Origin: Octopus sinensis
Taxonomy: Eukaryota
DNA length: 64,000 nucleotides
Assembly (NCBI RefSeq): GCF_006345805.1
Contig: NW_021836134.1
Location: 248,001 to 312,000 of the forward strand
Direction: 5' to 3'
Part shown: positions 1 through 64,000 of the stretch, in pieces
How positions within the stretch are numbered: position 1 is the stretch's first letter
Layout: every line of letters begins with the position of its first letter
The notes under the pieces: model-generated
Seen by the model: the letters and a program-made list of their open reading frames with translations, nothing else
The model's database searches: none
Told to the model about the DNA's origin: nothing
Translations under genes and position numbers: made by a program

Positions 1-762
1 TCGAATGATCCAATTTGCTGCTGCCCTTCGTGAAGATTCGCTCTCTTCATCTTCCAAATTATAACTCCTTTTAAAGCATTCAATCTATTTATTTACTATT
101 CTTACTTATTTGTTTTTGGATAAACCACTTTGCTTACCTTGGGAGTGTTTCTTATATGTGTAGTGTTTGAGTGGTTAGTAATACTTGATTCAGTTCCTTC
201 TATTTGCTTTTTAAATAATTGTTGACCTTATGAGTCGAGTGCATGTTGATTAATGAATTGGTCGTTAAGAATATCAACTAATCAGTTTCTTTGTAGGTCA
301 TACTTAAAAGGCAAGGAATCGACTTGGTCTTAAATCATCATAACTTTAAAGGACCCCAGCAGAAAGCACTTTGTTTTTTTAATTAAAAATATATTGAAAA
401 ATACTTATCCACTTACAAGTAATAACAACTAATTACAGTATCAGCCTGTATGTTTTGGGATTAAAATTATATTTTAATTGATTCCACTTGACCTATCTTG
501 TCTATATTGTATTCTCCCCTCATAACACACTGCAACAACCTCCAAAATATGAAATAATATTCAAATTTAACATTTTGTCTGGTAGATTGCTAATCGATCA
601 GACTACTATTAATCAGTGGATATTATTATTAAAACTTTACATGTGGACAATTTTAGAATCTTGTACTTATTGATTGTCTGTCAAATAAACTATAAACGAC
701 AATATTGGTTTTAACAAGGTCACACAATCCCTTTTCGTGACTGGAGCACTCGGGTATGGAAA

Positions 763-3719
763 TTAGGAACGGGGTACTGCCACGTTAATGTTCTTCCCAG
801 TCTTCAACACCTTGTACTCACCGGGGGGTCTCTCCAACTCAATTTTTAGGCCTTTCCCCAAACTTTGAAGAAGCTGTTTGTTCTCAGTCGACAACCTGGC
901 CACGGAATCCCCAAAAACGTTCACTTCCTCGACAGTTCTTCTTTCCTCCTTCACAGAGCGAACCAATCGAAGAACCTCTCGGACAATCTCCACTCGCTCA
1001 CATGCCAATTTATCCTCAATACTCCACCCACTCGGCCACTTTTGATAAGCTAAAGGCACGTGCTGTTCCTTTCCGCCATGATAGAGCAACCACTCGCTCA
1101 AAAAGGGCATAAATGGACTCAGCAAGACGAGACAGCACCGACTACACCTGTAAAGACACTGCTCGACTTCCTGGCACTTTCCAACAGCAAGACGCCCTTT
1201 GGACCCCTCCTGACATTAAATAACATGGAAAACCAAATATATTCCGCACAATTCGTTTTGCCACAAATTGCGGATTTCGGCCACAATCAAATGGAAGTCT
1301 CTGTTCGAAAAATGCTCGTCGTAGCAATTTAAAACTTGGGAAACCCGGGAATAAGCCACATCTCCATGTCCTGCTCTGATCCTGTCAACTGAGACAGTCA
1401 AATTAGTCTCCTAACCAGAGGCATTGGAAGGGGTTCAAAATCAGGTGACAATCTCATGTTAATAAATCGAATTGTCTGCCATATTTTGTTGCAAAAATGA
1501 CGAGAAGGAGTAAACATATCTATTCCCAGCTTTATATGAGTTACTACATTAAAAAATTGAATCAACAAATCAATCATTTGAACATAAACGAAAAAAAAAC
1601 CTTTGATGTCGTGAGAACAAAGAGTGAGACGCAACGCATCAGCACCAATTACGTTTCCATGTGTCGGTTTCTTGTGAAATAACCATTTATAGTACCGAAA
1701 TATAATCAAGTGGATCAACCACATTGCCCAAAGATTTACTCATCTTTCTTCCTTTACTATCGCAGACCAATCCATGTAAGACAACTTGTCTAAAGGGCAT
1801 CGTGTCGAGCAGAAGGAGTGACATGAGCATCATTCTGGCCACCCAAAAAAACACAATATCCCCGCCCGTCTCGAGCACTGCCTGAGGGTAATATTGTTTC
1901 AAATATGGGTTGGTCGGCCACCCAAAAACAGAGAAAGGAATTATAGCTGAAGAAAACCACGTATCCAACACATCTTCGTCCTGTTCCATACATTTCAAAT
2001 TATATCGCCAATTTCTGACAATTTTTCGATAATTCGTCTTCAGTTGAAAAAGACGAGCATGCCTCTGCCCCCTAAGACTTACAAAGTGACCCCTAACTTT
2101 ATTTTCTGGTGGTTTTTCCTTAACAAAACAGATTTCCGTCTTCTGTACAGTCTCAAAGAATGTCTCATCAGACGACAAAATTTGGTTTTGGCCTGTTGGG
2201 AAGAACGTGCCACAATCCACTGATCCCCCACTTTATAGGCAGGAATACGATGCCCCCACCAAAGCTGTCGAGAAATGCACCACTCCGGAGATTTGCTGAG
2301 CCACTCCTCCAGAATATTGGCATAAAACGGAGGGACAATGGAGACATGTCCATTCCGTACTCCCTCCAGGACTCTCCGATGTCCCTCCGTGCAATGCATA
2401 TACCACTGCTCCATCCTCACCGTCTCCACCACGTCACCAGAACGGGAACATATTGGAATGTCGTAAGAGTGGTCGTCGAATCCTTCATACAACCCACAAT
2501 CCTTCAAAAATTCAACTAGTCGTCCTCTTGCCTCAAATCTGTCCATTCCCTATCTGTAAACACACTAAATGTACGTCAAACTGAGTATTTGTCCCAAATA
2601 TGGCCCCCGCCTTGTTAATAACAGAGCGTGTTTTGAGGATTTTGTGCTTCATTGCCATTTTATAGTCAACTGGACTATGTGCGGGGGTCAGTTTAAGAGC
2701 TCCACTCCCAAGAGTCATAGAAACGTCCAAATCAGCAATAATAGGCATGTATTGCCCAGTCAACGGGTGTTTGGCTGATCGACCAATAAAACTATTCCAA
2801 CGTGTGTCCTCAGGGTGGACTGCAATGCCAGAATCTCCCAACATTGTTTCCAATCGAGTGGTCGAAACAGTTATTTTCTCCCCACAAGAATCGGCCAGTG
2901 GGTAGGAGAAGTGATGGAGCACTCCAAACTGAGCTTTCTTGCAATTTTTCATTTGTTTGTAGCAATTTTTATCCACTTTCATAAAGTCGAGCTATTTTTA
3001 GTAAATTGAATCAACCTCAATGTCGGAAATGACTGACTGGAGTGCAGGACACCAATTCACAAACCGACTGGCTCGGTGGATTAGTCCCATTTCATAAAGA
3101 CGACAAAATGCTTCACAAACGGCTTCAGTCGACTTCTACAAACATAAAAACACAACTACATCATCCATTGTAAAGTATTTAAAACGCAGATCAAAAGAAC
3201 AACCCAAAAGAGCCAGTTGTTGGTAGATTTGAGTCTCTTTGCTTAAAAATTGGTTAATAAAATAACTTTTCTCGCCATTTTTGCACATTTTCAACAAAGG
3301 CAGTTCTTCCGAGGTCAAAACGGGTTAGTCCTTTGGTTTGAGCGAGGTGTCGTTCGACGACGGTCTGAGTGGCAATTCCTGCGTGGTCACATCCGGGGAC
3401 AAAGAGGGTGTGGTCACTCCCCTCGAAGCGTCTCCTCCTGATCATAACGTCTTGGAGAGTACAGCCTAGGGCGTGTCCCAAATGGAGAGTTCCCGTCACA
3501 TTTGGCGGGGGAGTGCAAATCACATATTTGGGGGAATTGTCCTCAAATAGTGAATTTTACTGTACTTTGGAGACTTGGAAGTGTCCCGAGTCAGTCCACC
3601 ATTTGGATAGGATTCCTTCTATTTTTTGTGGGTCATATTTCGAATGCAAATCGCCTTTTGGGTGTGATGGAACGATTACCTCTAGTGCCGAACACAGAGT
3701 GCAGTCGGCGACTGAACAT
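763..3719 (-). CDS. VARS2: Valyl-tRNA synthetase, probably mitochondrial, with 11 introns
   Basis: Motifs [13 protein letters not shown] (HIGH), [55 protein letters not shown]-terminus [13 protein letters not shown] resembles a presequence. Introns: 3655-3679, 3542-3565, 3242-3266, 3136-3159, 2992-3015, 2550-2574, 2072-2097, 1671-1695, 1544-1600, 1389-1415, 1210-1233. One remaining 1-bp frameshift near 1352 in a short A/T run. Confidence 0.93.
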
Positions 3720-3949
3720 GCCACTTTAATTTATTTAATTTATATTTATTACATTCACAATTATAGTGCTGTATAAACTCCAATGGACAAAAATAATTAT
3801 TAATGTATAGAAACTGTGTTAATATTTGGTCTTGATCAGTTTCTTGTTGCATTCTGACGTTTTTTCTGTCATTTTCCCAGCAACCTTGAAACGCTGTCTA
3901 ACAACTTTTTTTATCTGGCCGTTTAGGCCAAACTGAGGTCAGAAAATAT

Positions 3950-5130
3950 AAGTCTTGCTTTCAATACCTACCGAATGGAGTCCCGCAAGGCTCATTGCTA
4001 TCGCCAGCTCTCTTCAACCTCCATTTAAGTGACGTACCATTCACCAAGAACATCTTACTACTTTCATAAACAAACGACATAATCATTGCATCAAGAGATA
4101 GCAATCTATCAACGGCTACAAACCACTTACAATCTCATCTGGATTCCATTGCTGCTTGGTTTACAACCATTTCACCATCTAAATTGACTGCAACGTTTTT
4201 CATGACGAACAAACGTGAACTCAATCATGAACCCTCATTTTTTGTATTTGGAAGTCGTTTACCCATAACAATAAAACCCAAAATTCTCGGTGCCACTTAT
4301 GATAGATGTCACTTAGGAGTTTCTCTACCCACGTGAATACGATATGTACTAAAGCCAGGCGCAAGCTGAATTCACTACGTGTAGTCTCGGGTTATTTTTT
4401 GGACAAGCCAAGGAAAGCTTAAAGTTGATATACAAACAATTCATTTGAACAATAATGAATTATGCCTCCCCCTGCTGTTACGTCTCGCTAACATTCCTTG
4501 AGAACTTACAATGAGTCCAGAATGTTGGGTTTAGAACGATAACGGAATGTTTAAAATCTTCCCCTATCGATTACCTCCATTGGGAAACAAAAATGCTGCC
4601 TGTCGCTGACCATCTCGAAATCCGTGGACTGAAATTTTGGGATGACTCCACGGCTGCTTATCAACGGTACCCAATCTTTGCAAATCTACCAACAAAAGGC
4701 AAATACGTGCTACCTGTTGAAAATCCCCTTAGGGAACGGAAAAAAAAGATCGGCTCTAATACACGATTTTATCTCCACGACGACCATCCGGAGACTATCA
4801 CTGAACCAAATATTCCAAGAACCTCCCCCGGAAATTGATGAATCAGAATCACTACTGCCAAGAAAGGAACGTGTGACTCTCGCAAGACTTCGCTACGGAC
4901 ATCACCACTGTCTTGGACACGATTTCATGGGGAAAAACCAGACAGAAGGCTCTGTTACGTGTTTAAACTTATATATGATCTCCGTCCATTACTTGTTTTC
5001 TTGTCCTGGATCACCGGTAATTTCGCTACCACGCGCAGCGCTTCGGATCTCCGAGAGCGACCGGTCCAGGCTGTGCGTCGCTAACCGCCGGCTTTTTGCA
5101 TGTCGGCCAGTTCGGGGCTACTAACTAACT
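3950..5130 (+). mobile_element. 5'-truncated, decayed Ingi/I-like LINE (RT C-terminal region to 3' end)
   Basis: Frames read KPKILGATYD, YKQFI*TIMNYASP, RKERVTLARLRYGHH and HYLFSCP. Ends in a tandem ACTA tail at about 5120-5130. Confidence 0.75.
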
Positions 5131-5559
5131 CTTCTGTTATTTTGTACTGATAGTGATAGGGTTGTACGTGGTTTGCCTCAAAAAGAGTCGGTGCTTAGGA
5201 AATGCGATGTCGTATTGTCAAGATATGTCAAGGTAATCTCCATCGAGCATTTCTTACAGTGGTCTTCAATCTTTTATTTGTTTCAGAAACCATTTCCAAA
5301 ATACTAAAGAGCATGATTACAGTGCCATCTCACGACTCCTTTGATTAATCTCCAAAAAATGTACTCCGCGTCATTATCTTACAAACAACCAACAAGGAGA
5401 AAAACAAAAATGACACAGTAATTCAAACAAATAGTATTCCAGAAACGAACTCTCAATTCTTTCCCAAATTACCTCATGTTGCTTTAAAACATGCCGAGAA
5501 CGACGACATCTCGTTAATAAAATGTGCTCAGAAATATAAAAATCTAACGAAAGCAAAGA

Positions 5560-6120
5560 AGCACTGATGTCTGCATAAGGACAGTGACCAACATTTTTAA
5601 ACCTCCGTTTCGTTTTGCCGACTTTGAATAGAACAAATTAACATTTTTATGTTAAAAAGTCTACTTTTACAATTTCCCAGAAATCGCGAATTTCAATTTG
5701 ACCACGTTTTCTCAAAAAATTGCAAGTTGTAGAGAAAAACTATCAGTCAATTTCTCTCTATTTTGCCGAAGGAAAATCTGGCGCGTATTTTACTTTTGGA
5801 CAGACTTGTAGTAGAAAGACACATACGCTTTTTGAAATTGTGGATAGTCCGGGAATATTCTTTCGTTTTACACGAAACTTTGCTAAGGGGTTTATGAGTT
5901 TTTTAACTAATTACATCTCAAGCATTGCTCGATATTGCTAATTCCCTAGGAAGATCGCCAACGAGACTCTTTGGAAAAGATGACGAATTTTGTTGGGATC
6001 CTTGTTTTGTTTTGCAATCTTGGTCCCAGTGAACGAAGAAAGAAATCGATTATGTGCCGATGACCTCGGATGTCGCAACGGCTATTGATAAAATATGTGG
6101 TTTCTGGTCAGGGACGAGTA
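5560..6120 (+). pseudogene. Decayed kinesin motor-domain fragment (possibly kinesin-6-like)
   Basis: REFQFDHVF followed by GKSGAYFTFGQTCSRKTHTL..SPGIF, a degenerate P-loop GxTGSGKTHT. Frameshifts present. Candidate 30-nt intron at 5651-5680. Confidence 0.6.
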
Positions 6121-6744
6121 AAATAATTTTATCATAAATTAATGTTTATAAAAGATCAATAGCTGTTAACTTAAAGAGTAATTCAATTGAATGTAAAAAT
6201 TAAGGAAAATAGCTTTTCTGTTCATTGAAGTATCACTTTAATATCGATTTTTTTAGATTAATGAATGATTTTTATTAATTACACTGTCAAGGTCGATTAT
6301 GAAATAGCTTTAATATTAATTCATGGTCGATAAGGATATATGGCATTTAATTTTAAAGTGAAAATCCTATAATAATTTGAATTTCTTCATCAATAATAAT
6401 TAGGAGCACAATATTGTTAATATTCTTGCTGTCGTTTTGATTAAAATGATAAAAATTTTTAAATACGCTTCTTGACTTGCATCTACGATTGCACTGTACA
6501 TCTCTTGATTATATTTCCAACTTTGTTATTGGATTCAGATTTTTACCATTATGAACAAGTAAAACGGAAATTTTCCGGTTGTGGAATGTATGGTGTTATT
6601 GTAATCAGAAATATCTTTGATTATGGTAAAATATCGGCCAAAATATTCACGAGAAGTACTTGCTGAAGATATCTATCGTTTATGCTTCGGTTGAATCTCA
6701 AAAAAATAAAACCATCGGGCAACTCTTCTGTTTCACCTTCCGTT

Positions 6745-7203
6745 TGTGAGAGCCCCTAGAGATTAGGCTTCGATCTGTACTTTTTTGGCGAGCCATACAC
6801 ACTCAGTTTTCAGAATGGATAATAAGCGAAGTTGAAATAGGTTTCCTCTGGCTCTCGTTTTTGTCCACTTCTGCATTATTATTATTCAACTAAGACCACC
6901 GTCTAAAAAAACACAAAATAACTAATCCGGTGATCTCAGCTTCTCTAAGGAGGGTCCTCATTTTTTCCTGACGTTCTGTGAAGCCCCTAGAGATTAGGCT
7001 TCGATCTGTACTTTTTGGCGAGCCATACACACTCATTTTCAGAATTGATAATAAGCGAAGTTGAAATAGGTTTCTCTGGCTCTCGTTTTTGTCCACTTCT
7101 GCATTATTATTATTCAACTAAGACCACCGTCTAAAAAACACAAATAACTAATCCGGTGATCTCAGCTTCTCTAAGGAGGGTCCTCATTTTTTCCTGACGT
7201 TCT
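6745..7203. repeat. Tandem duplication of an approximately 230-bp unit
   Basis: 6745-6976 and 6977-7203 are nearly identical (agcccctagagattaggc...ttttcctgacgttct). Most differences are homopolymer lengths. Confidence 0.9.
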
Positions 7204-8737
7204 TCCCTTTGACGAGTGGCGAGGCTTGTCCTCTGCCTGCATTTTTGAAAAAAATCTCTGAGTATGATGAGTTTCTTCATACATCTTGTGATTACATCAT
7301 TTGTTTGCTACGAGAATAACATATGGGATTTTGAAATGGTATTTCCACTTCGTTTAAACACAACTTTACTTTTGCTTTTCCGAGTCTGTTTGCTGAGGTA
7401 AGGAGGGTAGTAATCGACTTTCCTGGACTTGTTGATAATCGGTTTACTAGTAACCAGCATTCAAGGCCGTAGGGTAATTTTGCAGCTTTACCGCTGCTGT
7501 TGCGACCTCCCGGATGCGAGAGGCAGCCACAATATTATCCGCATATCACCTTTTGGCATCGGGAGATTCGGTAAGTTGAAAAGAGCTGGTAATAAAGGTG
7601 AGCCTTGAGGTACTGTATTTGGAAATACTTAGAGTTCGACATTTTACTTTTGGTATAGATTCTTCCTCTCCGTTCAGTTAGGAAGTTTGCTATCCATTTT
7701 TTAGGGTGGAGGCGATATTTCTGAGAAATATTTTCCTATTTTAATTTGAGATGAGGACAGGTGTAGCGGAGGTTGAAATGTGGAAATTGCAATAAATATT
7801 CTTAGCCCGTCTTTATGTTTTATAATTTCGGAAATTTGTATTTCTGGTTCTTTTTTGACAAGAGATTTTTTTAATTGTTTTATTTGTGTGAATACTCTGT
7901 CATAGACCATTTTCTCCTTCCTAAGAATACTACTCTTAATTCCCTAGTATAACGGATATCTTTGCCGATTGGTGTCATTATCTGTACGTAGAAGTACAAT
8001 ATCGCCTTCTGATGGTCTATCTTCATCTATTTTTTATTTTCCTTTATTATTCACTTTGATTTGAAGCATGCCGCCCACACTCTGGACACATAGTTAATAA
8101 GGTCCCCATGAACTGCAAACCCGAGACCATAATTTTTGTCTTATGTAGACAGCAGACGGAGATGTTGTATTAGGATAAATCTCGAGCAAGTTATAAGCTT
8201 TGCTGAGTCCTCTGCAGTTTAAAGATCAAAGAGAAAAAGGAGAAATCGGTAAAGAACACGAATAAGACATAATTGCAAGAGAGGTACGTTACGTATGTAT
8301 GACCACCTCATGGATAATAGCTCTTTGGCCAATTGACCGTTCTATACCTGGTTTACTTTTAGCAACCACTTTCCAAGAGGCCAGGTGCCATACGCTGTCA
8401 ACCAAAAAATATACACCGCAAGAGACAATGTTTTTGAAAGGTACATTCTCTTTTTAATGTGCTTCTTTATCATTACTGTTATGTCCTATAAGTTGTTTTC
8501 AATGTGAAAGGTACTTGAAATGGGTACTTCTACCAATAGCCTCTACATCTATCTTTCTTAGATTAGAATACTTGATATTGGCTTGCTATACATCCTTCTC
8601 AAAATAATTTTTATTATGCTCTACCTAGTGAAATAACACTGTTGGATAATTCCCCATGCATTTTATTTTTAAAAGAAACGGTTGAGAACATCATCAACGA
8701 GAATTTTATTAATAAGCACACCGCATAATAACGTTAG

Positions 8738-8946
8738 AATAGTGAGGCAGTTCGAAGGTACCGGATTGGGTTCAATATCACCGGAGAGGGCAAGTGACTC
8801 ATGGAAGAGGCTGAGCGCCACTTCGAGGACATCCAAAAGATCCAATGGGAAGAGTATTGAGGGTCTTTTAGTCGCAGTGAGAAACACAACGTCCGACTTT
8901 CGCCACATGAAGGTGGTCCACAGCCGTATGATAACTAACTAACTAA
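8738..8946 (-). mobile_element. Ingi-type LINE 5' fragment with HDV-like ribozyme core and 2A-like peptide, joined to a plus-strand (ACTA)n tail
   Basis: Minus strand 8860-8917: CCAC-CTTCAT-GTGG-CGAAAGTC-GG-hairpin-CTAA. 8756-8800 encodes ESLALSGDIEPNPVP. The insert is flanked by AATAACGTTAG at 8727-8737 and 8947-8957. Confidence 0.6.
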
Positions 8947-8962
8947 AATAACGTTAGTAGAG

Positions 8963-9380
8963 TTATCTGCCACCCTCTTCTGGACGCGTTTTGTTAATCG
9001 CTTCCAAGTCCATCTGTTCCTCGATAGTTCCCTCAGGTGACCAAGATCGTCTGCTGATTTCAACCCTTTTCCAATCAAAGTTAAATATTGATGCAGGAGG
9101 GTTGCTAGAGTAATTCGAAGTTTGTTCCCGGATGAGGAGCGTAGTGGTGTTCAATTGGAGATTTGCGGGAGTTTTCCTGTCTATTCTTATGATGTGACCA
9201 AATAAGCCTCATCTATTACGGATGTCATTGTAATTGGATAGAGATGTTTGTTTGATATGCGTTTTGGCCAAGGATTCTTAGGATGTATTTCAGACTTGCT
9301 TTTGTTATCAAAGACATTCAAATCCTCTTCATTGGACTTGGATTCTTTTTGATTTCCAATTCTTCCCGAAGTGTCACCTG
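8963..9380 (-). mobile_element. RTE-like LINE 3' fragment
   Basis: Decayed frame IRNR*GLFGHIIRID, typical of the RTE post-RT region. Confidence 0.5.
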
Positions 9381-9599
9381 ACGCTGTTTAAAATGTAATT
9401 ATTTTACTATTTTAATAAAAATTTATACATAAATAAACGACTTTTTCCTTAAAATTATTTTTCTCTTATTTTTTATAATATGTAAAACAAGGTAACAAAA
9501 ATTCGACGACATTTCCCGGACTATTTTGTGCTTTGATTTGGTGTGAAACTAAAGATGTTAAATGTGGTATTCTGTATTGCGACAACTATTTTTCCCATA

Positions 9600-9860
9600 T
9601 TTTATTAACTGGTTGAATTTATAATTGACCTGCAAAGGTCCAAATGTTTCTTATGTGAGAGCATATTATCAACCAGAATATAAATCTTCCAAACTGGAAC
9701 AACACTTTCTAAATAAACATGTTAGAACTAATAGTAGCGGCGATGATTTCGAATATCTAAAAATCCAGAGAACTCGATATGATTGGCAAGTGAATCTTCA
9801 TAACTTAGGCTTAGTATATCTTGATAAACCGATTTTGCTCGCCAATAAGTTAGTAAGCTG
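9600..9860 (+). mobile_element. hAT (Buster-like) transposase N-terminal relic
   Basis: SSKLEQHFLNKH..DFEYL resembles the PSKLxxHLxxKH BED-type motif also seen at 31489-31782. Confidence 0.45.
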
Positions 9861-10400
9861 TTTCTTTCATTTCTTCTTTCATCTTATCTTTCCCAGAATA
9901 TGACTTAATTGACTGTAATACTACTTTATTCCTTGTTTTTGCCTTCTTTTTCAGAAATTATTTATATTGGATTAATAATTCATGAAATAATCTCAAATCC
10001 AACTCTTCTTTGAATATTTTTATTTCGAGTCAAATTATTTTTTTCCAAAACTACCTGTCAGATTTTTTGGATAATTTCACACATTTTTATATACAATTTG
10101 AATGTATTTAACTTATAAATTTTCAAATATTCCCGACTTTTTTTAATTAGAGACAATCCAATCCATGGCTAGCAGCAGGGAGTCCCACTATATTAATACA
10201 ATATTGATATCATTATAGTAGACTGTGACAGACCAAGATAAATGAAATTCTATATTTCCAGTTGCTTTGATGTTATTCGGAAAATCCTTTTATGTCTATA
10301 AAAAACCAAAACAAGAGAAATTGACTCTGACATGCTGTGCAAAATCAAATAATAATTTTATTAGTCAAAATATCAAAGATTTTAAAATAAAATCAAAATT

Positions 10401-10942
10401 TTAAAATTTTAGGTTTTTAGGGTAAATTTTTGATGCTTTTTTAAATTTCATTCTTCTGTTTTGAAACCAAATTTTAATTTGGCGATCAGTTAAATTGAGC
10501 TCAGTCGCCAAATCTGTTCTCCTTTCTTTTGTTAAATATTTTTTCTGACAAAATTCCTTTTCTAATTCTACTATTTGTTTATGCGAATAGCAAGTCCTTG
10601 ATCTTGGTAAATCGTTAAAAAAATTGTTTTTTATTACTTTGAAAAATTTAATTAAATTAAAATACCTGATTTTTTTGTCATCCACGGATACATGGGCACA
10701 TTTGGGACTGTTTCGGAAATACTAGAATCATTTTCTGGAAAATAAAAATCAGTAGTAGTATATTCCGCCAAATTTTGATCCGTATACATATTAAATGGCA
10801 TGTGACTGAAATTTGGATCGTCTGGATAATATGTAGTATATTCATTGTTTATGCCTTCGTAAAAAAATTCAAAATTTGATGATTGGTGAAAGTGAAAGTA
10901 ATCAGGATTTGTGTAATTTTTTTTCACCTGCTTTTTACTCAT
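10401..10942 (-). CDS. Hox-class homeobox gene (170 aa), divergent, with PG3/PG4-like features
   Basis: Hexapeptide VPMYPWM, then a 29-nt intron (10637-10665) at the canonical hexapeptide-homeodomain position. Homeodomain [19 protein letters not shown]...[16 protein letters not shown]. Confidence 0.92.
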
Positions 10943-12589
10943 ATTCAAATTCGATCGAAATTTTTATTTTTAAACTAATTAAAAAATCAAAACAATTAAT
11001 CATAACGCGATCTTTCTCTCAATTATTTTCACGATACGAAATCTTGTACAATGAAAACAATTCTGAATATTTTAAGAAATATAAATCAGTCAATAAAAAC
11101 TCTTACTTGAAAAATGTTGACATTAAAAAAAACTCTTATCGTAGTGAGTATTACACCTAAACTTTTAAATCAAATATACAAACGTCGATCCAAATGCAAA
11201 AGTCTAAACTCTATTGAACAGAAATGTGGTAGTGAACAAGTATTACATAATGAAATATTAAAAATAACTCGGATCAGACAAGTTTTAAATCATTTCTGTA
11301 AATAACCATGGTGATTTTTTAATGAATCGACATATTCTATAACTGAAAATCATATATTAACTAGTATTCGGATTCAGTAGATAGTCTAGAGTTTTAATAA
11401 TTAAAATTTTTTTGCAAATTACATTTTTGGATAAGGACATGCATTCCTGGACATCTAATGTCAAAAAAAGTAAATCATATTCTCAAACGAGCTGAAATTT
11501 GGATTTGGTTTATAAAAATAAAGTGGGATTTACCCTTAATGTTTTTTGTCGATCATTTGAAATGTCCTTTCCGGTAAATCTTCATTTTTTTATTGATTAT
11601 ATAATTTTGTCTTCTTTTCGTCGATTATTATTTTTTGTAAATTTGTTAGCAAAGTGGGAAATATTTTCATGTCTTTAAGCTTTCCAGATTTTTAATAATT
11701 CAAAATATTTGAATGTACACCCAGTTTAAGCAAACCAAGCAATCAAATAAGTTTTTTAGTATTTTTTAACGAGTTTCCTTCATATTGACTGGTTGATTAC
11801 AATTTCTAAATTTCTCAAAGTCCTATCCAGTGACTGTAGGATGTCCCGATGTTCGAGCGTATTGGAGTTTATGCAAGCCAATTCTATTTTTCAAAAAAAG
11901 AATGCAGTATGAACATTGAATAAGGAGAGTTTTCTTATAACTATAAAAAGTTCCTTTTTTTTCTAGTAAATTGCTCACTATTCCTTTTCGCCAAGTGGGC
12001 ACCCAAGAAAGTATGCCCTCTCCCGAGGTAAGACAGTAATCCCGAGTAATATCAAATTGAAAGACTTGACCACGTTTATAAAATCACTCTCCGACTATGT
12101 GATATTTATTAGCTTCGATTTCTTTATATTTATATCGAGTCCGAGTTTTCTTAGTAACGGAAGCCAGACGTCTAGCTGCAGAAATCCGAACAGATCTCGG
12201 GATCTTGAGTAAAATATTTTTGGCCTTCTATTGCTCAAACAAGAAAATCAAAAGAGATTCCTTATTGTCAAAATCCAACGGCTCATTGGATTCAGCAGGC
12301 TCATTCGGAATGTTCGCCTACGTCTTCCGACCAAATCCCATAATGCATTGCAGTTCCATAAACTGAGTGAGGATACAGCCTGATGGGACATTCTTACATA
12401 TCCGAGGTGGAAAAAGTTCTCGCACATGTTCTTCCATCTTGGAGACGTTTTCTATGTACTCTATTTGTTCGATGAGTATTTGTTCATTCTTCAGTCTTTT
12501 TCAAGATAAATTTTAGATGAAATTTTGCCCTAAAGACAACCGCAGTATTTAATTACAAATATACTTTTCGTTTTGTTACACGCTATTTA

Positions 12590-13600
12590 TGCACTGAATT
12601 CCGCCCTCTCCGTCCTCTGAAGTCTGGTTATAAGAAAGTAAATAACTCACATAGACAATTCTTTGGGGTCCCTTCCAGTCATTGACTACAAACAAATATC
12701 AGTCAAGGCTGGCAATGAAGGCAATGGGGGTCTAGTCTTCAAGTCATTCTCCGGAAATTCTCATCATGTGATCCTTGAAGGTGCCATGTTCTATATTGAG
12801 TCCTTTAATCGCATCCTTCGATTATATGCTGTCGAAAATGGGGTCGACGGCGGAATTAGCAATTGTTTTGGCGGCAGCGGGAAACATTTGATAATCTCAG
12901 TACCATTTTTTTGTATTGTTCAAAAGATCCCCCAAAACACTATCGTTTGGCAGTGTGGAAAAATTTTGACGGAATTAAATCGAGAAGACCACTTTTTATT
13001 GCCGCCCATGGAAAAGGTGGCGGGAACGGGAACCGCGCTATTCGTTCTTCAGTGACCAGGATTCCGAATTTGGCGGTATATGGAGGGGTCCGCGAAGCTT
13101 TTTGATTTCGAGCTTGAACTTAAGTTTATGGCAGATGTTAGTTTGGTTTGTCATCTTTATTGATTTGAGTAAGATTGGCTTCCCAAACGCGGGAAAATCT
13201 AGTTTTTTAAACCCAATTTCCCGAGAAAAGTCACGTGTCTTCTCCATTCCGTTCACGACTCTGATACTTCAGGTCGGAGTATTTGAGTTTGAGGATTACC
13301 GTCAAATTACCTTCCGCATTTGTGAAGGACTCCTTAGTTGATAGAGGTCTTGGATTTGATTTTTTGAGACAAATTGAACGGTGTCGTGGTATGGTGTTTG
13401 TCTTTGACCTTTCTCTCGATTTAAGGTGCGAGTTGGAGGACTTTAAAGAGAAACTGAATCGTTTTTTATGGTTTGCAATAAGTCGATTTACAAGATGCAA
13501 ATAAGAGATTTAATGATTTTGTTTGTCTGAGGACACTCTACTGACGCTTGTGGCTGTCTCTGTCAAATTTGCTGATTTTCTGACTAAATTACGCTCTAAA
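12590..13600 (+). pseudogene. Obg-family GTPase (GTPBP10/MTG2-like), unprocessed pseudogene
   Basis: IDYKQISVKAGNEGNGG, GKGGGNGN, ADVSL/IGFPNAGKSS across a 28-nt intron (13146-13173), PFTTL, GLGFDFLRQIERC. Several frameshifts and deletions. Confidence 0.8.
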
Positions 13601-14929
13601 GTCTTTTCTTAATAAAATTTAGTGAAATATGCGTATTAAAGAGTACTATTATTCTGATTGAAATCATATTTCGTTTCAACAATACTTTAATGACGTATTA
13701 ATCAACTATTTTAAAATCAACATTATTGGAACAGGTTATTGAGAGTATCAAGGAGGCAATTGCTATGCTATTTACAAGGTTAGTCAGCAATAGAGGGATA
13801 TGGTACCCTAATGTATGAAGGGAGTGAAAATGAGTAGTGAAAAAAAATTAGTGTATAGAATTATGATATTTCATATTTTTGCAAAACATCCAAAAGAGTG
13901 ATAATTTTATCTCGTGAAACATTAGAATTCTGTTCGATAAATTGGACCACCAAAACATGAAATTTAAATATTACAAAATTAATATCGGAAGAGACGTCCT
14001 TCATTCGTGCCTCGAATTTGGTGGTCATATTGGACAAATACTGGTAACGAAGTTTCTTCCGATTCCTGCATTCCCCAGCTTTGCCAGACCTCATTCCAAT
14101 ATTCCGACACTTTTTTTCATTTTAATATTATTTTGGCGTCGATATAATCTCATTGATTAGATTACTGAAATAGACAATCAAAAGTTTCCTTACTGCAATT
14201 ATTACACCAGTAGAACAACTAAAGTATAAGAAAAGATACAAATAAGGATCAGTAAATTAACAATCCATCCAGTTAACCAAAAGGGATTAATTAAGTCAAT
14301 CTCTTATAATCATTAGCGTCAAATCTTCTAAACAACAGAACAGACAGAGTATCGTTCTTTGAGGATTCCCTCAAGTCAACGTGGTGGGTTTCCCCTTTGA
14401 TGATGATTACGTAAATCCCCTCACTGTCCTGTCCATAGAAACCGTCTCCACGGATTCATGTTTTATTACTGAAAATAATGTTACTAAATGAGAACAAATC
14501 ACGAACGCTCGTTGCCACTGGAATAAACCTCCGTCGTGGGGTCACTCTATATCCTGACTTTACTACTGTTATACTTCATTAGCAAGAAAATATTGTCCAC
14601 ACTCTTCCTCAAACACATTGACAGATCCATCTCAGTAAAACTCAGTCAGATTACCCCTGGTACCCCAGGGAACCAAGTCTATTGAGCCATAAATGTCCGC
14701 AAATATAGACCAAGTAAATGCTTCTCAGTCTTATTACAATGCCCATGACAGAATATTCTTGCTAATCATTTCATAAATTTTGTTTAATAAATTGGTGGTT
14801 TTCTTGAATTACATCAAACAGCAAAAATCTCAACCTAACAAACAATATGAAATAATAAGGAAATAAAAACATGAAAATGAGTTATTAGACCATTAGTAAA
14901 ATCAAATAAGCATCAGTTTCTTGAAGTGA

Positions 14930-15460
14930 GCCAACCACATAGCCCTCGCAGGTCAACTCGTTGTTTTCACTGACCAACACTTAAAATCGAAACTTCAGAG
15001 GCTGGAATCGATTGTCCAGGCAAGTCGTAACTTGTTTCCCCAAATTGAGCTTTGGAATGTATAGATTCCATCCACATTGTTGAAGAACTGTCACTGAGGA
15101 CAATAATTAAATGTATTTGTGCTAGAGGAACTTTCCAGTCCATCCGTCCTTGATAATGTGCACATCTTTTGGAGTGTACTTGGAAAACACTTCAGCCAAA
15201 CTCGCACTCGACATGCCCTTTGACACAGGTTCCAAAAACAGTTTCTTTTGGGATGGCCATTTAAACCATGTTCCCTGGAAAGTAGTTCTAGAGCTCCGAA
15301 GTGTTTTTAGACGTGAATAATAGTTCGCACGTCCGTCTTCAATCGAAAAATCATTATTATTCGACAATCCCTTTCTCATGCCGGAATGAGAAAATCCACA
15401 CTTCCATGAAGACGATTGCAATTTTCAATTACCACCAACCTTCCACGTAGTATGTAGTCA
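14930..15460 (-). mobile_element. Merlin (IS1595-like) transposase relic
   Basis: LFLEPV...IIKDGW region homologous to the element at 37899-38960. Confidence 0.55.
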
Positions 15461-15544
15461 TTTCAATTCTCTTTGTTCGGCACAATATTTTCTCGATTTA
15501 TTTTATTATTATTAAAAAACACTTTTACAGAACCAAAGAACGTT

Positions 15545-17230
15545 ATATTAACTGAGGTTCCGTTTGTGCCACACGTTCCAAAGTCTGCTTAACTAGGCGT
15601 CTCCATCGCCCTCTGCTTTGCGCATTTGTCCTTAGATCTTATAGGTCTTATGCAGATTTAAGATTTCTCCTAATCCCATTAAGGTGACCCATTCTGAGCA
15701 CGTGCCCGAACAGTCTCTACATTGATTCAATAATGTCGATGCTTATTGGCCTCGATTCTGCCATAGAGTATAATTTCTTGTTTGAAATCTTCTTGGACCA
15801 ACCTAGGCCCATTTAATTGCGCATTTGTTTGCGATAAAATATATCCATTTTCTTGACCTCCAGGTCTGTGCCCCCATGTATCCGAATTGTACATGGCACC
15901 GGTTTTATATGGGTTGTATAATCATATTCTTAGATTTGATTTTATTAGTTTTCGTCTACTCAATATCTGCTGCATGTTCTTTTTTTAGTTAACCCAAGAA
16001 TCACCAACAGTTAATTATGGTAAGTAATTAAGTGATTTCAACAATTCTCAAGATCTTTCTCAGCTTTTCCCGATGTTGGACTCTGGACCCAACGCAAGTG
16101 CGGGACGGGCGGGGAGCAGTTTTTGTGAGGAATTGAATCAGGGTAATGTGCTTCTGGTTGCTAAGGTCTTGGTCTTTTGGCAGGTGGTCCTGTTAAATGG
16201 CTAAGAAGCCCTTTCCATCTTTCTTAATAAGGTGGTCAAGCGGACTTGAAATAATGTTGTTCAAATTGGAAATTTGCCTTATGCTAGCCGCGGCTTGGCA
16301 TATTAGTCTCAATTTTAAGGCGGTTAGACCATGAGATATTAGTACCCCATGGAGCGCAGGCATAGCCAATTGTCGGTTCGATGAATTGTTTGTAGAGAGT
16401 GCCGAAGGCCGGGAACAGTTTCTTTAGTCTGCCAAATATCGATTTGATTAGTCCAATCTTTCTCTAACTGGATCCGATGGCCTTCCCCCCCAGAATTCCC
16501 CCTCTGTACATTCCTAACTTAATCTGTTTTCTTTAAATCATTTAAAATTTTTTAATAAAAAAAAGTAAAACACATGTGGATGTCAAAAGTGACCCTCAGA
16601 ATTTTAGGGTTCTTCGAGAATGGGATCTTTTCGTTCTCCAGAAAAAGATCAACAATACGGGTTCCGAGTCTCTTGTCCAAGGTAAATAGGGTAGTAGACG
16701 ATTTTTCGGGGGAGATGTTCATCCTGTTTTGATTAGCCAAGTTCGAATTTGTAATAAGATATCTTGTGCTCTTTTGGAAGCTTTCGAGAGGTCTTGATCA
16801 CGTGATCCAATGAGTAGGTCGTCGGAGTAGGCGAGAATGACTGAGTCTTTAATTTTAGAGTTAGGAATGTCGGATAGGTATAAATTGAATAGAGCAGGAG
16901 AAAGGGGGAGCTCTGGAAAACCCCATTTAGAAGCAATCTTGAGATGGATTTGATTCCATTCAGGCATACACGGCCTCTCCTTCCGCTGAGGAAATTCGAA
17001 GGCCAAAGTTTTATGTTCGAGTCTATGGATAGGCCAAATATTTTTTGAGTCATACAATTGATTTATGATGAGGTCTAGTTGCAAAACCTTCCATTATAAA
17101 CTGGGTTAGTGTGGTAAGATGTATCGAGGTAGAGAAATTACTCCCGAAGCCGTGTTGACGTATATAAGGGGAGAATAGGGATGATCAAATCGAAAATTAG
17201 TTTTTCAAGAATCTTTGCAATTGAACATAA
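15545..17230 (-). mobile_element. Two adjacent LINE relics: RTE-like 3' end (15545-15990) and Ingi/I-like RT (16020-17230)
   Basis: GVFQSSP-LSPALFNLYLSD, AYSDDL, ISPEKS, NPKILRVTFD. The RTE 3' end is shared with the copy at about 48410. Confidence 0.7.
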
Positions 17231-17426
17231 AAGTATTTGGTAGTGACCTCTTATATATGGCAGTGGCTCGAACTCTTCTATACATCATGTCCTCACATTC
17301 ACTAAGTGAGCCAATTTACTTTTTTTCCTCCAATTTTTATCGATATATTTTGATCCCCTTATGAGTCTTATGTGTTCAGTCTTTCCCTGATTAATTTGTA
17401 GTGACAAATTCTTAAATTATTTAGGG

Positions 17427-20400
17427 CAGGGGTGCGCAAGCTTTTTGGGTTTGCGGCCGCATAGCATTTATTTTTCCTTCTCTTCCACGGCCGCACATTT
17501 TCTGCATTATTTTTTCGATATTAATATAGTAATTTTTTTTAATTATTAAAAGTGACCGCATAAGTTGCCCATTGTCATCGAGACTGAATGAGTTCTTGGA
17601 CAGGAAATGCTCTCGTTCATCAGGGACATCATATTATTAAAATAAATAATTATTTCATGGACAAAAAATAAGAAAGAAGGAAAGTTAATTAAAAGAAATG
17701 TATTATACAAGTTATTCTAATGACGGCCAGGATCTTTGGTATTTTTTGCGAGCTTATTGAAATCCACTGGTAGGGTAGATATCATTATGCGCAAACATGA
17801 CTCTAAGTTTGCATCCGTTATCCGAGATCTATATTGACTTTTTAAATATTTCATTTTGGAAAATGTAGACTCACATAAATATGTGCTTCCGAATGGCGCA
17901 TCCAATTTGAAATTCCAATGTAATTCAATTTTAAATTCCAATGGAGCATTCTCAATCGAAACAGTATGTGGTGCTGCAGTTAATTGAAGTTTGAGTTTAA
18001 TTTTTTTAAATTCGTTAAATCGCTCTTCAAATTGTTTCGAAATATAATCGAATATAGTATTAAATGTATTTGGTGTAATGAGTAAAAGTCTGATATTTCT
18101 TTTCATAAATCAAGCACACGACATGCTGTTTCACCTTGTGATAGCCATCGAACTTGTGCATGGTATAAAATGTCTTCAGCAGATATTTCACTACCGGAAA
18201 GAATTGTACGAAACTGTCTATATCTCAATTCATTGTTTCGGATATATATAATAATTTGTTTTACTTCATTAAGTGTATCTTCAAATTTTTTCATTTGTGA
18301 ATAAAGTGCTTGTTGGTGAAATGAAAAAGAAAAAAATTGTGTTTTAAAAAATTCAAAATAAGTAAAAAAACGATTAAAGAAATAAAATCGGAAAATATCA
18401 CAAAAATGATAAAATTTCAAATAATTTAACCATTAAAAGAAACTACATCCCGAAATATTCCTTTGAATTCAATTAAATATATAAATAAAGGTAAACCAAA
18501 TAAAGACAACAGCGCTACATAATGAAAATAAATTAGGCCGTTTATGATAATTACTTTTAATAAAGGTTAACCATTATATAAAAATAGAATTCTATATAAT
18601 ATGAATATTTTTAATTATTATTTAGGGTTTATATTCTCTCCTAAAGTTGTTGTGGTGTTGTGCATGTCCGTTCCTAATGATATGAGGAAATCGAATCCTA
18701 GGGGCCTTCCTGCGAAAAAGGATAAAAATAACATAACAAGTGCAGGAGTGTCGTCTCTGGGGCTGGATAACAGCACAAGGACTAGTATTCATGACAATCC
18801 AATTGCTGGGAATCCTACTATCCCAACTAACTTGCATTCCCTTTCGGCCATTATCGATGATGCTATTTGTGTTTCTGAAGCTGAGTGGGTGTCTCAGATT
18901 GTTTATGCCACGAAGCAAAGAATTGGGAGGATACCAAGAGGTGGATGGAACCTTATCCGTGAGAAGTTTAATTCAAAATTCTTGAAGAGTGCAAGTCTCA
19001 GTCAACTCAAAGGAATGGTTAAACCAATGAGAGTGGATAATAATTATGGAAGCAATTGCCATCAGAAGCAATTTCTTGAGAGCTCAGAAATTTCCACTTT
19101 TAGAAAGTGTCTAGAAGAGTTTGAATATACAAATTAAGAATATTGAATCGATTCCAAGGGATTCACGTAAACCAACTCCAAAAATTCAAAATAAATATTT
19201 GAAAACTGATATATTGACAGGATTGAATTCGGCGATATATTATATTACGAAAGATAATCATCCTAATGATATCAATAGCATTTCTGATATTCTATATGCT
19301 GCTCAATGTGCGTATTTATCTCTAACCATGAGAGACAAAGCACAGAGCACATGGGTAGAAAATATTGAAAAGAAAATTTCAAAATTATCTGCAGAATTGG
19401 AAATTGTTAATTCCCATTCCAATCAAACACTACCTCCATCTGAAAAGCAAAAGGTAATGGATGTTCTCTGTCGCTATGGGTATAAGAAAACTAAGAAAGG
19501 TGAGCTGTCGAGGATTCAGATATTATTGCAAGACCTGATTAGGATTAACAATAAGAAAATAGAAGTTCATAATTCAAGGAAGCAATTTTGTAAGGATAAT
19601 CAGTGCTTTGAATTAAATCGAAAAAAATTCTATCGAGACTTAACAAAGAAAGAGGAAGTGACGCTGTATGGATTTGATGATGAAGAATGTGTCTCTTTTT
19701 GGCAAAAAGTCTGGAGCGAGAGAAATGGGAGGCCTCAATCTTATGACGTTGTTGGAAAACGAACTACTTGTGCTGAACATATGCTTCCAGAGTTTACGGA
19801 AGAGTTTTTTGGAAATGTTATTAAGTATCTTCCTGACTGGAAGGCATGTGGATGTGATGGGATATATAACTTTTTCATTAAGAAGATGGAGTCATTACAT
19901 GGATTTCTGTGTCACGAGATAACCCGAATAATTAATGGAGAGTACATGCCTGAAAGTTGGTTTTACACTGGAATAACATATTTGATTCCTAAAAAAGATG
20001 ATTGTGAGACCCCGAAGGATTACGTCCTATAACGTGTATGCCGACATTGTATAAACTTGTCACCAAATGTGTTAATGTAAAACTGGCTGATTTTGTCGAG
20101 GCATTTGGCCTAATTTCAGACAACCAACTTGGAACGAGGAAGTATTGTCAAGGCGCCAAGGAGCAAGCTCTCATTAACCAATGTTTGAACAAGGAGTACG
20201 GGAATGGCCTTTATTCTGCTTGGGTCGATGTGAAGAAAGCATATGACTCAGTTGATCATGATTTTTTGTTTCACGTTTTGGATTGTTCTGGAATCCCGCT
20301 TTGGATCGTGAACTTTGTGAAGAGCGTAGTTAAGAAGTGGGCAGTAAAGCTGCATATGGAAGGTAGAAGAATTGGATCAGTGAAGTTAAACCGAGGAATT

Positions 20401-22380
20401 TTACAGGGAGACTCATTGTCTCCTTTACTATTTGTTATGGTATTAGATCCTCTAAGCAGGATCCTTAATTCCGTGTTTCCAAAACTTGAAATTAACCAGG
20501 AAGATCCCAATATGTTAACATATTCTACTAATCATTTGCTATTTATTGACGATCTAAAAATATTTGCTCTCAAACAAGACACTTTACTCAAAATGATGGA
20601 AGCTGTTAACGGATTTTTTAAAATTGTTGGTTTGGAGATGAATTCAGAAAAATCAGCGTCTAATTTGGAATCATTACCATGTTGTAAGACTATTGACGGA
20701 ATCAATGGATATCGGTATTTGGGTGTACTTGAAGATGGTGGAAGCAATGTTCTTAAGAATAGAGTTATGGACTCTATCTTGGAGAATGTTAAGAAGAGGA
20801 TAACTATGCTATCGAAAACAAAACTCAACTCTGTGAATCTGTTTCGTGCTATAAATGAATATGCATTGTCACTATATAATTATTATATTGGGCTAATCAA
20901 TATTGAACCTTCTGAATTTGATGATATTGACAGACAAATACGCCAATTGCTTACGTCGCTCAGATTACATCTCAAACCTGCAAATAAAGAGAGACTGTAT
21001 TTAAACCGGAAGGCTCTTGGAAGAGGGCTTTCATCAGTTACTTTCAAAAGTGAACTAATGCTCTTTCAGTTCCTTACGAGTCTGGAAAATATGTCAACTA
21101 TATGCTTACGGAGGGCGGGGATTCTGCGTGTAATTAAAATGAATAAATGGCATTTGGCTATGATCGCAGGATTTCTATCCTCCAAATATGCAATTATTGA
21201 TAAGAAGAGTATTACTATGGAGTCTCTAAAGTCCAGTCAGATACAATATTTACAAAAGAAAATTAGTTCTAAAGCACTACATTCTGTGCTTTTCAAATGT
21301 GTGGATGAACTAATGTTGATTTACCTGCATCCTCAGAATGGCTATCTAATGGAAATAATGGGCCACGAAGCGAAGCATTGTATTGTCTTTTGCAAGATCG
21401 AAACTTGTTCTTTGCATCCGCTGACTCATTATGCAATCATTGTAAGAAAAGCAAGAAAACTGTTGACCACATGGCTACTCAGTGTGGTAAAATGCTCAAC
21501 AGTGATTATCTCCGGAGACACAACGAAGTTGTGAAGTGTATTCACCTTAACTTGTGCCGAATGTATGGACTCAAAAAAGCAAGACGATTGAAGGGACATT
21601 CTGTTCAGTCAACACTGTCGACGGGAAAAGTTGAAATCAGGGTTGATTCTACAATCCTCACCGAAACAAAAGTAGAATATAACAAGCCAGATATCTTTGT
21701 CCACGACAAAGTCAGAAACGAAATAAATCTAATTGAAGTGGGTATTACTTCACAGGATCGCCTCAAGCAAGTGGAGGTTGAAAAGTGTCACAAGTATGAC
21801 CTATTGGCAAGTGAGCTTTCGCTTCTGTATAGCTGTCAAGTAAAAATAATTCCTGTGGTTATGACATGGGATGGAGTTGTCTCGAAATGCTTCAAAAATT
21901 ATATGAAGAAACTATCTATTGAAGCAGGAACGAGGACATACATCCAATCCGTTGTACTGAAAAGAACGCTCGAGAGTATGATGATCGAACACAAGCACGG
22001 AATGAAGGTATCTGGTGAAGAATACGCTTCTGCTTCCAACCGGTATGTGGAGATGGCATGCAAAAATGAAGACGACCCAATGAATGCTAAAGAAGATGCA
22101 ATGGTTGAATCAGATGTGGTAGTGGGGAGTAAGAGGCAGCTGGAAGTAGACTCTTCTTCCAAGAGAAGGAGAGTGGATATCAGCGAGCTGGAGTGAGATC
22201 TGCTTAGTTTCTGATTAACTATTAATTTATTATTGGGAAAAATTTAAAATAATGAATTATTTAGGGTTTTTCTTGATTAATTAACACTATGAGCATTATA
22301 TTTAAGATTAGTTGCTCGATGACCTAATTGTGCCCACGGCCGCACATTCATCGACTCACGGCCGCACTTGCGCACCCCTG
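17427..22380 (-). mobile_element. hAT (Buster/SPIN-like) element, internally deleted, containing nested LINEs
   Basis: Perfect 14-bp TIRs CAGGGGTGCGCAAG (17427-17440 and 22367-22380). 8-bp nnnTAnnn TSD atttaggg/atctaggg. Transposase pieces HQQAL, VRWLSQG, PFGSTYLCESTFSKMKYLKSQYRSRI at 17717-18320. Confidence 0.9.
18631..22255 (+). mobile_element. Near full-length R4/Dong-clade non-LTR retrotransposon (RT + CCHC + REL endonuclease)
   Basis: One ORF from ATG 18664 to 22196 broken by three 1-bp frameshifts. Motifs WKACGCDGI, DVKKAYDSV, GILQGDSLSP, LFIDDLK, YRYLG, CNHC..DHMATQC..RRHN, KPD..IEV..KY. Candidate 14-bp TSD ATTATTTAGGGTTT at 18617-18630 and 22256-22269. Confidence 0.92.
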
Positions 22381-22947
22381 ATCTAGGGATTTTCTTTAAA
22401 TCAAATCAAAGTTACAGATCATTTTCTGGCACTAAATCTATGTCATCTGCATCGGCATGCATTCTTCAGATTTTGTTCTAAAACTCTTAATGCCGCTTCT
22501 AGGCATAGACAAATAGAACCGGCGATAGAGGACCTTCTTAAGGTATTCCAAATGTTGTCCAAAAATGCTTTGATGTTGTGTTTCTAATTTGTACTCAATG
22601 TTCGATAATAGAAAACGGCAAGTCTTGTGTTTTCCTCATCACAAAAACTCTCAGAAATGTTCAACAATGTTTTTAAGTTGACAGTGTCAAACGTACTGAA
22701 CATGTCTACTCTTAAAATTATAGAATCATCCTATATTGTCGACTCATGCACATATTGACCCGTGGGACCAAACAGCATATGCAGTCGAGTTTCCTTTTCT
22801 GAACCCACTCTATACCGGTGACAAAAATTCATAAACATCAAAAGACATTTAACTAATGGTTATTAGAAAAAGTAGTTTCCTTAATCATTTCAGTAATATC
22901 ACAAATCTTAGATTTTTTATCGATCCCTTGCTCTTTTTGGTTTATAC

Positions 22948-23560
22948 CAGTGGTTCTCAACCTGGTGTTCGCAAAAAATCTTTTGAACCTTTATTTAAAG
23001 TTTTATTTTGAATAATAATAATTTAACCAAAAGAAAAACACGGCAAAGGGGAAACTTTAATTAAATCTGTTAAAATAAATGAATTTGAAACCGAAAGAAT
23101 AATCGATTTTATTTATGCACATTTAACATATCTTCAAAAAGAAGTAAATAAATATTTTCCAAAATTTGGCAATATTGATTTGAAATAAATTTGTGCACCG
23201 TTTGATGTTGTTCCACGTTTAGTTGATGGAAATATTTAAAAGGCACTTATTGATATGGTCAATATTTCGAATGCTAGAGATTTGTATGAAAAACCTCCTT
23301 TGTCAAGATTTTGATGAAAAATGTGTTATTTTTATCTTCCGTAAGCGAAAATGCATTGAATTTGTACCATATTTTGCTGAAAACATATTTTTACGCTTCT
23401 CAATATAAAAATACTCATCGAGCAAGACTGAATATTGAGGATAAAATCAGAGTATGTTTGTCGATAACTGACCCTCAAATTTAAAAATTGCAACAAAAAA
23501 CAACATCGACCTTCTTTAATTTTATTTTTTATAATAAATTGGATTTGTAGAAACCCTCTC
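22948..23560 (+). mobile_element. hAT (Charlie/Buster-like) left end and decayed body
   Basis: Terminus CAGTGGTTCTCAACCT followed by decayed hAT C-terminal-like sequence. Confidence 0.55.
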
Positions 23561-24088
23561 CATTGTGGGCGTGTAGACATTAATTGTGGATATAAAGGAT
23601 TTATCAGTCATTCCACTCTTAATCTGGAGTACTGCTGTTCTGTCATTAACCCTCAAAACTGTGTGAATTCCCCCATCAAGACATTTATGTATAGCAAAGC
23701 CAAGTGTTTAGTAGTTGCATTCGGAGTCTGATAGCAAAAATCTGAAATATCCGAGTTCTTCTAAACTGATTCTTCACTTTAGTCTCCTATATACTGGATC
23801 ATAGAACGTTTTAAATAAAATTAAAAAAGAAAGGTCGAGGGTATAAATATTTCATGCGAGCTCAGCGATGAAAGCTGCGAAGAGATGATTTGTTGAAAAG
23901 GATTCTTCTTAGAACGTATAAAATATTATAAAGGTTGTCTATTGAGAAGAGACATCGATTACTTGAGTATTCAATACATGCTACTCTCATTTGGAAATTG
24001 AACAAAAAGTAGTGGGAGGGGAATGATTTTGATTAATTGGAAATATTTTATTATTAATCACTCACTGGGTTGAAATTGAAGTATTATA

Positions 24089-26167
24089 TGTCACCGGCTC
24101 ATTAATGGACCCGGCATATTAATGGACCGCATCAAAATCTCATTAATATCAATTACGTCCATATGAAAAGTATCTTACTTTTTTCTAAGTCCAATTTTAA
24201 ACCTATTTTTGATGGTTTTAATGACTTCTGGAAAACTAAGATTGACAACATAACAAACCTAACCTCATTTTTGAAAATTATTGATTAATTATTATATTGT
24301 TTATTATATTTAGAGGGTTTCCATTTTAAAATAATCAATTTTTCATTTTAAAATAGTAATAATAAACTTTTAAAATTTGAGATATGAATATTCTAACGTA
24401 AAAAGTCAATTTCGAAAGACAATCTTAACCAAACCCTAATTGTTGGAAGTCAATTTGATACTGTTCCCTATGCGGCCTGCGGCCGCAGTGTATTTGACTC
24501 GGATTTTATGATTAATACGATCTTTAATACTTTCTGATTACAATTTCTAGTGTTAAGAGGAACTCTAAATAACAGTTTTATTAAAACTTAATTAAAAAAC
24601 CCCGTATACGACACAATGCAAAACATTAAAAGTTTCAACTATTTATTTTAAAATTTTAGAAAGTCTCGAGATATTAACATTTTTGATTACATTTTTTTCC
24701 ATATCTTCTAGATCATAATTATGAAATTCTTGATTAATCACTGTATACATATTTGTTTGTATTTCATCATACAAAGGATACTTTCTGTTTGAAACATTTC
24801 CATCATAATCATGTCTAATAATCACTTTATCTCCCACGTTTATATTTTCCTCATCATATCGCCATTTTCTTTTTTTCTTCATTTTCTCGCCTGCTTTTTG
24901 AAGATTTTCCAGAATCTTCATATTCTGCTGGTCATCTTCCGAGCATTCATTTTTTTCGTAATTTATTTCTTCTTCTGGGTCAGTTCCATCGAATGCCATT
25001 AATGCATTTATTTCATTTTCGTCTGGTCTTTTTTTAATTCCCATAAAACTTCGAAAAGGAATATTCTTGGTCGTGTCATGTTTGTTCGATTGTAATCATA
25101 TACGATCTTCCTTATAATGTTGAAGTAAACTCCAAAACTTCCAGCTGAAGCACTTGTTGAGGATATCCACCGTTTAATTGATTGGTTGAACCTTTTTATT
25201 ATAGCTTTAAAATAAACCTTTCAACTTGTCCTTGTACCCAAGGTGCTCTAGGTCTTCCACAGATATGCTTTATTTTAAAAAATTCACACAGCTTATCCAT
25301 TTCAGAATTGCGAAACTCCCTTCCGTTATCAGTTTGGAGAATGACGGGTTCTCCAATAACGTAAAAAATATTCTCAAGTAGAGATGAAATTTCCAATGCA
25401 CTTTTATTCTTTGCTAATTCTACAACAGCATACTTAGTAAACGAATCAATGACCACAAGAACCTTCATATAAATAATTATTTAAGTTTACCCACGAGTTT
25501 GATCGATTTATTTCTGAATATCTTCTGAGATCTATAAGATCTGCGATATAACGGTCTCTAGGACCTCTGGCAATGATTGGAGTGATAAGTGGCTTGGTTG
25601 CCATCAATTTTTTGGACTAGCTAATAAATAAATAGCCAATACTTGACAATAAACACATTTGTCTAAAACAAAGCGGATATCTTCTCTCATTATGTTATAG
25701 AAAGTATTCCTCCACATACTACTAAGTCTATCTCGGCCAAAATGGATTTTATTATGCTCAGACTTCAATAAAGCAGATAAACTACCTCAATTATCTTTAA
25801 TTTCAGTTCCTTATCTTCAACTGCAAAGAACCGTAATTTTAGGTCACCCTTCAGTAAAAACGCTTTACCGTCTTCAAAAACAAATTTTTGCGATAGCTCT
25901 TTTAATCGAAATCGTTGTTTCTTGTCTAATGAATTCTCAGCTATTGATGAAATTTGGAATTTCTCAATTTTTTCAAGTTGTTCCCTAGTCAATTCCAACA
26001 AACGCATCAAACACGTGTAAATAAAAAATAATAAAAAATATAAAATTATGCTACAATTTATATAAAAACATATCTCTACAATGGGTTAATATTTATTTAT
26101 ATAATTTATTTTGCAATTTATGCAATCGGTCCATTAATATGCCGGGTCCATTAATGTGCCGGTCACA
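24089..26167 (-). mobile_element. Ginger2-like DNA transposon with retroviral-integrase-type transposase and four tiny introns
   Basis: About 40-bp TIRs beginning TGT, TATAA flanking both ends. Spliced CDS 26007 to 24643: H2C2 finger (EHNKIH..KCVYC), IADLID, VIDSFTKY, LQTDNGREF, QGQVERFN. Introns 25763-25785, 25617-25642, 25463-25490, 25192-25217. Confidence 0.92.
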
Positions 26168-26639
26168 TTATATTGTTAATATTACTTTGACTTCATTTTG
26201 AGGAGTGGACAACATTATTTTTTAACTTGGATGGTACAAATATTGCACATTTTAGGCATTTTATAGCAATAGAGAAAAGAGCATTTTTAATGACATCGGG
26301 CAGAGTTCGCATAGAAAGTCGTTTCGAATTCTCGAAGAATCTTTTCGAGGAACTGGAAATAATTATAAGGGGCAAATCGTCTATTGAAGGGTAAAAAATT
26401 TACTACGTAAGAAATCGTTAAAAATCAACATATATTAACAAAACGAGTGAAATATTAATAAAAACGCAATATATAAAGTAAGTAAAGACTAGTTAAATTA
26501 TGACCACTTGTATTCTAATCAAAATGCCAAAGAATATGCAAAATAGATGCGAATGTACGTGTCACGCCATTTAAATAGTTTTAATTTAAATAAAATATAT
26601 TTTTTTATTAATTATCTTTATTTTTAATTGCATTTTAAT

Positions 26640-27029
26640 AAATTAATTTATGTCGTAGCATGCACATGATTTATTAGGTTGTAGTGTTTCTATATTTGTC
26701 TACACTTAATTTTTTTATTTAATTGGATTCTGAAGGAATGATTTGAGATGTAGTTTCTCTTAATAATTATATTATTTGAAATTTCGTCATTTTATGATAT
26801 TTTTTGAATTTATTCCTTCAATATTTTTTATTTTTTTCACTTTTATGTAACACTATTATTTTTTTCTGCAATCTTTATTTATTGATTGTTTTTATCATTG
26901 TACATTATTTTTCATCTACCTTTAATTTTAATCATGTTTTTCTAATTTTATATTGAATAATCCGGCAAGTTCGTTTGTGAGATGACCATTTGTAGTCAAA
27001 ATGACCCCTGAAAGACATAGAAAACATTT

Positions 27030-27030
<1 letters not shown>
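26640..27030 (-). repeat. Dispersed 250-390 bp repeat family, probably 3' ends of an REL-type LINE. Other copies: 18325-18590 (+), 37120-37390, 46250-46560, 54490-54750 (-)
   Basis: Shared plus-strand core aattggattcagaaggaatatttcg..gtttcttttaat..aaattatctgaaattt. The longest copy translates to GVILTTNGHL, like REL C-termini. Confidence 0.75.
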
Positions 27031-29608
<2,578 letters not shown>

Positions 29609-29667
29609 TAATTATCAGAAGCTGGTGAGGGATTACGCTCATTACCACCGAATAAATTCGAGAGACG

Positions 29668-30957
29668 TTTGTTTCTCATTTACGTCATCATCGTTTTCGA
29701 GGGATTCTTCCACTTCGTCTATTTCAGTGTACGTGTGTAATCAAGAAAATCTGATTGTTCCATTGGATCCAAAATATTCAATTGCTTTATTGTCTCCTCA
29801 TATTTCTCAATCGTATAGTTAGAAGATTGAATTTGCTCTTCACATGGAATCCACTTAGCATGCCTGAAACAATTTTTGATAGTTTCTTCGGTGACTTCAT
29901 TCCAACCAAAATAGATAAATAAAACTCCATCTTTAAGTGTTAAATTTTTGTATGATTCATTAATGCCATATCCGCATTCAATTTTCTGAAGAATTTCATT
30001 AAATTTGAACTTATTGAATTTAGTTTTAAAGGAACGAATTATTCCTTGATCCATCGGCTGCAATATTGTTGAGGTGTTCGGAGGAAGAAAAAGAATTTCA
30101 ATAAATTTTAATTCGATTAATATTTTATGTGATGGGCATTGGTCAATAATTAAAAGAATTTTTTTTCTTTTTTAATTCAATATCCCAATGATAAAGCCAT
30201 TCATTAAAAATTTTTTTAGTCATCCATGCTTTTGAGGAATGACAGTATTTTAAATATTTCTCAATTTTAATGTTTTTAAAACATTTTGGTTTCTGATATT
30301 TCCCAATTATTAATGGAATTTTCTTATCTGATCCGGCCATATTTGTACACAGAAATAGCGAAAATCTACTAATGATTAATAAAGTTTCAACCGATCTTTA
30401 AGGATTTTATTTCCAGGTCGAGTTTTTGAGCAAATGCTTTTTAAAGGAACATTTTTTATAAAAAACACCAGTTTCGTCACCATTGTAAACATTTTCACGA
30501 TCATATTGTTGTAATTTCGTAGATAAAATTATTTGAAATTTTTTAATTTGCTCATTTAGATTTTCAGTTATTGAGCCAGATTCTCCATGGAATAATCTTA
30601 ATTTTAAATTGTTTCTCTGTTTGAATCTGGAAAGCCATCCATTGCTTCCTATAAATCGAGAAAATTGAGGCAATTCGATTTAAGCTAAGAGCCTTATTTT
30701 CATCAATGAAATTTAAAATTCTTTGCTTTTCCTCAAAAGATAACCGAGTACACTTCCGCATGGTTAATAAATGTGGAAATTATTTTATTGTTTTAAATTA
30801 AACCATTTTATTTCAAATTAAAAAATTAAAATAGTGGCGAGTAACTGAAACTGGCGAGTAACTGAATTCTTCTTATAAAATTCGATTTTTCGTTAAAAAA
30901 GTGGCGACTAACTGAGGTGGCGAGTAAGTGGGGTGGCGACTAACCGGGGTTTGACTG
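29668..30957 (-). mobile_element. One-ended pogo/Tigger element
   Basis: SNGWLSRFKQR, NGDETG, SKAWMT, QPMDQGII. A single terminus (minus strand CAGTCAAACCCCGG) ends at 30957. Flanked by a 64-bp duplication. Confidence 0.85.
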
Positions 30958-31021
30958 TAAGTTGATTATCAAAAGCTGGTGAGGGATTACGCTCATTACC
31001 ACCGAATAAATTCGAGAGACG

Positions 31022-31465
31022 ATGGGCCCAAAGAAAAAGGTATCAGGCACGTAGTTACTTCACTCTTCTGTCAGCATGGGATGACAGGTTGCGTATTCAT
31101 TTGAAAGAGTGACGAACTTCACCCTGCATGCTCTCCAATGTCTTCCTCAGAACCACTGTCTGAATATATGCTCTCACTCTTTCTTCCAGCTTGAGGACAT
31201 CAAGATGACCCTTGAAAAATCTTGAGACAATTCCATCCCAGGTCATTACAACAGGGATTACTTTCACTTGATGAATTGCTTCAAGTTCATTTGTCAATAA
31301 GTCATATTTGTGGAACTTCTCAACTTCGACCTGCTTGAGGCAATTTTGTGAAGTAATCCCAACTTAGGTAAGAGTAATTGTATTCCTCATTTTGTCATGA
31401 ACAAAGATATCAGGTTTGTTATTCGCCACAGCTGTATCCGTATTAATCGTAGTATCCACACGAAC
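31022..31465 (-). mobile_element. Dong-like REL 3' fragment
   Basis: VKVIPVVMTWDGIVS..YIQTVVLRKTLES, homologous to 21378-22196. Confidence 0.85.
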
Positions 31466-31488
31466 AATTAGTCCTCATATATATAATT

Positions 31489-31940
31489 TTAAATAATAAC
31501 AGCTATTGTTTCTTTCATTGCTATTTGTAAAAACAGTGTCAATCGTTTTTGTTTACGAAGTGAATTCTTTAATTCTTCGAAGTACTCTAATGGTCTATCC
31601 TTTTTATCCGAATGTTTTCTTGTAAGATGATTCAACAATTTGGACGGTTTCATTGCATCATTTGATAATGACTTATTACACAGTAAGCAGTATGGTCTAT
31701 TATCAGAGGAATTTTTTATAAATCCAAATGCCAAATATTCATTTTTATATTGACGACTTTTTAATGTAGGACGACGATTCATACAAAAACTAGCATGGTA
31801 ATTTTAAAAATTTTAAAAAACAAAGGTTTACCACTTTAAAAATAAACTAACTTAATTTAAAATGAAAAAATTATTAAATTTATTTTCGACCCCTTACGAT
31901 CGATCTGGGCTGATTTTCGACTCCAGATTGAGAACCGCTG
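31489..31940 (-). mobile_element. hAT/Buster 5' end with BED-type zinc finger
   Basis: RQYKNEYLAFGF..PYCLLC..MKPSKLLNHLTRKH. Terminus CAGCGGTTCTCAA at 31940. Confidence 0.85.
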
Positions 31941-31959
31941 ATGTAAACCACACATTCTC

Positions 31960-33150
31960 ACGACTATATAATAATTATATGGACTTAAGTATGAATATTG
32001 AGTAATAAAAATTTATAATAGCATTTTTTAAGCATCTATATTCTCTTTAGGACAATCTGCGTCTCTTATGCTCAACTATCATAGTCGATACATAGAGGTC
32101 CTCGTCCACTCGTATTCCTGATTCAGAAGAATCATTCAGTTGACACTCAATCACTGATTGCTCCTCTTAGGGAATCGATATTCCATGTATTGTCTCCACC
32201 TGCATACTCTCCAATGTTTTTCTTAAAACGAGTGTTTGGATATATGCCTTCACTCTGTCTTCCACTGCGATAGAATCCAGATGACTTTTTAAGAGTCTTG
32301 AGACAATTTCATCCCAAGTAAGTACAACAGGGATTATTTTTACTTTAGCCCGATGAATCCCCCTAATTCATTTGCCAAAAGGTTATATTTGTGGAACTTT
32401 TCCACTTCAATTTGCTTTAGGCAATTTTGTGAGGTAATCCCAACTTCAATGAGTGTAATTGTATTCCTCATCTTGTCATGGACAAAAATATCTGGTTTAT
32501 TGTTTTGAAACAGCCGTATCCGTAGAAATAGTTGTGTCAACTCGAATTTCATTGGCGACAACAGATTGAACTGAGTGAGTTTTTAATTTCTTCATTTTTC
32601 TTATCCCGTATTGGCGGCATAAATGCAAATGTAGACATTTGACAACTTCATTATGCCGTCTCAGGTAAGAGCTGTTCAGCATTCGTCCACATCTGGTAGC
32701 AAGGTGATCAACGGTCTTCTTTGCTGAGTTGCAGTGATTGCATTTATTTTCTCCGTTATCAAAAAACAAATTTCGATCCTGTAGTGAACAACACATTCCT
32801 TCAGTTCTTGCGGAGTTGTTTCCATGAACTAGCCACCCTGCAGATTCATTAACATTAACTTCAGTGTCCTTCAAATACTGGAAAAGAATAGAATGCAGTG
32901 GCTTAGTTTCAATCTGCCTCATTAGATATTCATGTTGAATTTTATCCAACTTCGTTATTGTCAGTTCATTTATATTTTCGATATTGTACTTTCGGGATAT
33001 GAATTCTACGATAGTGGCCATATGAGTTTTTTTTGAATTAACGACCCGTAGAATTCCCTCTCTTCTTAGGCAGTAATCGGCTTTATGCTTCAAGTCATGA
33101 TAAATTTGGAATAGAATTCGTTTAGATTTGTTACTGACACACTCGATTAA
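31960..33150 (-). mobile_element. Dong-like LINE, 5'-truncated (CCHC + REL)
   Basis: LQDRNLFF..CNHC..DHLATRC..RRHNEVVKC, KPDIFVHDK..IEVGIT. Confidence 0.88.
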
Positions 33151-33649
33151 TAGCGAGAGTGTCTCTCTCAGTTGTTCTTTATGTCTTGTGAGTATTTCCC
33201 TCATCTCCGGTTTCGGTTTTTGGGTCATTTTTATTAACTTGTCTAAACTAAATATTATTTAAAATACCTACTTAACATAAGCCATTAATACAGTCAGACA
33301 TCGGTTATATCATAAACGAGGTGTTGATGTTCCTTCGCATCGACACTTAAAAATTTTTCCCCAACAATTTTAAATTTGCACTGAAGTTATATCCGCTCAT
33401 ACTTCTGAAATTAATTTCATGATATTTCACAAGTTGAGACGTTTTATTGATTAGAACAAATTGTCTGTATTGTCACAAAGCCAAACGAATTCAATAAGTT
33501 AATTGCAGTAATTTGTTTTGAATCCCTTAATTATACCGAAGGCTAAATTAATGCTTTTGTATTTTTACCTAACAAAATTCAATGTTTGAGCAATCAACTA
33601 ATCGATTTGACAGTTGATGGTCATTTATGACCTTAAATGACTAACGGGT

Positions 33650-36345
33650 CAAACTACTAAGTAAAGTCAACAAACTAATAAATTCTCCCAGCGAGACGGA
33701 GGGAACAGCTGTTGCCACGCATGACAGCCAGCAGGATCCTCTGAATGAGGAAAGTAAATTCCCTAGGGTCCTTGGACCGCAAGAACAAAGATGTCCCAAT
33801 TTCTTTAGGGAAGTGAGGGTCCCGGAGCCAAAGACGCCGGAAGTCTCGACAACGATTGGCCAAAACCAAAAGTCATCCATCAAAGACTGATATTTCCGGC
33901 ACTTCGAAAGCTCAGCCTTATTAGCACGAGACCCAGCAAGAGAGGCCGATTCGTTGATGAAAGACTTTGAGAAGGTATCCACACAAGTGGAATCCCAGAC
34001 CAAAGGTCTCCCAGAATAAAACGAGAACAACGTAGAGCCGTCCGGCCTTTTCGAGTGAGTCGAGAATGATTCTGTTAATCGCCGAATGGCGTGGAATACG
34101 ACCCGCGCTTTTCTTGCAGGAGAGGGCATGGAGCCCGTATACGTCCATAGTAGATCCGCACCGGCAGGGGTGGGGACTACAGATCGGAAGTCCGAGGCGG
34201 AGGCAAATGCCAAAACGGAGGGCGTCGGAGTCAAGACAGGTGTCCAAATGGGTCGAAGGAAGGCAGTTAAGCCAAGAGCCAGAATGCGGTTGGCGGCTGG
34301 CACGGTAACAAGCCAGTCTGTGCTGGTTCAGGAGAGCCTCCAACGAGTCCGCATGATGCTTACTAAGAATTTTATCCCATTCACGTTGGAGGGACCTATC
34401 AGAAGGGAACTCAAGCCCTTTTTCCTTCCAAAGCAAAAGTGCAGAATTAATATCAGAGTCCAAACGAGATCCGGGCGATTTTTCAAGAATCTTATGGACA
34501 AGAAGATACAATCCTGAAGACGATGAAAGGAAAGCGGGAAGAGAAATGTCGAGAGCCGAGCGGAGCCCAAGCCCACCAAAAGGAACAGGAAGTTTGGCCT
34601 GACGCCAACCGACATCATCGAACTTGACGTTAAAAATAATCTCGGCTGAAGAACGCACCAGAGCGTCAAAAGACTCCAAAGCAGAGGGAACAGAAAAGCA
34701 ACAGGAACTCCTTAGGACATAATTGATCCTCGGAATCAAAAGAAAGTTTTTGAGGATAAAAAAAAGCGGGATGGGGATCGATGTCCACAAGTTTATCACA
34801 AAGAGAAGCAAGAGCATTTCTCTTGGAATCGAGAATACGAGAGACCGATTGGTGGTGGATCGGGGCACCCAGGATTTCAAGTTCAGAATAAGAGGTCTGC
34901 CTCAGATCGGGCAAGAGGCCACGAAACTGGGCAAAAAGGTCTTCGAAGGTGAGGTCTTCGACGTTAAGATTAACGATTTCAGATTTTAGAGAATTGATTT
35001 CAAGACCAATAGATGACAACGCCGGGAGTAGAGATTGCAAGTCGTTTAGCAAAATGTCGGGCGGACCACCAATAGTACAGTCGTCCAAATACCAAATATT
35101 AAGAGGGGACGCAATCCTGCGGGCGACAAAGTCCACCGAGAGGGCAAATAATAAAGGACCCAAAGGATCGCCTTGCTGTACGCCACAGGAAGACGAAATG
35201 AAAGAATCGCCAGCAACCAAGAGGCTCGGGTTACCATAAGAAAGAAAAATGAAGGGCAGCAGAGAAGGAATTCTGGCCTTGCAAACCTCAAGAAGATGCT
35301 TTCTATTGAGCGAATTGAAAGCGTTCTTCACATCCAATTTTAATAATAACTGGGGCCGCTCTGAGAGACGAGCCGATTCAATGAAACACCGGGCAGCGTG
35401 GACCGAGGCCTCGCACCCACCAGGTACCCCCACACCCAACTGAATGGGCTGGAGTTCGTCGCTAATAGAAGGAATTACAAGCTTGCATCCGACCTTTGCA
35501 AACAAGCGACGAAAAACGTTCCCGACGGCAATAGGTCTGATGCCGCCGTCTTTCTTCCCCAAAGCAGACAGGTTCGCAGAGAAGAAGAGCAGTCTGGCAT
35601 GCTCGGATATGTCCCCACGGAGAAATAGGTTACAAAGCTTGGCAATGGATTGAGAAAGACGGTTTCCAGCCTCAGCAGTATTGGAGATGAGGTCCATTAA
35701 GTGAATGGGACGGAGACCGTCAACACCACCACTACTGTTCCCCCTGAAAGATTCAAAGCAAACAAAAGTTGTTGGACAGATGAAGAGGCGATCGAGACCT
35801 CCTCAGGGGTCCGGGCACAAAAGGCAGGGACATCGCCAGCCGGGTGCTTGGCGCTGAGAATTTTGAGGACATCCGGGGTTATCGAACGGACGGAATCGGA
35901 AGACGAAAGAATACGGACCGCAGAGCCGACATCATGCGCCATAAGGCAGGAATTGACACGTTTGCGTAAACGAATACGATTATCTTTAAGAGTAGTTGGT
36001 TCATGGGACTTGCCCAGAAGAGGAGGCAGAATGAAGGAATCCTCCATGAACTTATTAATATTTTCCTTGATGGAAGAGGAAAGGGATTTTACCGAGCCCA
36101 AGCCTTGAACTGGGGAGCCCAGGGCAAATATGGCAAGCAAAACAAACGGTTCCAATTCGGAATGGACTGAACACAAATGACTGACTCGATCAAAGCAGAC
36201 AGAGCCTTCGCCGCGGAAAAAACGGGCAGAACGAGGAATTCTTATAGGAATACGATAGGACGCCCGGTAATCACGAGCGAGTCTTAAGACAGATTGGACT
36301 AGATCTGCCCGAAAAAACGAAGAGAATCGACTAAAAATAGACACT
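33650..36345 (-). mobile_element. CRE-like non-LTR retrotransposon (RT + REL), long copy
   Basis: GIRPIAVG, LDVKNAFN, GVQQGDPLGP, WYLDD, CRCG..HALSC..RH, KRPDG..WD..KY..PIVVETSG. Homopolymer frameshifts and an internal deletion near 34045. Confidence 0.9.
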
Positions 36346-36482
36346 AGTAGAAACTAAATTCATTTCCTACTTTTATTTTTCTGAATAGTTAATTCATATT
36401 TCCTACATTTCCGAAAAAAATTTCTTTCCTTCCCAAGGAAGTAAAATCTATCAAGAAAAACACAAAATTAACAAAAGTGAAA

Positions 36483-36896
36483 TTAACAGTACATTCCATA
36501 TAAAAATTTTCTGTTCATACGCTTCATTTGTCTCAAAATATCATCTCCAAACATAAAATAGAGACATTTAAGATGCCCATATGAAATTCCTTTATGCATC
36601 CAAGTAATAAAGGATCCCTGTCGTACTTTTTTCTCGCAAACCATACACACCTCCTCTTGAGAAAAGAACATGCCCACATTTGGAAATACGCATCCTCTGG
36701 CTCTCGCTTTCGCCCATCTTATAGTGTCCTCGGATAAATAGTCCTTGACTTCGGGATTGTCGAGTATATTTCGGTCATTATAAAGCAAAATCACATCAAA
36801 AATTTTTCTATAAGCCTTAACAATTTTTTCTAAATTTATTATTTAAAAAAGCTAACGATCATCAGGATTCTTGAACTCGGTAAATGGACGAACCAT
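36483..36896 (-). CDS. Orphan 128-aa protein with CxxC-x20-HxxC motif
   Basis: ATG at 36896. A 27-nt GT-AG intron (36830-36856) joins MVRPFTEFKNPDD in frame to the ORF at 36483-36794. Motif CMVCEKKVRQG...GHLKC. Confidence 0.65.
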
Positions 36897-37898
36897 GAAA
36901 ACAAGATGGGAAATGACTAAATCTTGAAATTATTTTATTTGTTTTTATAATATTTAAAAAATAAAAAAAATATATAACTTTATTAAAAATCACGATAATT
37001 CATATTTTCTAAAATATGATACTTTTATTAAATTAAATTTTTTGCTTCTTCAAAGTCAAGGTCCGTCAGTTTCGAAACTGAAGGAAAATCTGCTCATCTC
37101 AGAATTTTGTTAATTATTTTTAATTAAAATAATGTTTATTTTTTTTATTATTGTTTAATTATTTTAATTTTTAATGGAAAACCTAATAAATTATACAACG
37201 TGTAGGCACGGTGTTGTGATATTTTGTCGTACTTTTTCTTTTATTTTCCTTATCCTCCTTAAGTTTATTTTTATATGTAATTGGATTCAGAAGGAATATT
37301 TCGAGATTTAATTTCTTTTAATGGTTAAATTATCTGAAATTTCATCCTTTATGTAATATTTTTTGATTTTATTCCTTTAATCGAATTCTTTTATTCCATG
37401 TCAGATTGACGGCGTTGTAAACTTCTGGTTGTTGTAACTATTCTTTGATTGCTAAAAATTCTTTTATTTATTTCGAAATTTATGAAACACTATTAACTCT
37501 ACGTCATCTTTATTTATTGAGTTTACCCCCATTTTTAAAATTTCATTTCAAATTGTTTAATTTTTTAATATTTTATGTCAAATATAAAACTAAGGTTTTT
37601 TCGACCTAAAACTAGTAATGATCGAGAAGACGTTGCTCCTCACAATCGCAATTATTTTCTGTCCGTGTTGGATAAAAAGATCATTAAAATCCAAAGAATA
37701 TAACCTGATAATGGAATATGTCTATTTATTCTATTTTTATCAATTTAACCTCTGGTTTTTGTATTTTATGACAACTATTTTTCTGTTTTCAAAAATTAAC
37801 TGTTCTAATAATTTACTATTTTTTTTAATTTTTCAAATCGGTGCCCCTAATTGAATCTTTTTGATTTTTCAAGTTCATTTGTAGAAAATTTTGAATTC

Positions 37899-38960
37899 TT
37901 AACGTCTTAGTGGTGTTAAGACGATACCGACAAAGTCAAAAAAGTTATTAAAGTCAAAAAAGTTCAGTTGTTTTGACGTAGTGTGACGTTCGGTGGGCGA
38001 GATCCAACGATTGCGTCTAATAATTCGTCGAAAGCGTTGTCCAAGTGGCTCACTTGCCTTCTCCATAAAAATTCTACACATTAAATCGGAGTATACCAGC
38101 AAAGTATTCACCCATGTAGTGTCGTGCGGTTCCTCTGTGTCTTTTATTGCGCCATTTTGCGCTCCCCCACATTCTCTCAACAGTCTGAGTATGTGCACCG
38201 GTCCTCGGGTCTACAAAATTCCGCCTGTGATTAACTGTAAGGTGCACATATGCAAGAGCATTAAGATCTGGCGTTGAATAACCTATTAACAAGAATAAAG
38301 TAATTAAAATTACCCTTCTATTTGTCAGAGTATATCACTGAACCCGGTGCGATATTTCGCTGTATCGTGGCTGTCAAAGTTCTTTTCGTGCGATCTGGAA
38401 CCATCTCCAGGAAACACTCATTACTTCCTCGACAGATTCCCCCAAACACCCATTGTTGAGGGAGAATCCGTCCTGCATTATTCTTTCTTTTTGAAAACAT
38501 GCATTCGTCTACTTCAACACTTTTTCAAATTCCCAAATAATGTAATATACCAATCAATGTGTTCGGACGATTAACTAAATAATCAGCACATACCAGGGAG
38601 TGAGACGAATTACAAATAGTTTGGCTACTCCACTCCAATTGACGCCGACACCATGAAATTGTGTGTCTGTCAAAGCTCCACATATAGATAAAACGAATAC
38701 ATGATGCTAAGGGCACTGTCGTGCCTTCGAGCCACGTACCTAAAAATAAAGTTCTCTCTTATTATACCGTTTCTGACAGAACTATAAGTTCGGCACTCGC
38801 TTTTATTGCACACCCATGTGGTAGTATCCCGCTGAAGGGCCATGAAATGTCTTTTTTCGCATTTCTTTTCCATTGGTATGATTCCGACCTCCTGTAAGAA
38901 CGTAACTGACTCCATTTCCGACCATGGTAGTTCGTAGTCCTTCAATTCATTCATCCCCAC
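37899..38960 (-). mobile_element. Merlin (IS1595-like) transposase, decayed, with tiny introns
   Basis: SVRN/GTWLEG across a 28-nt intron (38740-38767). VEVDECMF, WVFGG, VPDRT, YSDK*K/GY across a 31-nt intron (38283-38313). HLTVNH..FVDPRTGAHTQTVERMW. Confidence 0.85.
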
Positions 38961-39130
38961 AACGCACTTACAAATTCAAAATTGTATTTAAAAAAATTTA
39001 TAATAATATTTACAAATTCGGCATTGTTCATTTTTTTTAATTTTAGTTCAAATAATCAAAAAAATTTTCCAAAATTAAGTTAGAGCATTATTTCGTGCAG
39101 CATGAAATCTACAAGTACCGAAACATAATA

Positions 39131-39900
39131 CAGTCTAACCTCGGGGTGGGACACCAGTGCCCCAGAAAGTGTTTATGCCGATAATACAATAAGTTGTGCT
39201 TTTTTGCTCTATAGTTTGATAAATTTCCGAGCTTGCGAAGGAACTTTTCAGTCTTTGGACCGAGAGCACCTAACGTCTCCGCCGCTATCGGCACTACTAA
39301 AAACTTCTCCGAAAGGGCAGAATATTTTGATAGCTTTAAATTTTCAGCCTTCTTAGCTGCAGATTTAGCCTCCAGAGCACAAAAAGTTAAATGTGAAGCA
39401 GAAAAAGTGTCCCAGCAGGTTGGATCCCATACGAGGCTTTTTCCCCTTTCAAAAGGGAAAAGAGTCATCCCGTCAGTGCGTTTCCCGTAGCCGCGGTCAA
39501 GACCCGGTGGTTTGAGAACCGAAGGAAATTCCGCCGAGTCAAGGGCCCTCCGTATGATGTCATTCATAGCAGAGTGCCTCGGCAAACGTCCGGCACTCCT
39601 CCTGCACGATAAAGGATGCAGACCGAAAGGATCAACAGTGCAGCCACAACGGCACGTGTGCGGGACACATTGCCTTAGTCCGAGGTGCAGAGAGATTCCG
39701 ATCCTTGTTTGATAAATTTCTATTTTGATTTTTTCATTTGATTTTGATTAATCGATAAATTTTTCCTTTTAAAACATTTTTTTGAAATAACTAGTCAATT
39801 TCAATTTTTTTATTTCTTAAATTTTTTCAAGTTAAAATCTAAACTCATAATATTTTTGGAGTGTCTCAAAAGATCTATTTGCCGAATTTTAATTATTATT
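39131..39900 (-). mobile_element. pogo end fragment (same family as 42951-44866) interrupted by a CRE-like REL fragment at 39228-39706
   Basis: TA|CAGTCTAACC terminus. Insert encodes RHSAMND..KRTDG..WD..KY..AETLG. 14-bp direct repeat gtttgataaatttc at 39214-39227 and 39707-39720. Confidence 0.85.
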
Positions 39901-40039
39901 GTTATATTCTTTTTATAAATTATTAACATTTTACAAAATATGATATTACTGCGGAAAACTTAAATTTCACAACTCTAAAAACAGAAACATTTTCAATGAC
40001 AAAAGGTTAAAAATAAAACTAGAAACAATTGAAAAGAAT

Positions 40040-41420
40040 CGTAAATGTTAACATCGATCGTGTTAGTTTTCAAAACATTCTTTCTCAGTTTCGAGGCCTT
40101 TTGCCCGATTTGAGACATACTTCCACTGCCGATCTCGAAATCTTGGGTGCTCCGATCTACGACCAATCCGCCATCCGTATTCTTAATTCCAAGAGGAATG
40201 CCCTTTCTTCCCTTTGTGATAAACTTGCCGATATTGATCCCCACCCTGCTTATTTCATTCTCAAAAATTATCTTCTGATCCCGAAAATCAATTATGTCCT
40301 AAGGAGTTCCCGCTGCTTTTCTATTCCTATTGCCTTGGATTCTTTCGACGCTCTGGTGCGTTCATCCGCTGAGAAGATTTTTAATGTCAAGTTTGATGAC
40401 GTTGGTTGGTGTCAGGCCAAACTTCCTGTATCTTTTGGCGGTCTGGGGCTTCGCTCCGCGCTCGACCTTTCTCTTCCCGCTTTCCTTTCATCTTCCTCAG
40501 GATTGTATCTTCTTGTCCATATGATTCTTGAAAAATCACCCAAATCAACTTTGAACTCTGATATCAATTCTGCACTCTTGCTTTGGAAGGAAAAGGATTT
40601 CGTCTTACCGTCAGAACGATCTCTCCAACGTGATTGGGACAAAATTATTTGTGAATATTACGTTGACTCGTTGGAGCGTCTCTTGGACCAGCACAGACTA
40701 GCTTGCTTCCGTGCCAGTCGCCAGCCGTATTCTTGCTCCTGGCTTAACTGCCTTCCCACGACCCATTTGGATACCTGCCTCGACTCTGATGCCCTCCGTT
40801 TTGGAATATGCCTTCGTCACGGACTACCGATTTGTAATCCCCACCCCTGCCGGTGTGGATCAACGATGGACACATACAGGCTCCATGCCCTTTCCTGCAA
40901 GAAAAGCGCAGGTCGCATACCTCGTCATTCGGCTCTTAACAAGATCATTCTCCATGCCCTCGAAAAGGCAGGGTATCCTTCTGTCCTTGAGCCAATTGGT
41001 CTTGACCGTGGTGATGGAAAAAGGCCTGATGGCTCGACGTTGTTCGCTTTCGACGCTGGTAAACCACTAGTTTGGGATGCCACGTGTGTTGGTTCCTTCT
41101 CTAAGTCGGCCATCAACGGATCCGCCTCTCTTCCCGGGTCCCGTGCTAATAGGGCTGAATATACAAAATCCGAAAAATACCAGGGCTTGTTAGACGGCTT
41201 TTGGTTTTGGCCAATTGTTGTTGAGACTTCGTGCGTCTTTAGCACAAAGACAGTTGGTCATCTGAAGAAACTTGGCCACCTCTGTTCATTACGCTCCAAG
41301 GATCCTAGGGAATTTACATTCCTAATTCAAAGGATCCTGTTGGCCGTTGTGCGTGGGAACAGCTGTTCCATCCGGCTTGCTGGCCGATTAATTTCTGATT
41401 AATTTCTTATTGAAAAGAAT
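40040..41420 (+). mobile_element. CRE-like retrotransposon, 5'-truncated, intact C-terminal frame
   Basis: 457-aa ORF closely similar to 33675-34960, including LEPIGLDRGDGKRPDG. Confidence 0.92.
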
Positions 41421-42399
41421 ATTGTTCGTTTATAGAAATTAAAATTTTCTGAAAAGATTTCCCGCCCCCATTACGATACGTATCATTTCTCCACTCAAAC
41501 TCAGCCAAGTATGAAGTGAAAAGTTCGCGGGATGTCCCATTCATTCTCTTTAACCTTTTTTTGGCGTGTGACCACTAAGAAACAATTCCTTTGCACCACC
41601 ATGATTTTGTGTTTGCTGGAATCAATTCCGATATCTTGGCCGATTGGCATCATTATCTATCTGTATGTGAAGTACAAGATAGCCTTATGGTGGCCTATCC
41701 TTTTCATTTTTCAATTTTCTGTTTTATTCATTTTTATGCCGCAAGCGACAATGTTTTGAACGCTTCCTTTTTCTTTTTCTCAACTTCTTCATTACTGTCA
41801 TGTTCAAAATCCTCTTTTTGATGTTTTTTCTGTATCATTATTGTTATATCCCATAAACTCTTTTTGATGTTAAGAGTGTTTTGTTCGCAAAGTAAACAAA
41901 AATTTAAGATATTAACCAAACCTCGGTTTTTATGGCACCCCCGCTTTTGGGCCACTTTGATGACCCTACTCGATTTAGTTTGTTAGTTAATGCACGCTGG
42001 TGTTATCAATAAACAGTTTTTTTACTATTCTAGTCGTTGATCTTTCCCAGCTGTTTTGTCCCTTGCTCATCTTCTCATTTCGTCAAGATCGTCGCCATCA
42101 TTCAATCGGTTTCCTAATCCCTCGCAAGTATCCGTGGGAGACATCCTCTTGAATGTCCACTAAAAATTGGATATTCATTATTCCAGAAAAATTCTTCCAT
42201 GGAGGAATTTACTTTGAAAATACCATCAGCCATCATTTTTGAAATCTTTATCGTCTAGTAAAACCGTTCGATATATTTTTTGTCAGGGATTTGAGGTTAT
42301 GGATTCTCCTTGTAACATTTGTACCAAAAGATTGTAATCGTGAGTTGTTTTCACAAAGGAGCGTGACATTAACAACAAACTACAGTGCCTGACAAAAAA

Positions 42400-42900
42400 A
42401 TTGGATTTGTAATAAATCGACTTTTTTAAAATAAATTATAATTTAATTTTCTTACATCATTCTTGGTAAAATTAGAACTAACAGACGCTTCAATACAGTA
42501 TTATTTTGTGTGATAATGTTTTGCCTGATCACAAAAATAAAATATTTAATTTTAAACTTTTAAATTTAATCATCAATATATGAACTTTATATATTGATAA
42601 CATTTCCATAGCTAGCATGCAGTGCTTTTTCGATTATTTTGAATTTTCTGGAAAAATTAGAAACTTGAACTTTATTCTAGTCTAATTTTCTTATAAAATG
42701 TTTGTTCATAGAAAGTTCAGGATTCTTGGACGAGAGATGACGTTTAAGTTTCGTTGGAGCCATTCCACTATTCACAAGTTATTCACCGCAAACAACACAA
42801 AGTGGCATAGACCAATCCAACTCTCCAGTTTATGAAAACCGAAGGTAATCTACCTTTAAGATATGCCTTGTCACAAGACTCCATTTAAGCACACCCAAAT
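42400..42900 (-). mobile_element. hAT/Buster N-terminal relic
   Basis: PLCVVCGE*LVNSGMAPTKLKRHL. Confidence 0.6.
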
Positions 42901-42950
42901 TATAATTCACGAGTTAATTTAAAAAAATAAAAAATTCGGTTTTATAAATA

Positions 42951-44866
42951 CAGTCTAACCCCGGGATGGGGCACCAAAGTGCCCCAAAAAGCGGGGGTGC
43001 CCTTCCAAACAGGGGTCTGGTTCAAACTATTGAATTATAGTTTATTTAACTCAAATTTTGGTTTACTTTGCGAACAAAGAACTCTTTCACATCTTCCAAA
43101 GTGTTTATATGCCGATAATACAATAAGTTGTGCTTTTTTGCTCTATAGTTTGATAGATTTCTATTCTGTTTTTTAATTTGATTTTGATTAAAATAAATCA
43201 TTATTTTTAAAACATTTTTTTGAAATAATCAGTCAATTTTAAATTTTTCTTATTTCTTGAATCTTTTCCAAGTTGAAATCTAAACTCGTAATATTTTTGG
43301 AGTGTCTCGAAAGATTATTTTGTGCTACATTTTCCAACTTATCCATCATTTCATACGTTTCTAATATCGTTGTTTTGTCCTCTATCCCAGTTCCATTATA
43401 AAATTCGCGACTTTTGACCAGATCTTCATTTTCTTCAGATATTACTTCGGTTATTATTTCTTCCAGGACTTCTTCCCCGCAATTTTTATCTTCAACTAAT
43501 TCTTCTCTATTTTTCTCAATTTTCTTCCAACAATTAATTTTTGTTGTTTCTTTAACTTCCATCCACGCTTTTCTAACAAGTACCATAATCTTTCGCATAT
43601 CTATATTTTTCAACGATTTAGGATTAATTGTTGTATCTTCTTTTAAATCGAACATAAAGTCCATTAAAAAGTTTGTGTAATATACTTTAAAACATTTTAT
43701 TATACCCATGTCTAGAGGTTGAATCACAGATGTTGTTTTTTTGGAAGAAAAAACAATTTAACATTTGAGTATTCCAATAAAGAATGGCATGTAGCATTAT
43801 CCATTATTAAAATTATTTTTCTATCTTGTGAGAGAAAGTCGTCGTTAATCTTTGATAGCCACATTTGGAAAATTTCTCTGTTCATCCAGGAATTTTTTGA
43901 CGCTGCATATAAAATACCGAATTTTTCACAATCAAAATCTATGTTCAAATATAATTAAGCCAACTTTTCATACAACGAGGTGATTTGTATTTTCCAATAA
44001 CAAGAGGTCTTAATTTTTTCCTGCTGCATTACAGCAAAGGAGGACTGTTACTCTTTCTTTACTGAATTTTGTACCATGACATGCTTCTATCGATTCGACA
44101 TAAGATCTTGAAGGAAATTTTTTAACATACAAAGATGTTTCATCGCAATTAAAAATATTTTCATGACCATAGGTTTTCAATAAATTATCAAATTGAAAGA
44201 AAAAATTTGGCAAATTACTTTTGTCTGCTGAATTTTTTTCACCAGAAATAGTTTTAAAAACCAGATCATGTCTCTTCTTAAATCTGTCTAGCCAACTGTT
44301 TGAGGCTTTAAAAGATGTTCGAGAATCCAATTTTGTCGATATTTTTTTCGCGATGGCTTTGATTAATGTACCCGAAATAGAAAAGGAATCTTCCCTCAAT
44401 CGACGAAAAGCATTAAAAGTTAATTCGTCAAGTTTTTCAAATTGATTTGTTTCATTAGAAGCTTGTTCAACTTCATCTATTTGAACTAATCTTGAAATGA
44501 CTAATCCGGTATTAATAAAAGAAGAAATGTTTTTTTTATTCGGGAAATAGTGCCTTTGCTTATCTTGAATTTTTTTGCAACTTCTGTTTCAGAAGAAGTT
44601 TGTAAACACTTTGCAATTTGAATTTTTTTTTCAATAGATATCTTGGAAGGCATTACACAAAGATAAGTATCAAATATTCAAAAATAATATTATTCAAAAA
44701 AATATTATGTAATAATATTAAAATAAATTAGTAAAGTGCCCCATAGTGGGGTTTTGATAATTTCCAAATTTGGAAATTATTGCTGAAAAATGTACTAAAA
44801 AATAAAATCGCCCCAAAAACCGAGGGTGCCCCAAGGCGGGGTTTTTGTTGGGGCGGAGTTCGACTG
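42951..44866 (-). mobile_element. pogo/Tigger element with both termini
   Basis: TA|CAGTCTAACCCCG...CGGAGTTCGACTG|TA. FKASNSWLDRFKKRH, NCDETSL, MDNATCH, IQPLDMGII. Confidence 0.9.
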
Positions 44867-45439
44867 TAGTAGAAAAATATAATGAAAAATTATTCACAAC
44901 TAAAGGAACAAACGTACTAAGAATAATTTTTATGCCCAATATTCTTATGCCCAACACAGCCGTCGGAGTTTTTTTACTTTTAGGTTTAAAGATAAAAGCA
45001 AAGAGTTGGAAATAAAGCATGAATTTTTTGTAGAGGCTTTAAAACATTAGATGACATTGATGGCGTTGTCTAATAGTAGAGTTTGAATAAATTAAGTCGT
45101 GTTCGAGGATTTTAGGCCGCATGACATTGAAAAACGATTTTCTCATGGCAAATGAGCATTGCGAATCATTGTGGATTTGGCAAAAAATTGATTTCCATCA
45201 TTGAATTAGTCCTTGACTTTTTCAAAAAATTTGAAAAGAGAATAGACATACTTTGAAGCTCAAAAATAAATTTTAGTTTGAATTACCGAAATACGTAATT
45301 TTTCTGAGAGCAGTGGACGGTTTGAGATACGTATAAAAACTCCTATTTCACAGTTAAGCCCGATGCACGAAATGTAACTTCGACTATCTTTGGTTCTGCT
45401 ATGGTAAATACTACTAAGATTTAGGATTGTATTTTTTTT

Positions 45440-46190
45440 AATTATTGATCGATCGTAAATTTCAAAATGTCAGAAAGTGAGCGGCCAAGGTCGATCTGCG
45501 AGCGCGAGGGGACAGGTGTTATAGCCCAGCCAAACGGATTGCTTGCACGTTGCCGCGCACGATTGCGAGCGAGATCCTCTACCTCAGCCAATAGGACTCG
45601 CGAGCATCCATTTTCTTCCAAGCAATGAGGATACCGAGGTCTTTTATGAAGCATGAAATGAGCGGACCGAAACCGCCTGATGTCTCAAAAGCCAGCGGCA
45701 CGAAGGAATGCCGAGTGGCAAGATTCTTGTACTTTTCGACTTTTCAGGCTTCCGCCAAAGCAGCGGCCGAACCGGATTGTATTTATATATTTTTTTAATC
45801 AATTACTGTTATAAAATTAAATTCTAATTCATCTACGTTAATTCTTTGATTGAGAGGACAGCGAATGGACAGGCAATTTCCGCGCAATATCGTGAGCGAA
45901 ATGCGCTGAAAAAGCCAGCTAGACTCACGTCTCTTGTGACTCTTCCTTGAGATCATCAAGCCGATCTCCGAAAGGAACTCCAGGGCTTTTGGGGCGATTA
46001 TCCCACTCGTCTTGAAAAGCAGGGGGACGAAAAGGCAGGTGTTCTCTAATGAGGCGTACTTTGTGATTTTTTTCGTTTCGGCATGTGCGGAGGCTGAGCC
46101 AGGGCGGGAGGCAGAGTCCATTAGAGATGACAAAAAAACAAGTCGACACAGGTGACGTTCCAAACGAGGCAGGTGTTATAGCCGACAAGA
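45440..46190 (-). mobile_element. Two CRE-like REL 3' fragments
   Basis: AETKKITKY..FVPL..SG..LFQRISLTILRGN (45795-46163), plus a second decayed copy at 45440-45780. Confidence 0.75.
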
Positions 46191-47671
46191 GAGGGGGTGT
46201 AGCCCTCTCCTGTCAATGACTTTTCCGCATATTTATATTTAAATAAAGTTTATTTTTTTATTAATTAGCGTTTAATTATCTTAATTTTTAATAGCTAACC
46301 TAATAAATTAAGCCACGTTGTTAACCTACATTGTTGTGGTGTTACTATTATTTAGTTTTTTTATATATTTGGATTCAGAGGAATATTTCGTGATGCAGTT
46401 TCTTTTAATAATTAAATTATCTGAAATTTCGTCATTTATTTCATATTTTTCGAGTTTATTCCTTCAATCTGTTTCTTTTATTTATTTTTATATTTCTGAA
46501 AGATATTATTTTTCCTGTCATCTTTATTTAATTCATTTTTACCGATTAATGAAATAAGCTGGAATGAAATTTATTCGGAAATTAGTTTTGGTTCCCAAAA
46601 GTTTTCTTTTAGAAAATATTTCAAAAAACTCAATCAATTTTTTACAGTGAAATTATTTTTCTAATTAAAGTAAAATTTCAATCAAGATCACCAGTTAAGG
46701 GAATTTGACATGTTAGAAGCAAAAAGTAGATATAAATCGCATAAAACTGGAAGCTCTTCTTTGCGATTCATAATTGCCAAGTTCTAAATTGAGAAGCTTT
46801 CTGGCCATCTCCTTTAATGTCTTCTTATTACTGCTATTTCGACATCATGTCAATGTGTCACAACAGTTAAAATAAGCAATTCTTCAAAACTGTCGTTTTA
46901 AGTTACAGTCACGTTGGATCACTAAATGAACAAAAAGTATGACAATAAAGGTCATATTTTATTTTAAATAACTCAAAAAATGATGAATTATATTAATTGT
47001 TTTGCTATCAATTCTGAGATCATGTATGAACATTTTAATGATTCCTTTGTGTTTACAAAAGTTTCATTGAACATTATTTGACTGGATCTACGATACATAG
47101 TAAAAACTAAATAATACTTTGTGACCGTCCATAGAATGGACACGCCATTGAGTGGACACTCACTTACCTCACAAAATTGCTTATTACTGCCATTTCGACA
47201 TCATTTCGATGTGTCACAACAGTTAAAATAGGCAATTTTCAAGTCCAGAGTAGCAAATTATTATTGCCTTGTCGCAAGATGTGAACATGTTGACATCTTG
47301 TTTGGGCCAGCCACATAAGATCAAGACAGAAAGAGAACATGTTACCAAGAAACTAACTAATCCAAATCAGGTCATGTGTCTCTGCTCTCTCTTGTTTTTT
47401 TATTTTATGGTCTGGCTGAAGAAGACATCCGGTTCCGCAGTGGGTCACTGATAAGCACGGACTTTCCCATTATGAATCCAAATGTTCTTTTGGCAAGTCT
47501 TCGAATAGGATATTTAAATCTGGCTCGACAATAAGACAGTGCACTATAATATATTTGAATAAACAGTGAGATACCTAGTGCAGATTTCCTTGGATATACT
47601 TCCACAAATTTCCAACAGACAGAAACGTACATCGATAATTTTTTACTTTCTTTACATACTATTCCTATGTT

Positions 47672-48374
47672 TCGAAAAAGAGTGGATGGTGTCCCGAGCG
47701 AAGTCATGCAAGCTGGACACGGAAGTACCTGTCGAGTGATTGCTCTGAAGGATGGACTGGTGGCGGAGGAGAATCAAGGAGTTTGTTATTTTTAAGCATC
47801 CTGATAGCACGAGTTGAGATGTAATCGTGAATTAATTTCTTCCCAGTTTTCCTATTGTTCGTTAAGAGTATTTTTGAGAGAGGTCTGCATTGATCGGCTA
47901 GAGTAGTGATAATATGTCTTTTGTTTTCTGAGATAGAGATTTTGTGGCATGGATGAGATATTTCTTGTATTTCGTAGAGGAATTGAAGTCCTCTCATCTC
48001 CAAATGGTCTTCGAATGGAAGGATACAAGATTCCCAATGAAGATGATCGATGGGAGTGGAGGCTAGTCAGCCAGTTATTGTGCGGAGGCCTGAGTTTGGA
48101 TTCTTTGTAGTTTTTGGAGATTTGATAGAGAAAGGTTCCATGACCAAGCCGGACTACCATAGTTCATTGATGATCTGACAAATTGTCTGTAGACCAGAGA
48201 CTCTTTTTCGAAACACTCCGCACCCTCGCCCCTGAAGACCTTTTTTCCTGTCCTGGACCGCCTCACCAGTCGCCACCTATTGGGATTCGGGATCTCTGGG
48301 AGCGCCCGATCGCCGCTGTCCGCAGTGATTGCAGCCGGCTTCCTACATGCTAGAGAAGCCGGGGTAACTAACTA
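47672..48374. mobile_element. Ingi/I-like LINE with 5' inversion
   Basis: Minus-strand segment LVYRQFVRSSMNYGSPAW..RVQLA*LRSGHH joined to a plus-strand 3' end LFSCP..DLWERP + (ACTA)n. 14-bp TSD with one mismatch at 47658-47671 and 48375-48388. Confidence 0.8.
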
Positions 48375-48409
48375 ACTATTGCTATGTTATTAATACCAAA
48401 GAAATGTTA

Positions 48410-49450
48410 AATTAGCTAAGGTCCCGTTTATGTCGCACGTTCAGAAATCTTGTTCACCAGGCGTCTCTATCGGGTCTGCTTTGAGCATATACACGTAGGT
48501 CTTCAAGGTCGTTAGCACATCCAAGTTTTCTTTCAATTCCGTTGAGATCCTTGTTTAGTGCAACAGGGAGAGTGACCCTGAGCCTTTCTCTGAACGGTGT
48601 TTTGTTGTTATTGTTAAAATAATCATATATTATCGTGTTTGGTAGTGTTTACGTCCATCCTAAGTACGTGTCGAAACAGCCTCCATTTTGATTCTATAAT
48701 ATCGATGCTTATTGGCACCGATCATGTCGTGGCGTATAATTTTCCGTTAGGAATCTTTTTTGGCTATTCTAGGCTCACTATAGATTGCATAGTTGTTTTC
48801 TGTGGAACGTGTCTATTTTATATAACTCTGGCTCTATGACACCCCGAGTACCCGAGTTGTACATGAGAACTGGTTTTATATATGCGTTGTACAGCTTTAG
48901 CTTGAGGTTTTTTTTGGAATTTTTGATGATTCCATATCTTTTGCATTTTCTTGTACATTGCAGAGGCTAAAACTCTCCGGTACATCACGTCCTCACTATC
49001 ACCAAGTAATGATCCCAATTTCCTTTTTTTCCTCAAACTTTCATCAATATATTTCGATTCTCTTGCGATTCTTACGTGTTCAGTCTTTTCTTGATTAACG
49101 TGGAAACACCATCTCTCAAATTCGTCCGGAATTTTCTCTAAAAAGATGCAAATTCCTGATAATTTTCTGACACAAAGTCTATGTCGTCTGCATATATAAT
49201 TTCCATCGGCCTTCGCACTTTGTTCTAAAATCTCTCAGTGCTGCCTCCAGGTATACTATGAATAGAACCGGAGATAGAGAGTCCCTCTGAGGTGTTCCAA
49301 TTGTTGTCCCAAAAGGATTTGATAACTCGTTTCCAACTCCTACAGTTAATTCGGTATTAGAAAGTAGGAAACGGACGAGCCTAGTACTATCTTCATCATG
49401 AAAACTTCCAATAACGTCTAACAACGATTTTCTATTGACAGTTTCTCCTT
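48410..49450 (-). mobile_element. RTE-like LINE fragment
   Basis: GTPQRDSLSPVLFIVYLE, YADD, NQEKTE, KLGSLLG, LFRHVLRM. Confidence 0.8.
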
Positions 49451-49520
49451 TGTAGATATAGGTAAGTTTAGACTTTCTTTTTTAAAATACTATTGCTATG
49501 TAGACTGACCAATTAAAATA

Positions 49521-51191
49521 CAGTAAAACCTCTCGAATCCGCCGATTTTGGGACCGACCAAAAAATCGGCGGATTCGAGAGGCAATTTAAATAATATTTT
49601 ATAGTTGAAACATGAACTTACAATATAGATTAAGTATTTCTTTTTATATACAGATGACTGAATACATAAAATTATTTATATTCAAAAAAATCAGAAATTT
49701 TATTTTTTTTAATTAATTTTCTTAACATTTCCCCAATTCGCATAATATTTTCATGATCATCTATATCTGCATTTACCTGAGAAGCATAAGTTTTAATAAT
49801 CTCTAGAGCTCTGAAAGCTTCTGAGAAAACAACTTTTTTCTCATTTGATTCCTCTTCAATAATTGTTTCCTAAGTATGATTATTAAATAAAATCACTAAC
49901 TGATTGAACTTTTTTTGACTGTAATGTACCAGCTTGTTCAGATTTGTCTAAAAATTCCATTAGCTCTTCATTTTCAGTATATCCGTAATCAACAAATTCA
50001 CTATAAGATATTGGATCGTCAATTTGAAATTTCTTAATTATTTCTTCATAATTATTTTCGTAGTTCTTAGATTCACTGTTGATTGTGATTGTTTCACATT
50101 TTATCCATTGTGCATGACGGAAACAATTTTTGATGGTCGTAGGAGTAACTTTATTCCAAGCGAAGAATGTGAATGTCGCAGCAGTTTTAAGGGTGATTCC
50201 ATTAATTGCATTCTGAAGAGCCACTTGTTAAAAATGTCACGGTTCATCCATGCCTTATTGGAATGGGTGTAGGTAACATATTTTCCAATGTTGAAATTTT
50301 TAAAACACCTTGGACTTTTGAATCTTCCTATCATTACAGGCCTTCTTTTATCGGAACCAAAACAATTTGCGCATAATAGTAAAGAAAATCGATCCTTCGA
50401 CAACTTTATTCCAGGCCGTGATTTAGTGCACACACTTTTAGAAGGAATCGGCTTGTAAAAAACACCAGTTTCATCTGCATTATAAACATTGTCCAATCCA
50501 TATTGTTCCATTTTTAAACTCATTGTTTCATTAAAATCAGTAATAGATTTTTCATCATGATTTACTGATCCACTGTCTCCGTGAAATTTTCTTAACTTGA
50601 TACCATTTCGTAATTTAAACTTTTCTAGCCACCCACGACTTGGTTTAAATTCTGTAAAATTTTTTCCAAATTTAAGAGCTTTTGTAATTAACATCGAATC
50701 TGATAGAATTGCTCCACTAGATTCATTAAGTTAATCCATGTTATCATCGCTACATCAATTTCATTAAATTTGAGTTTTGGAATTCTCGTTATGTTTAATT
50801 TTTTGATGTCAGTCCTATTCAAAAGGTCAGATTTTGATTTAAGGTCGTTTATAGTTCTCGGAGAAATTTTCTTTTTTAACCGTGAAGAAAAAATCCTGGA
50901 AATTTGAGGTGCAGAAACGAATGGGTTGTCAGAAATATAATTTAGTATAGAAATTTTTTCGTTGATAGAAAGTCTAACACAACGACGCATCACAAAAATA
51001 CAATTTAACGTGTAATGGGAATTTTAAAATGTTAATTAATTTAACTTACAATTAGATAAAAAATTATTTTTCATAATACTTGAGGAGCGGATTCGAGAAA
51101 CAAGCGGATTCAAGAATCATTCATAGGAAATTTCAAATTTTTGATTAAAACAAGCGGATTCGAGAAGCGGCGGATTCGAGAGATTTCACTG
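49521..51191 (-). mobile_element. pogo/Tigger element with both TIRs
   Basis: TA|CAGTAAAACCTCTCGAATCCGC and GCGGATTCGAGAGATTTCACTG|TA. SRGWLEKFKLR, NADETG, NKAWMN. Internal deletion in the DDE region. Confidence 0.92.
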
Positions 51192-51795
51192 TATTTAAAT
51201 TTTTTTTTTCAACATTATTTAATTTATGGGGAGAAAACCCTAAACAACTGCGATGACCTGGACGAACTCTGCAGGCAGGCCCAAAACCGAAGAAGGTGGA
51301 AAACGATGGTTAAGAAGGTCGTATGGTGTGTGCCACGTGTGGGAATATGACTTGTTCTGTTCAGTTTAATACAGGAAGTGGTATAATAATTTTTTTCACC
51401 ATTAACAATGACAGTTATTGAAAATCTGCAATAAATTTACAGAATTTGGAAAAATATTTCAGTGTCAAGAACAAGATTATAAAAAAGTCTTTCGAAACTC
51501 CCAAGTTTGCAAATTTTCGCGTTTTTAAAAATTCAGCATTTCTTTTAAATGTATATCGAGATATAAATCACCATATGTTTGCTTCTTGTTCAAATGAACA
51601 TTTTCAAATAAATATAATAGACCTGAAAAGATTTTCAACAAAAAACGAAAATTTCAAATGTACTTTAACGGGCAATAAAATTTATAGTAGGTTCGTTTCT
51701 TAAAAAAATTTTTATATTTGGATTTGCACAATCACTTTATAATAGGTCTAGTAATATAGGTGTGTAAAAACTAAAGATTTTTGTTTCGCCTAAAT

Positions 51796-52315
51796 CGAGG
51801 CTCACCAAACTACGTCCCGCGACAACATTTTATCCGGCCCGCGCACTATTTCGAGATAGAAGTTATTGACTAGTTATTGACTTACAATCAAAACAACAGC
51901 TCAAAGATTGTCACAGACGGACCAAACTCGGTGAGTTCTACGAATATCTTAGGGATGATGAGTTTCCGAGACTAAAAAATTTTGCTATGAAGATGATTTC
52001 TATATTTGGCATAACTTACCAATGTGAGCAAACGTTTTTGAGGATGAAATATGTTAAGTCTGCCCATCGTGCAAGATTTACTGACGGAAACTTAAAATCA
52101 ATTTTCATGATAGGATGCAGCAATTTAAGACCAAATATTGATGAAGTTATCAAAAAAAGATCACAGTTCCATAGCTCTCATTAATATTTTTGTTTACTTT
52201 ACTTTTGTTTAAATTAGTTTTTATTGTAAAAAACACACTTATGAATTTCTATAGTAAAATTATAATCATATGCATGTGCTCCGGCCTGCGAGTGCAAAAA
52301 GTTTGTTGACCCTTG
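51796..52315 (+). mobile_element. Non-autonomous hAT (Buster-like), 520 bp
   Basis: Perfect 8-bp TSD gcctaaat (51788-51795 and 52316-52323). Imperfect TIRs. Dimerization motif FGITYQCEQTF. Confidence 0.88.
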
Positions 52316-52599
52316 GCCTAAATGAATCATGCAAATTTCGTCAAAAATTCAAGAATTATTACAACTATGCGCTGATTTTAAAACCAAGCAAATACTTTTA
52401 TAATAAAATTAATTGAAAGCATGGCAAACGGAATACAGAAGCATTTAAAGGCAAAAAGGAATCAGAACAGGACAGAAATTTTTATTGTAAAAAACAAAAG
52501 CTGGGACAAAAATTTTTTCGACGCCGATACAACGAGACGACTGCTTGAGGCAGTCGAACTCTTCTGAGGAAACGTCTATTTGTTTTCTGGAGCAAGCTG

Positions 52600-53340
52600 C
52601 TCCCGATTAATAAATAGGTCGATTACTTGAAATCGTCTCCAGAAAGACCGGATAGAATTCTCAATGACCTGTCGTATCTCCGCGGACCTGGTCTCCGCCC
52701 AGCTTGAGACCGGGCCTCGCGGGTCAAGCCTGTAAGCTAGTTTCAGAGCGTAGCGCCCGATTTTTTAAAGCACTTCCTGTTAATTTTCTTGAGATCTTTC
52801 GAGTAGTACCATGCTTCCATCCCATACAGCAAGCTGGGTAGAATGGTTGGGTGAAACACGAAGAGGAAAGTCCTTGGGTCCAGATGCATGTTTCTTAAGA
52901 GGTGGAGAGCTGCGATGAGTTTCGCTCTTTTTTTTTCGACATGGAGACAATAACCAGAGTTAGCGTCAATTGTAAGCACCAGGTAGCGTATCCAGCTGGG
53001 GCGGTCAATTTCAGCTAGGGCTCTGATCTCGTGACTTTTTCGTGTTGATTTGCAGGTAAGCGGATTTGTCCATTGCTAGCGAGAGCCGCATGCTGGCGCA
53101 CCACTCCTTTATTACCTCAATGTAGATGGAAAGCCTTCTTTCTGACGTCTTTGCGTCCTTTGAGGTGTCAAGGAAGAGGACTTCATCTGAATATAAAAGC
53201 AGAGTTGTCAGGTGGTCTAGGGGGGCAAAGGGAAACTGCTCATTACCAAATTGAAGAGAAGTGGACTGAGGCAGGACCCTTGCGGCTCCCCCTGAAAAGT
53301 TTGATGTTTCTAGAGCGGTAGCCCGATTCGGAAACTAAAA
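52600..53340 (-). mobile_element. Decayed LINE RT fragment
   Basis: QGEPQGSCLSPLLF, IRYLVLTID, ILPSLLYGMEAW. Confidence 0.7.
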
Positions 53341-54049
53341 AGTGGCGGTTGTAGCCAAAAAAAGACTTCTTCTGGTGGTCTACAGAGTTGGATCAGAGTC
53401 GGGCCAGACATTATTTTTACATGTTTCAATTTTTTCTTAGATTTAAAATACGATTTAAAATCAATTTAAAGAACTAATTTTAATATGGGGAATCTTGACA
53501 AGCTAATCACAACGCTATTTCACACCACAAGCCCGAAAAAATGACTTTAGATAATTCTTCAGTACGTTTACAGAGATCCGTGTTAAGCAATGTTTGAGGT
53601 ACTGAAGAAGAGAAGACTATCTATTTCTGTGCATTCTGGGAGCTTTTCCCAACACCTATGAAAAGACAAATTTAAATTAATCTTTTGATCGTTTACTCAG
53701 TCTCTTCAGCTTTCGGAAAAACGTTTTTCTGCTATCAAAAGTTTGCCTTATCTAATAAGGTGTATATCCTGCTCTAAATATATTATTATTAACAAATGAA
53801 ATTTGGAATTCTAGTAATATAATATGAATTTTGATAATATCTTTTTTTCTTTTAGAGAGGCCAGAATGGATTTTTGTCTTCGGTTATCAATCTGCAAAAG
53901 CGATTTGTACTTTATCAGACTTTTTTGTAGAATGGATATTCTGTATCTATTATACACTTGTATAAGTTTTCCGAATCACGAGCAACTGGATATATGCCTT
54001 TGTTTCTATTTGTATTTTAAGAAATTAAAGGTGGTTCTGTAATACGTAG

Positions 54050-56830
54050 AAACCTAAATTATCTTAACTTTTATTTTGTGAATAATCCCTAGCTTGCTTG
54101 CTAAAAAATTTTATTTAGAATCTTCTTCACTTTGACCTGTTTCAAGCTATTCTGGGACGTCATTCCAAACTCGACAAGAGTCATCGTGTTTGTGATTTTA
54201 TCATGTACAAACATATCGGGTTTGTTTTTTTATAACATGTCCGTTTGCTCTATCTACTTTTATTTGGTGATTTAATAAATAAATAAAAATAAAATTTCGA
54301 AGACTCATTAGTGGAAACGAACTGAACTGAATAGATTTTGAGCCTTTTGGTTTTTCTGATTTCAAATTTTCTTTATAAGTGGCGATATAAACATTTTACA
54401 ACGTCATTATATCTTCTGAGGTAAAAGTTGTTGAGTATTTTCCTACATCTCGTGGCAAAATGGTCAACTGTTTATTTTATATTTTCCTATCTTATTTCTG
54501 ATTATCTATTATTTAAAATATTATAATTTTTGATGGCAAACCTAATAAATAAAGACACGTGTTCGCATGAGTTGATTTACTTTGTTGTGCTGTATTCATT
54601 ATTTAACTGTACTTTATTTTTAATGTAATTGAATTCAGAAGGAATATTTCGTGATGTTGTTTCTTTTAATGATTATTTTATCTGAAATTCCATCATTTTT
54701 TAATATTTTTTGATTCTATTCCTTTAATCTGTTTCTTTTACACATTTTGAAATTTCTAAAACATTATTATTTCTTTATTATTCGTATTTATACAATTTTC
54801 TTTGTTTTTAAATTGATTCTTCTCAATTAAATACTTTTCTTTCACATCTTTCAAACCTTCAGTTTGAGTCTTTTCAGGATTCCCTGTTTGGTACTTTCTA
54901 CATAGGAATTCCTTGATTGCAGTCATATATGTTTTCTTTAATCCCATGGCCTCCATAATTCCATCTCTTATCAAACAACTGTATCCTTCATTTCAATGTC
55001 CTTGAGAAATTGGAGGAGCAATTGCTTACTTTTATGCACCACAGAGCAATATTTTCAAATTCTCATAATTTGATTTCAATCAGCCTGATGTAGTAGTTAT
55101 AAAACCACAATGTATCCTTATTGATATTTTTTTCAATTTTTTTTTTCTTTGAGTATTTTTTTAATGGAACAATATAACCAATCGAAAAGAGTTAAAATGC
55201 GCAGCGGATCGACTGGCAATTCCCGCACATGATGGCCAATGAGATCCTTTGAAAGAGTCTGATCGACTCGTTGGGATCTTTCGTGGCAACCACGAGCTTA
55301 GATCCAAGGCGGCGGAGAAACGATAGCTTCTGCGGGCCGATGACTCCAGAGGTTTCCACCGCGACTGCAGTGAATAGGTGATTCATTGCCAGGACCCGAT
55401 ACTTCTTCTGTTTTGTTAGTTCCGCCTGCTTTGTAACTGAGCCCGGTTCCGCAGCGGAGACAATTAGATTCTTGGCGGAGAAAGTGTCAGAACAGGTGGC
55501 GCCCCAGATAGATCTTTATGAACATAATAACCTCGGTTTTGGGCCTAAAATACTGGTCAGAGTCCTTTTATGAAAAATTGACTGTATATAAGCCTGTAGA
55601 GACTTATCTACACCGTTGGTGGTATTTGGTCACCAGTTTATTTTATGTTATCATACAGAATGACATGGACTTTGCAGTGGTGCATAAGTTCTAGCTCGTT
55701 TGCAAAAAGGTCATATTTTTTTCTTTAGTTCTCTTTCACTGTTTGCAAACGGGCTAGGTATGTGTGTGCACTTCTACGATAACAATATTATTGGTGAGTT
55801 TATCTTGGACCACAATATCGGGTTTGTTGTGCTGCACAACAATTGAGGTGCGTATGGGAGTATTCATTTGGTATTTAACGATTTTTGATGTAAAATTTAC
55901 ATTTTGGTTGTCCTTGTTTTTTCTTTCCAGTAAACGCAGATTTTAGCTGTGTAAAGATTCAAGACGGTCCATATCGTGTTTAGAGATTCCCCATGAGTTA
56001 TAAGTAAGATCCTGGATGACAAAAGCCTTATCCTGAGCCTGGTATTTAATCCGATTTTCTGTGGTTCCATATAGCCGATATTTTTTTAATGCGCTCGTAG
56101 CAAGGCTAATACTTTTTTTAAAATTACTTTATTGACCAAAGGACTAGGGTAAGCCAGTTAATTATAATCCTTCTAAAAGGTTCGATCCTGTTTACAATGA
56201 TCGGACTGAGACGACAATGTCCCAGGGTCAGAGTTCTAGAAGTTTTTTTTTCTGTAGACATTAAGTGCCTCCTGAGCGTTTGCATATCCGATTGGAAGTT
56301 CCAATTGACATGGTGGACCCCATAACGCCACGTTAAGACCGGAAGGAAGGTGAGAGATCCCCATTTGCAACTGTGTCGTGCCAGAAGTACTCATTGCCTC
56401 ACGGACAAGGGAAAGAGAATTGACCCCAGCTGGAAACTAGTCTTCTTCGGATACGAACCCACGACTGTTAATCCATTATCCATAGCTTAAGCTTCAGCCA
56501 ATGAAAACCTTTATACTAAATGCAAATCCGGTGTCTCGTCAGATGATATTTTCAGGTCGAGATGGAGTTTTTTTGGCCATGTTTTACGTTTAAACGACCT
56601 GGTTCCGGCGAAGATTGCAATAGATTATTTCTTCGCGCAGACGGAGTCTGGAATCCGTGGTAGATTAAGAACGACGCTTCAGACCATCCTAAATGGGGAT
56701 CTCTCGACGGTTGGTCTGCGACTAAAGTCGGCGGACGATTTGGACAACCTCAAAGATATCACACGCAACAGAAAATCCTGGTCGAGACTAACGGAGAGAA
56801 TGTTACAGAACACGGCACAAGGGAGACTTA
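54050..56830. mobile_element. Cluster of LINE relics: Dong-like (54050-55130), CRE-like (55190-55510), R4/NeSL-like (55580-56280), RTE-like 3' end (56500-56830)
   Basis: TVDHFATRC, AVETSG..LFQRISLAIMCGN, HNKPDIVV, RWSFFGHVLRL. Confidence 0.65.
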
Positions 56831-56904
56831 ATTAAATTTATGCTTTCTCGAAAGTGCTCTTAATAATATTAATAATAAACGCAGATAGCGATATTTTCTT
56901 TTCT

Positions 56905-57646
56905 ATGCCACACCTACGATTCATAACCATAGAGGAAGACTGGTAACACAAACGCGTTGATAAGTCTTATCTTCGTCTTTGGACATACATCCTGCTATTC
57001 CAGATTCGATTCAGTTTTATTATCGTACTTCTGCACAAGGCTATGCGTCTATTGATTTTGAGACAAAACCATCATCTCTAGTTATCAGACTAAACAGAAA
57101 GATATTGCTTTCGGGACATTCTATTTCCTCGTTATTAACAAAAATTCTTATTTTTCAGATAGTCAAGTTGCAATTATTTTGGTTTTTCCACATTTAGAAA
57201 AAGACTAAATGTGGACTTTTCTTTACTTCAAAATCATCTATAATTTTAGTTTTATATTTGCTATTAATTAAATTGTTGCCAAGCAATGAGTATGCTATCA
57301 AAAGAAGAACAAGGTGGATTATACGTGACCATTTGTAGACATTTTTGACTGTCTGAGAGAACTTAGGGAACAATTTAAACAACTCTCCGTGGACTCACTA
57401 TTTCAGTCATCACCCACCAACAACCAAATAGACAAATCGAGGATTGAAGAATTAAGGCAAGAGAATGAAGCGCTGCTTAGTCATTTATCGTTAACCAAAG
57501 TACTCACGTTTATAGTTTTGTAGGAAAAAATGAATTCATTCTTACAGTCGGATACTCAAAATGTTTCCCGACCTACAAAGAAACAAGTTAGAGAATGCAA
57601 AAAGCGAATAAATCTTCCATTCGTGGCAGGAAAAGTTGTATTCTAA
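56905..57646 (+). CDS. Intron-rich gene for a coiled-coil protein; 5' structure uncertain
   Basis: Introns 57314-57338 (25 nt) and 57500-57523 (24 nt) give an open frame MSMLSKEEQDIFDCLRELREQFKQL..RIEELRQENEALL..RINLPFVAGKVVF*. More GT..AG micro-introns lie upstream but could not be phased uniquely. Confidence 0.55.
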
Positions 57647-58389
57647 TGATATTGGCAGTCAGTACAGCACAGTCATTCAGTGAGTGCTAATATACAACAA
57701 TTCATGCATTCAATGCGACAAAGAAGCAACTTATCTGACAAAAGACAACGAGGAAAAAATATAATTAAAATGATTAAATAAACGCGTTTTGTACATTCTC
57801 TCAGAAGAGGTCTGTAAAATATAGGAAATGTAAACAAACATAAACAACAGGGCAAAAACATTGCCACATATTAATCCTGTCTTTTCTAAATAATTATTTT
57901 GGGATAATAAAATTTGAATTAATAATTTTACACAGAAAAGAGATTTCTGTAGTTCAGCCCGGCCTCGTTGTGGTTATATCGATATATTAAAATAAAATGA
58001 GTATTTAAATGAGGGTCAATTAGACCTTTATTTTCAATCTGGCTTAGTTTAACCTGAGGAAAGTTAGGTTTTAGATTTGAATGAAAAGAAATTAAAAACG
58101 AAACATTCAAAACACTTTCTGAAAAAGTTTCTTCTCTATTCCACTTTTTAAAGTTATAGCAATGATTCGAAAATCTAATAAATTTAAGTATATAAACACA
58201 TAATATGAAATGACAAGAAATGAAAGTCATAATTTATCAGACAACTTAAAAAATAAACAAATATGTAAATAAAATAATTTTAAAAACACTATATTAAAGG
58301 ACTACTAATTAGCATAATATTATAATAATAATATTAATAATAAATAATAAAATATAGAGTGTTGTGTGATGTGTACAATAACACCGGAG

Positions 58390-59286
58390 ATGGCAGCGAG
58401 GACTCTGTTAGTTCTTGTTGATTAAAAATTAGGTACTTTGGGAACCTACCTGGCTGTATTGACGAAAACTTAATAATAATGCTGATTACTCGTTTCGAGG
58501 TGAATTGTGTGTCCTGCAAATTGATTCGAGAAGTATCGGACGACCCATATTGCTTTGTCGAATTCTGCAGTCGAGAAGACGGAGAATATGTGATGGCCCA
58601 ATTAAGCAATATTGAATTATACGGCAAGAAAATACGAGTAAAATGGGCAGCCGTGCCAAACAAGCAAGACACAAGCAGTAATGAACTATTCTTCACCCAC
58701 AGAACACTTTCACATATTCGTGGGGGATATCAGTCCAGATATCGACAACGAAGCACTCCGTAGGGCATTTGCTCAGTTCGGGGAGATATCGTAATGGAGG
58801 TGTGACATGGCAGGGACTGCAAGGTCGTGGTTGATCCAGTCACACAAGTTTCGAAGGGATATGGGTTCATCTCCTTCATTCACGAAGAGGATGCTTCCCG
58901 TGCTATTCTCCAAATGAATTCTCAGTGGCTTGGGAGTCGGCCAATTAGGACTAATTGGGCCTCACGGAAAGTGTGTCCCACAAAGGACCGTTCTTATAGA
59001 CAAATATCAGCTCAGACAACTCAGACTAATTCGACTGTCTATGTGGGGGGACTGCCTCCTGGACTTGTTTCGGAAGACACTCTTAGAGCTGTTTTTTCCC
59101 ATTTTGGGCAGATTCTTACAATTAGAGTTTTTGTCCAAAAGGGATATGCTTTTATTCAGTTGTATTTGGTGTTTTGATGGCAGATTTGATCGGAAGGAGA
59201 GTGCTGTTCAGGCTATTCATTCTGCACATTCACTTTCCATTGGTGGCTTTCCTCTCAGGTGTTCTTGGGGAAAGGAGTTTTATTAA
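58390..59286 (+). CDS. TIA1: TIA1/TIAR RNA-binding protein, three RRMs, 265 aa
   Basis: RTLYFGNL, DPYCFVEF, HFHIFVGD, SKGYGFISF, WLGSRPIRTNWA, TVYVGG, KGYAFI, CSWGKE. Introns 58407-58432, 58678-58702, 58791-58813, 59159-59183. Confidence 0.93.
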
Positions 59287-59680
59287 CATTTATTAACTTT
59301 GCATGTACCTATACGATATGAGTTATGTGAATTAAAGTAGTGAGGAAATAGGCTTGTTTGTACTTAGTCAATACTGGTTTTTAGTTTATTAGACTTATTG
59401 GTTTATAAAGATAGGTGGATTGTTTTGGAATAGAATGACTAAGTAGACTAATAAAAAGCGATATACAACTGGAGAGCCAATGCCACTGATTGGGAGTAAC
59501 TACATATAATTATGACAAGATTAGAAGATTACACATACTTTTAAGATTAGAAGATTACATTCTGATAACTTATCAGAATACTATGTAAGGTAGGAATTAC
59601 CACATAAGACAATTTTGCGAATAGGCGTATAAAAAAGTTATGCCACTACAGACAATACACAAACGACAGATGGAAAAACC

Positions 59681-59727
59681 GGTGGCCGAATAACAAAGCT
59701 TTCCTGGGTTCGAATCCCAAGACCACA
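59681..59727 (+). pseudogene. tRNA-like remnant (A box, T arm/B box, no anticodon arm)
   Basis: TGGCCGAAT, then TGGG-TTCGAAT-CCCA at 59705-59719, followed by TTTT. Confidence 0.35.
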
Positions 59728-59766
59728 ACTTTTAAGAATTTAAATTTAAAAAACGAAAAAAGTAAT

Positions 59767-60287
59767 TTAAAGTTGGAATTTAGTCTTGGAATGAACATCG
59801 TCAATGATAGAAGCAATACTCTCGTCAGATAATTTATCAGAAAGACTGACATATCAAAAACACAGAAACCTCGGAATCAGCGCTTTGGCCTGAGAGACTG
59901 TAGAAGGGGCCAAATTAGCCAACTGAGCTCGCTCGAATTTATGCAATTCAGGTTTCCCCAAGGCTCTACTCATTCAGAGATCCCCGATAACCTGCGGACA
60001 GCACTGACTGTTTCCTTTGTCTTGAAGCGACTGAATAAATTGCAGTAATCGAGTGTAGATCGGAAGACTTCGGAGGTCTCGAGAGCATCGTCGTCCTGGT
60101 TATTGGCATCTTCACTGAAGGAGTATAAAGACAAGTCATACCGATGTTGTAAGAGGATCCTTACTTCTGAAATTAAGATTGTTTCGGCGTCTTCAAAGTC
60201 TATGTTTGTTAGGAGAGTTAAATTTTATATAAAACCGTCGGTAAAGCATAAATAATCGCTATTTTCTTCTTGTTCGGGTGGCCTCAT
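59767..60287 (-). CDS. POLR2D: RNA polymerase II subunit RPB4, 135 aa
   Basis: Spliced protein DFEDAETILISEVRILLQHR..SEVFRSTLDYCNLFSRFKTKETVSAVR..LHKFERAQLANL..AKALIPSL..IIDDVHSK. Introns 60200-60235, 60115-60141, 59966-59991, 59846-59869. Confidence 0.93.
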
Positions 60288-60602
60288 AAGAATCAAAACT
60301 ATTTATTTATTTATTTAATTTAATAATGTTATAATTATTTAAATTAAGTAATATTTGTATTATTAATTTAATTAAATAATTTAAAAATTACATTTATATT
60401 AATAGGAAATTATTATTTAAACGATCATGTATTTTGTTATTATAACATGAAAATATTAAATTTAAAAAATCAAGTTTTTTTAATTTTTTCAATTATTATC
60501 TAATATTTAAATGGTTATTAAATTATTTAAAAATTAAATTTATTTGTTTTAATTATTTAATCTTGTGGTGTTTATTCAATTTACAAAGTCAGCCACCCAA
60601 AC
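60288..60602. promoter_or_regulatory. Putative bidirectional promoter between POLR2D and GABPA
   Basis: 315 bp of extremely AT-rich DNA between two divergent start codons. Confidence 0.5.
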
Positions 60603-61305
60603 ATGTACAACTCAGAGGAGTGCTCAGAACTGGTTGCGAATTCTCCCAAAAAAAGACAGAATAAAGAACAACTACAATGTTTGGTGGACATTGATCGTCC
60701 GATATATACAATTCTATCCCTCCTTCGAAGTGAGACTGGTCACCCCCTGAAAGACTATTCTATCCACGTCCAAGACGCCCTGATTGTACTAAAATTTTAA
60801 TTTATCTAAGAATGACACAAATTCGGCAGTCTCCTCTCTTTGTGTGAACCACAATGGGCCAGTCGAAGTGCTGGTCGAAGTTCAGCATGGTTTTATTATT
60901 TATAAATAACTCAGAATTGAGATCTGTAAACGTTTTGGACGTTGTTTCAGTGAGGCAGAACAGAGGAGTGCAGTTGTGGCAGTTTTTGTTGGATATGCTG
61001 ACAGACTATCGATGTTTGGAGGTCATTCGGTGGGTGGGGGACAACGGAGAGTTCAAATTAGTCAATCCTGAGGTGGTTGCTCATTTGTGGGGGGTCAGGA
61101 AGAACAGAGGAACTATGACTTATAGCAAACTGAGTCGTGCTTTGCGTTATTACTATCAAGGGGACATGCTTGCTAAGGTTGGTCTTTCTATTTTTATGTT
61201 TAGGTCACTGGGAAGAGGTTTGTTTATAGATTTGTGTGTGATTTGAAGACAGTTGTGGGGTATTCTTCTGCTGAGTTAAGTCTTCTTGTTAATTCTGTTG
61301 AATAA
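60603..61305 (+). CDS. GABPA: ETS transcription factor GABP-alpha, 208 aa
   Basis: OST-like N-terminal domain (VDIDRPI..LL..YSIHVQD..VNVLDVV). ETS domain [35 protein letters not shown]-type tail [22 protein letters not shown]. Introns 60786-60810, 60890-60914, 61178-61203. Confidence 0.92.
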
Positions 61306-61885
61306 TTGCTTTGATTGAATAAATATTTGATTTTTGTTTGTTTATTGTGCATATTATTTTTCTTACAAGTCGTGATTTGGGGGAAAGAGTTATTTTAGAT
61401 GAGTATAAATAATTGAAGAGATAAAAAAACTCCGGTGAGTATTCCACGTTCGGTAATAATTTCCAAGTAGTGTGTTTTTAAATTTGGAATAGAAATTTCT
61501 CATTTTCTAGGATCCTAGTTTCTAGCTGAATTAAAAGCTTTCCTCTTATAAATTCATGCTCAAGATAATTTGTTAATATTTTGCCTTGTTTAGATGACTA
61601 TTAATCAGTTTTTGTTCTTTTTAACAATGTAGTGTCTTTAGAACTTAGTACTGAAATAATAAATTGTATGTTTAGCAGATTTGGAAATTATCTAATTCAT
61701 ACATTCGAGTTCATAAAATATTAAATATTGGAAATTTAGTTTCAGCTACTATTTTTTCAACATAAGTTTTTATATTGTTTTGTGGAAAGATTTTTATTAA
61801 CTCCGTCTCTATTGTCACTTGGGACAATTTCCTTTGGTGATTAATGATCAAATTAGGAATGCAAAGTCATGTGGACAGTATATAA

Positions 61886-63123
61886 TGTGACCGGCACATT
61901 AATGGACCCGGCATATTAATGGACCGATTGCATAAATTGCAAAATAAATTATATAAATAAATATTAACCCATTGTAGAGATATGTTTTTATATAAATTGT
62001 AGCATAATTTTATATTTTTTATTATTTTTTATTTACACGTGTTTGATGCGTTTGTTGGAATTGACTAGGGAACAACTTGAAAAAATTGAGAAATTCCAAA
62101 TTTCATCAATAGCTGAGAATTCATTAGACAAGAAACAACGATTTCGATTAAAAGAGCTATCGCAAAAATTTGTTTTTGAAGACGGTAAAGCGTTTTTACT
62201 GAAGGGTGACCTAAAATTACGGTTCTTTGCAGTTGAAGATAAGGAACTGAAATTAAAGATAATTGAGGTAGTTTATCTGCTTTATTGAAGTCTGAGCATA
62301 ATAAAAACCATTTTGGCCAAGATAGACTTAGTAGTATGTGGAGGAATACTTTCTATAACATAATGAGAGAAGATATCCGCTTTGTTTTAGACAAATGTGT
62401 TTATTGTCAAGTATTGGCTATTTATTTATTAGCTAGTCCAAAAAATTGATGGCAACCAAGCCACCTATCACTCCAATCATTGCCAGAGGTCCTAGAGACC
62501 GTTATATCGCAGATGGAAAAAAATGTAATCAAAAATGTTAATATCTCGAGACTTTCTAAAATTTTGAAATAAATAGTTGAAACTTTTAATGTTTTGCATT
62601 GTGTCGTATACGGGGTTTTTTAATTAAGTTTTAATAAAACTGTTATTTAGAGTTCCTCTTAACACTAGAAATTGTAATCAGAAAGTATTAAAGATCGTAT
62701 TAATCATAAAATCCGAGTCAAATACACTGCGGCCGCAGGCCGCATAGGGCACAGTATCAAATTGACTTCCAACAATTAGGGTTTGGTTAAGATTGTCTTT
62801 CGAAATTGATTTTTTACGTTAGAATATTCATATCTCAAATTTTAAAAGTTTACTATTACTATTTTAAAATGAAAAATTGATTATTTTAAAATGGAAACCC
62901 TCTAAATATAATAAACAATATAATAATTAATCAATAATTTTCAAAAAGGTTAGGTTTGTTATGTTGTCAATCTTAGTTTTCCAGAAGTCATTAAAACCAT
63001 CAAAAATAGGTTTAAAATTGGACTTAGAAAAAAGTAAGATACTTTTCATATGGACGTAATTGATATTAATGACATTTTGATGCGGTCCATTAATATGCCG
63101 GGTCCATTAATGTGCCGGTGACA
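61886..63123 (+). mobile_element. Internally deleted copy of the Ginger element
   Basis: Near-identical to the reverse complement of 24089-26167 but lacks 24701-25538 (junction GCAG-AT-GGAA at about 62513). TATAA on both flanks. Confidence 0.95.
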
Positions 63124-64000
63124 TATAATACACATTATTTGAGAACATTCTTCAAATCACTAAAGGTAAAAAAATGTGTGTAGTAAGTAAGTACCATTAG
63201 TAGTCCAACTCTGTCCCAATAACTGGTTATCCAGCATGCGGTCTGTTCAGGACTTCTAAGTGAATACTCGAAAGGTATTAGACAGCAGAGTACTTCCCGA
63301 CATAAAGACGAGGGACTTGATTAAGTTAATTTCCTAAAATATTGTATTGCCTAAGTAAATGAAAAACTATGATCAACATCTTTTAGCCAGATATTTAGTA
63401 TTTGTTGCTAAGTTATCAAACTTTTTTTTACGTAAAATTTAGAAAAACATTTTTTAACATAGCAATAACATAATAAACTAATTACGTGATCCGGATTCAC
63501 TTCACAAAGGACCTCATCTTTGCACGGTAATCTTCCCACTAGTCACACAAACCGCAACGAATGAATGGTTGGTTGCAAAGACATAGCCCGGCAATCTGAA
63601 GTTCAGCTTAATCAGATTTTCCAAACGAGCCGCCCCGGAACCTTTGTTTCCATTTGACCAATGTTTGGCTTATTTGCACGCCCTTAGTTGATCCTTCTCG
63701 GTTTTCCTCCTGTTTGATAAATAAGGTTCCCGTAAACCACAAGCATAGGAAAAACATAATTTGATGTATTGAAGATATATGTTTGTGAAGACCGGGTGAG
63801 AACTACTCTTCCATAATCCCAATAAGGTTTCAACAAGTTCATTTATTTTTCGCTTTTCATCACTTTCGCGCTACCAATAGATCGTCAGCGTCCTTCAATC
63901 AACCCCTGATGACAGCATAATCCTCCGAAAGTGTCTTGGGAAGACATCCTCCTGGACGTCCTCTATAAGTTGGATATTCAAAAAATCACTTTTGAGGACA

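What the first reader, a model, noticed from the sequence alone, without database searches (positions are those of the whole stretch)
763..61305. Ultrashort-intron splicing: size-constrained introns with eroded splice signals
Seen: of 23 introns placed in five conserved genes (ValRS, Hox, TIA1, POLR2D, GABPA), 21 are 23-29 nt; the others are 36 and 57 nt. Donor position +3 is T in 13 of 23, +5 G occurs in only 5 of 23, and 6 of 23 acceptors are RAG (five AAG, one GAG at 3542). No consistent branch-point motif or pyrimidine tract is visible. Known: typical animal spliceosomes need much longer introns, and introns this short are reported from dicyemids. Inference: introns are defined by GT..AG plus a length ruler and AT content, which implies a remodelled spliceosome.
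Basis: partly seen in the sequence, partly recalled or inferred. Interest (0 to 1): 0.75.

Follow-up and report, generated by a model that had tools for sequence, protein, structure and literature searches.

The report
Dicyemid micro-introns, nearly standard spliceosome
This DNA very likely comes from a dicyemid, a tiny parasite whose sequence is mixed into a host genome assembly; its 23-29-base introns are of a size already known for these animals, and they are likely removed by an almost ordinary spliceosome using a faint branch signal about eight bases before the intron end, although one of its RNAs (U1) has a shrunken end hairpin.

Summary
Observation confirmed, phenomenon already published. 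All 23 introns and every count were reproduced; public contigs of close relatives (run type unrecorded) support 18 of 23. The contig very likely belongs to Dicyema: it shares repeats (up to 99.5%) and composition with a contig whose Pax6 is 391/408 identical to D. acuticephalum, not with host DNA. Introns of 24-27 nt with eroded signals are in print for dicyemids (2007-2026), and this scan noted the dicyemid origin before on other DNA. Length plus AT content does not suffice (64 true against 419 decoy pairs; a 57-nt intron is removed whole; 21 of 101 introns are under 65% AT). A weak TNAY branch motif peaks 8 nt from the end and replicated in a second set. The splice-site-reading parts of U1, U2, U5 and U6 are canonical, and U2AF65, SF1, U1-70K, U1-C, SNRNP27, METTL16 and PRP8 are present. 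New lead: U1 stem-loop 4 is cut to about 6 bp with a variable loop; its partner SF3A1 was not found (inconclusive).

The parts
763..3719 (-). ValRS gene, 11 coding-region introns; one-base frame break near 1350 in the assembly
   Evidence: Pfam, spliced profile alignment, contigs spanning 731-3771, translation
3655..3679 (-). ValRS intron, 25 nt, AAG acceptor
   Evidence: gap total 147; frame
3542..3565 (-). ValRS intron, 24 nt, GAG acceptor
3242..3266 (-). ValRS intron, 25 nt, AAG acceptor
3136..3159 (-). ValRS intron, 24 nt
2992..3015 (-). ValRS intron, 24 nt
2550..2574 (-). ValRS intron, 25 nt
2072..2097 (-). ValRS intron, 26 nt (alternative placement 2065-2090)
   Evidence: gap total 51 = 25 + 26; candidates
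1671..1695 (-). ValRS intron, 25 nt, AAG acceptor
1544..1600 (-). ValRS intron, 57 nt; no inner AG; unused inner GT 23 nt from the end
   Evidence: listed joint 1543 to 1601 in X3 and X5
1389..1415 (-). ValRS intron, 27 nt
   Evidence: gap total 52, net 50 = 24 + 27 removed, one base put in; placement inferred
1210..1233 (-). ValRS intron, 24 nt
10401..10942 (-). Hox-like homeobox gene with YPWM motif
   Evidence: Pfam Homeodomain; translation
10637..10665 (-). Hox intron, 29 nt, AAG acceptor
   Evidence: reading frame only
58390..59286 (+). TIA1-like three-RRM gene
58407..58432 (+). TIA1 intron, 26 nt
   Evidence: reading frame only
58678..58702 (+). TIA1 intron, 25 nt
   Evidence: gap in X5
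58791..58813 (+). TIA1 intron, 23 nt
   Evidence: gap in X5
59159..59183 (+). TIA1 intron, 25 nt
   Evidence: reading frame only
59767..60287 (-). POLR2D/RPB4 gene
   Evidence: Pfam RNA_pol_Rpb4; translation
60200..60235 (-). RPB4 intron, 36 nt, no inner AG or GT
   Evidence: reading frame only
60115..60141 (-). RPB4 intron, 27 nt
   Evidence: gap in X4
59966..59991 (-). RPB4 intron, 26 nt
   Evidence: loose end at 59992 in X3 continues in the next exon; frame
59846..59869 (-). RPB4 intron, 24 nt
   Evidence: reading frame only
60603..61305 (+). GABPA-like Ets gene
   Evidence: Pfam Ets, weak GABP-alpha; translation
60786..60810 (+). GABPA intron, 25 nt, AAG acceptor
   Evidence: gap in X3
60890..60914 (+). 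GABPA intron, 25 nt
   Evidence: gap in X3, X4, X5, X6, two studies
61178..61203 (+). GABPA intron, 26 nt
   Evidence: gap in X3, X4, X5, two studies

Best explanation
These are 21-57-base GT-AG introns (median 26) of a parasite that is very likely Dicyema acuticephalum or a near relative, and they are likely removed by a conventional major spliceosome that reads several weak cues together rather than by a ruler and a rebuilt machine. Likely steps: U1, whose 5' end is canonical, pairs mainly with the exon-side AG and the GT(A/T) start; SF1, U2AF65 and then U2 find a degenerate TNAY branch site whose A lies most often 8 bases (range about 7-13) from the intron end; the first usable AG some 7 or more bases after the branch is taken, AGs closer to it being passed over. 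The size floor near 21-23 would follow from a minimal donor-to-branch loop of about 13-15 bases plus that 8-base tail; the ceiling is soft. Selection appears to have purged competing sites nearby. Shown: boundaries, lengths, motif statistics, snRNA and protein genes. Inferred: the branch nucleotide, order of assembly, cause of the floor.
For: Organism: Pax6 on G000:C9061 is 391/408 identical to D. acuticephalum Pax6 and has 7 introns of 23-30 nt; C9061 shares repeats with the window's contig at up to 99.5% and tetranucleotide correlation 0.997, against about 0.80 for host loci; a second, 1667-nt 18S lies on a contig sharing a 1.5-kb element at 99%. Cues in 70 introns: -2 A 40, -1 G 40, +3 A/T 65, +5 G 13, -3 G 1. 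TNAY with A at -13..-7: 53 of 70 against 32.7-32.9 in dinucleotide shuffles (none of 500 or 1000 reach it), no excess in the 5' part (30 against 32.8), and 21 of 31 against 12.7 in a second set (P 0.001); exactly at -8: 16 against 5.4 and 11 against 2.2. No AG ends 8-13 nt before the intron end in 70 introns (9.7 expected); non-GAG AG 1 against 5.1 in the second set. Exonic GT within 6 nt upstream of donors: 2 against 9.8. Canonical U1 5' end (15 places), U2 branch-pairing region (15), U5 loop I (11), U6 ACAGAGA (3), U4 (3). U2AF65, SF1, U1-70K, U1-C, SNRNP27, METTL16, PRP8 present.
Against: No lariat or raw-read data; the laid runs are contigs of unrecorded kind from relatives, not this individual. 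The motif zone was chosen after seeing the first 70 introns and six patterns were tried; the second set was placed mostly by reading frame. Plain AG exclusion did not replicate there (5 against 7.2, P 0.2); only the later non-GAG form did (P 0.02). 17 of 70 introns lack TNAY in the zone. All cues together still rank only 54 true introns among the top 69, so something is missing. The U1 and U2 patterns presupposed canonical sequences, so variant copies with changed reading regions are not excluded. U2AF35 was not sought; SF3A1 was not found. The species link runs through shared repeats and composition, not through a gene of this window.
Confidence: 0.62

Rival explanations
1. Peripheral remodelling enables the short size: U1 stem-loop 4 has shrunk because the usual U1-U2 bridge to SF3A1 is lost or replaced, and U1 and U2 would act one after the other on introns too short to hold both. 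Compatible with the cues of the best explanation, but makes the machine change causal.
For: U1 is about 146 nt against 164 in the host; stem-loop 4 is a 6-pair hairpin with one compensated pair and a loop that varies among copies. U5 is 103-106 against 123-125 nt, U6 100 against 107 with a short 5' hairpin. SF3A1 gave only host hits in two genome searches. Human SF3A1-UBL reads the UUCG loop and stem of the 24-nt hairpin (PMC8833184, passages).
Against: The searches match exon by exon and can miss a gene cut by many introns, and the parasite assembly may be incomplete. Yeast lacks both this hairpin and the UBL without such introns. No comparison with other fast-evolving animals was made; the trimming may be general decay.
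Confidence: 0.18
2. One reading: introns are defined only by GT..AG, a fixed length ruler and AT content, with a spliceosome rebuilt where it reads splice sites.
For: 90 of 101 introns are 21-30 nt; length plus AT/T content ranks 45 true among the top 69; +4 to +6 carry near-zero information.
Against: At 23-31 nt there are 64 true and 419 decoy pairs, at AT of 0.7 or more still 49 and 54; a model without length does about as well (44 of 69). The 57-nt intron is skipped whole. 21 of 101 introns are under 65% AT. Reading regions of four snRNAs are canonical.
Confidence: 0.1
3. Recognition is sloppy and accuracy comes afterwards: mis-spliced or retained introns are removed by nonsense-mediated decay, as recalled for Paramecium.
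For: Among introns of 3n length 3 of 21 lack an in-frame stop, against 18 of 49 others; known cues leave many decoys.
Against: Not significant (P 0.09; 0.17 with one likely overlooked stop-free 27-nt PRP8 intron); stop-free 3n introns are the ones homology misses. All listed gaps at window introns were the expected junctions.
Confidence: 0.08
4. The segments are not introns but assembly errors, frameshifts or DNA differences between strains.
For: The assembly has at least one single-base break in ValRS; the laid runs are not on record as RNA.
Against: Six of six listed gaps end in GT..AG; 40 PRP8 and 7 Pax6 segments restore conserved proteins; 7 Pax6 introns were shown by cDNA and genomic cloning in D. 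acuticephalum (PMC2222250, passages).
Confidence: 0.02

Closest known systems
Dicyemid micro-introns (D. acuticephalum PMC2222250, PMC2483917; Dicyema sp. PMC6543705; D. japonicum PMC6736024, PMC13644364)
   Same: Same animal group, probably the same species as PMC2222250 (mean 26.2 nt, 7 Pax6 introns); medians 24-27 nt; donor reduced to GT(a), acceptor to AG; weak A residues before the AG proposed as branch site.
   Different: Here the branch cue resolves as TNAY peaking at -8 (PMC2483917 saw no branch signature in 41 introns); +3 T is about as common as A; the five dicyemid snRNAs and seven splicing proteins are located, which my searches did not find in print.
Myxobolid myxozoan introns (PMC13644364)
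   Same: Medians 22-27 nt, eroded signals, conserved U2 branch-pairing region and U2AF; judged compatible with conventional splicing.
   Different: Independent origin in cnidarians; U1, U5 and U6 were not covered in the text I read.
Stentor coeruleus 15-16 nt introns (PMC9505925)
   Same: Canonical U1 5' end, U2 GUAGUA and U6 ACAGAGA with tiny introns; branch A close to the 3' end.
   Different: Stentor lengths are nearly fixed, with the branch A at position 10-11; dicyemid lengths spread over 21-57 nt and the branch position is looser.
Spliceosomes with co-evolved or lost snRNAs (Entamoeba, bioRxiv 10.1101/2022.06.08.495308, listing only; reduced spliceosomes, PMC10158995, passages)
   Same: Transformed splice signals in a reduced or parasitic lineage.
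   Different: No change in the reading regions and no loss of U1 snRNP here; only peripheral trimming.

Membership tests
Major (U2-type) spliceosomal introns | GT (rarely GC)..AG ends | tested here: met
   23 of 23 in the window; 69 GT-AG and 1 GC-AG among 70
Major (U2-type) spliceosomal introns | Removed exactly from transcripts | tested here: met
   18 of 23 supported by contigs of relatives (8 singly, 10 by gap totals); run kind unrecorded
Major (U2-type) spliceosomal introns | Branch-site motif able to pair with U2 | tested here: met
   TNAY excess at -13..-7 in two sets; statistical only
Major (U2-type) spliceosomal introns | Lariat formed at that adenosine | not testable with these tools
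   needs lariat sequencing
Major (U2-type) spliceosomal introns | Polypyrimidine tract | tested here: inconclusive
   T 0.55 at -7..-3 against 0.42-0.43 further upstream; C not raised
Major (U2-type) spliceosomal introns | U1, U2, U4, U5, U6 in the same organism | tested here: met
   U1 scores 42-63 bits, under Rfam's 69.5 cut-off, E 2e-13 at best
Dicyemid micro-introns | Organism is a dicyemid | tested here: met
   Pax6 391/408 to D. acuticephalum on a contig tied by repeats and composition
Dicyemid micro-introns | Median length 24-27 nt, most under 30 | tested here: met
   median 26; 90 of 101 are 21-30 nt
Dicyemid micro-introns | Donor reduced to GT(a), acceptor to AG | tested here: met
   5 of 101 donors are GTRAG; residual -2 A, -1 G, +3 A/T, -3 not G
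Remodelled spliceosome with changed reading RNAs | Altered U1 5' end, U2 branch-pairing region, U5 loop I or U6 ACAGAGA | tested here: not met
   all canonical in the copies found; U1 and U2 patterns could not see altered variants
Remodelled spliceosome with changed reading RNAs | Loss of U1 snRNP proteins, U2AF65, SF1, METTL16 or SNRNP27 | tested here: not met
   all found with conserved domains
Remodelled spliceosome with changed reading RNAs | Loss of the SF3A1-UBL bridge to U1 stem-loop 4 | tested here: inconclusive
   hairpin cut to 6 pairs; no parasite SF3A1 hit
Remodelled spliceosome with changed reading RNAs | Loss or change of U2AF35, SF3B, Smu1/RED, branching factors | not tested
Minor (U12-type) introns | Long invariant donor and branch motifs, U11/U12 snRNAs | tested here: not met
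   donor +4 to +12 carry near-zero information; U11/U12 not searched

The most novel reading that the evidence does not exclude
Dicyemids splice 25-nt introns with canonical catalytic and reading RNAs but have dismantled the U1-U2 bridge: U1 stem-loop 4 is cut to a 6-pair stub without a fixed UUCG loop and SF3A1 has lost or changed its ubiquitin-like domain, so that U1 and U2 act in turn, with a TNAY branch 8 nt from the end fixing the acceptor. It would be a natural animal solution to the minimal-intron problem, testable by convergence in myxobolids.
Probability: 0.18. Interest if true: 0.68.

Novelty: already known. Interest (0 to 1): 0.3.

Why it matters
The headline is published, so it would not surprise a specialist. 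What is useful: PMC13644364 ends by asking how such introns are recognised, and this work gives testable specifics for a dicyemid: a branch position, an acceptor rule, coordinates for all five snRNAs and seven splicing proteins, and one structural oddity (U1 stem-loop 4). The assembly also holds large contigs (up to 959 kb among those fetched) of a Dicyema species, a resource for intron studies and a source of false host genes.

Tried and rejected
No RNA holder listed by the run search; runs X7 and X8 covered little; no laid cover for the Hox intron. ValRS homologue search gave no close relative (best 47-56%), so it could not place the organism. U1 hunt: the Rfam search returned host copies and a host pseudogene on C9998; patterns assuming the usual loop I gave chance or host-repeat matches. 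The U2 Rfam search was filled by host copies. SF3A1: two genome searches and tblastn of all fetched loci (1.3 Mb, host loci included) found host copies only. Placements dropped before counting: three ValRS calls of the aligner (109, 40 and 41 nt) replaced after the gap totals; five weak Pax6b calls; a 17-nt U1-70K call replaced by 23 nt; one METTL16 and one U2AF65 intron left out as unsure; a likely 27-nt PRP8 intron not among the 70. A suspected assembly error in RPB4 was my miscount. No compensation between exon-side and intron-side donor matches (rho 0.06) or between AT content and U1 match (rho -0.05); +5 G is slightly commoner in GC-richer introns (P 0.048). The Pax6 tree groups C9061 with D. 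acuticephalum at 93/60, below the starred level; identity is the stronger evidence. Dicyemid 18S primers were not in the passages read. Ogino 2010 is not held.
Full report
Observation. I placed introns with a spliced profile aligner of my own with flat length cost, by reading frame, and with laid contigs. The result is the same set of 23 and the same counts: 21 of 23-29 nt, one of 36, one of 57; +3 T 13, +5 G 5, five AAG and one GAG acceptor.

Transcript-like support. The run search listed 10 runs, none on record as RNA. Four runs of unrecorded kind, from two studies, laid on 58200-61500 show six gaps of 23-27 nt; each can be placed as GT..AG, and a loose end joins across 59991-59966. On 600-16000, a contig of X5 spans ValRS from 731 to 3771; the 57-nt joint is listed in X3 and X5 (one study), and gap totals of 147, 51 and 52 (net 50) equal the other ten introns plus one base that the assembly lacks. 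The single gap rows were cut from that output, so these ten rest on sums. That these contigs are RNA is my inference from the exact GT..AG gaps; they differ from the window by 1-5%, so they come from relatives. Five introns rest on frame alone.

Organism. The window lies on a 399-kb contig of a 2.72-Gb assembly. Two kinds of 18S are present: about 2.6 kb, mostly on chromosome-scale contigs, and 1667 nt on C1618. C1618 shares a 1.5-kb element at 99% with the window's contig, whereas the host loci share nothing with it and carry 2.1% microsatellites against 0.09%. A Pax6 on C9061 is identical to Dicyema acuticephalum Pax6 at 391 of 408 aligned residues, with seven introns of 23-30 nt. C9061 shares repeats with the window's contig at up to 99.5% and has tetranucleotide correlation 0.997 with it, host loci about 0.80. 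Single-copy splicing genes were each found once outside the host chromosomes, which suggests one parasite species. Dicyemids live in cephalopod renal organs (PMC12953835, abstract start and passages); I did not determine the host. I reached this placement before consulting the scan's notes, several of which say the same for other pieces.

What is in print. PMC2222250 (passages): 16 D. acuticephalum introns, mean 26.2 nt, seven in Pax6. PMC2483917 (passages): weakest known donor score and no branch signature in 41 introns. PMC6543705 (passages): median 27 nt; it cites Ogino 2010, which I could not read. PMC6736024 (passages): mean 38 nt, 49% repeats. PMC13644364 (parts 1 and 2 of 3 of the text; supplement passages; logos are figures and were not visible): D. 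japonicum median 24 nt, donor reduced to GTa, acceptor to AG, weak A residues proposed as branch site; U2 and U2AF examined in myxozoans. The finding as worded is therefore known.

Cues. I pooled 70 introns: the 23, 40 from the parasite PRP8 (71% identical to a small profile; introns 23-38 nt, one GC-AG) and 7 from Pax6. Information sits at -2 A (40), -1 G (40), +3 A/T (65) and -3 (T 44, C 12, A 13, G 1); +4 to +6 are near background. No AG ends 8-13 nt before the intron end (9.7 expected), while ten AGs 3-7 nt before it are passed over. TNAY with its A at -13..-7 occurs in 53 of 70 against about 33 in dinucleotide shuffles, with no excess in the 5' part. Since that zone was chosen after the fact, I made a second set of 31 introns from U1-70K (five by profile, two by frame), SF1, SNRNP27, U1-C, METTL16, U2AF65 and a second Pax6 (by frame or weak homology): TNAY 21 against 12.7, and exactly at -8, 11 against 2.2; plain AG exclusion did not replicate (5 against 7.2), four of the five being GAG. 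This fits the weak A residues of PMC13644364 and gives them a shape that can pair with U2.

Ruler and AT test. Among 2127 GT..AG pairs of 18-60 nt in seven genes, 69 are true. Cross-validated ranking finds 9 true among the top 69 by length alone, 45 with AT/T content, 51 with edge bases, 54 with the AG zone, and 44 without length (features were chosen on the same data, so these are optimistic). The 57-nt ValRS intron has no inner AG and an inner GT that would give 23 nt, yet it is skipped whole in the relatives. Ten of eleven introns of 31 nt or more have no inner AG beyond position 5. U1-70K and METTL16 introns are 42-63% AT, several with GTGAGT donors. Length is thus a soft prior and AT content is not required. 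Stop-free 3n introns are few (3 of 21 against 18 of 49) but not significantly so.

Machinery. On contigs that share DNA with the window's contig and, beyond the RNA gene itself, not with host loci (the SF1 stretch shared nothing with either and is assigned by its short introns): U6, three identical copies, canonical ACAGAGA and catalytic core, short 5' hairpin; U5, 11 places, canonical loop I; U4, three; U2, 15 of 89 pattern matches, six fetched, canonical branch-pairing region; U1, 15 of 69 matches, one on the window's own contig at C12605:377004. U1 scores under Rfam's cut-off (best 62.6 bits, E 2e-13): its 5' end is canonical, loop I has diverged, and stem-loop 4 is a 6-pair hairpin with a loop that varies among copies; 8 of 44 predicted pairs show double changes. 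U2AF65, SF1, U1-70K, U1-C, SNRNP27, METTL16 and PRP8 are present with their conserved domains. SF3A1, which binds stem-loop 4 in humans (PMC8833184, passages; PMC4233244, listing), gave host hits only; that is weak, since the search works exon by exon. Stentor likewise keeps canonical reading regions with 15-16 nt introns (PMC9505925, passages).

Novelty. A search for dicyem and snRNA gave two papers, neither describing dicyemid snRNAs in what I read; a search on truncated U1 stem-loop IV with short introns gave two, one read in passages without such a case; a search on dicyemid DNA in cephalopod assemblies gave none. Subscription papers and other papers' supplements were not seen and may hold these points.

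Verdict. Real, and a known property of dicyemids. The best reading is a conventional spliceosome working from summed weak cues with a branch near -8 (0.62); a causal role of the trimmed U1 hairpin is the open lead (0.18). Interest 0.3.

Noticed in passing
window 58547-61853 and G000:C12605:322385-325678: The TIA1-RPB4-GABPA block is duplicated at 96% about 13 kb past the end of the first copy; the copy lacks the TIA1 start and has a GC donor in RPB4 intron 1; the ten shared introns keep their lengths.
   Followed up: partly
window about 1350: ValRS has a one-base frame break in the assembly that two laid contigs do not share; probably a consensus error in a low-coverage contig.
   Followed up: partly
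window 3724-3758: 24 unexplained gap letters in X5 point to a further intron in the ValRS 5' UTR (candidates 29 or 35 nt).
   Followed up: partly
window 12546-13450: An Obg-family GTPase gene differs by about 10% from the laid contigs and has several 1-2 base indels: likely a decayed duplicate.
   Followed up: partly
window 13847-14681: An unnamed transcribed gene: laid contigs cover it with 100 and 33 gap letters, so likely more short introns; no Pfam match in the two frames tested.
   Followed up: no
window 5702-5941: Kinesin motor fragment next to a 238-bp tandem duplication at 6142-6604.
   Followed up: no
window 17000-57000: Dense mobile DNA: reverse transcriptase ORFs at 20008-21534 and 34666-35802, DDE transposases at 27929-28880, 44010-44588 and 50101-50730; 39% of the window repeats elsewhere in the contig.
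   Followed up: no
L095 4786-5880 (G000:C12762): A second, strongly diverged Pax6-like gene with short introns at the same positions; PMC6543705 lists one Pax4/6 per dicyemid.
   Followed up: partly
L109 6101-8400 (G000:C1618): The parasite 18S gene is followed after about 200 bases by a broken histone H3-like reading frame (name recalled); Rfam finds no 5.8S or 28S on this 16.5-kb contig.
   Followed up: no
L143-L156, L083: Parasite U1 genes fall into two sequence groups with compensated stem changes; loop I differs from the usual U1-70K site while U1-70K itself is conserved.
   Followed up: partly
L127, L128: U4 lies about 1.9 kb from a 5S rRNA gene on two parasite contigs.
   Followed up: no
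window 10401-10942: The Hox-like gene keeps YPWM with a divergent homeodomain, resembling the unclassified dicyemid HOXL group described in PMC6543705; not tested by tree.
   Followed up: no

What the first reader, a model, noticed from the sequence alone, without database searches (positions are those of the whole stretch)
24089..26167. Ginger transposase interrupted by four host-sized micro-introns (23, 26, 28, 26 nt)
Seen: the H2C2-DDE integrase frame is continuous only after removing four tiny GT-AG introns, one of which splits the catalytic VER/FN motif. A near-identical second copy at 61886 shows recent mobility. Known: Ginger elements can carry introns. Inference: here they have shrunk to the host size class, so the element depends on this host's splicing. 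That would block horizontal transfer and could give the host splicing-level control of transposition.
Basis: partly seen in the sequence, partly recalled or inferred. Interest (0 to 1): 0.72.

Follow-up and report, generated by a model that had tools for sequence, protein, structure and literature searches.

The report
Parasite transposon with gained tiny introns
A recently copied jumping gene, likely from a tiny kidney parasite (a dicyemid) co-assembled with an octopus genome, has its transposase gene cut by four 23-28-base introns at positions shared by 15-21 related families; the introns were likely gained inside the parasite rather than shrunk from long ones, which would make these families a natural record of how new introns arise.

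Summary
The four introns are real. This 2,079-bp Ginger2/Tdd-like DNA transposon (TGT..ACA TIRs, 5-bp TSD, H2C2 + DD35E) sits on a contig of a micro-intron animal, likely a dicyemid, inside a 2.7-Gb host assembly. The same four positions carry 22-35-nt introns (median 26; host genes 25) in 15-21 of 21 related families, with unrelated interiors and conserved exons. Contigs of two runs of unrecorded kind lack I1 and I4 exactly; I3 is inferred; I2 is untested. Corrections: this copy also has a 1-bp frameshift, and the second copy is a deletion derivative lacking the DDE core. 'Shrunk' is not supported: 0 of 80 outside loci share the positions, sister lineages here have other introns or none, and further introns appear in nested subclades at host size, so gain is likelier. 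This genome's families are not one clade (AU p 6e-65) and interleave with microsporidian-labelled proteins, which suggests repeated transfer. A transfer block and splicing control are untested; intronless families are equally absent from the host chromosomes. The scan found similar intron gains before on other DNA of this genome.

The parts
24084..24088 (.). 5-bp target-site duplication TTATA (3' side of the element)
24089..24129 (-). 3' terminal inverted repeat, 41 bp, ends ...ACA
24643..25191 (-). exon 5: end of the DDE fold and C-terminal SH3-like part, with stop codon; 1-bp frameshift near 25081-25085 in this copy
25192..25217 (-). intron 4 (D), 26 nt, phase 2, in the Arg codon after catalytic E237
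   Evidence: left out in a contig of X5, kept in a contig of X3
25218..25462 (-). exon 4: integrase core with D201 and E237 (Pfam rve, E 1.3e-11)
25463..25490 (-). intron 3 (C), 28 nt, phase 0
   Evidence: skip inferred from the depth and gap count of an X3 contig
25491..25616 (-). exon 3 with first catalytic D140
25617..25642 (-). intron 2 (B), 26 nt, phase 0
   Evidence: no spliced contig covers it
25643..25762 (-). exon 2: H2C2 zinc finger (H77, H81, C110, C113; Pfam Integrase_H2C2, E 1.9e-4, below the curated cut-off)
25763..25785 (-). intron 1 (A), 23 nt, phase 0
   Evidence: left out exactly in a contig of X3, kept in X8
25786..26007 (-). exon 1 coding part, from the predicted ATG at 26007
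   Evidence: the start codon is inferred
26127..26167 (-). 5' terminal inverted repeat, 41 bp, starts TGTGA
26168..26172 (.). 5-bp target-site duplication TTATA (5' side)
61886..63123 (+). non-autonomous deletion derivative (element 1-629 joined to 1466-2079), TSD TATAA, keeps I1 and I2 unspliced; the same breakpoints occur at 3 more loci

Best explanation
This is a Ginger2/Tdd-like cut-and-paste transposon whose transposase gene is split by four 23-28-nt GT-AG introns, on a contig of a micro-intron animal (likely a dicyemid), and the introns were likely gained at host size after an intronless ancestor likely entered that lineage. How it works. Shown: TIRs, a 5-bp AT-rich TSD, H2C2 + DD35E, a premature stop if any intron is kept, and a multi-copy deletion derivative that keeps its introns, so it moves as DNA. 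Inferred: the parasite's spliceosome removes all four introns to give a 420-aa transposase, which cuts at the TIRs, inserts with a 5-bp stagger and also mobilises deletion derivatives in trans. This copy is itself broken by a 1-bp loss (mutation or assembly error). History (inferred): several intronless Ginger lineages related to microsporidian elements entered separately, and each gained its own micro-introns at ordinary AG|G-like sites. The lineage with introns A-D radiated into at least 21 families and gained more introns in subclades (364.2, 307.1). The gains are likely near-neutral and then irreversible.
For: Introns real: the same codon positions carry introns in 18/15/21/21 of 21 families; 75 introns, 22-35 nt, median 26 against 25 for 21 host ValRS introns; all three length classes mod 3; interior similarity 0.35-0.38 against 0.35 shuffled; exon pN/pS 0.14-0.39. 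Contigs lack I1 (X3) and I4 (X5) exactly, and I3 by depth arithmetic; DNA-like runs X2, X4, X8 show pieces that keep them. Passenger: two ValRS sets in G000, compact on small contigs and kilobase-spaced exons on C1/C2; ETS and homeobox genes in the window; identical family proteins are labelled Octopus sinensis; only myxobolids and a dicyemid had such introns among 51 animals (PMC13644364). Gain: 0 of 80 metagenome loci have A-D, while 22 have predicted introns elsewhere; other lineages in this genome have none (L061, L071), 136.2, 47.1+136.2, or 146.2+280.1; 364.2 is in 4 families of one subclade, decayed in a fifth and cleanly absent in 11 others; 307.1 is in one family; monophyly of the 20 G000 rows is rejected, p-AU 6e-65; 7 of the 9 named proteins among 30 looked up are microsporidian.
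Against: The nearest outside sisters of the A-D clade (P0157, P0133, P0137, P0180) are unnamed and have no DNA context, so their intron state is unknown; P0180 falls inside the clade and outside it. The 80 outside loci are distant (at most 40% identity), the search favours intron-free matches, and one of its two patterns spans D. Position 136.2 occurs in two distant lineages (parallel gain or an old intron). B is cleanly absent in 3 families whose place at the base is unresolved (gain or loss). Trees are unrooted for direction; the final trees use LG+G4 without mixture. The kind of runs X3 and X5 is not on record, their copies are about 96-97% identical relatives, and I2 has no spliced cover. 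The aligner only allows GT/GC-AG ends. TE introns are slightly longer than the host sample (Mann-Whitney p 0.012). The dicyemid assignment is inferred, not tested against a dicyemid reference.
Confidence: 0.7

Rival explanations
1. One reading: introns A-D are old Ginger introns that shrank with the host's own introns.
For: Ginger elements can carry conserved introns (PMC2836005). A-D predate the radiation of 21 families, so they are old. Host introns shrank in conserved positions in myxobolids (PMC13644364). The intron state of the closest outside sisters is unknown.
Against: 0 of 80 outside loci share A-D, while recurrent outside introns sit at 139.0, 91.0, 269.1 and 248.1. Younger nested introns are already 26-31 nt. 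It needs many exact losses in a DNA transposon.
Confidence: 0.15
2. The parasite lineage is the old reservoir: the ancestor was intron-rich, and the intronless families and microsporidian relatives arose by RNA-mediated intron loss and export.
For: B is cleanly absent in 3 families; 136.2 is shared by two distant lineages; LINE reverse transcriptases are present in the window; loss prevails in CACTA transposases (PMC4158355 abstract).
Against: The intron sets of the lineages barely overlap, so the ancestor would need about ten introns and each lineage a different set of losses; outside proteins are far more diverse than the G000 families.
Confidence: 0.1
3. The segments are not spliced: they are decayed insertions or assembly artefacts in dead copies.
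For: No run on record as RNA holds the stretch; this copy has a further frameshift; one X3 contig keeps I4.
Against: Position and splice ends are conserved across 21 families with saturated interiors, exons are under purifying selection, and contigs lack I1 and I4 exactly.
Confidence: 0.03

Closest known systems
Ginger2/Tdd DNA transposons, above all TDD-4/TDD-5 (Bao, Kapitonov, Jurka 2010, PMC2836005; parts 1-2 of 5 and passages read)
   Same: TGTNR ends, H2C2 + DDE integrase-like transposase, no GPY/F, no OTU or Ulp1 domain, AT-rich target; the 5-bp TSD matches TDD-4/5.
   Different: 5-bp rather than the 4-bp TSD of animal Ginger2; shorter (1.8-2.1 kb against 2.7-6.7 kb); TIR 41 bp; four micro-introns; nearest named relatives are microsporidian.
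KRBA2/SCAND3-type GINGER2 integrases (Llorens et al. 2012, PMC3575427; passages read)
   Same: Databases name the relatives 'KRAB-A domain-containing protein 2' and 'SCAN domain-containing protein 3'.
   Different: Those are domesticated single-copy genes; this is a mobile multi-copy family without KRAB or SCAN domain.
Ultra-short spliceosomal introns of Dicyemida and myxobolids (PMC13644364 parts 1-2 of 3; PMC6543705 and PMC6736024 passages)
   Same: GT-AG, AT-rich, median 26 nt here against 27 for Dicyema sp.; weak splice signals.
   Different: Those reports concern host genes; here they are in transposase genes, at positions private to transposon lineages.
Introns in other DNA transposases: Ginger1 (1-4 introns), CACTA (PMC4158355 abstract), mollusc TLEWI Tc1-like elements (10.1101/656579 abstract)
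   Same: Spliceosomal introns interrupt DDE transposase genes and vary among families.
   Different: In CACTA loss prevails; TLEWI lack TIRs and look domesticated. Here recently mobile TIR elements show repeated, likely gains of about 26-nt introns.

Membership tests
Ginger2/Tdd | TIRs with TGTNR termini | tested here: met
   41-bp TIRs; TGTGA at the 5' end, TGTCA at the 3' end
Ginger2/Tdd | H2C2 zinc finger plus integrase-type DDE core | tested here: met
   Pfam rve E 1.3e-11; Integrase_H2C2 E 1.9e-4 on one exon; D140, D201, E237
Ginger2/Tdd | TSD of 4 bp (animals) or 5 bp (TDD-4/5), AT-rich | tested here: met
   exact 5-bp TSD in 15 of 18 TIR pairs found among 70 loci; 52 loci had no pair in the fetched stretch
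Ginger2/Tdd | no GPY/F motif, no reverse transcriptase, RNase H or LTR | tested here: met
   no GP[YF] in the C-terminal 150 aa of 15 of 15 proteins; single gene between TIRs
Ginger2/Tdd | no YPYY motif | tested here: inconclusive
   absent in the window's clade, but relatives P0125, P0133 and P0139 show a YP...F...Y/F stretch upstream of the zinc finger; compared by eye with the paper's description
Ginger2/Tdd | groups with reference Ginger2/Tdd transposases in a tree | not testable with these tools
   no reference Ginger2, TDD or Ginger1 sequence was held; only database names (KRBA2-like, SCAND3-like) point that way
Ginger1 | 4-bp CCGG/CCGT TSD | tested here: not met
   5-bp AT-rich TSD
Ginger1 | GPY/F motif and C-terminal OTU or Ulp1 protease | tested here: not met
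Dicyemid-type micro-introns | GT-AG, mostly under 30 nt | tested here: met
   69 of 75 are 30 nt or shorter
Dicyemid-type micro-introns | removed from RNA | tested here: inconclusive
   I1 and I4 left out exactly, I3 by inference, in contigs of runs whose kind is not on record; I2 not covered
Dicyemid-type micro-introns | contig belongs to a dicyemid | tested here: inconclusive
   metazoan genes with micro-introns, a second animal in the assembly, octopus label; no dicyemid reference to compare
Introners (intron-generating transposons) | introns at different sites resemble each other | tested here: not met
   cross-position similarity 0.36 against 0.35 shuffled; old introner origin would no longer be visible

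The most novel reading that the evidence does not exclude
Intronless Ginger transposons jumped repeatedly from microsporidia into dicyemids, and each lineage then 'naturalised' by gaining its own 22-30-nt introns de novo. Intron gain was favoured because spliced transcripts escape silencing of intronless RNA, so the intron-richest lineage radiated most (21 of 26 sampled families) and is now locked to the parasite's spliceosome.
Probability: 0.25. Interest if true: 0.8.

Novelty: new variant of a known kind. Interest (0 to 1): 0.52.

Why it matters
De novo intron gain is hard to study because an intron-free ancestor is rarely known. These transposon families give replicated before-and-after cases: intronless sisters, lineage-private introns and nested later gains, all near the lower size limit for animal splicing. 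They also point to transposon exchange between microsporidia and dicyemids, and show that parasite transposases are filed in databases as octopus 'KRAB-A domain protein 2-like' genes. If shrinkage held instead, it would show transposon introns tracking host intron size.

Tried and rejected
No RNA holder was listed by the look-up of sequencing runs; this blank is no evidence either way. I2 and parts of the element had no cover in X3, X5 and X8. Viral contigs: 55 pattern matches, none a relative. A search of G000 for microsporidian SSU rRNA (RF02542) got no usable answer twice, so a co-assembled microsporidian is not excluded by that route; intronless families share contigs with intron-bearing ones (C1794, C9082, C7755, C7757), which argues against it. 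Rejected: LTR retrotransposon fragment (TIRs, TSD, no RT); octopus origin of the window; introner origin; the second copy as an autonomous element. The in-frame 24-nt segment at 285.2 in the L187 lineage and calls in the poorly conserved region aa 290-360 are not counted as introns. No structure or complex was predicted, as neither would change the reading. Literature searches listed no paper on dicyemid transposon introns; supplements (for example the repeat tables of PMC6736024) and Repbase were not seen, and most subscription papers are outside the library.

Full report
Observation. The element spans 24089-26167 on the minus strand, with 41-bp inverted ends (TGT...ACA) and the 5-bp duplication TTATA. 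Three-frame translation shows an H2C2 finger and a DD35E core in pieces, joined by removing GT-AG segments of 23, 26, 28 and 26 nt. Pfam finds rve on exon 4 (E 1.3e-11) and Integrase_H2C2 on exon 2 (E 1.9e-4, below cut-off). A spliced aligner written here, given the outside nematode protein P0001, places I3 and I4 exactly, plus the I1 donor and I2 acceptor; P0002 places I4 only. I4 splits the Arg codon after catalytic E237. Keeping any one intron gives a stop after aa 80, 126, 170 or 243.

Two corrections. A 1-bp loss near 25081-25085 shifts the last 146 codons; 10 of the 11 other copies that cover the site have the extra base, so this copy is broken or mis-assembled. The copy at 61886-63123 lacks element bases 630-1465. 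The same breakpoints occur on C8886, C12418 and C8597, with different flanks, so it is a non-autonomous derivative moved in trans. It keeps I1 and I2, as expected for DNA-level transposition.

Whose DNA. G000 has 2.72 Gb in 13,516 contigs. A ValRS exon finds two compact genes on small contigs (C12605, C8460) and two with exons 1.1-1.7 kb apart on C1 and C2: two animals in one assembly. The compact ValRS genes have 21 introns of median 25 nt. The window also holds ETS, homeobox, Obg, RRM and Rpb4 genes. Proteins identical to two families here are labelled Octopus sinensis. PMC13644364 (parts 1-2 of 3 read) found such introns only in myxobolids and Dicyema japonicum among 51 animals. PMC6543705 (passages) gives median 27 bp for Dicyema sp. 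PMC6736024 (passages) describes D. japonicum from O. sinensis renal sacs, 49% repeats, with no occurrence of 'ginger'. A dicyemid is therefore likely (about 0.9), but no dicyemid reference was compared.

Are the introns real? Exon 4 has 2,108 candidates in G000, of which 150 were scored. I took 30 returned loci and 40 chosen ones; they form 26 families at 85% core identity. In the 21 families of the window's clade, introns sit at aa 75.0 (A), 115.0 (B), 157.0 (C) and 238.2 (D) in 18, 15, 21 and 21 families. The 75 introns are 22-35 nt (median 26, 69 of 75 at most 30), fall in all length classes mod 3, and their interiors are no more alike than shuffled (0.35-0.38 against 0.35); 8 family pairs have exon pN/pS 0.14-0.39. 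Two are GC-AG. The aligner permits only GT/GC-AG, so the evidence is the recurrence of position, not the dinucleotides. Of the misses for B, 3 are clean absences (L057, L084, L079 family) and 3 are deletions or truncations; of the misses for A, 2 are truncations and 1 has a TG end.

Transcript-like evidence. No holder is on record as RNA. Among contigs laid, X3 leaves out exactly 25763-25785 (I1), and X5 leaves out 26 nt at 25189, the shifted equivalent of I4. An 880-nt X3 contig has 31 gaps and a depth dip of 28 nt in the bin holding I3, but keeps I4 (my arithmetic). X3 and X5 share an organism code and several substitutions, so I4 kept in one and removed in the other fits RNA with incomplete splicing. 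X8 keeps I1; listed pieces of X2 and X4 span I1, I3 and I4 without such gaps, though only the best-supported rows were shown. These copies are about 96-97% identical relatives, the run kinds are unrecorded, and I2 is not covered.

Shrunk or gained? 0 of 80 metagenome loci have introns at A-D; 22 have predicted introns elsewhere, recurrently at 139.0 (10 loci, 67-395 nt), 269.1, 91.0 and 248.1. These loci are distant, not all cover A and B, and the search is biased against D. Inside G000, other lineages are intronless (L061, L071) or carry 136.2, 47.1+136.2, or 146.2+280.1, all 22-30 nt. Within the 21-family clade (100/98), 364.2 is present in 4 families of one subclade, decayed in a fifth and cleanly absent in 11 others; 307.1 is limited to one family; the three B-less families lie in the basal polytomy. 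Younger introns are thus already host-sized. In a 73-row tree (20 outside rows, mostly long or distant, and 13 of the 21 clade families left out for time; 7 short matches dropped), G000 families fall in six places among outside proteins, and their monophyly is rejected (p-AU 6e-65). Of 30 outside proteins looked up, 9 carry names and 7 of these are microsporidian: Dictyocoela muelleri 4, Nosema granulosis 2, Nematocida 1. P0126 is 55-59% identical to the L063/L064 family. Microsporidia are reported from dicyemids (PMC8262960, passages) and carry Ginger elements (PMC5751038, passages). Repeated entry of intronless elements followed by separate gains is the most economical reading. Against it: the four nearest sisters of the A-D clade are unnamed and lack DNA context, 136.2 is shared by two distant lineages, the trees give no direction, and the microsporidian contigs are short and could be contaminants.

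Transfer block and host control. None of the scored matches (40, 150 and 104 candidates scored) lies on a chromosome-scale contig; all coordinates are below 1.3 Mb. That includes the intronless L061 family, so introns are not needed to explain the absence from the host. Cross-kingdom transfers of DDE transposons are rare in general (10.1101/2021.09.26.461848, passages). A barrier is plausible for long-intron recipients but untested. Selection for introns as an escape from silencing has a precedent in human HUSH (PMC8770142, abstract), but nothing here tests it.

Comparison and verdict. By PMC2836005 (parts 1-2 of 5 and passages) the element works like Ginger2/Tdd: TGTNR ends, H2C2 + DDE, no GPY/F or protease, and a 5-bp TSD as in TDD-4/5 (15 of 18 TIR pairs). 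It fails Ginger1; placement against reference sequences could not be tested. Introns in transposases and micro-introns in dicyemids are each known; their combination with repeated gains and microsporidian kinship was not listed. Earlier scan notes reached similar readings on other DNA of this genome; they are not independent support. Verdict: real feature, new variant of a known kind, interest 0.52. Introns real about 0.97; gain rather than shrinkage about 0.7.

Noticed in passing
window 30366-30391, minus strand: A pogo-like transposase (DDE_1) has a 26-nt GT-AG segment in an Arg codon (phase 2) at the start of its DDE domain, so micro-introns are likely not limited to Ginger here.
   Followed up: partly
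L052-L055, L091 at aa 75: All five copies of this family have a roughly 29-nt segment at position A that ends in TG instead of AG: a possible GT-TG intron, or an inherited defect.
   Followed up: no
L060 family at aa 238; L048 at aa 115: GC-AG micro-introns of 27 and 25 nt.
   Followed up: partly
L061, L071 (P0124, P0125): Passenger transposases are filed in NCBI and UniRef as Octopus sinensis 'KRAB-A domain-containing protein 2-like'.
   Followed up: yes
window 24861 joined to 25635 in a contig of run X3: A second internally deleted form, joined at a TGGC microhomology, with I1 removed: likely a transcribed non-autonomous copy.
   Followed up: no
window 760-3720 (-), 10404-10721 (-), 12642-13338 (+), 58422-59174 (+), 59973-60224 (-), 60561-61243 (+): Host genes: ValRS, homeobox, Obg GTPase, RRM protein, Rpb4 and an ETS/GABPA-like factor (26-nt intron at 61178-61203). 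ValRS shows a frameshift near 1352.
   Followed up: partly
window 16.7-22.2 kb, 27.6-29.2 kb, 31-33 kb, 33.6-36.4 kb, 38.0-38.6 kb, 43-44.6 kb, 49.5-52.2 kb: Dense mobile-element field: reverse transcriptase genes, a Tc1-like element with roughly 206-bp TIRs, BED/hAT pieces, a Merlin-like (ISXO2) transposase and two more pogo-like elements.
   Followed up: no
L187, L188, L190, L192, L193, L195 at aa 285: An in-frame 24-nt GT-AG segment without a stop in a 60-bp-TIR family: intron or coding insert, undecided.
   Followed up: no
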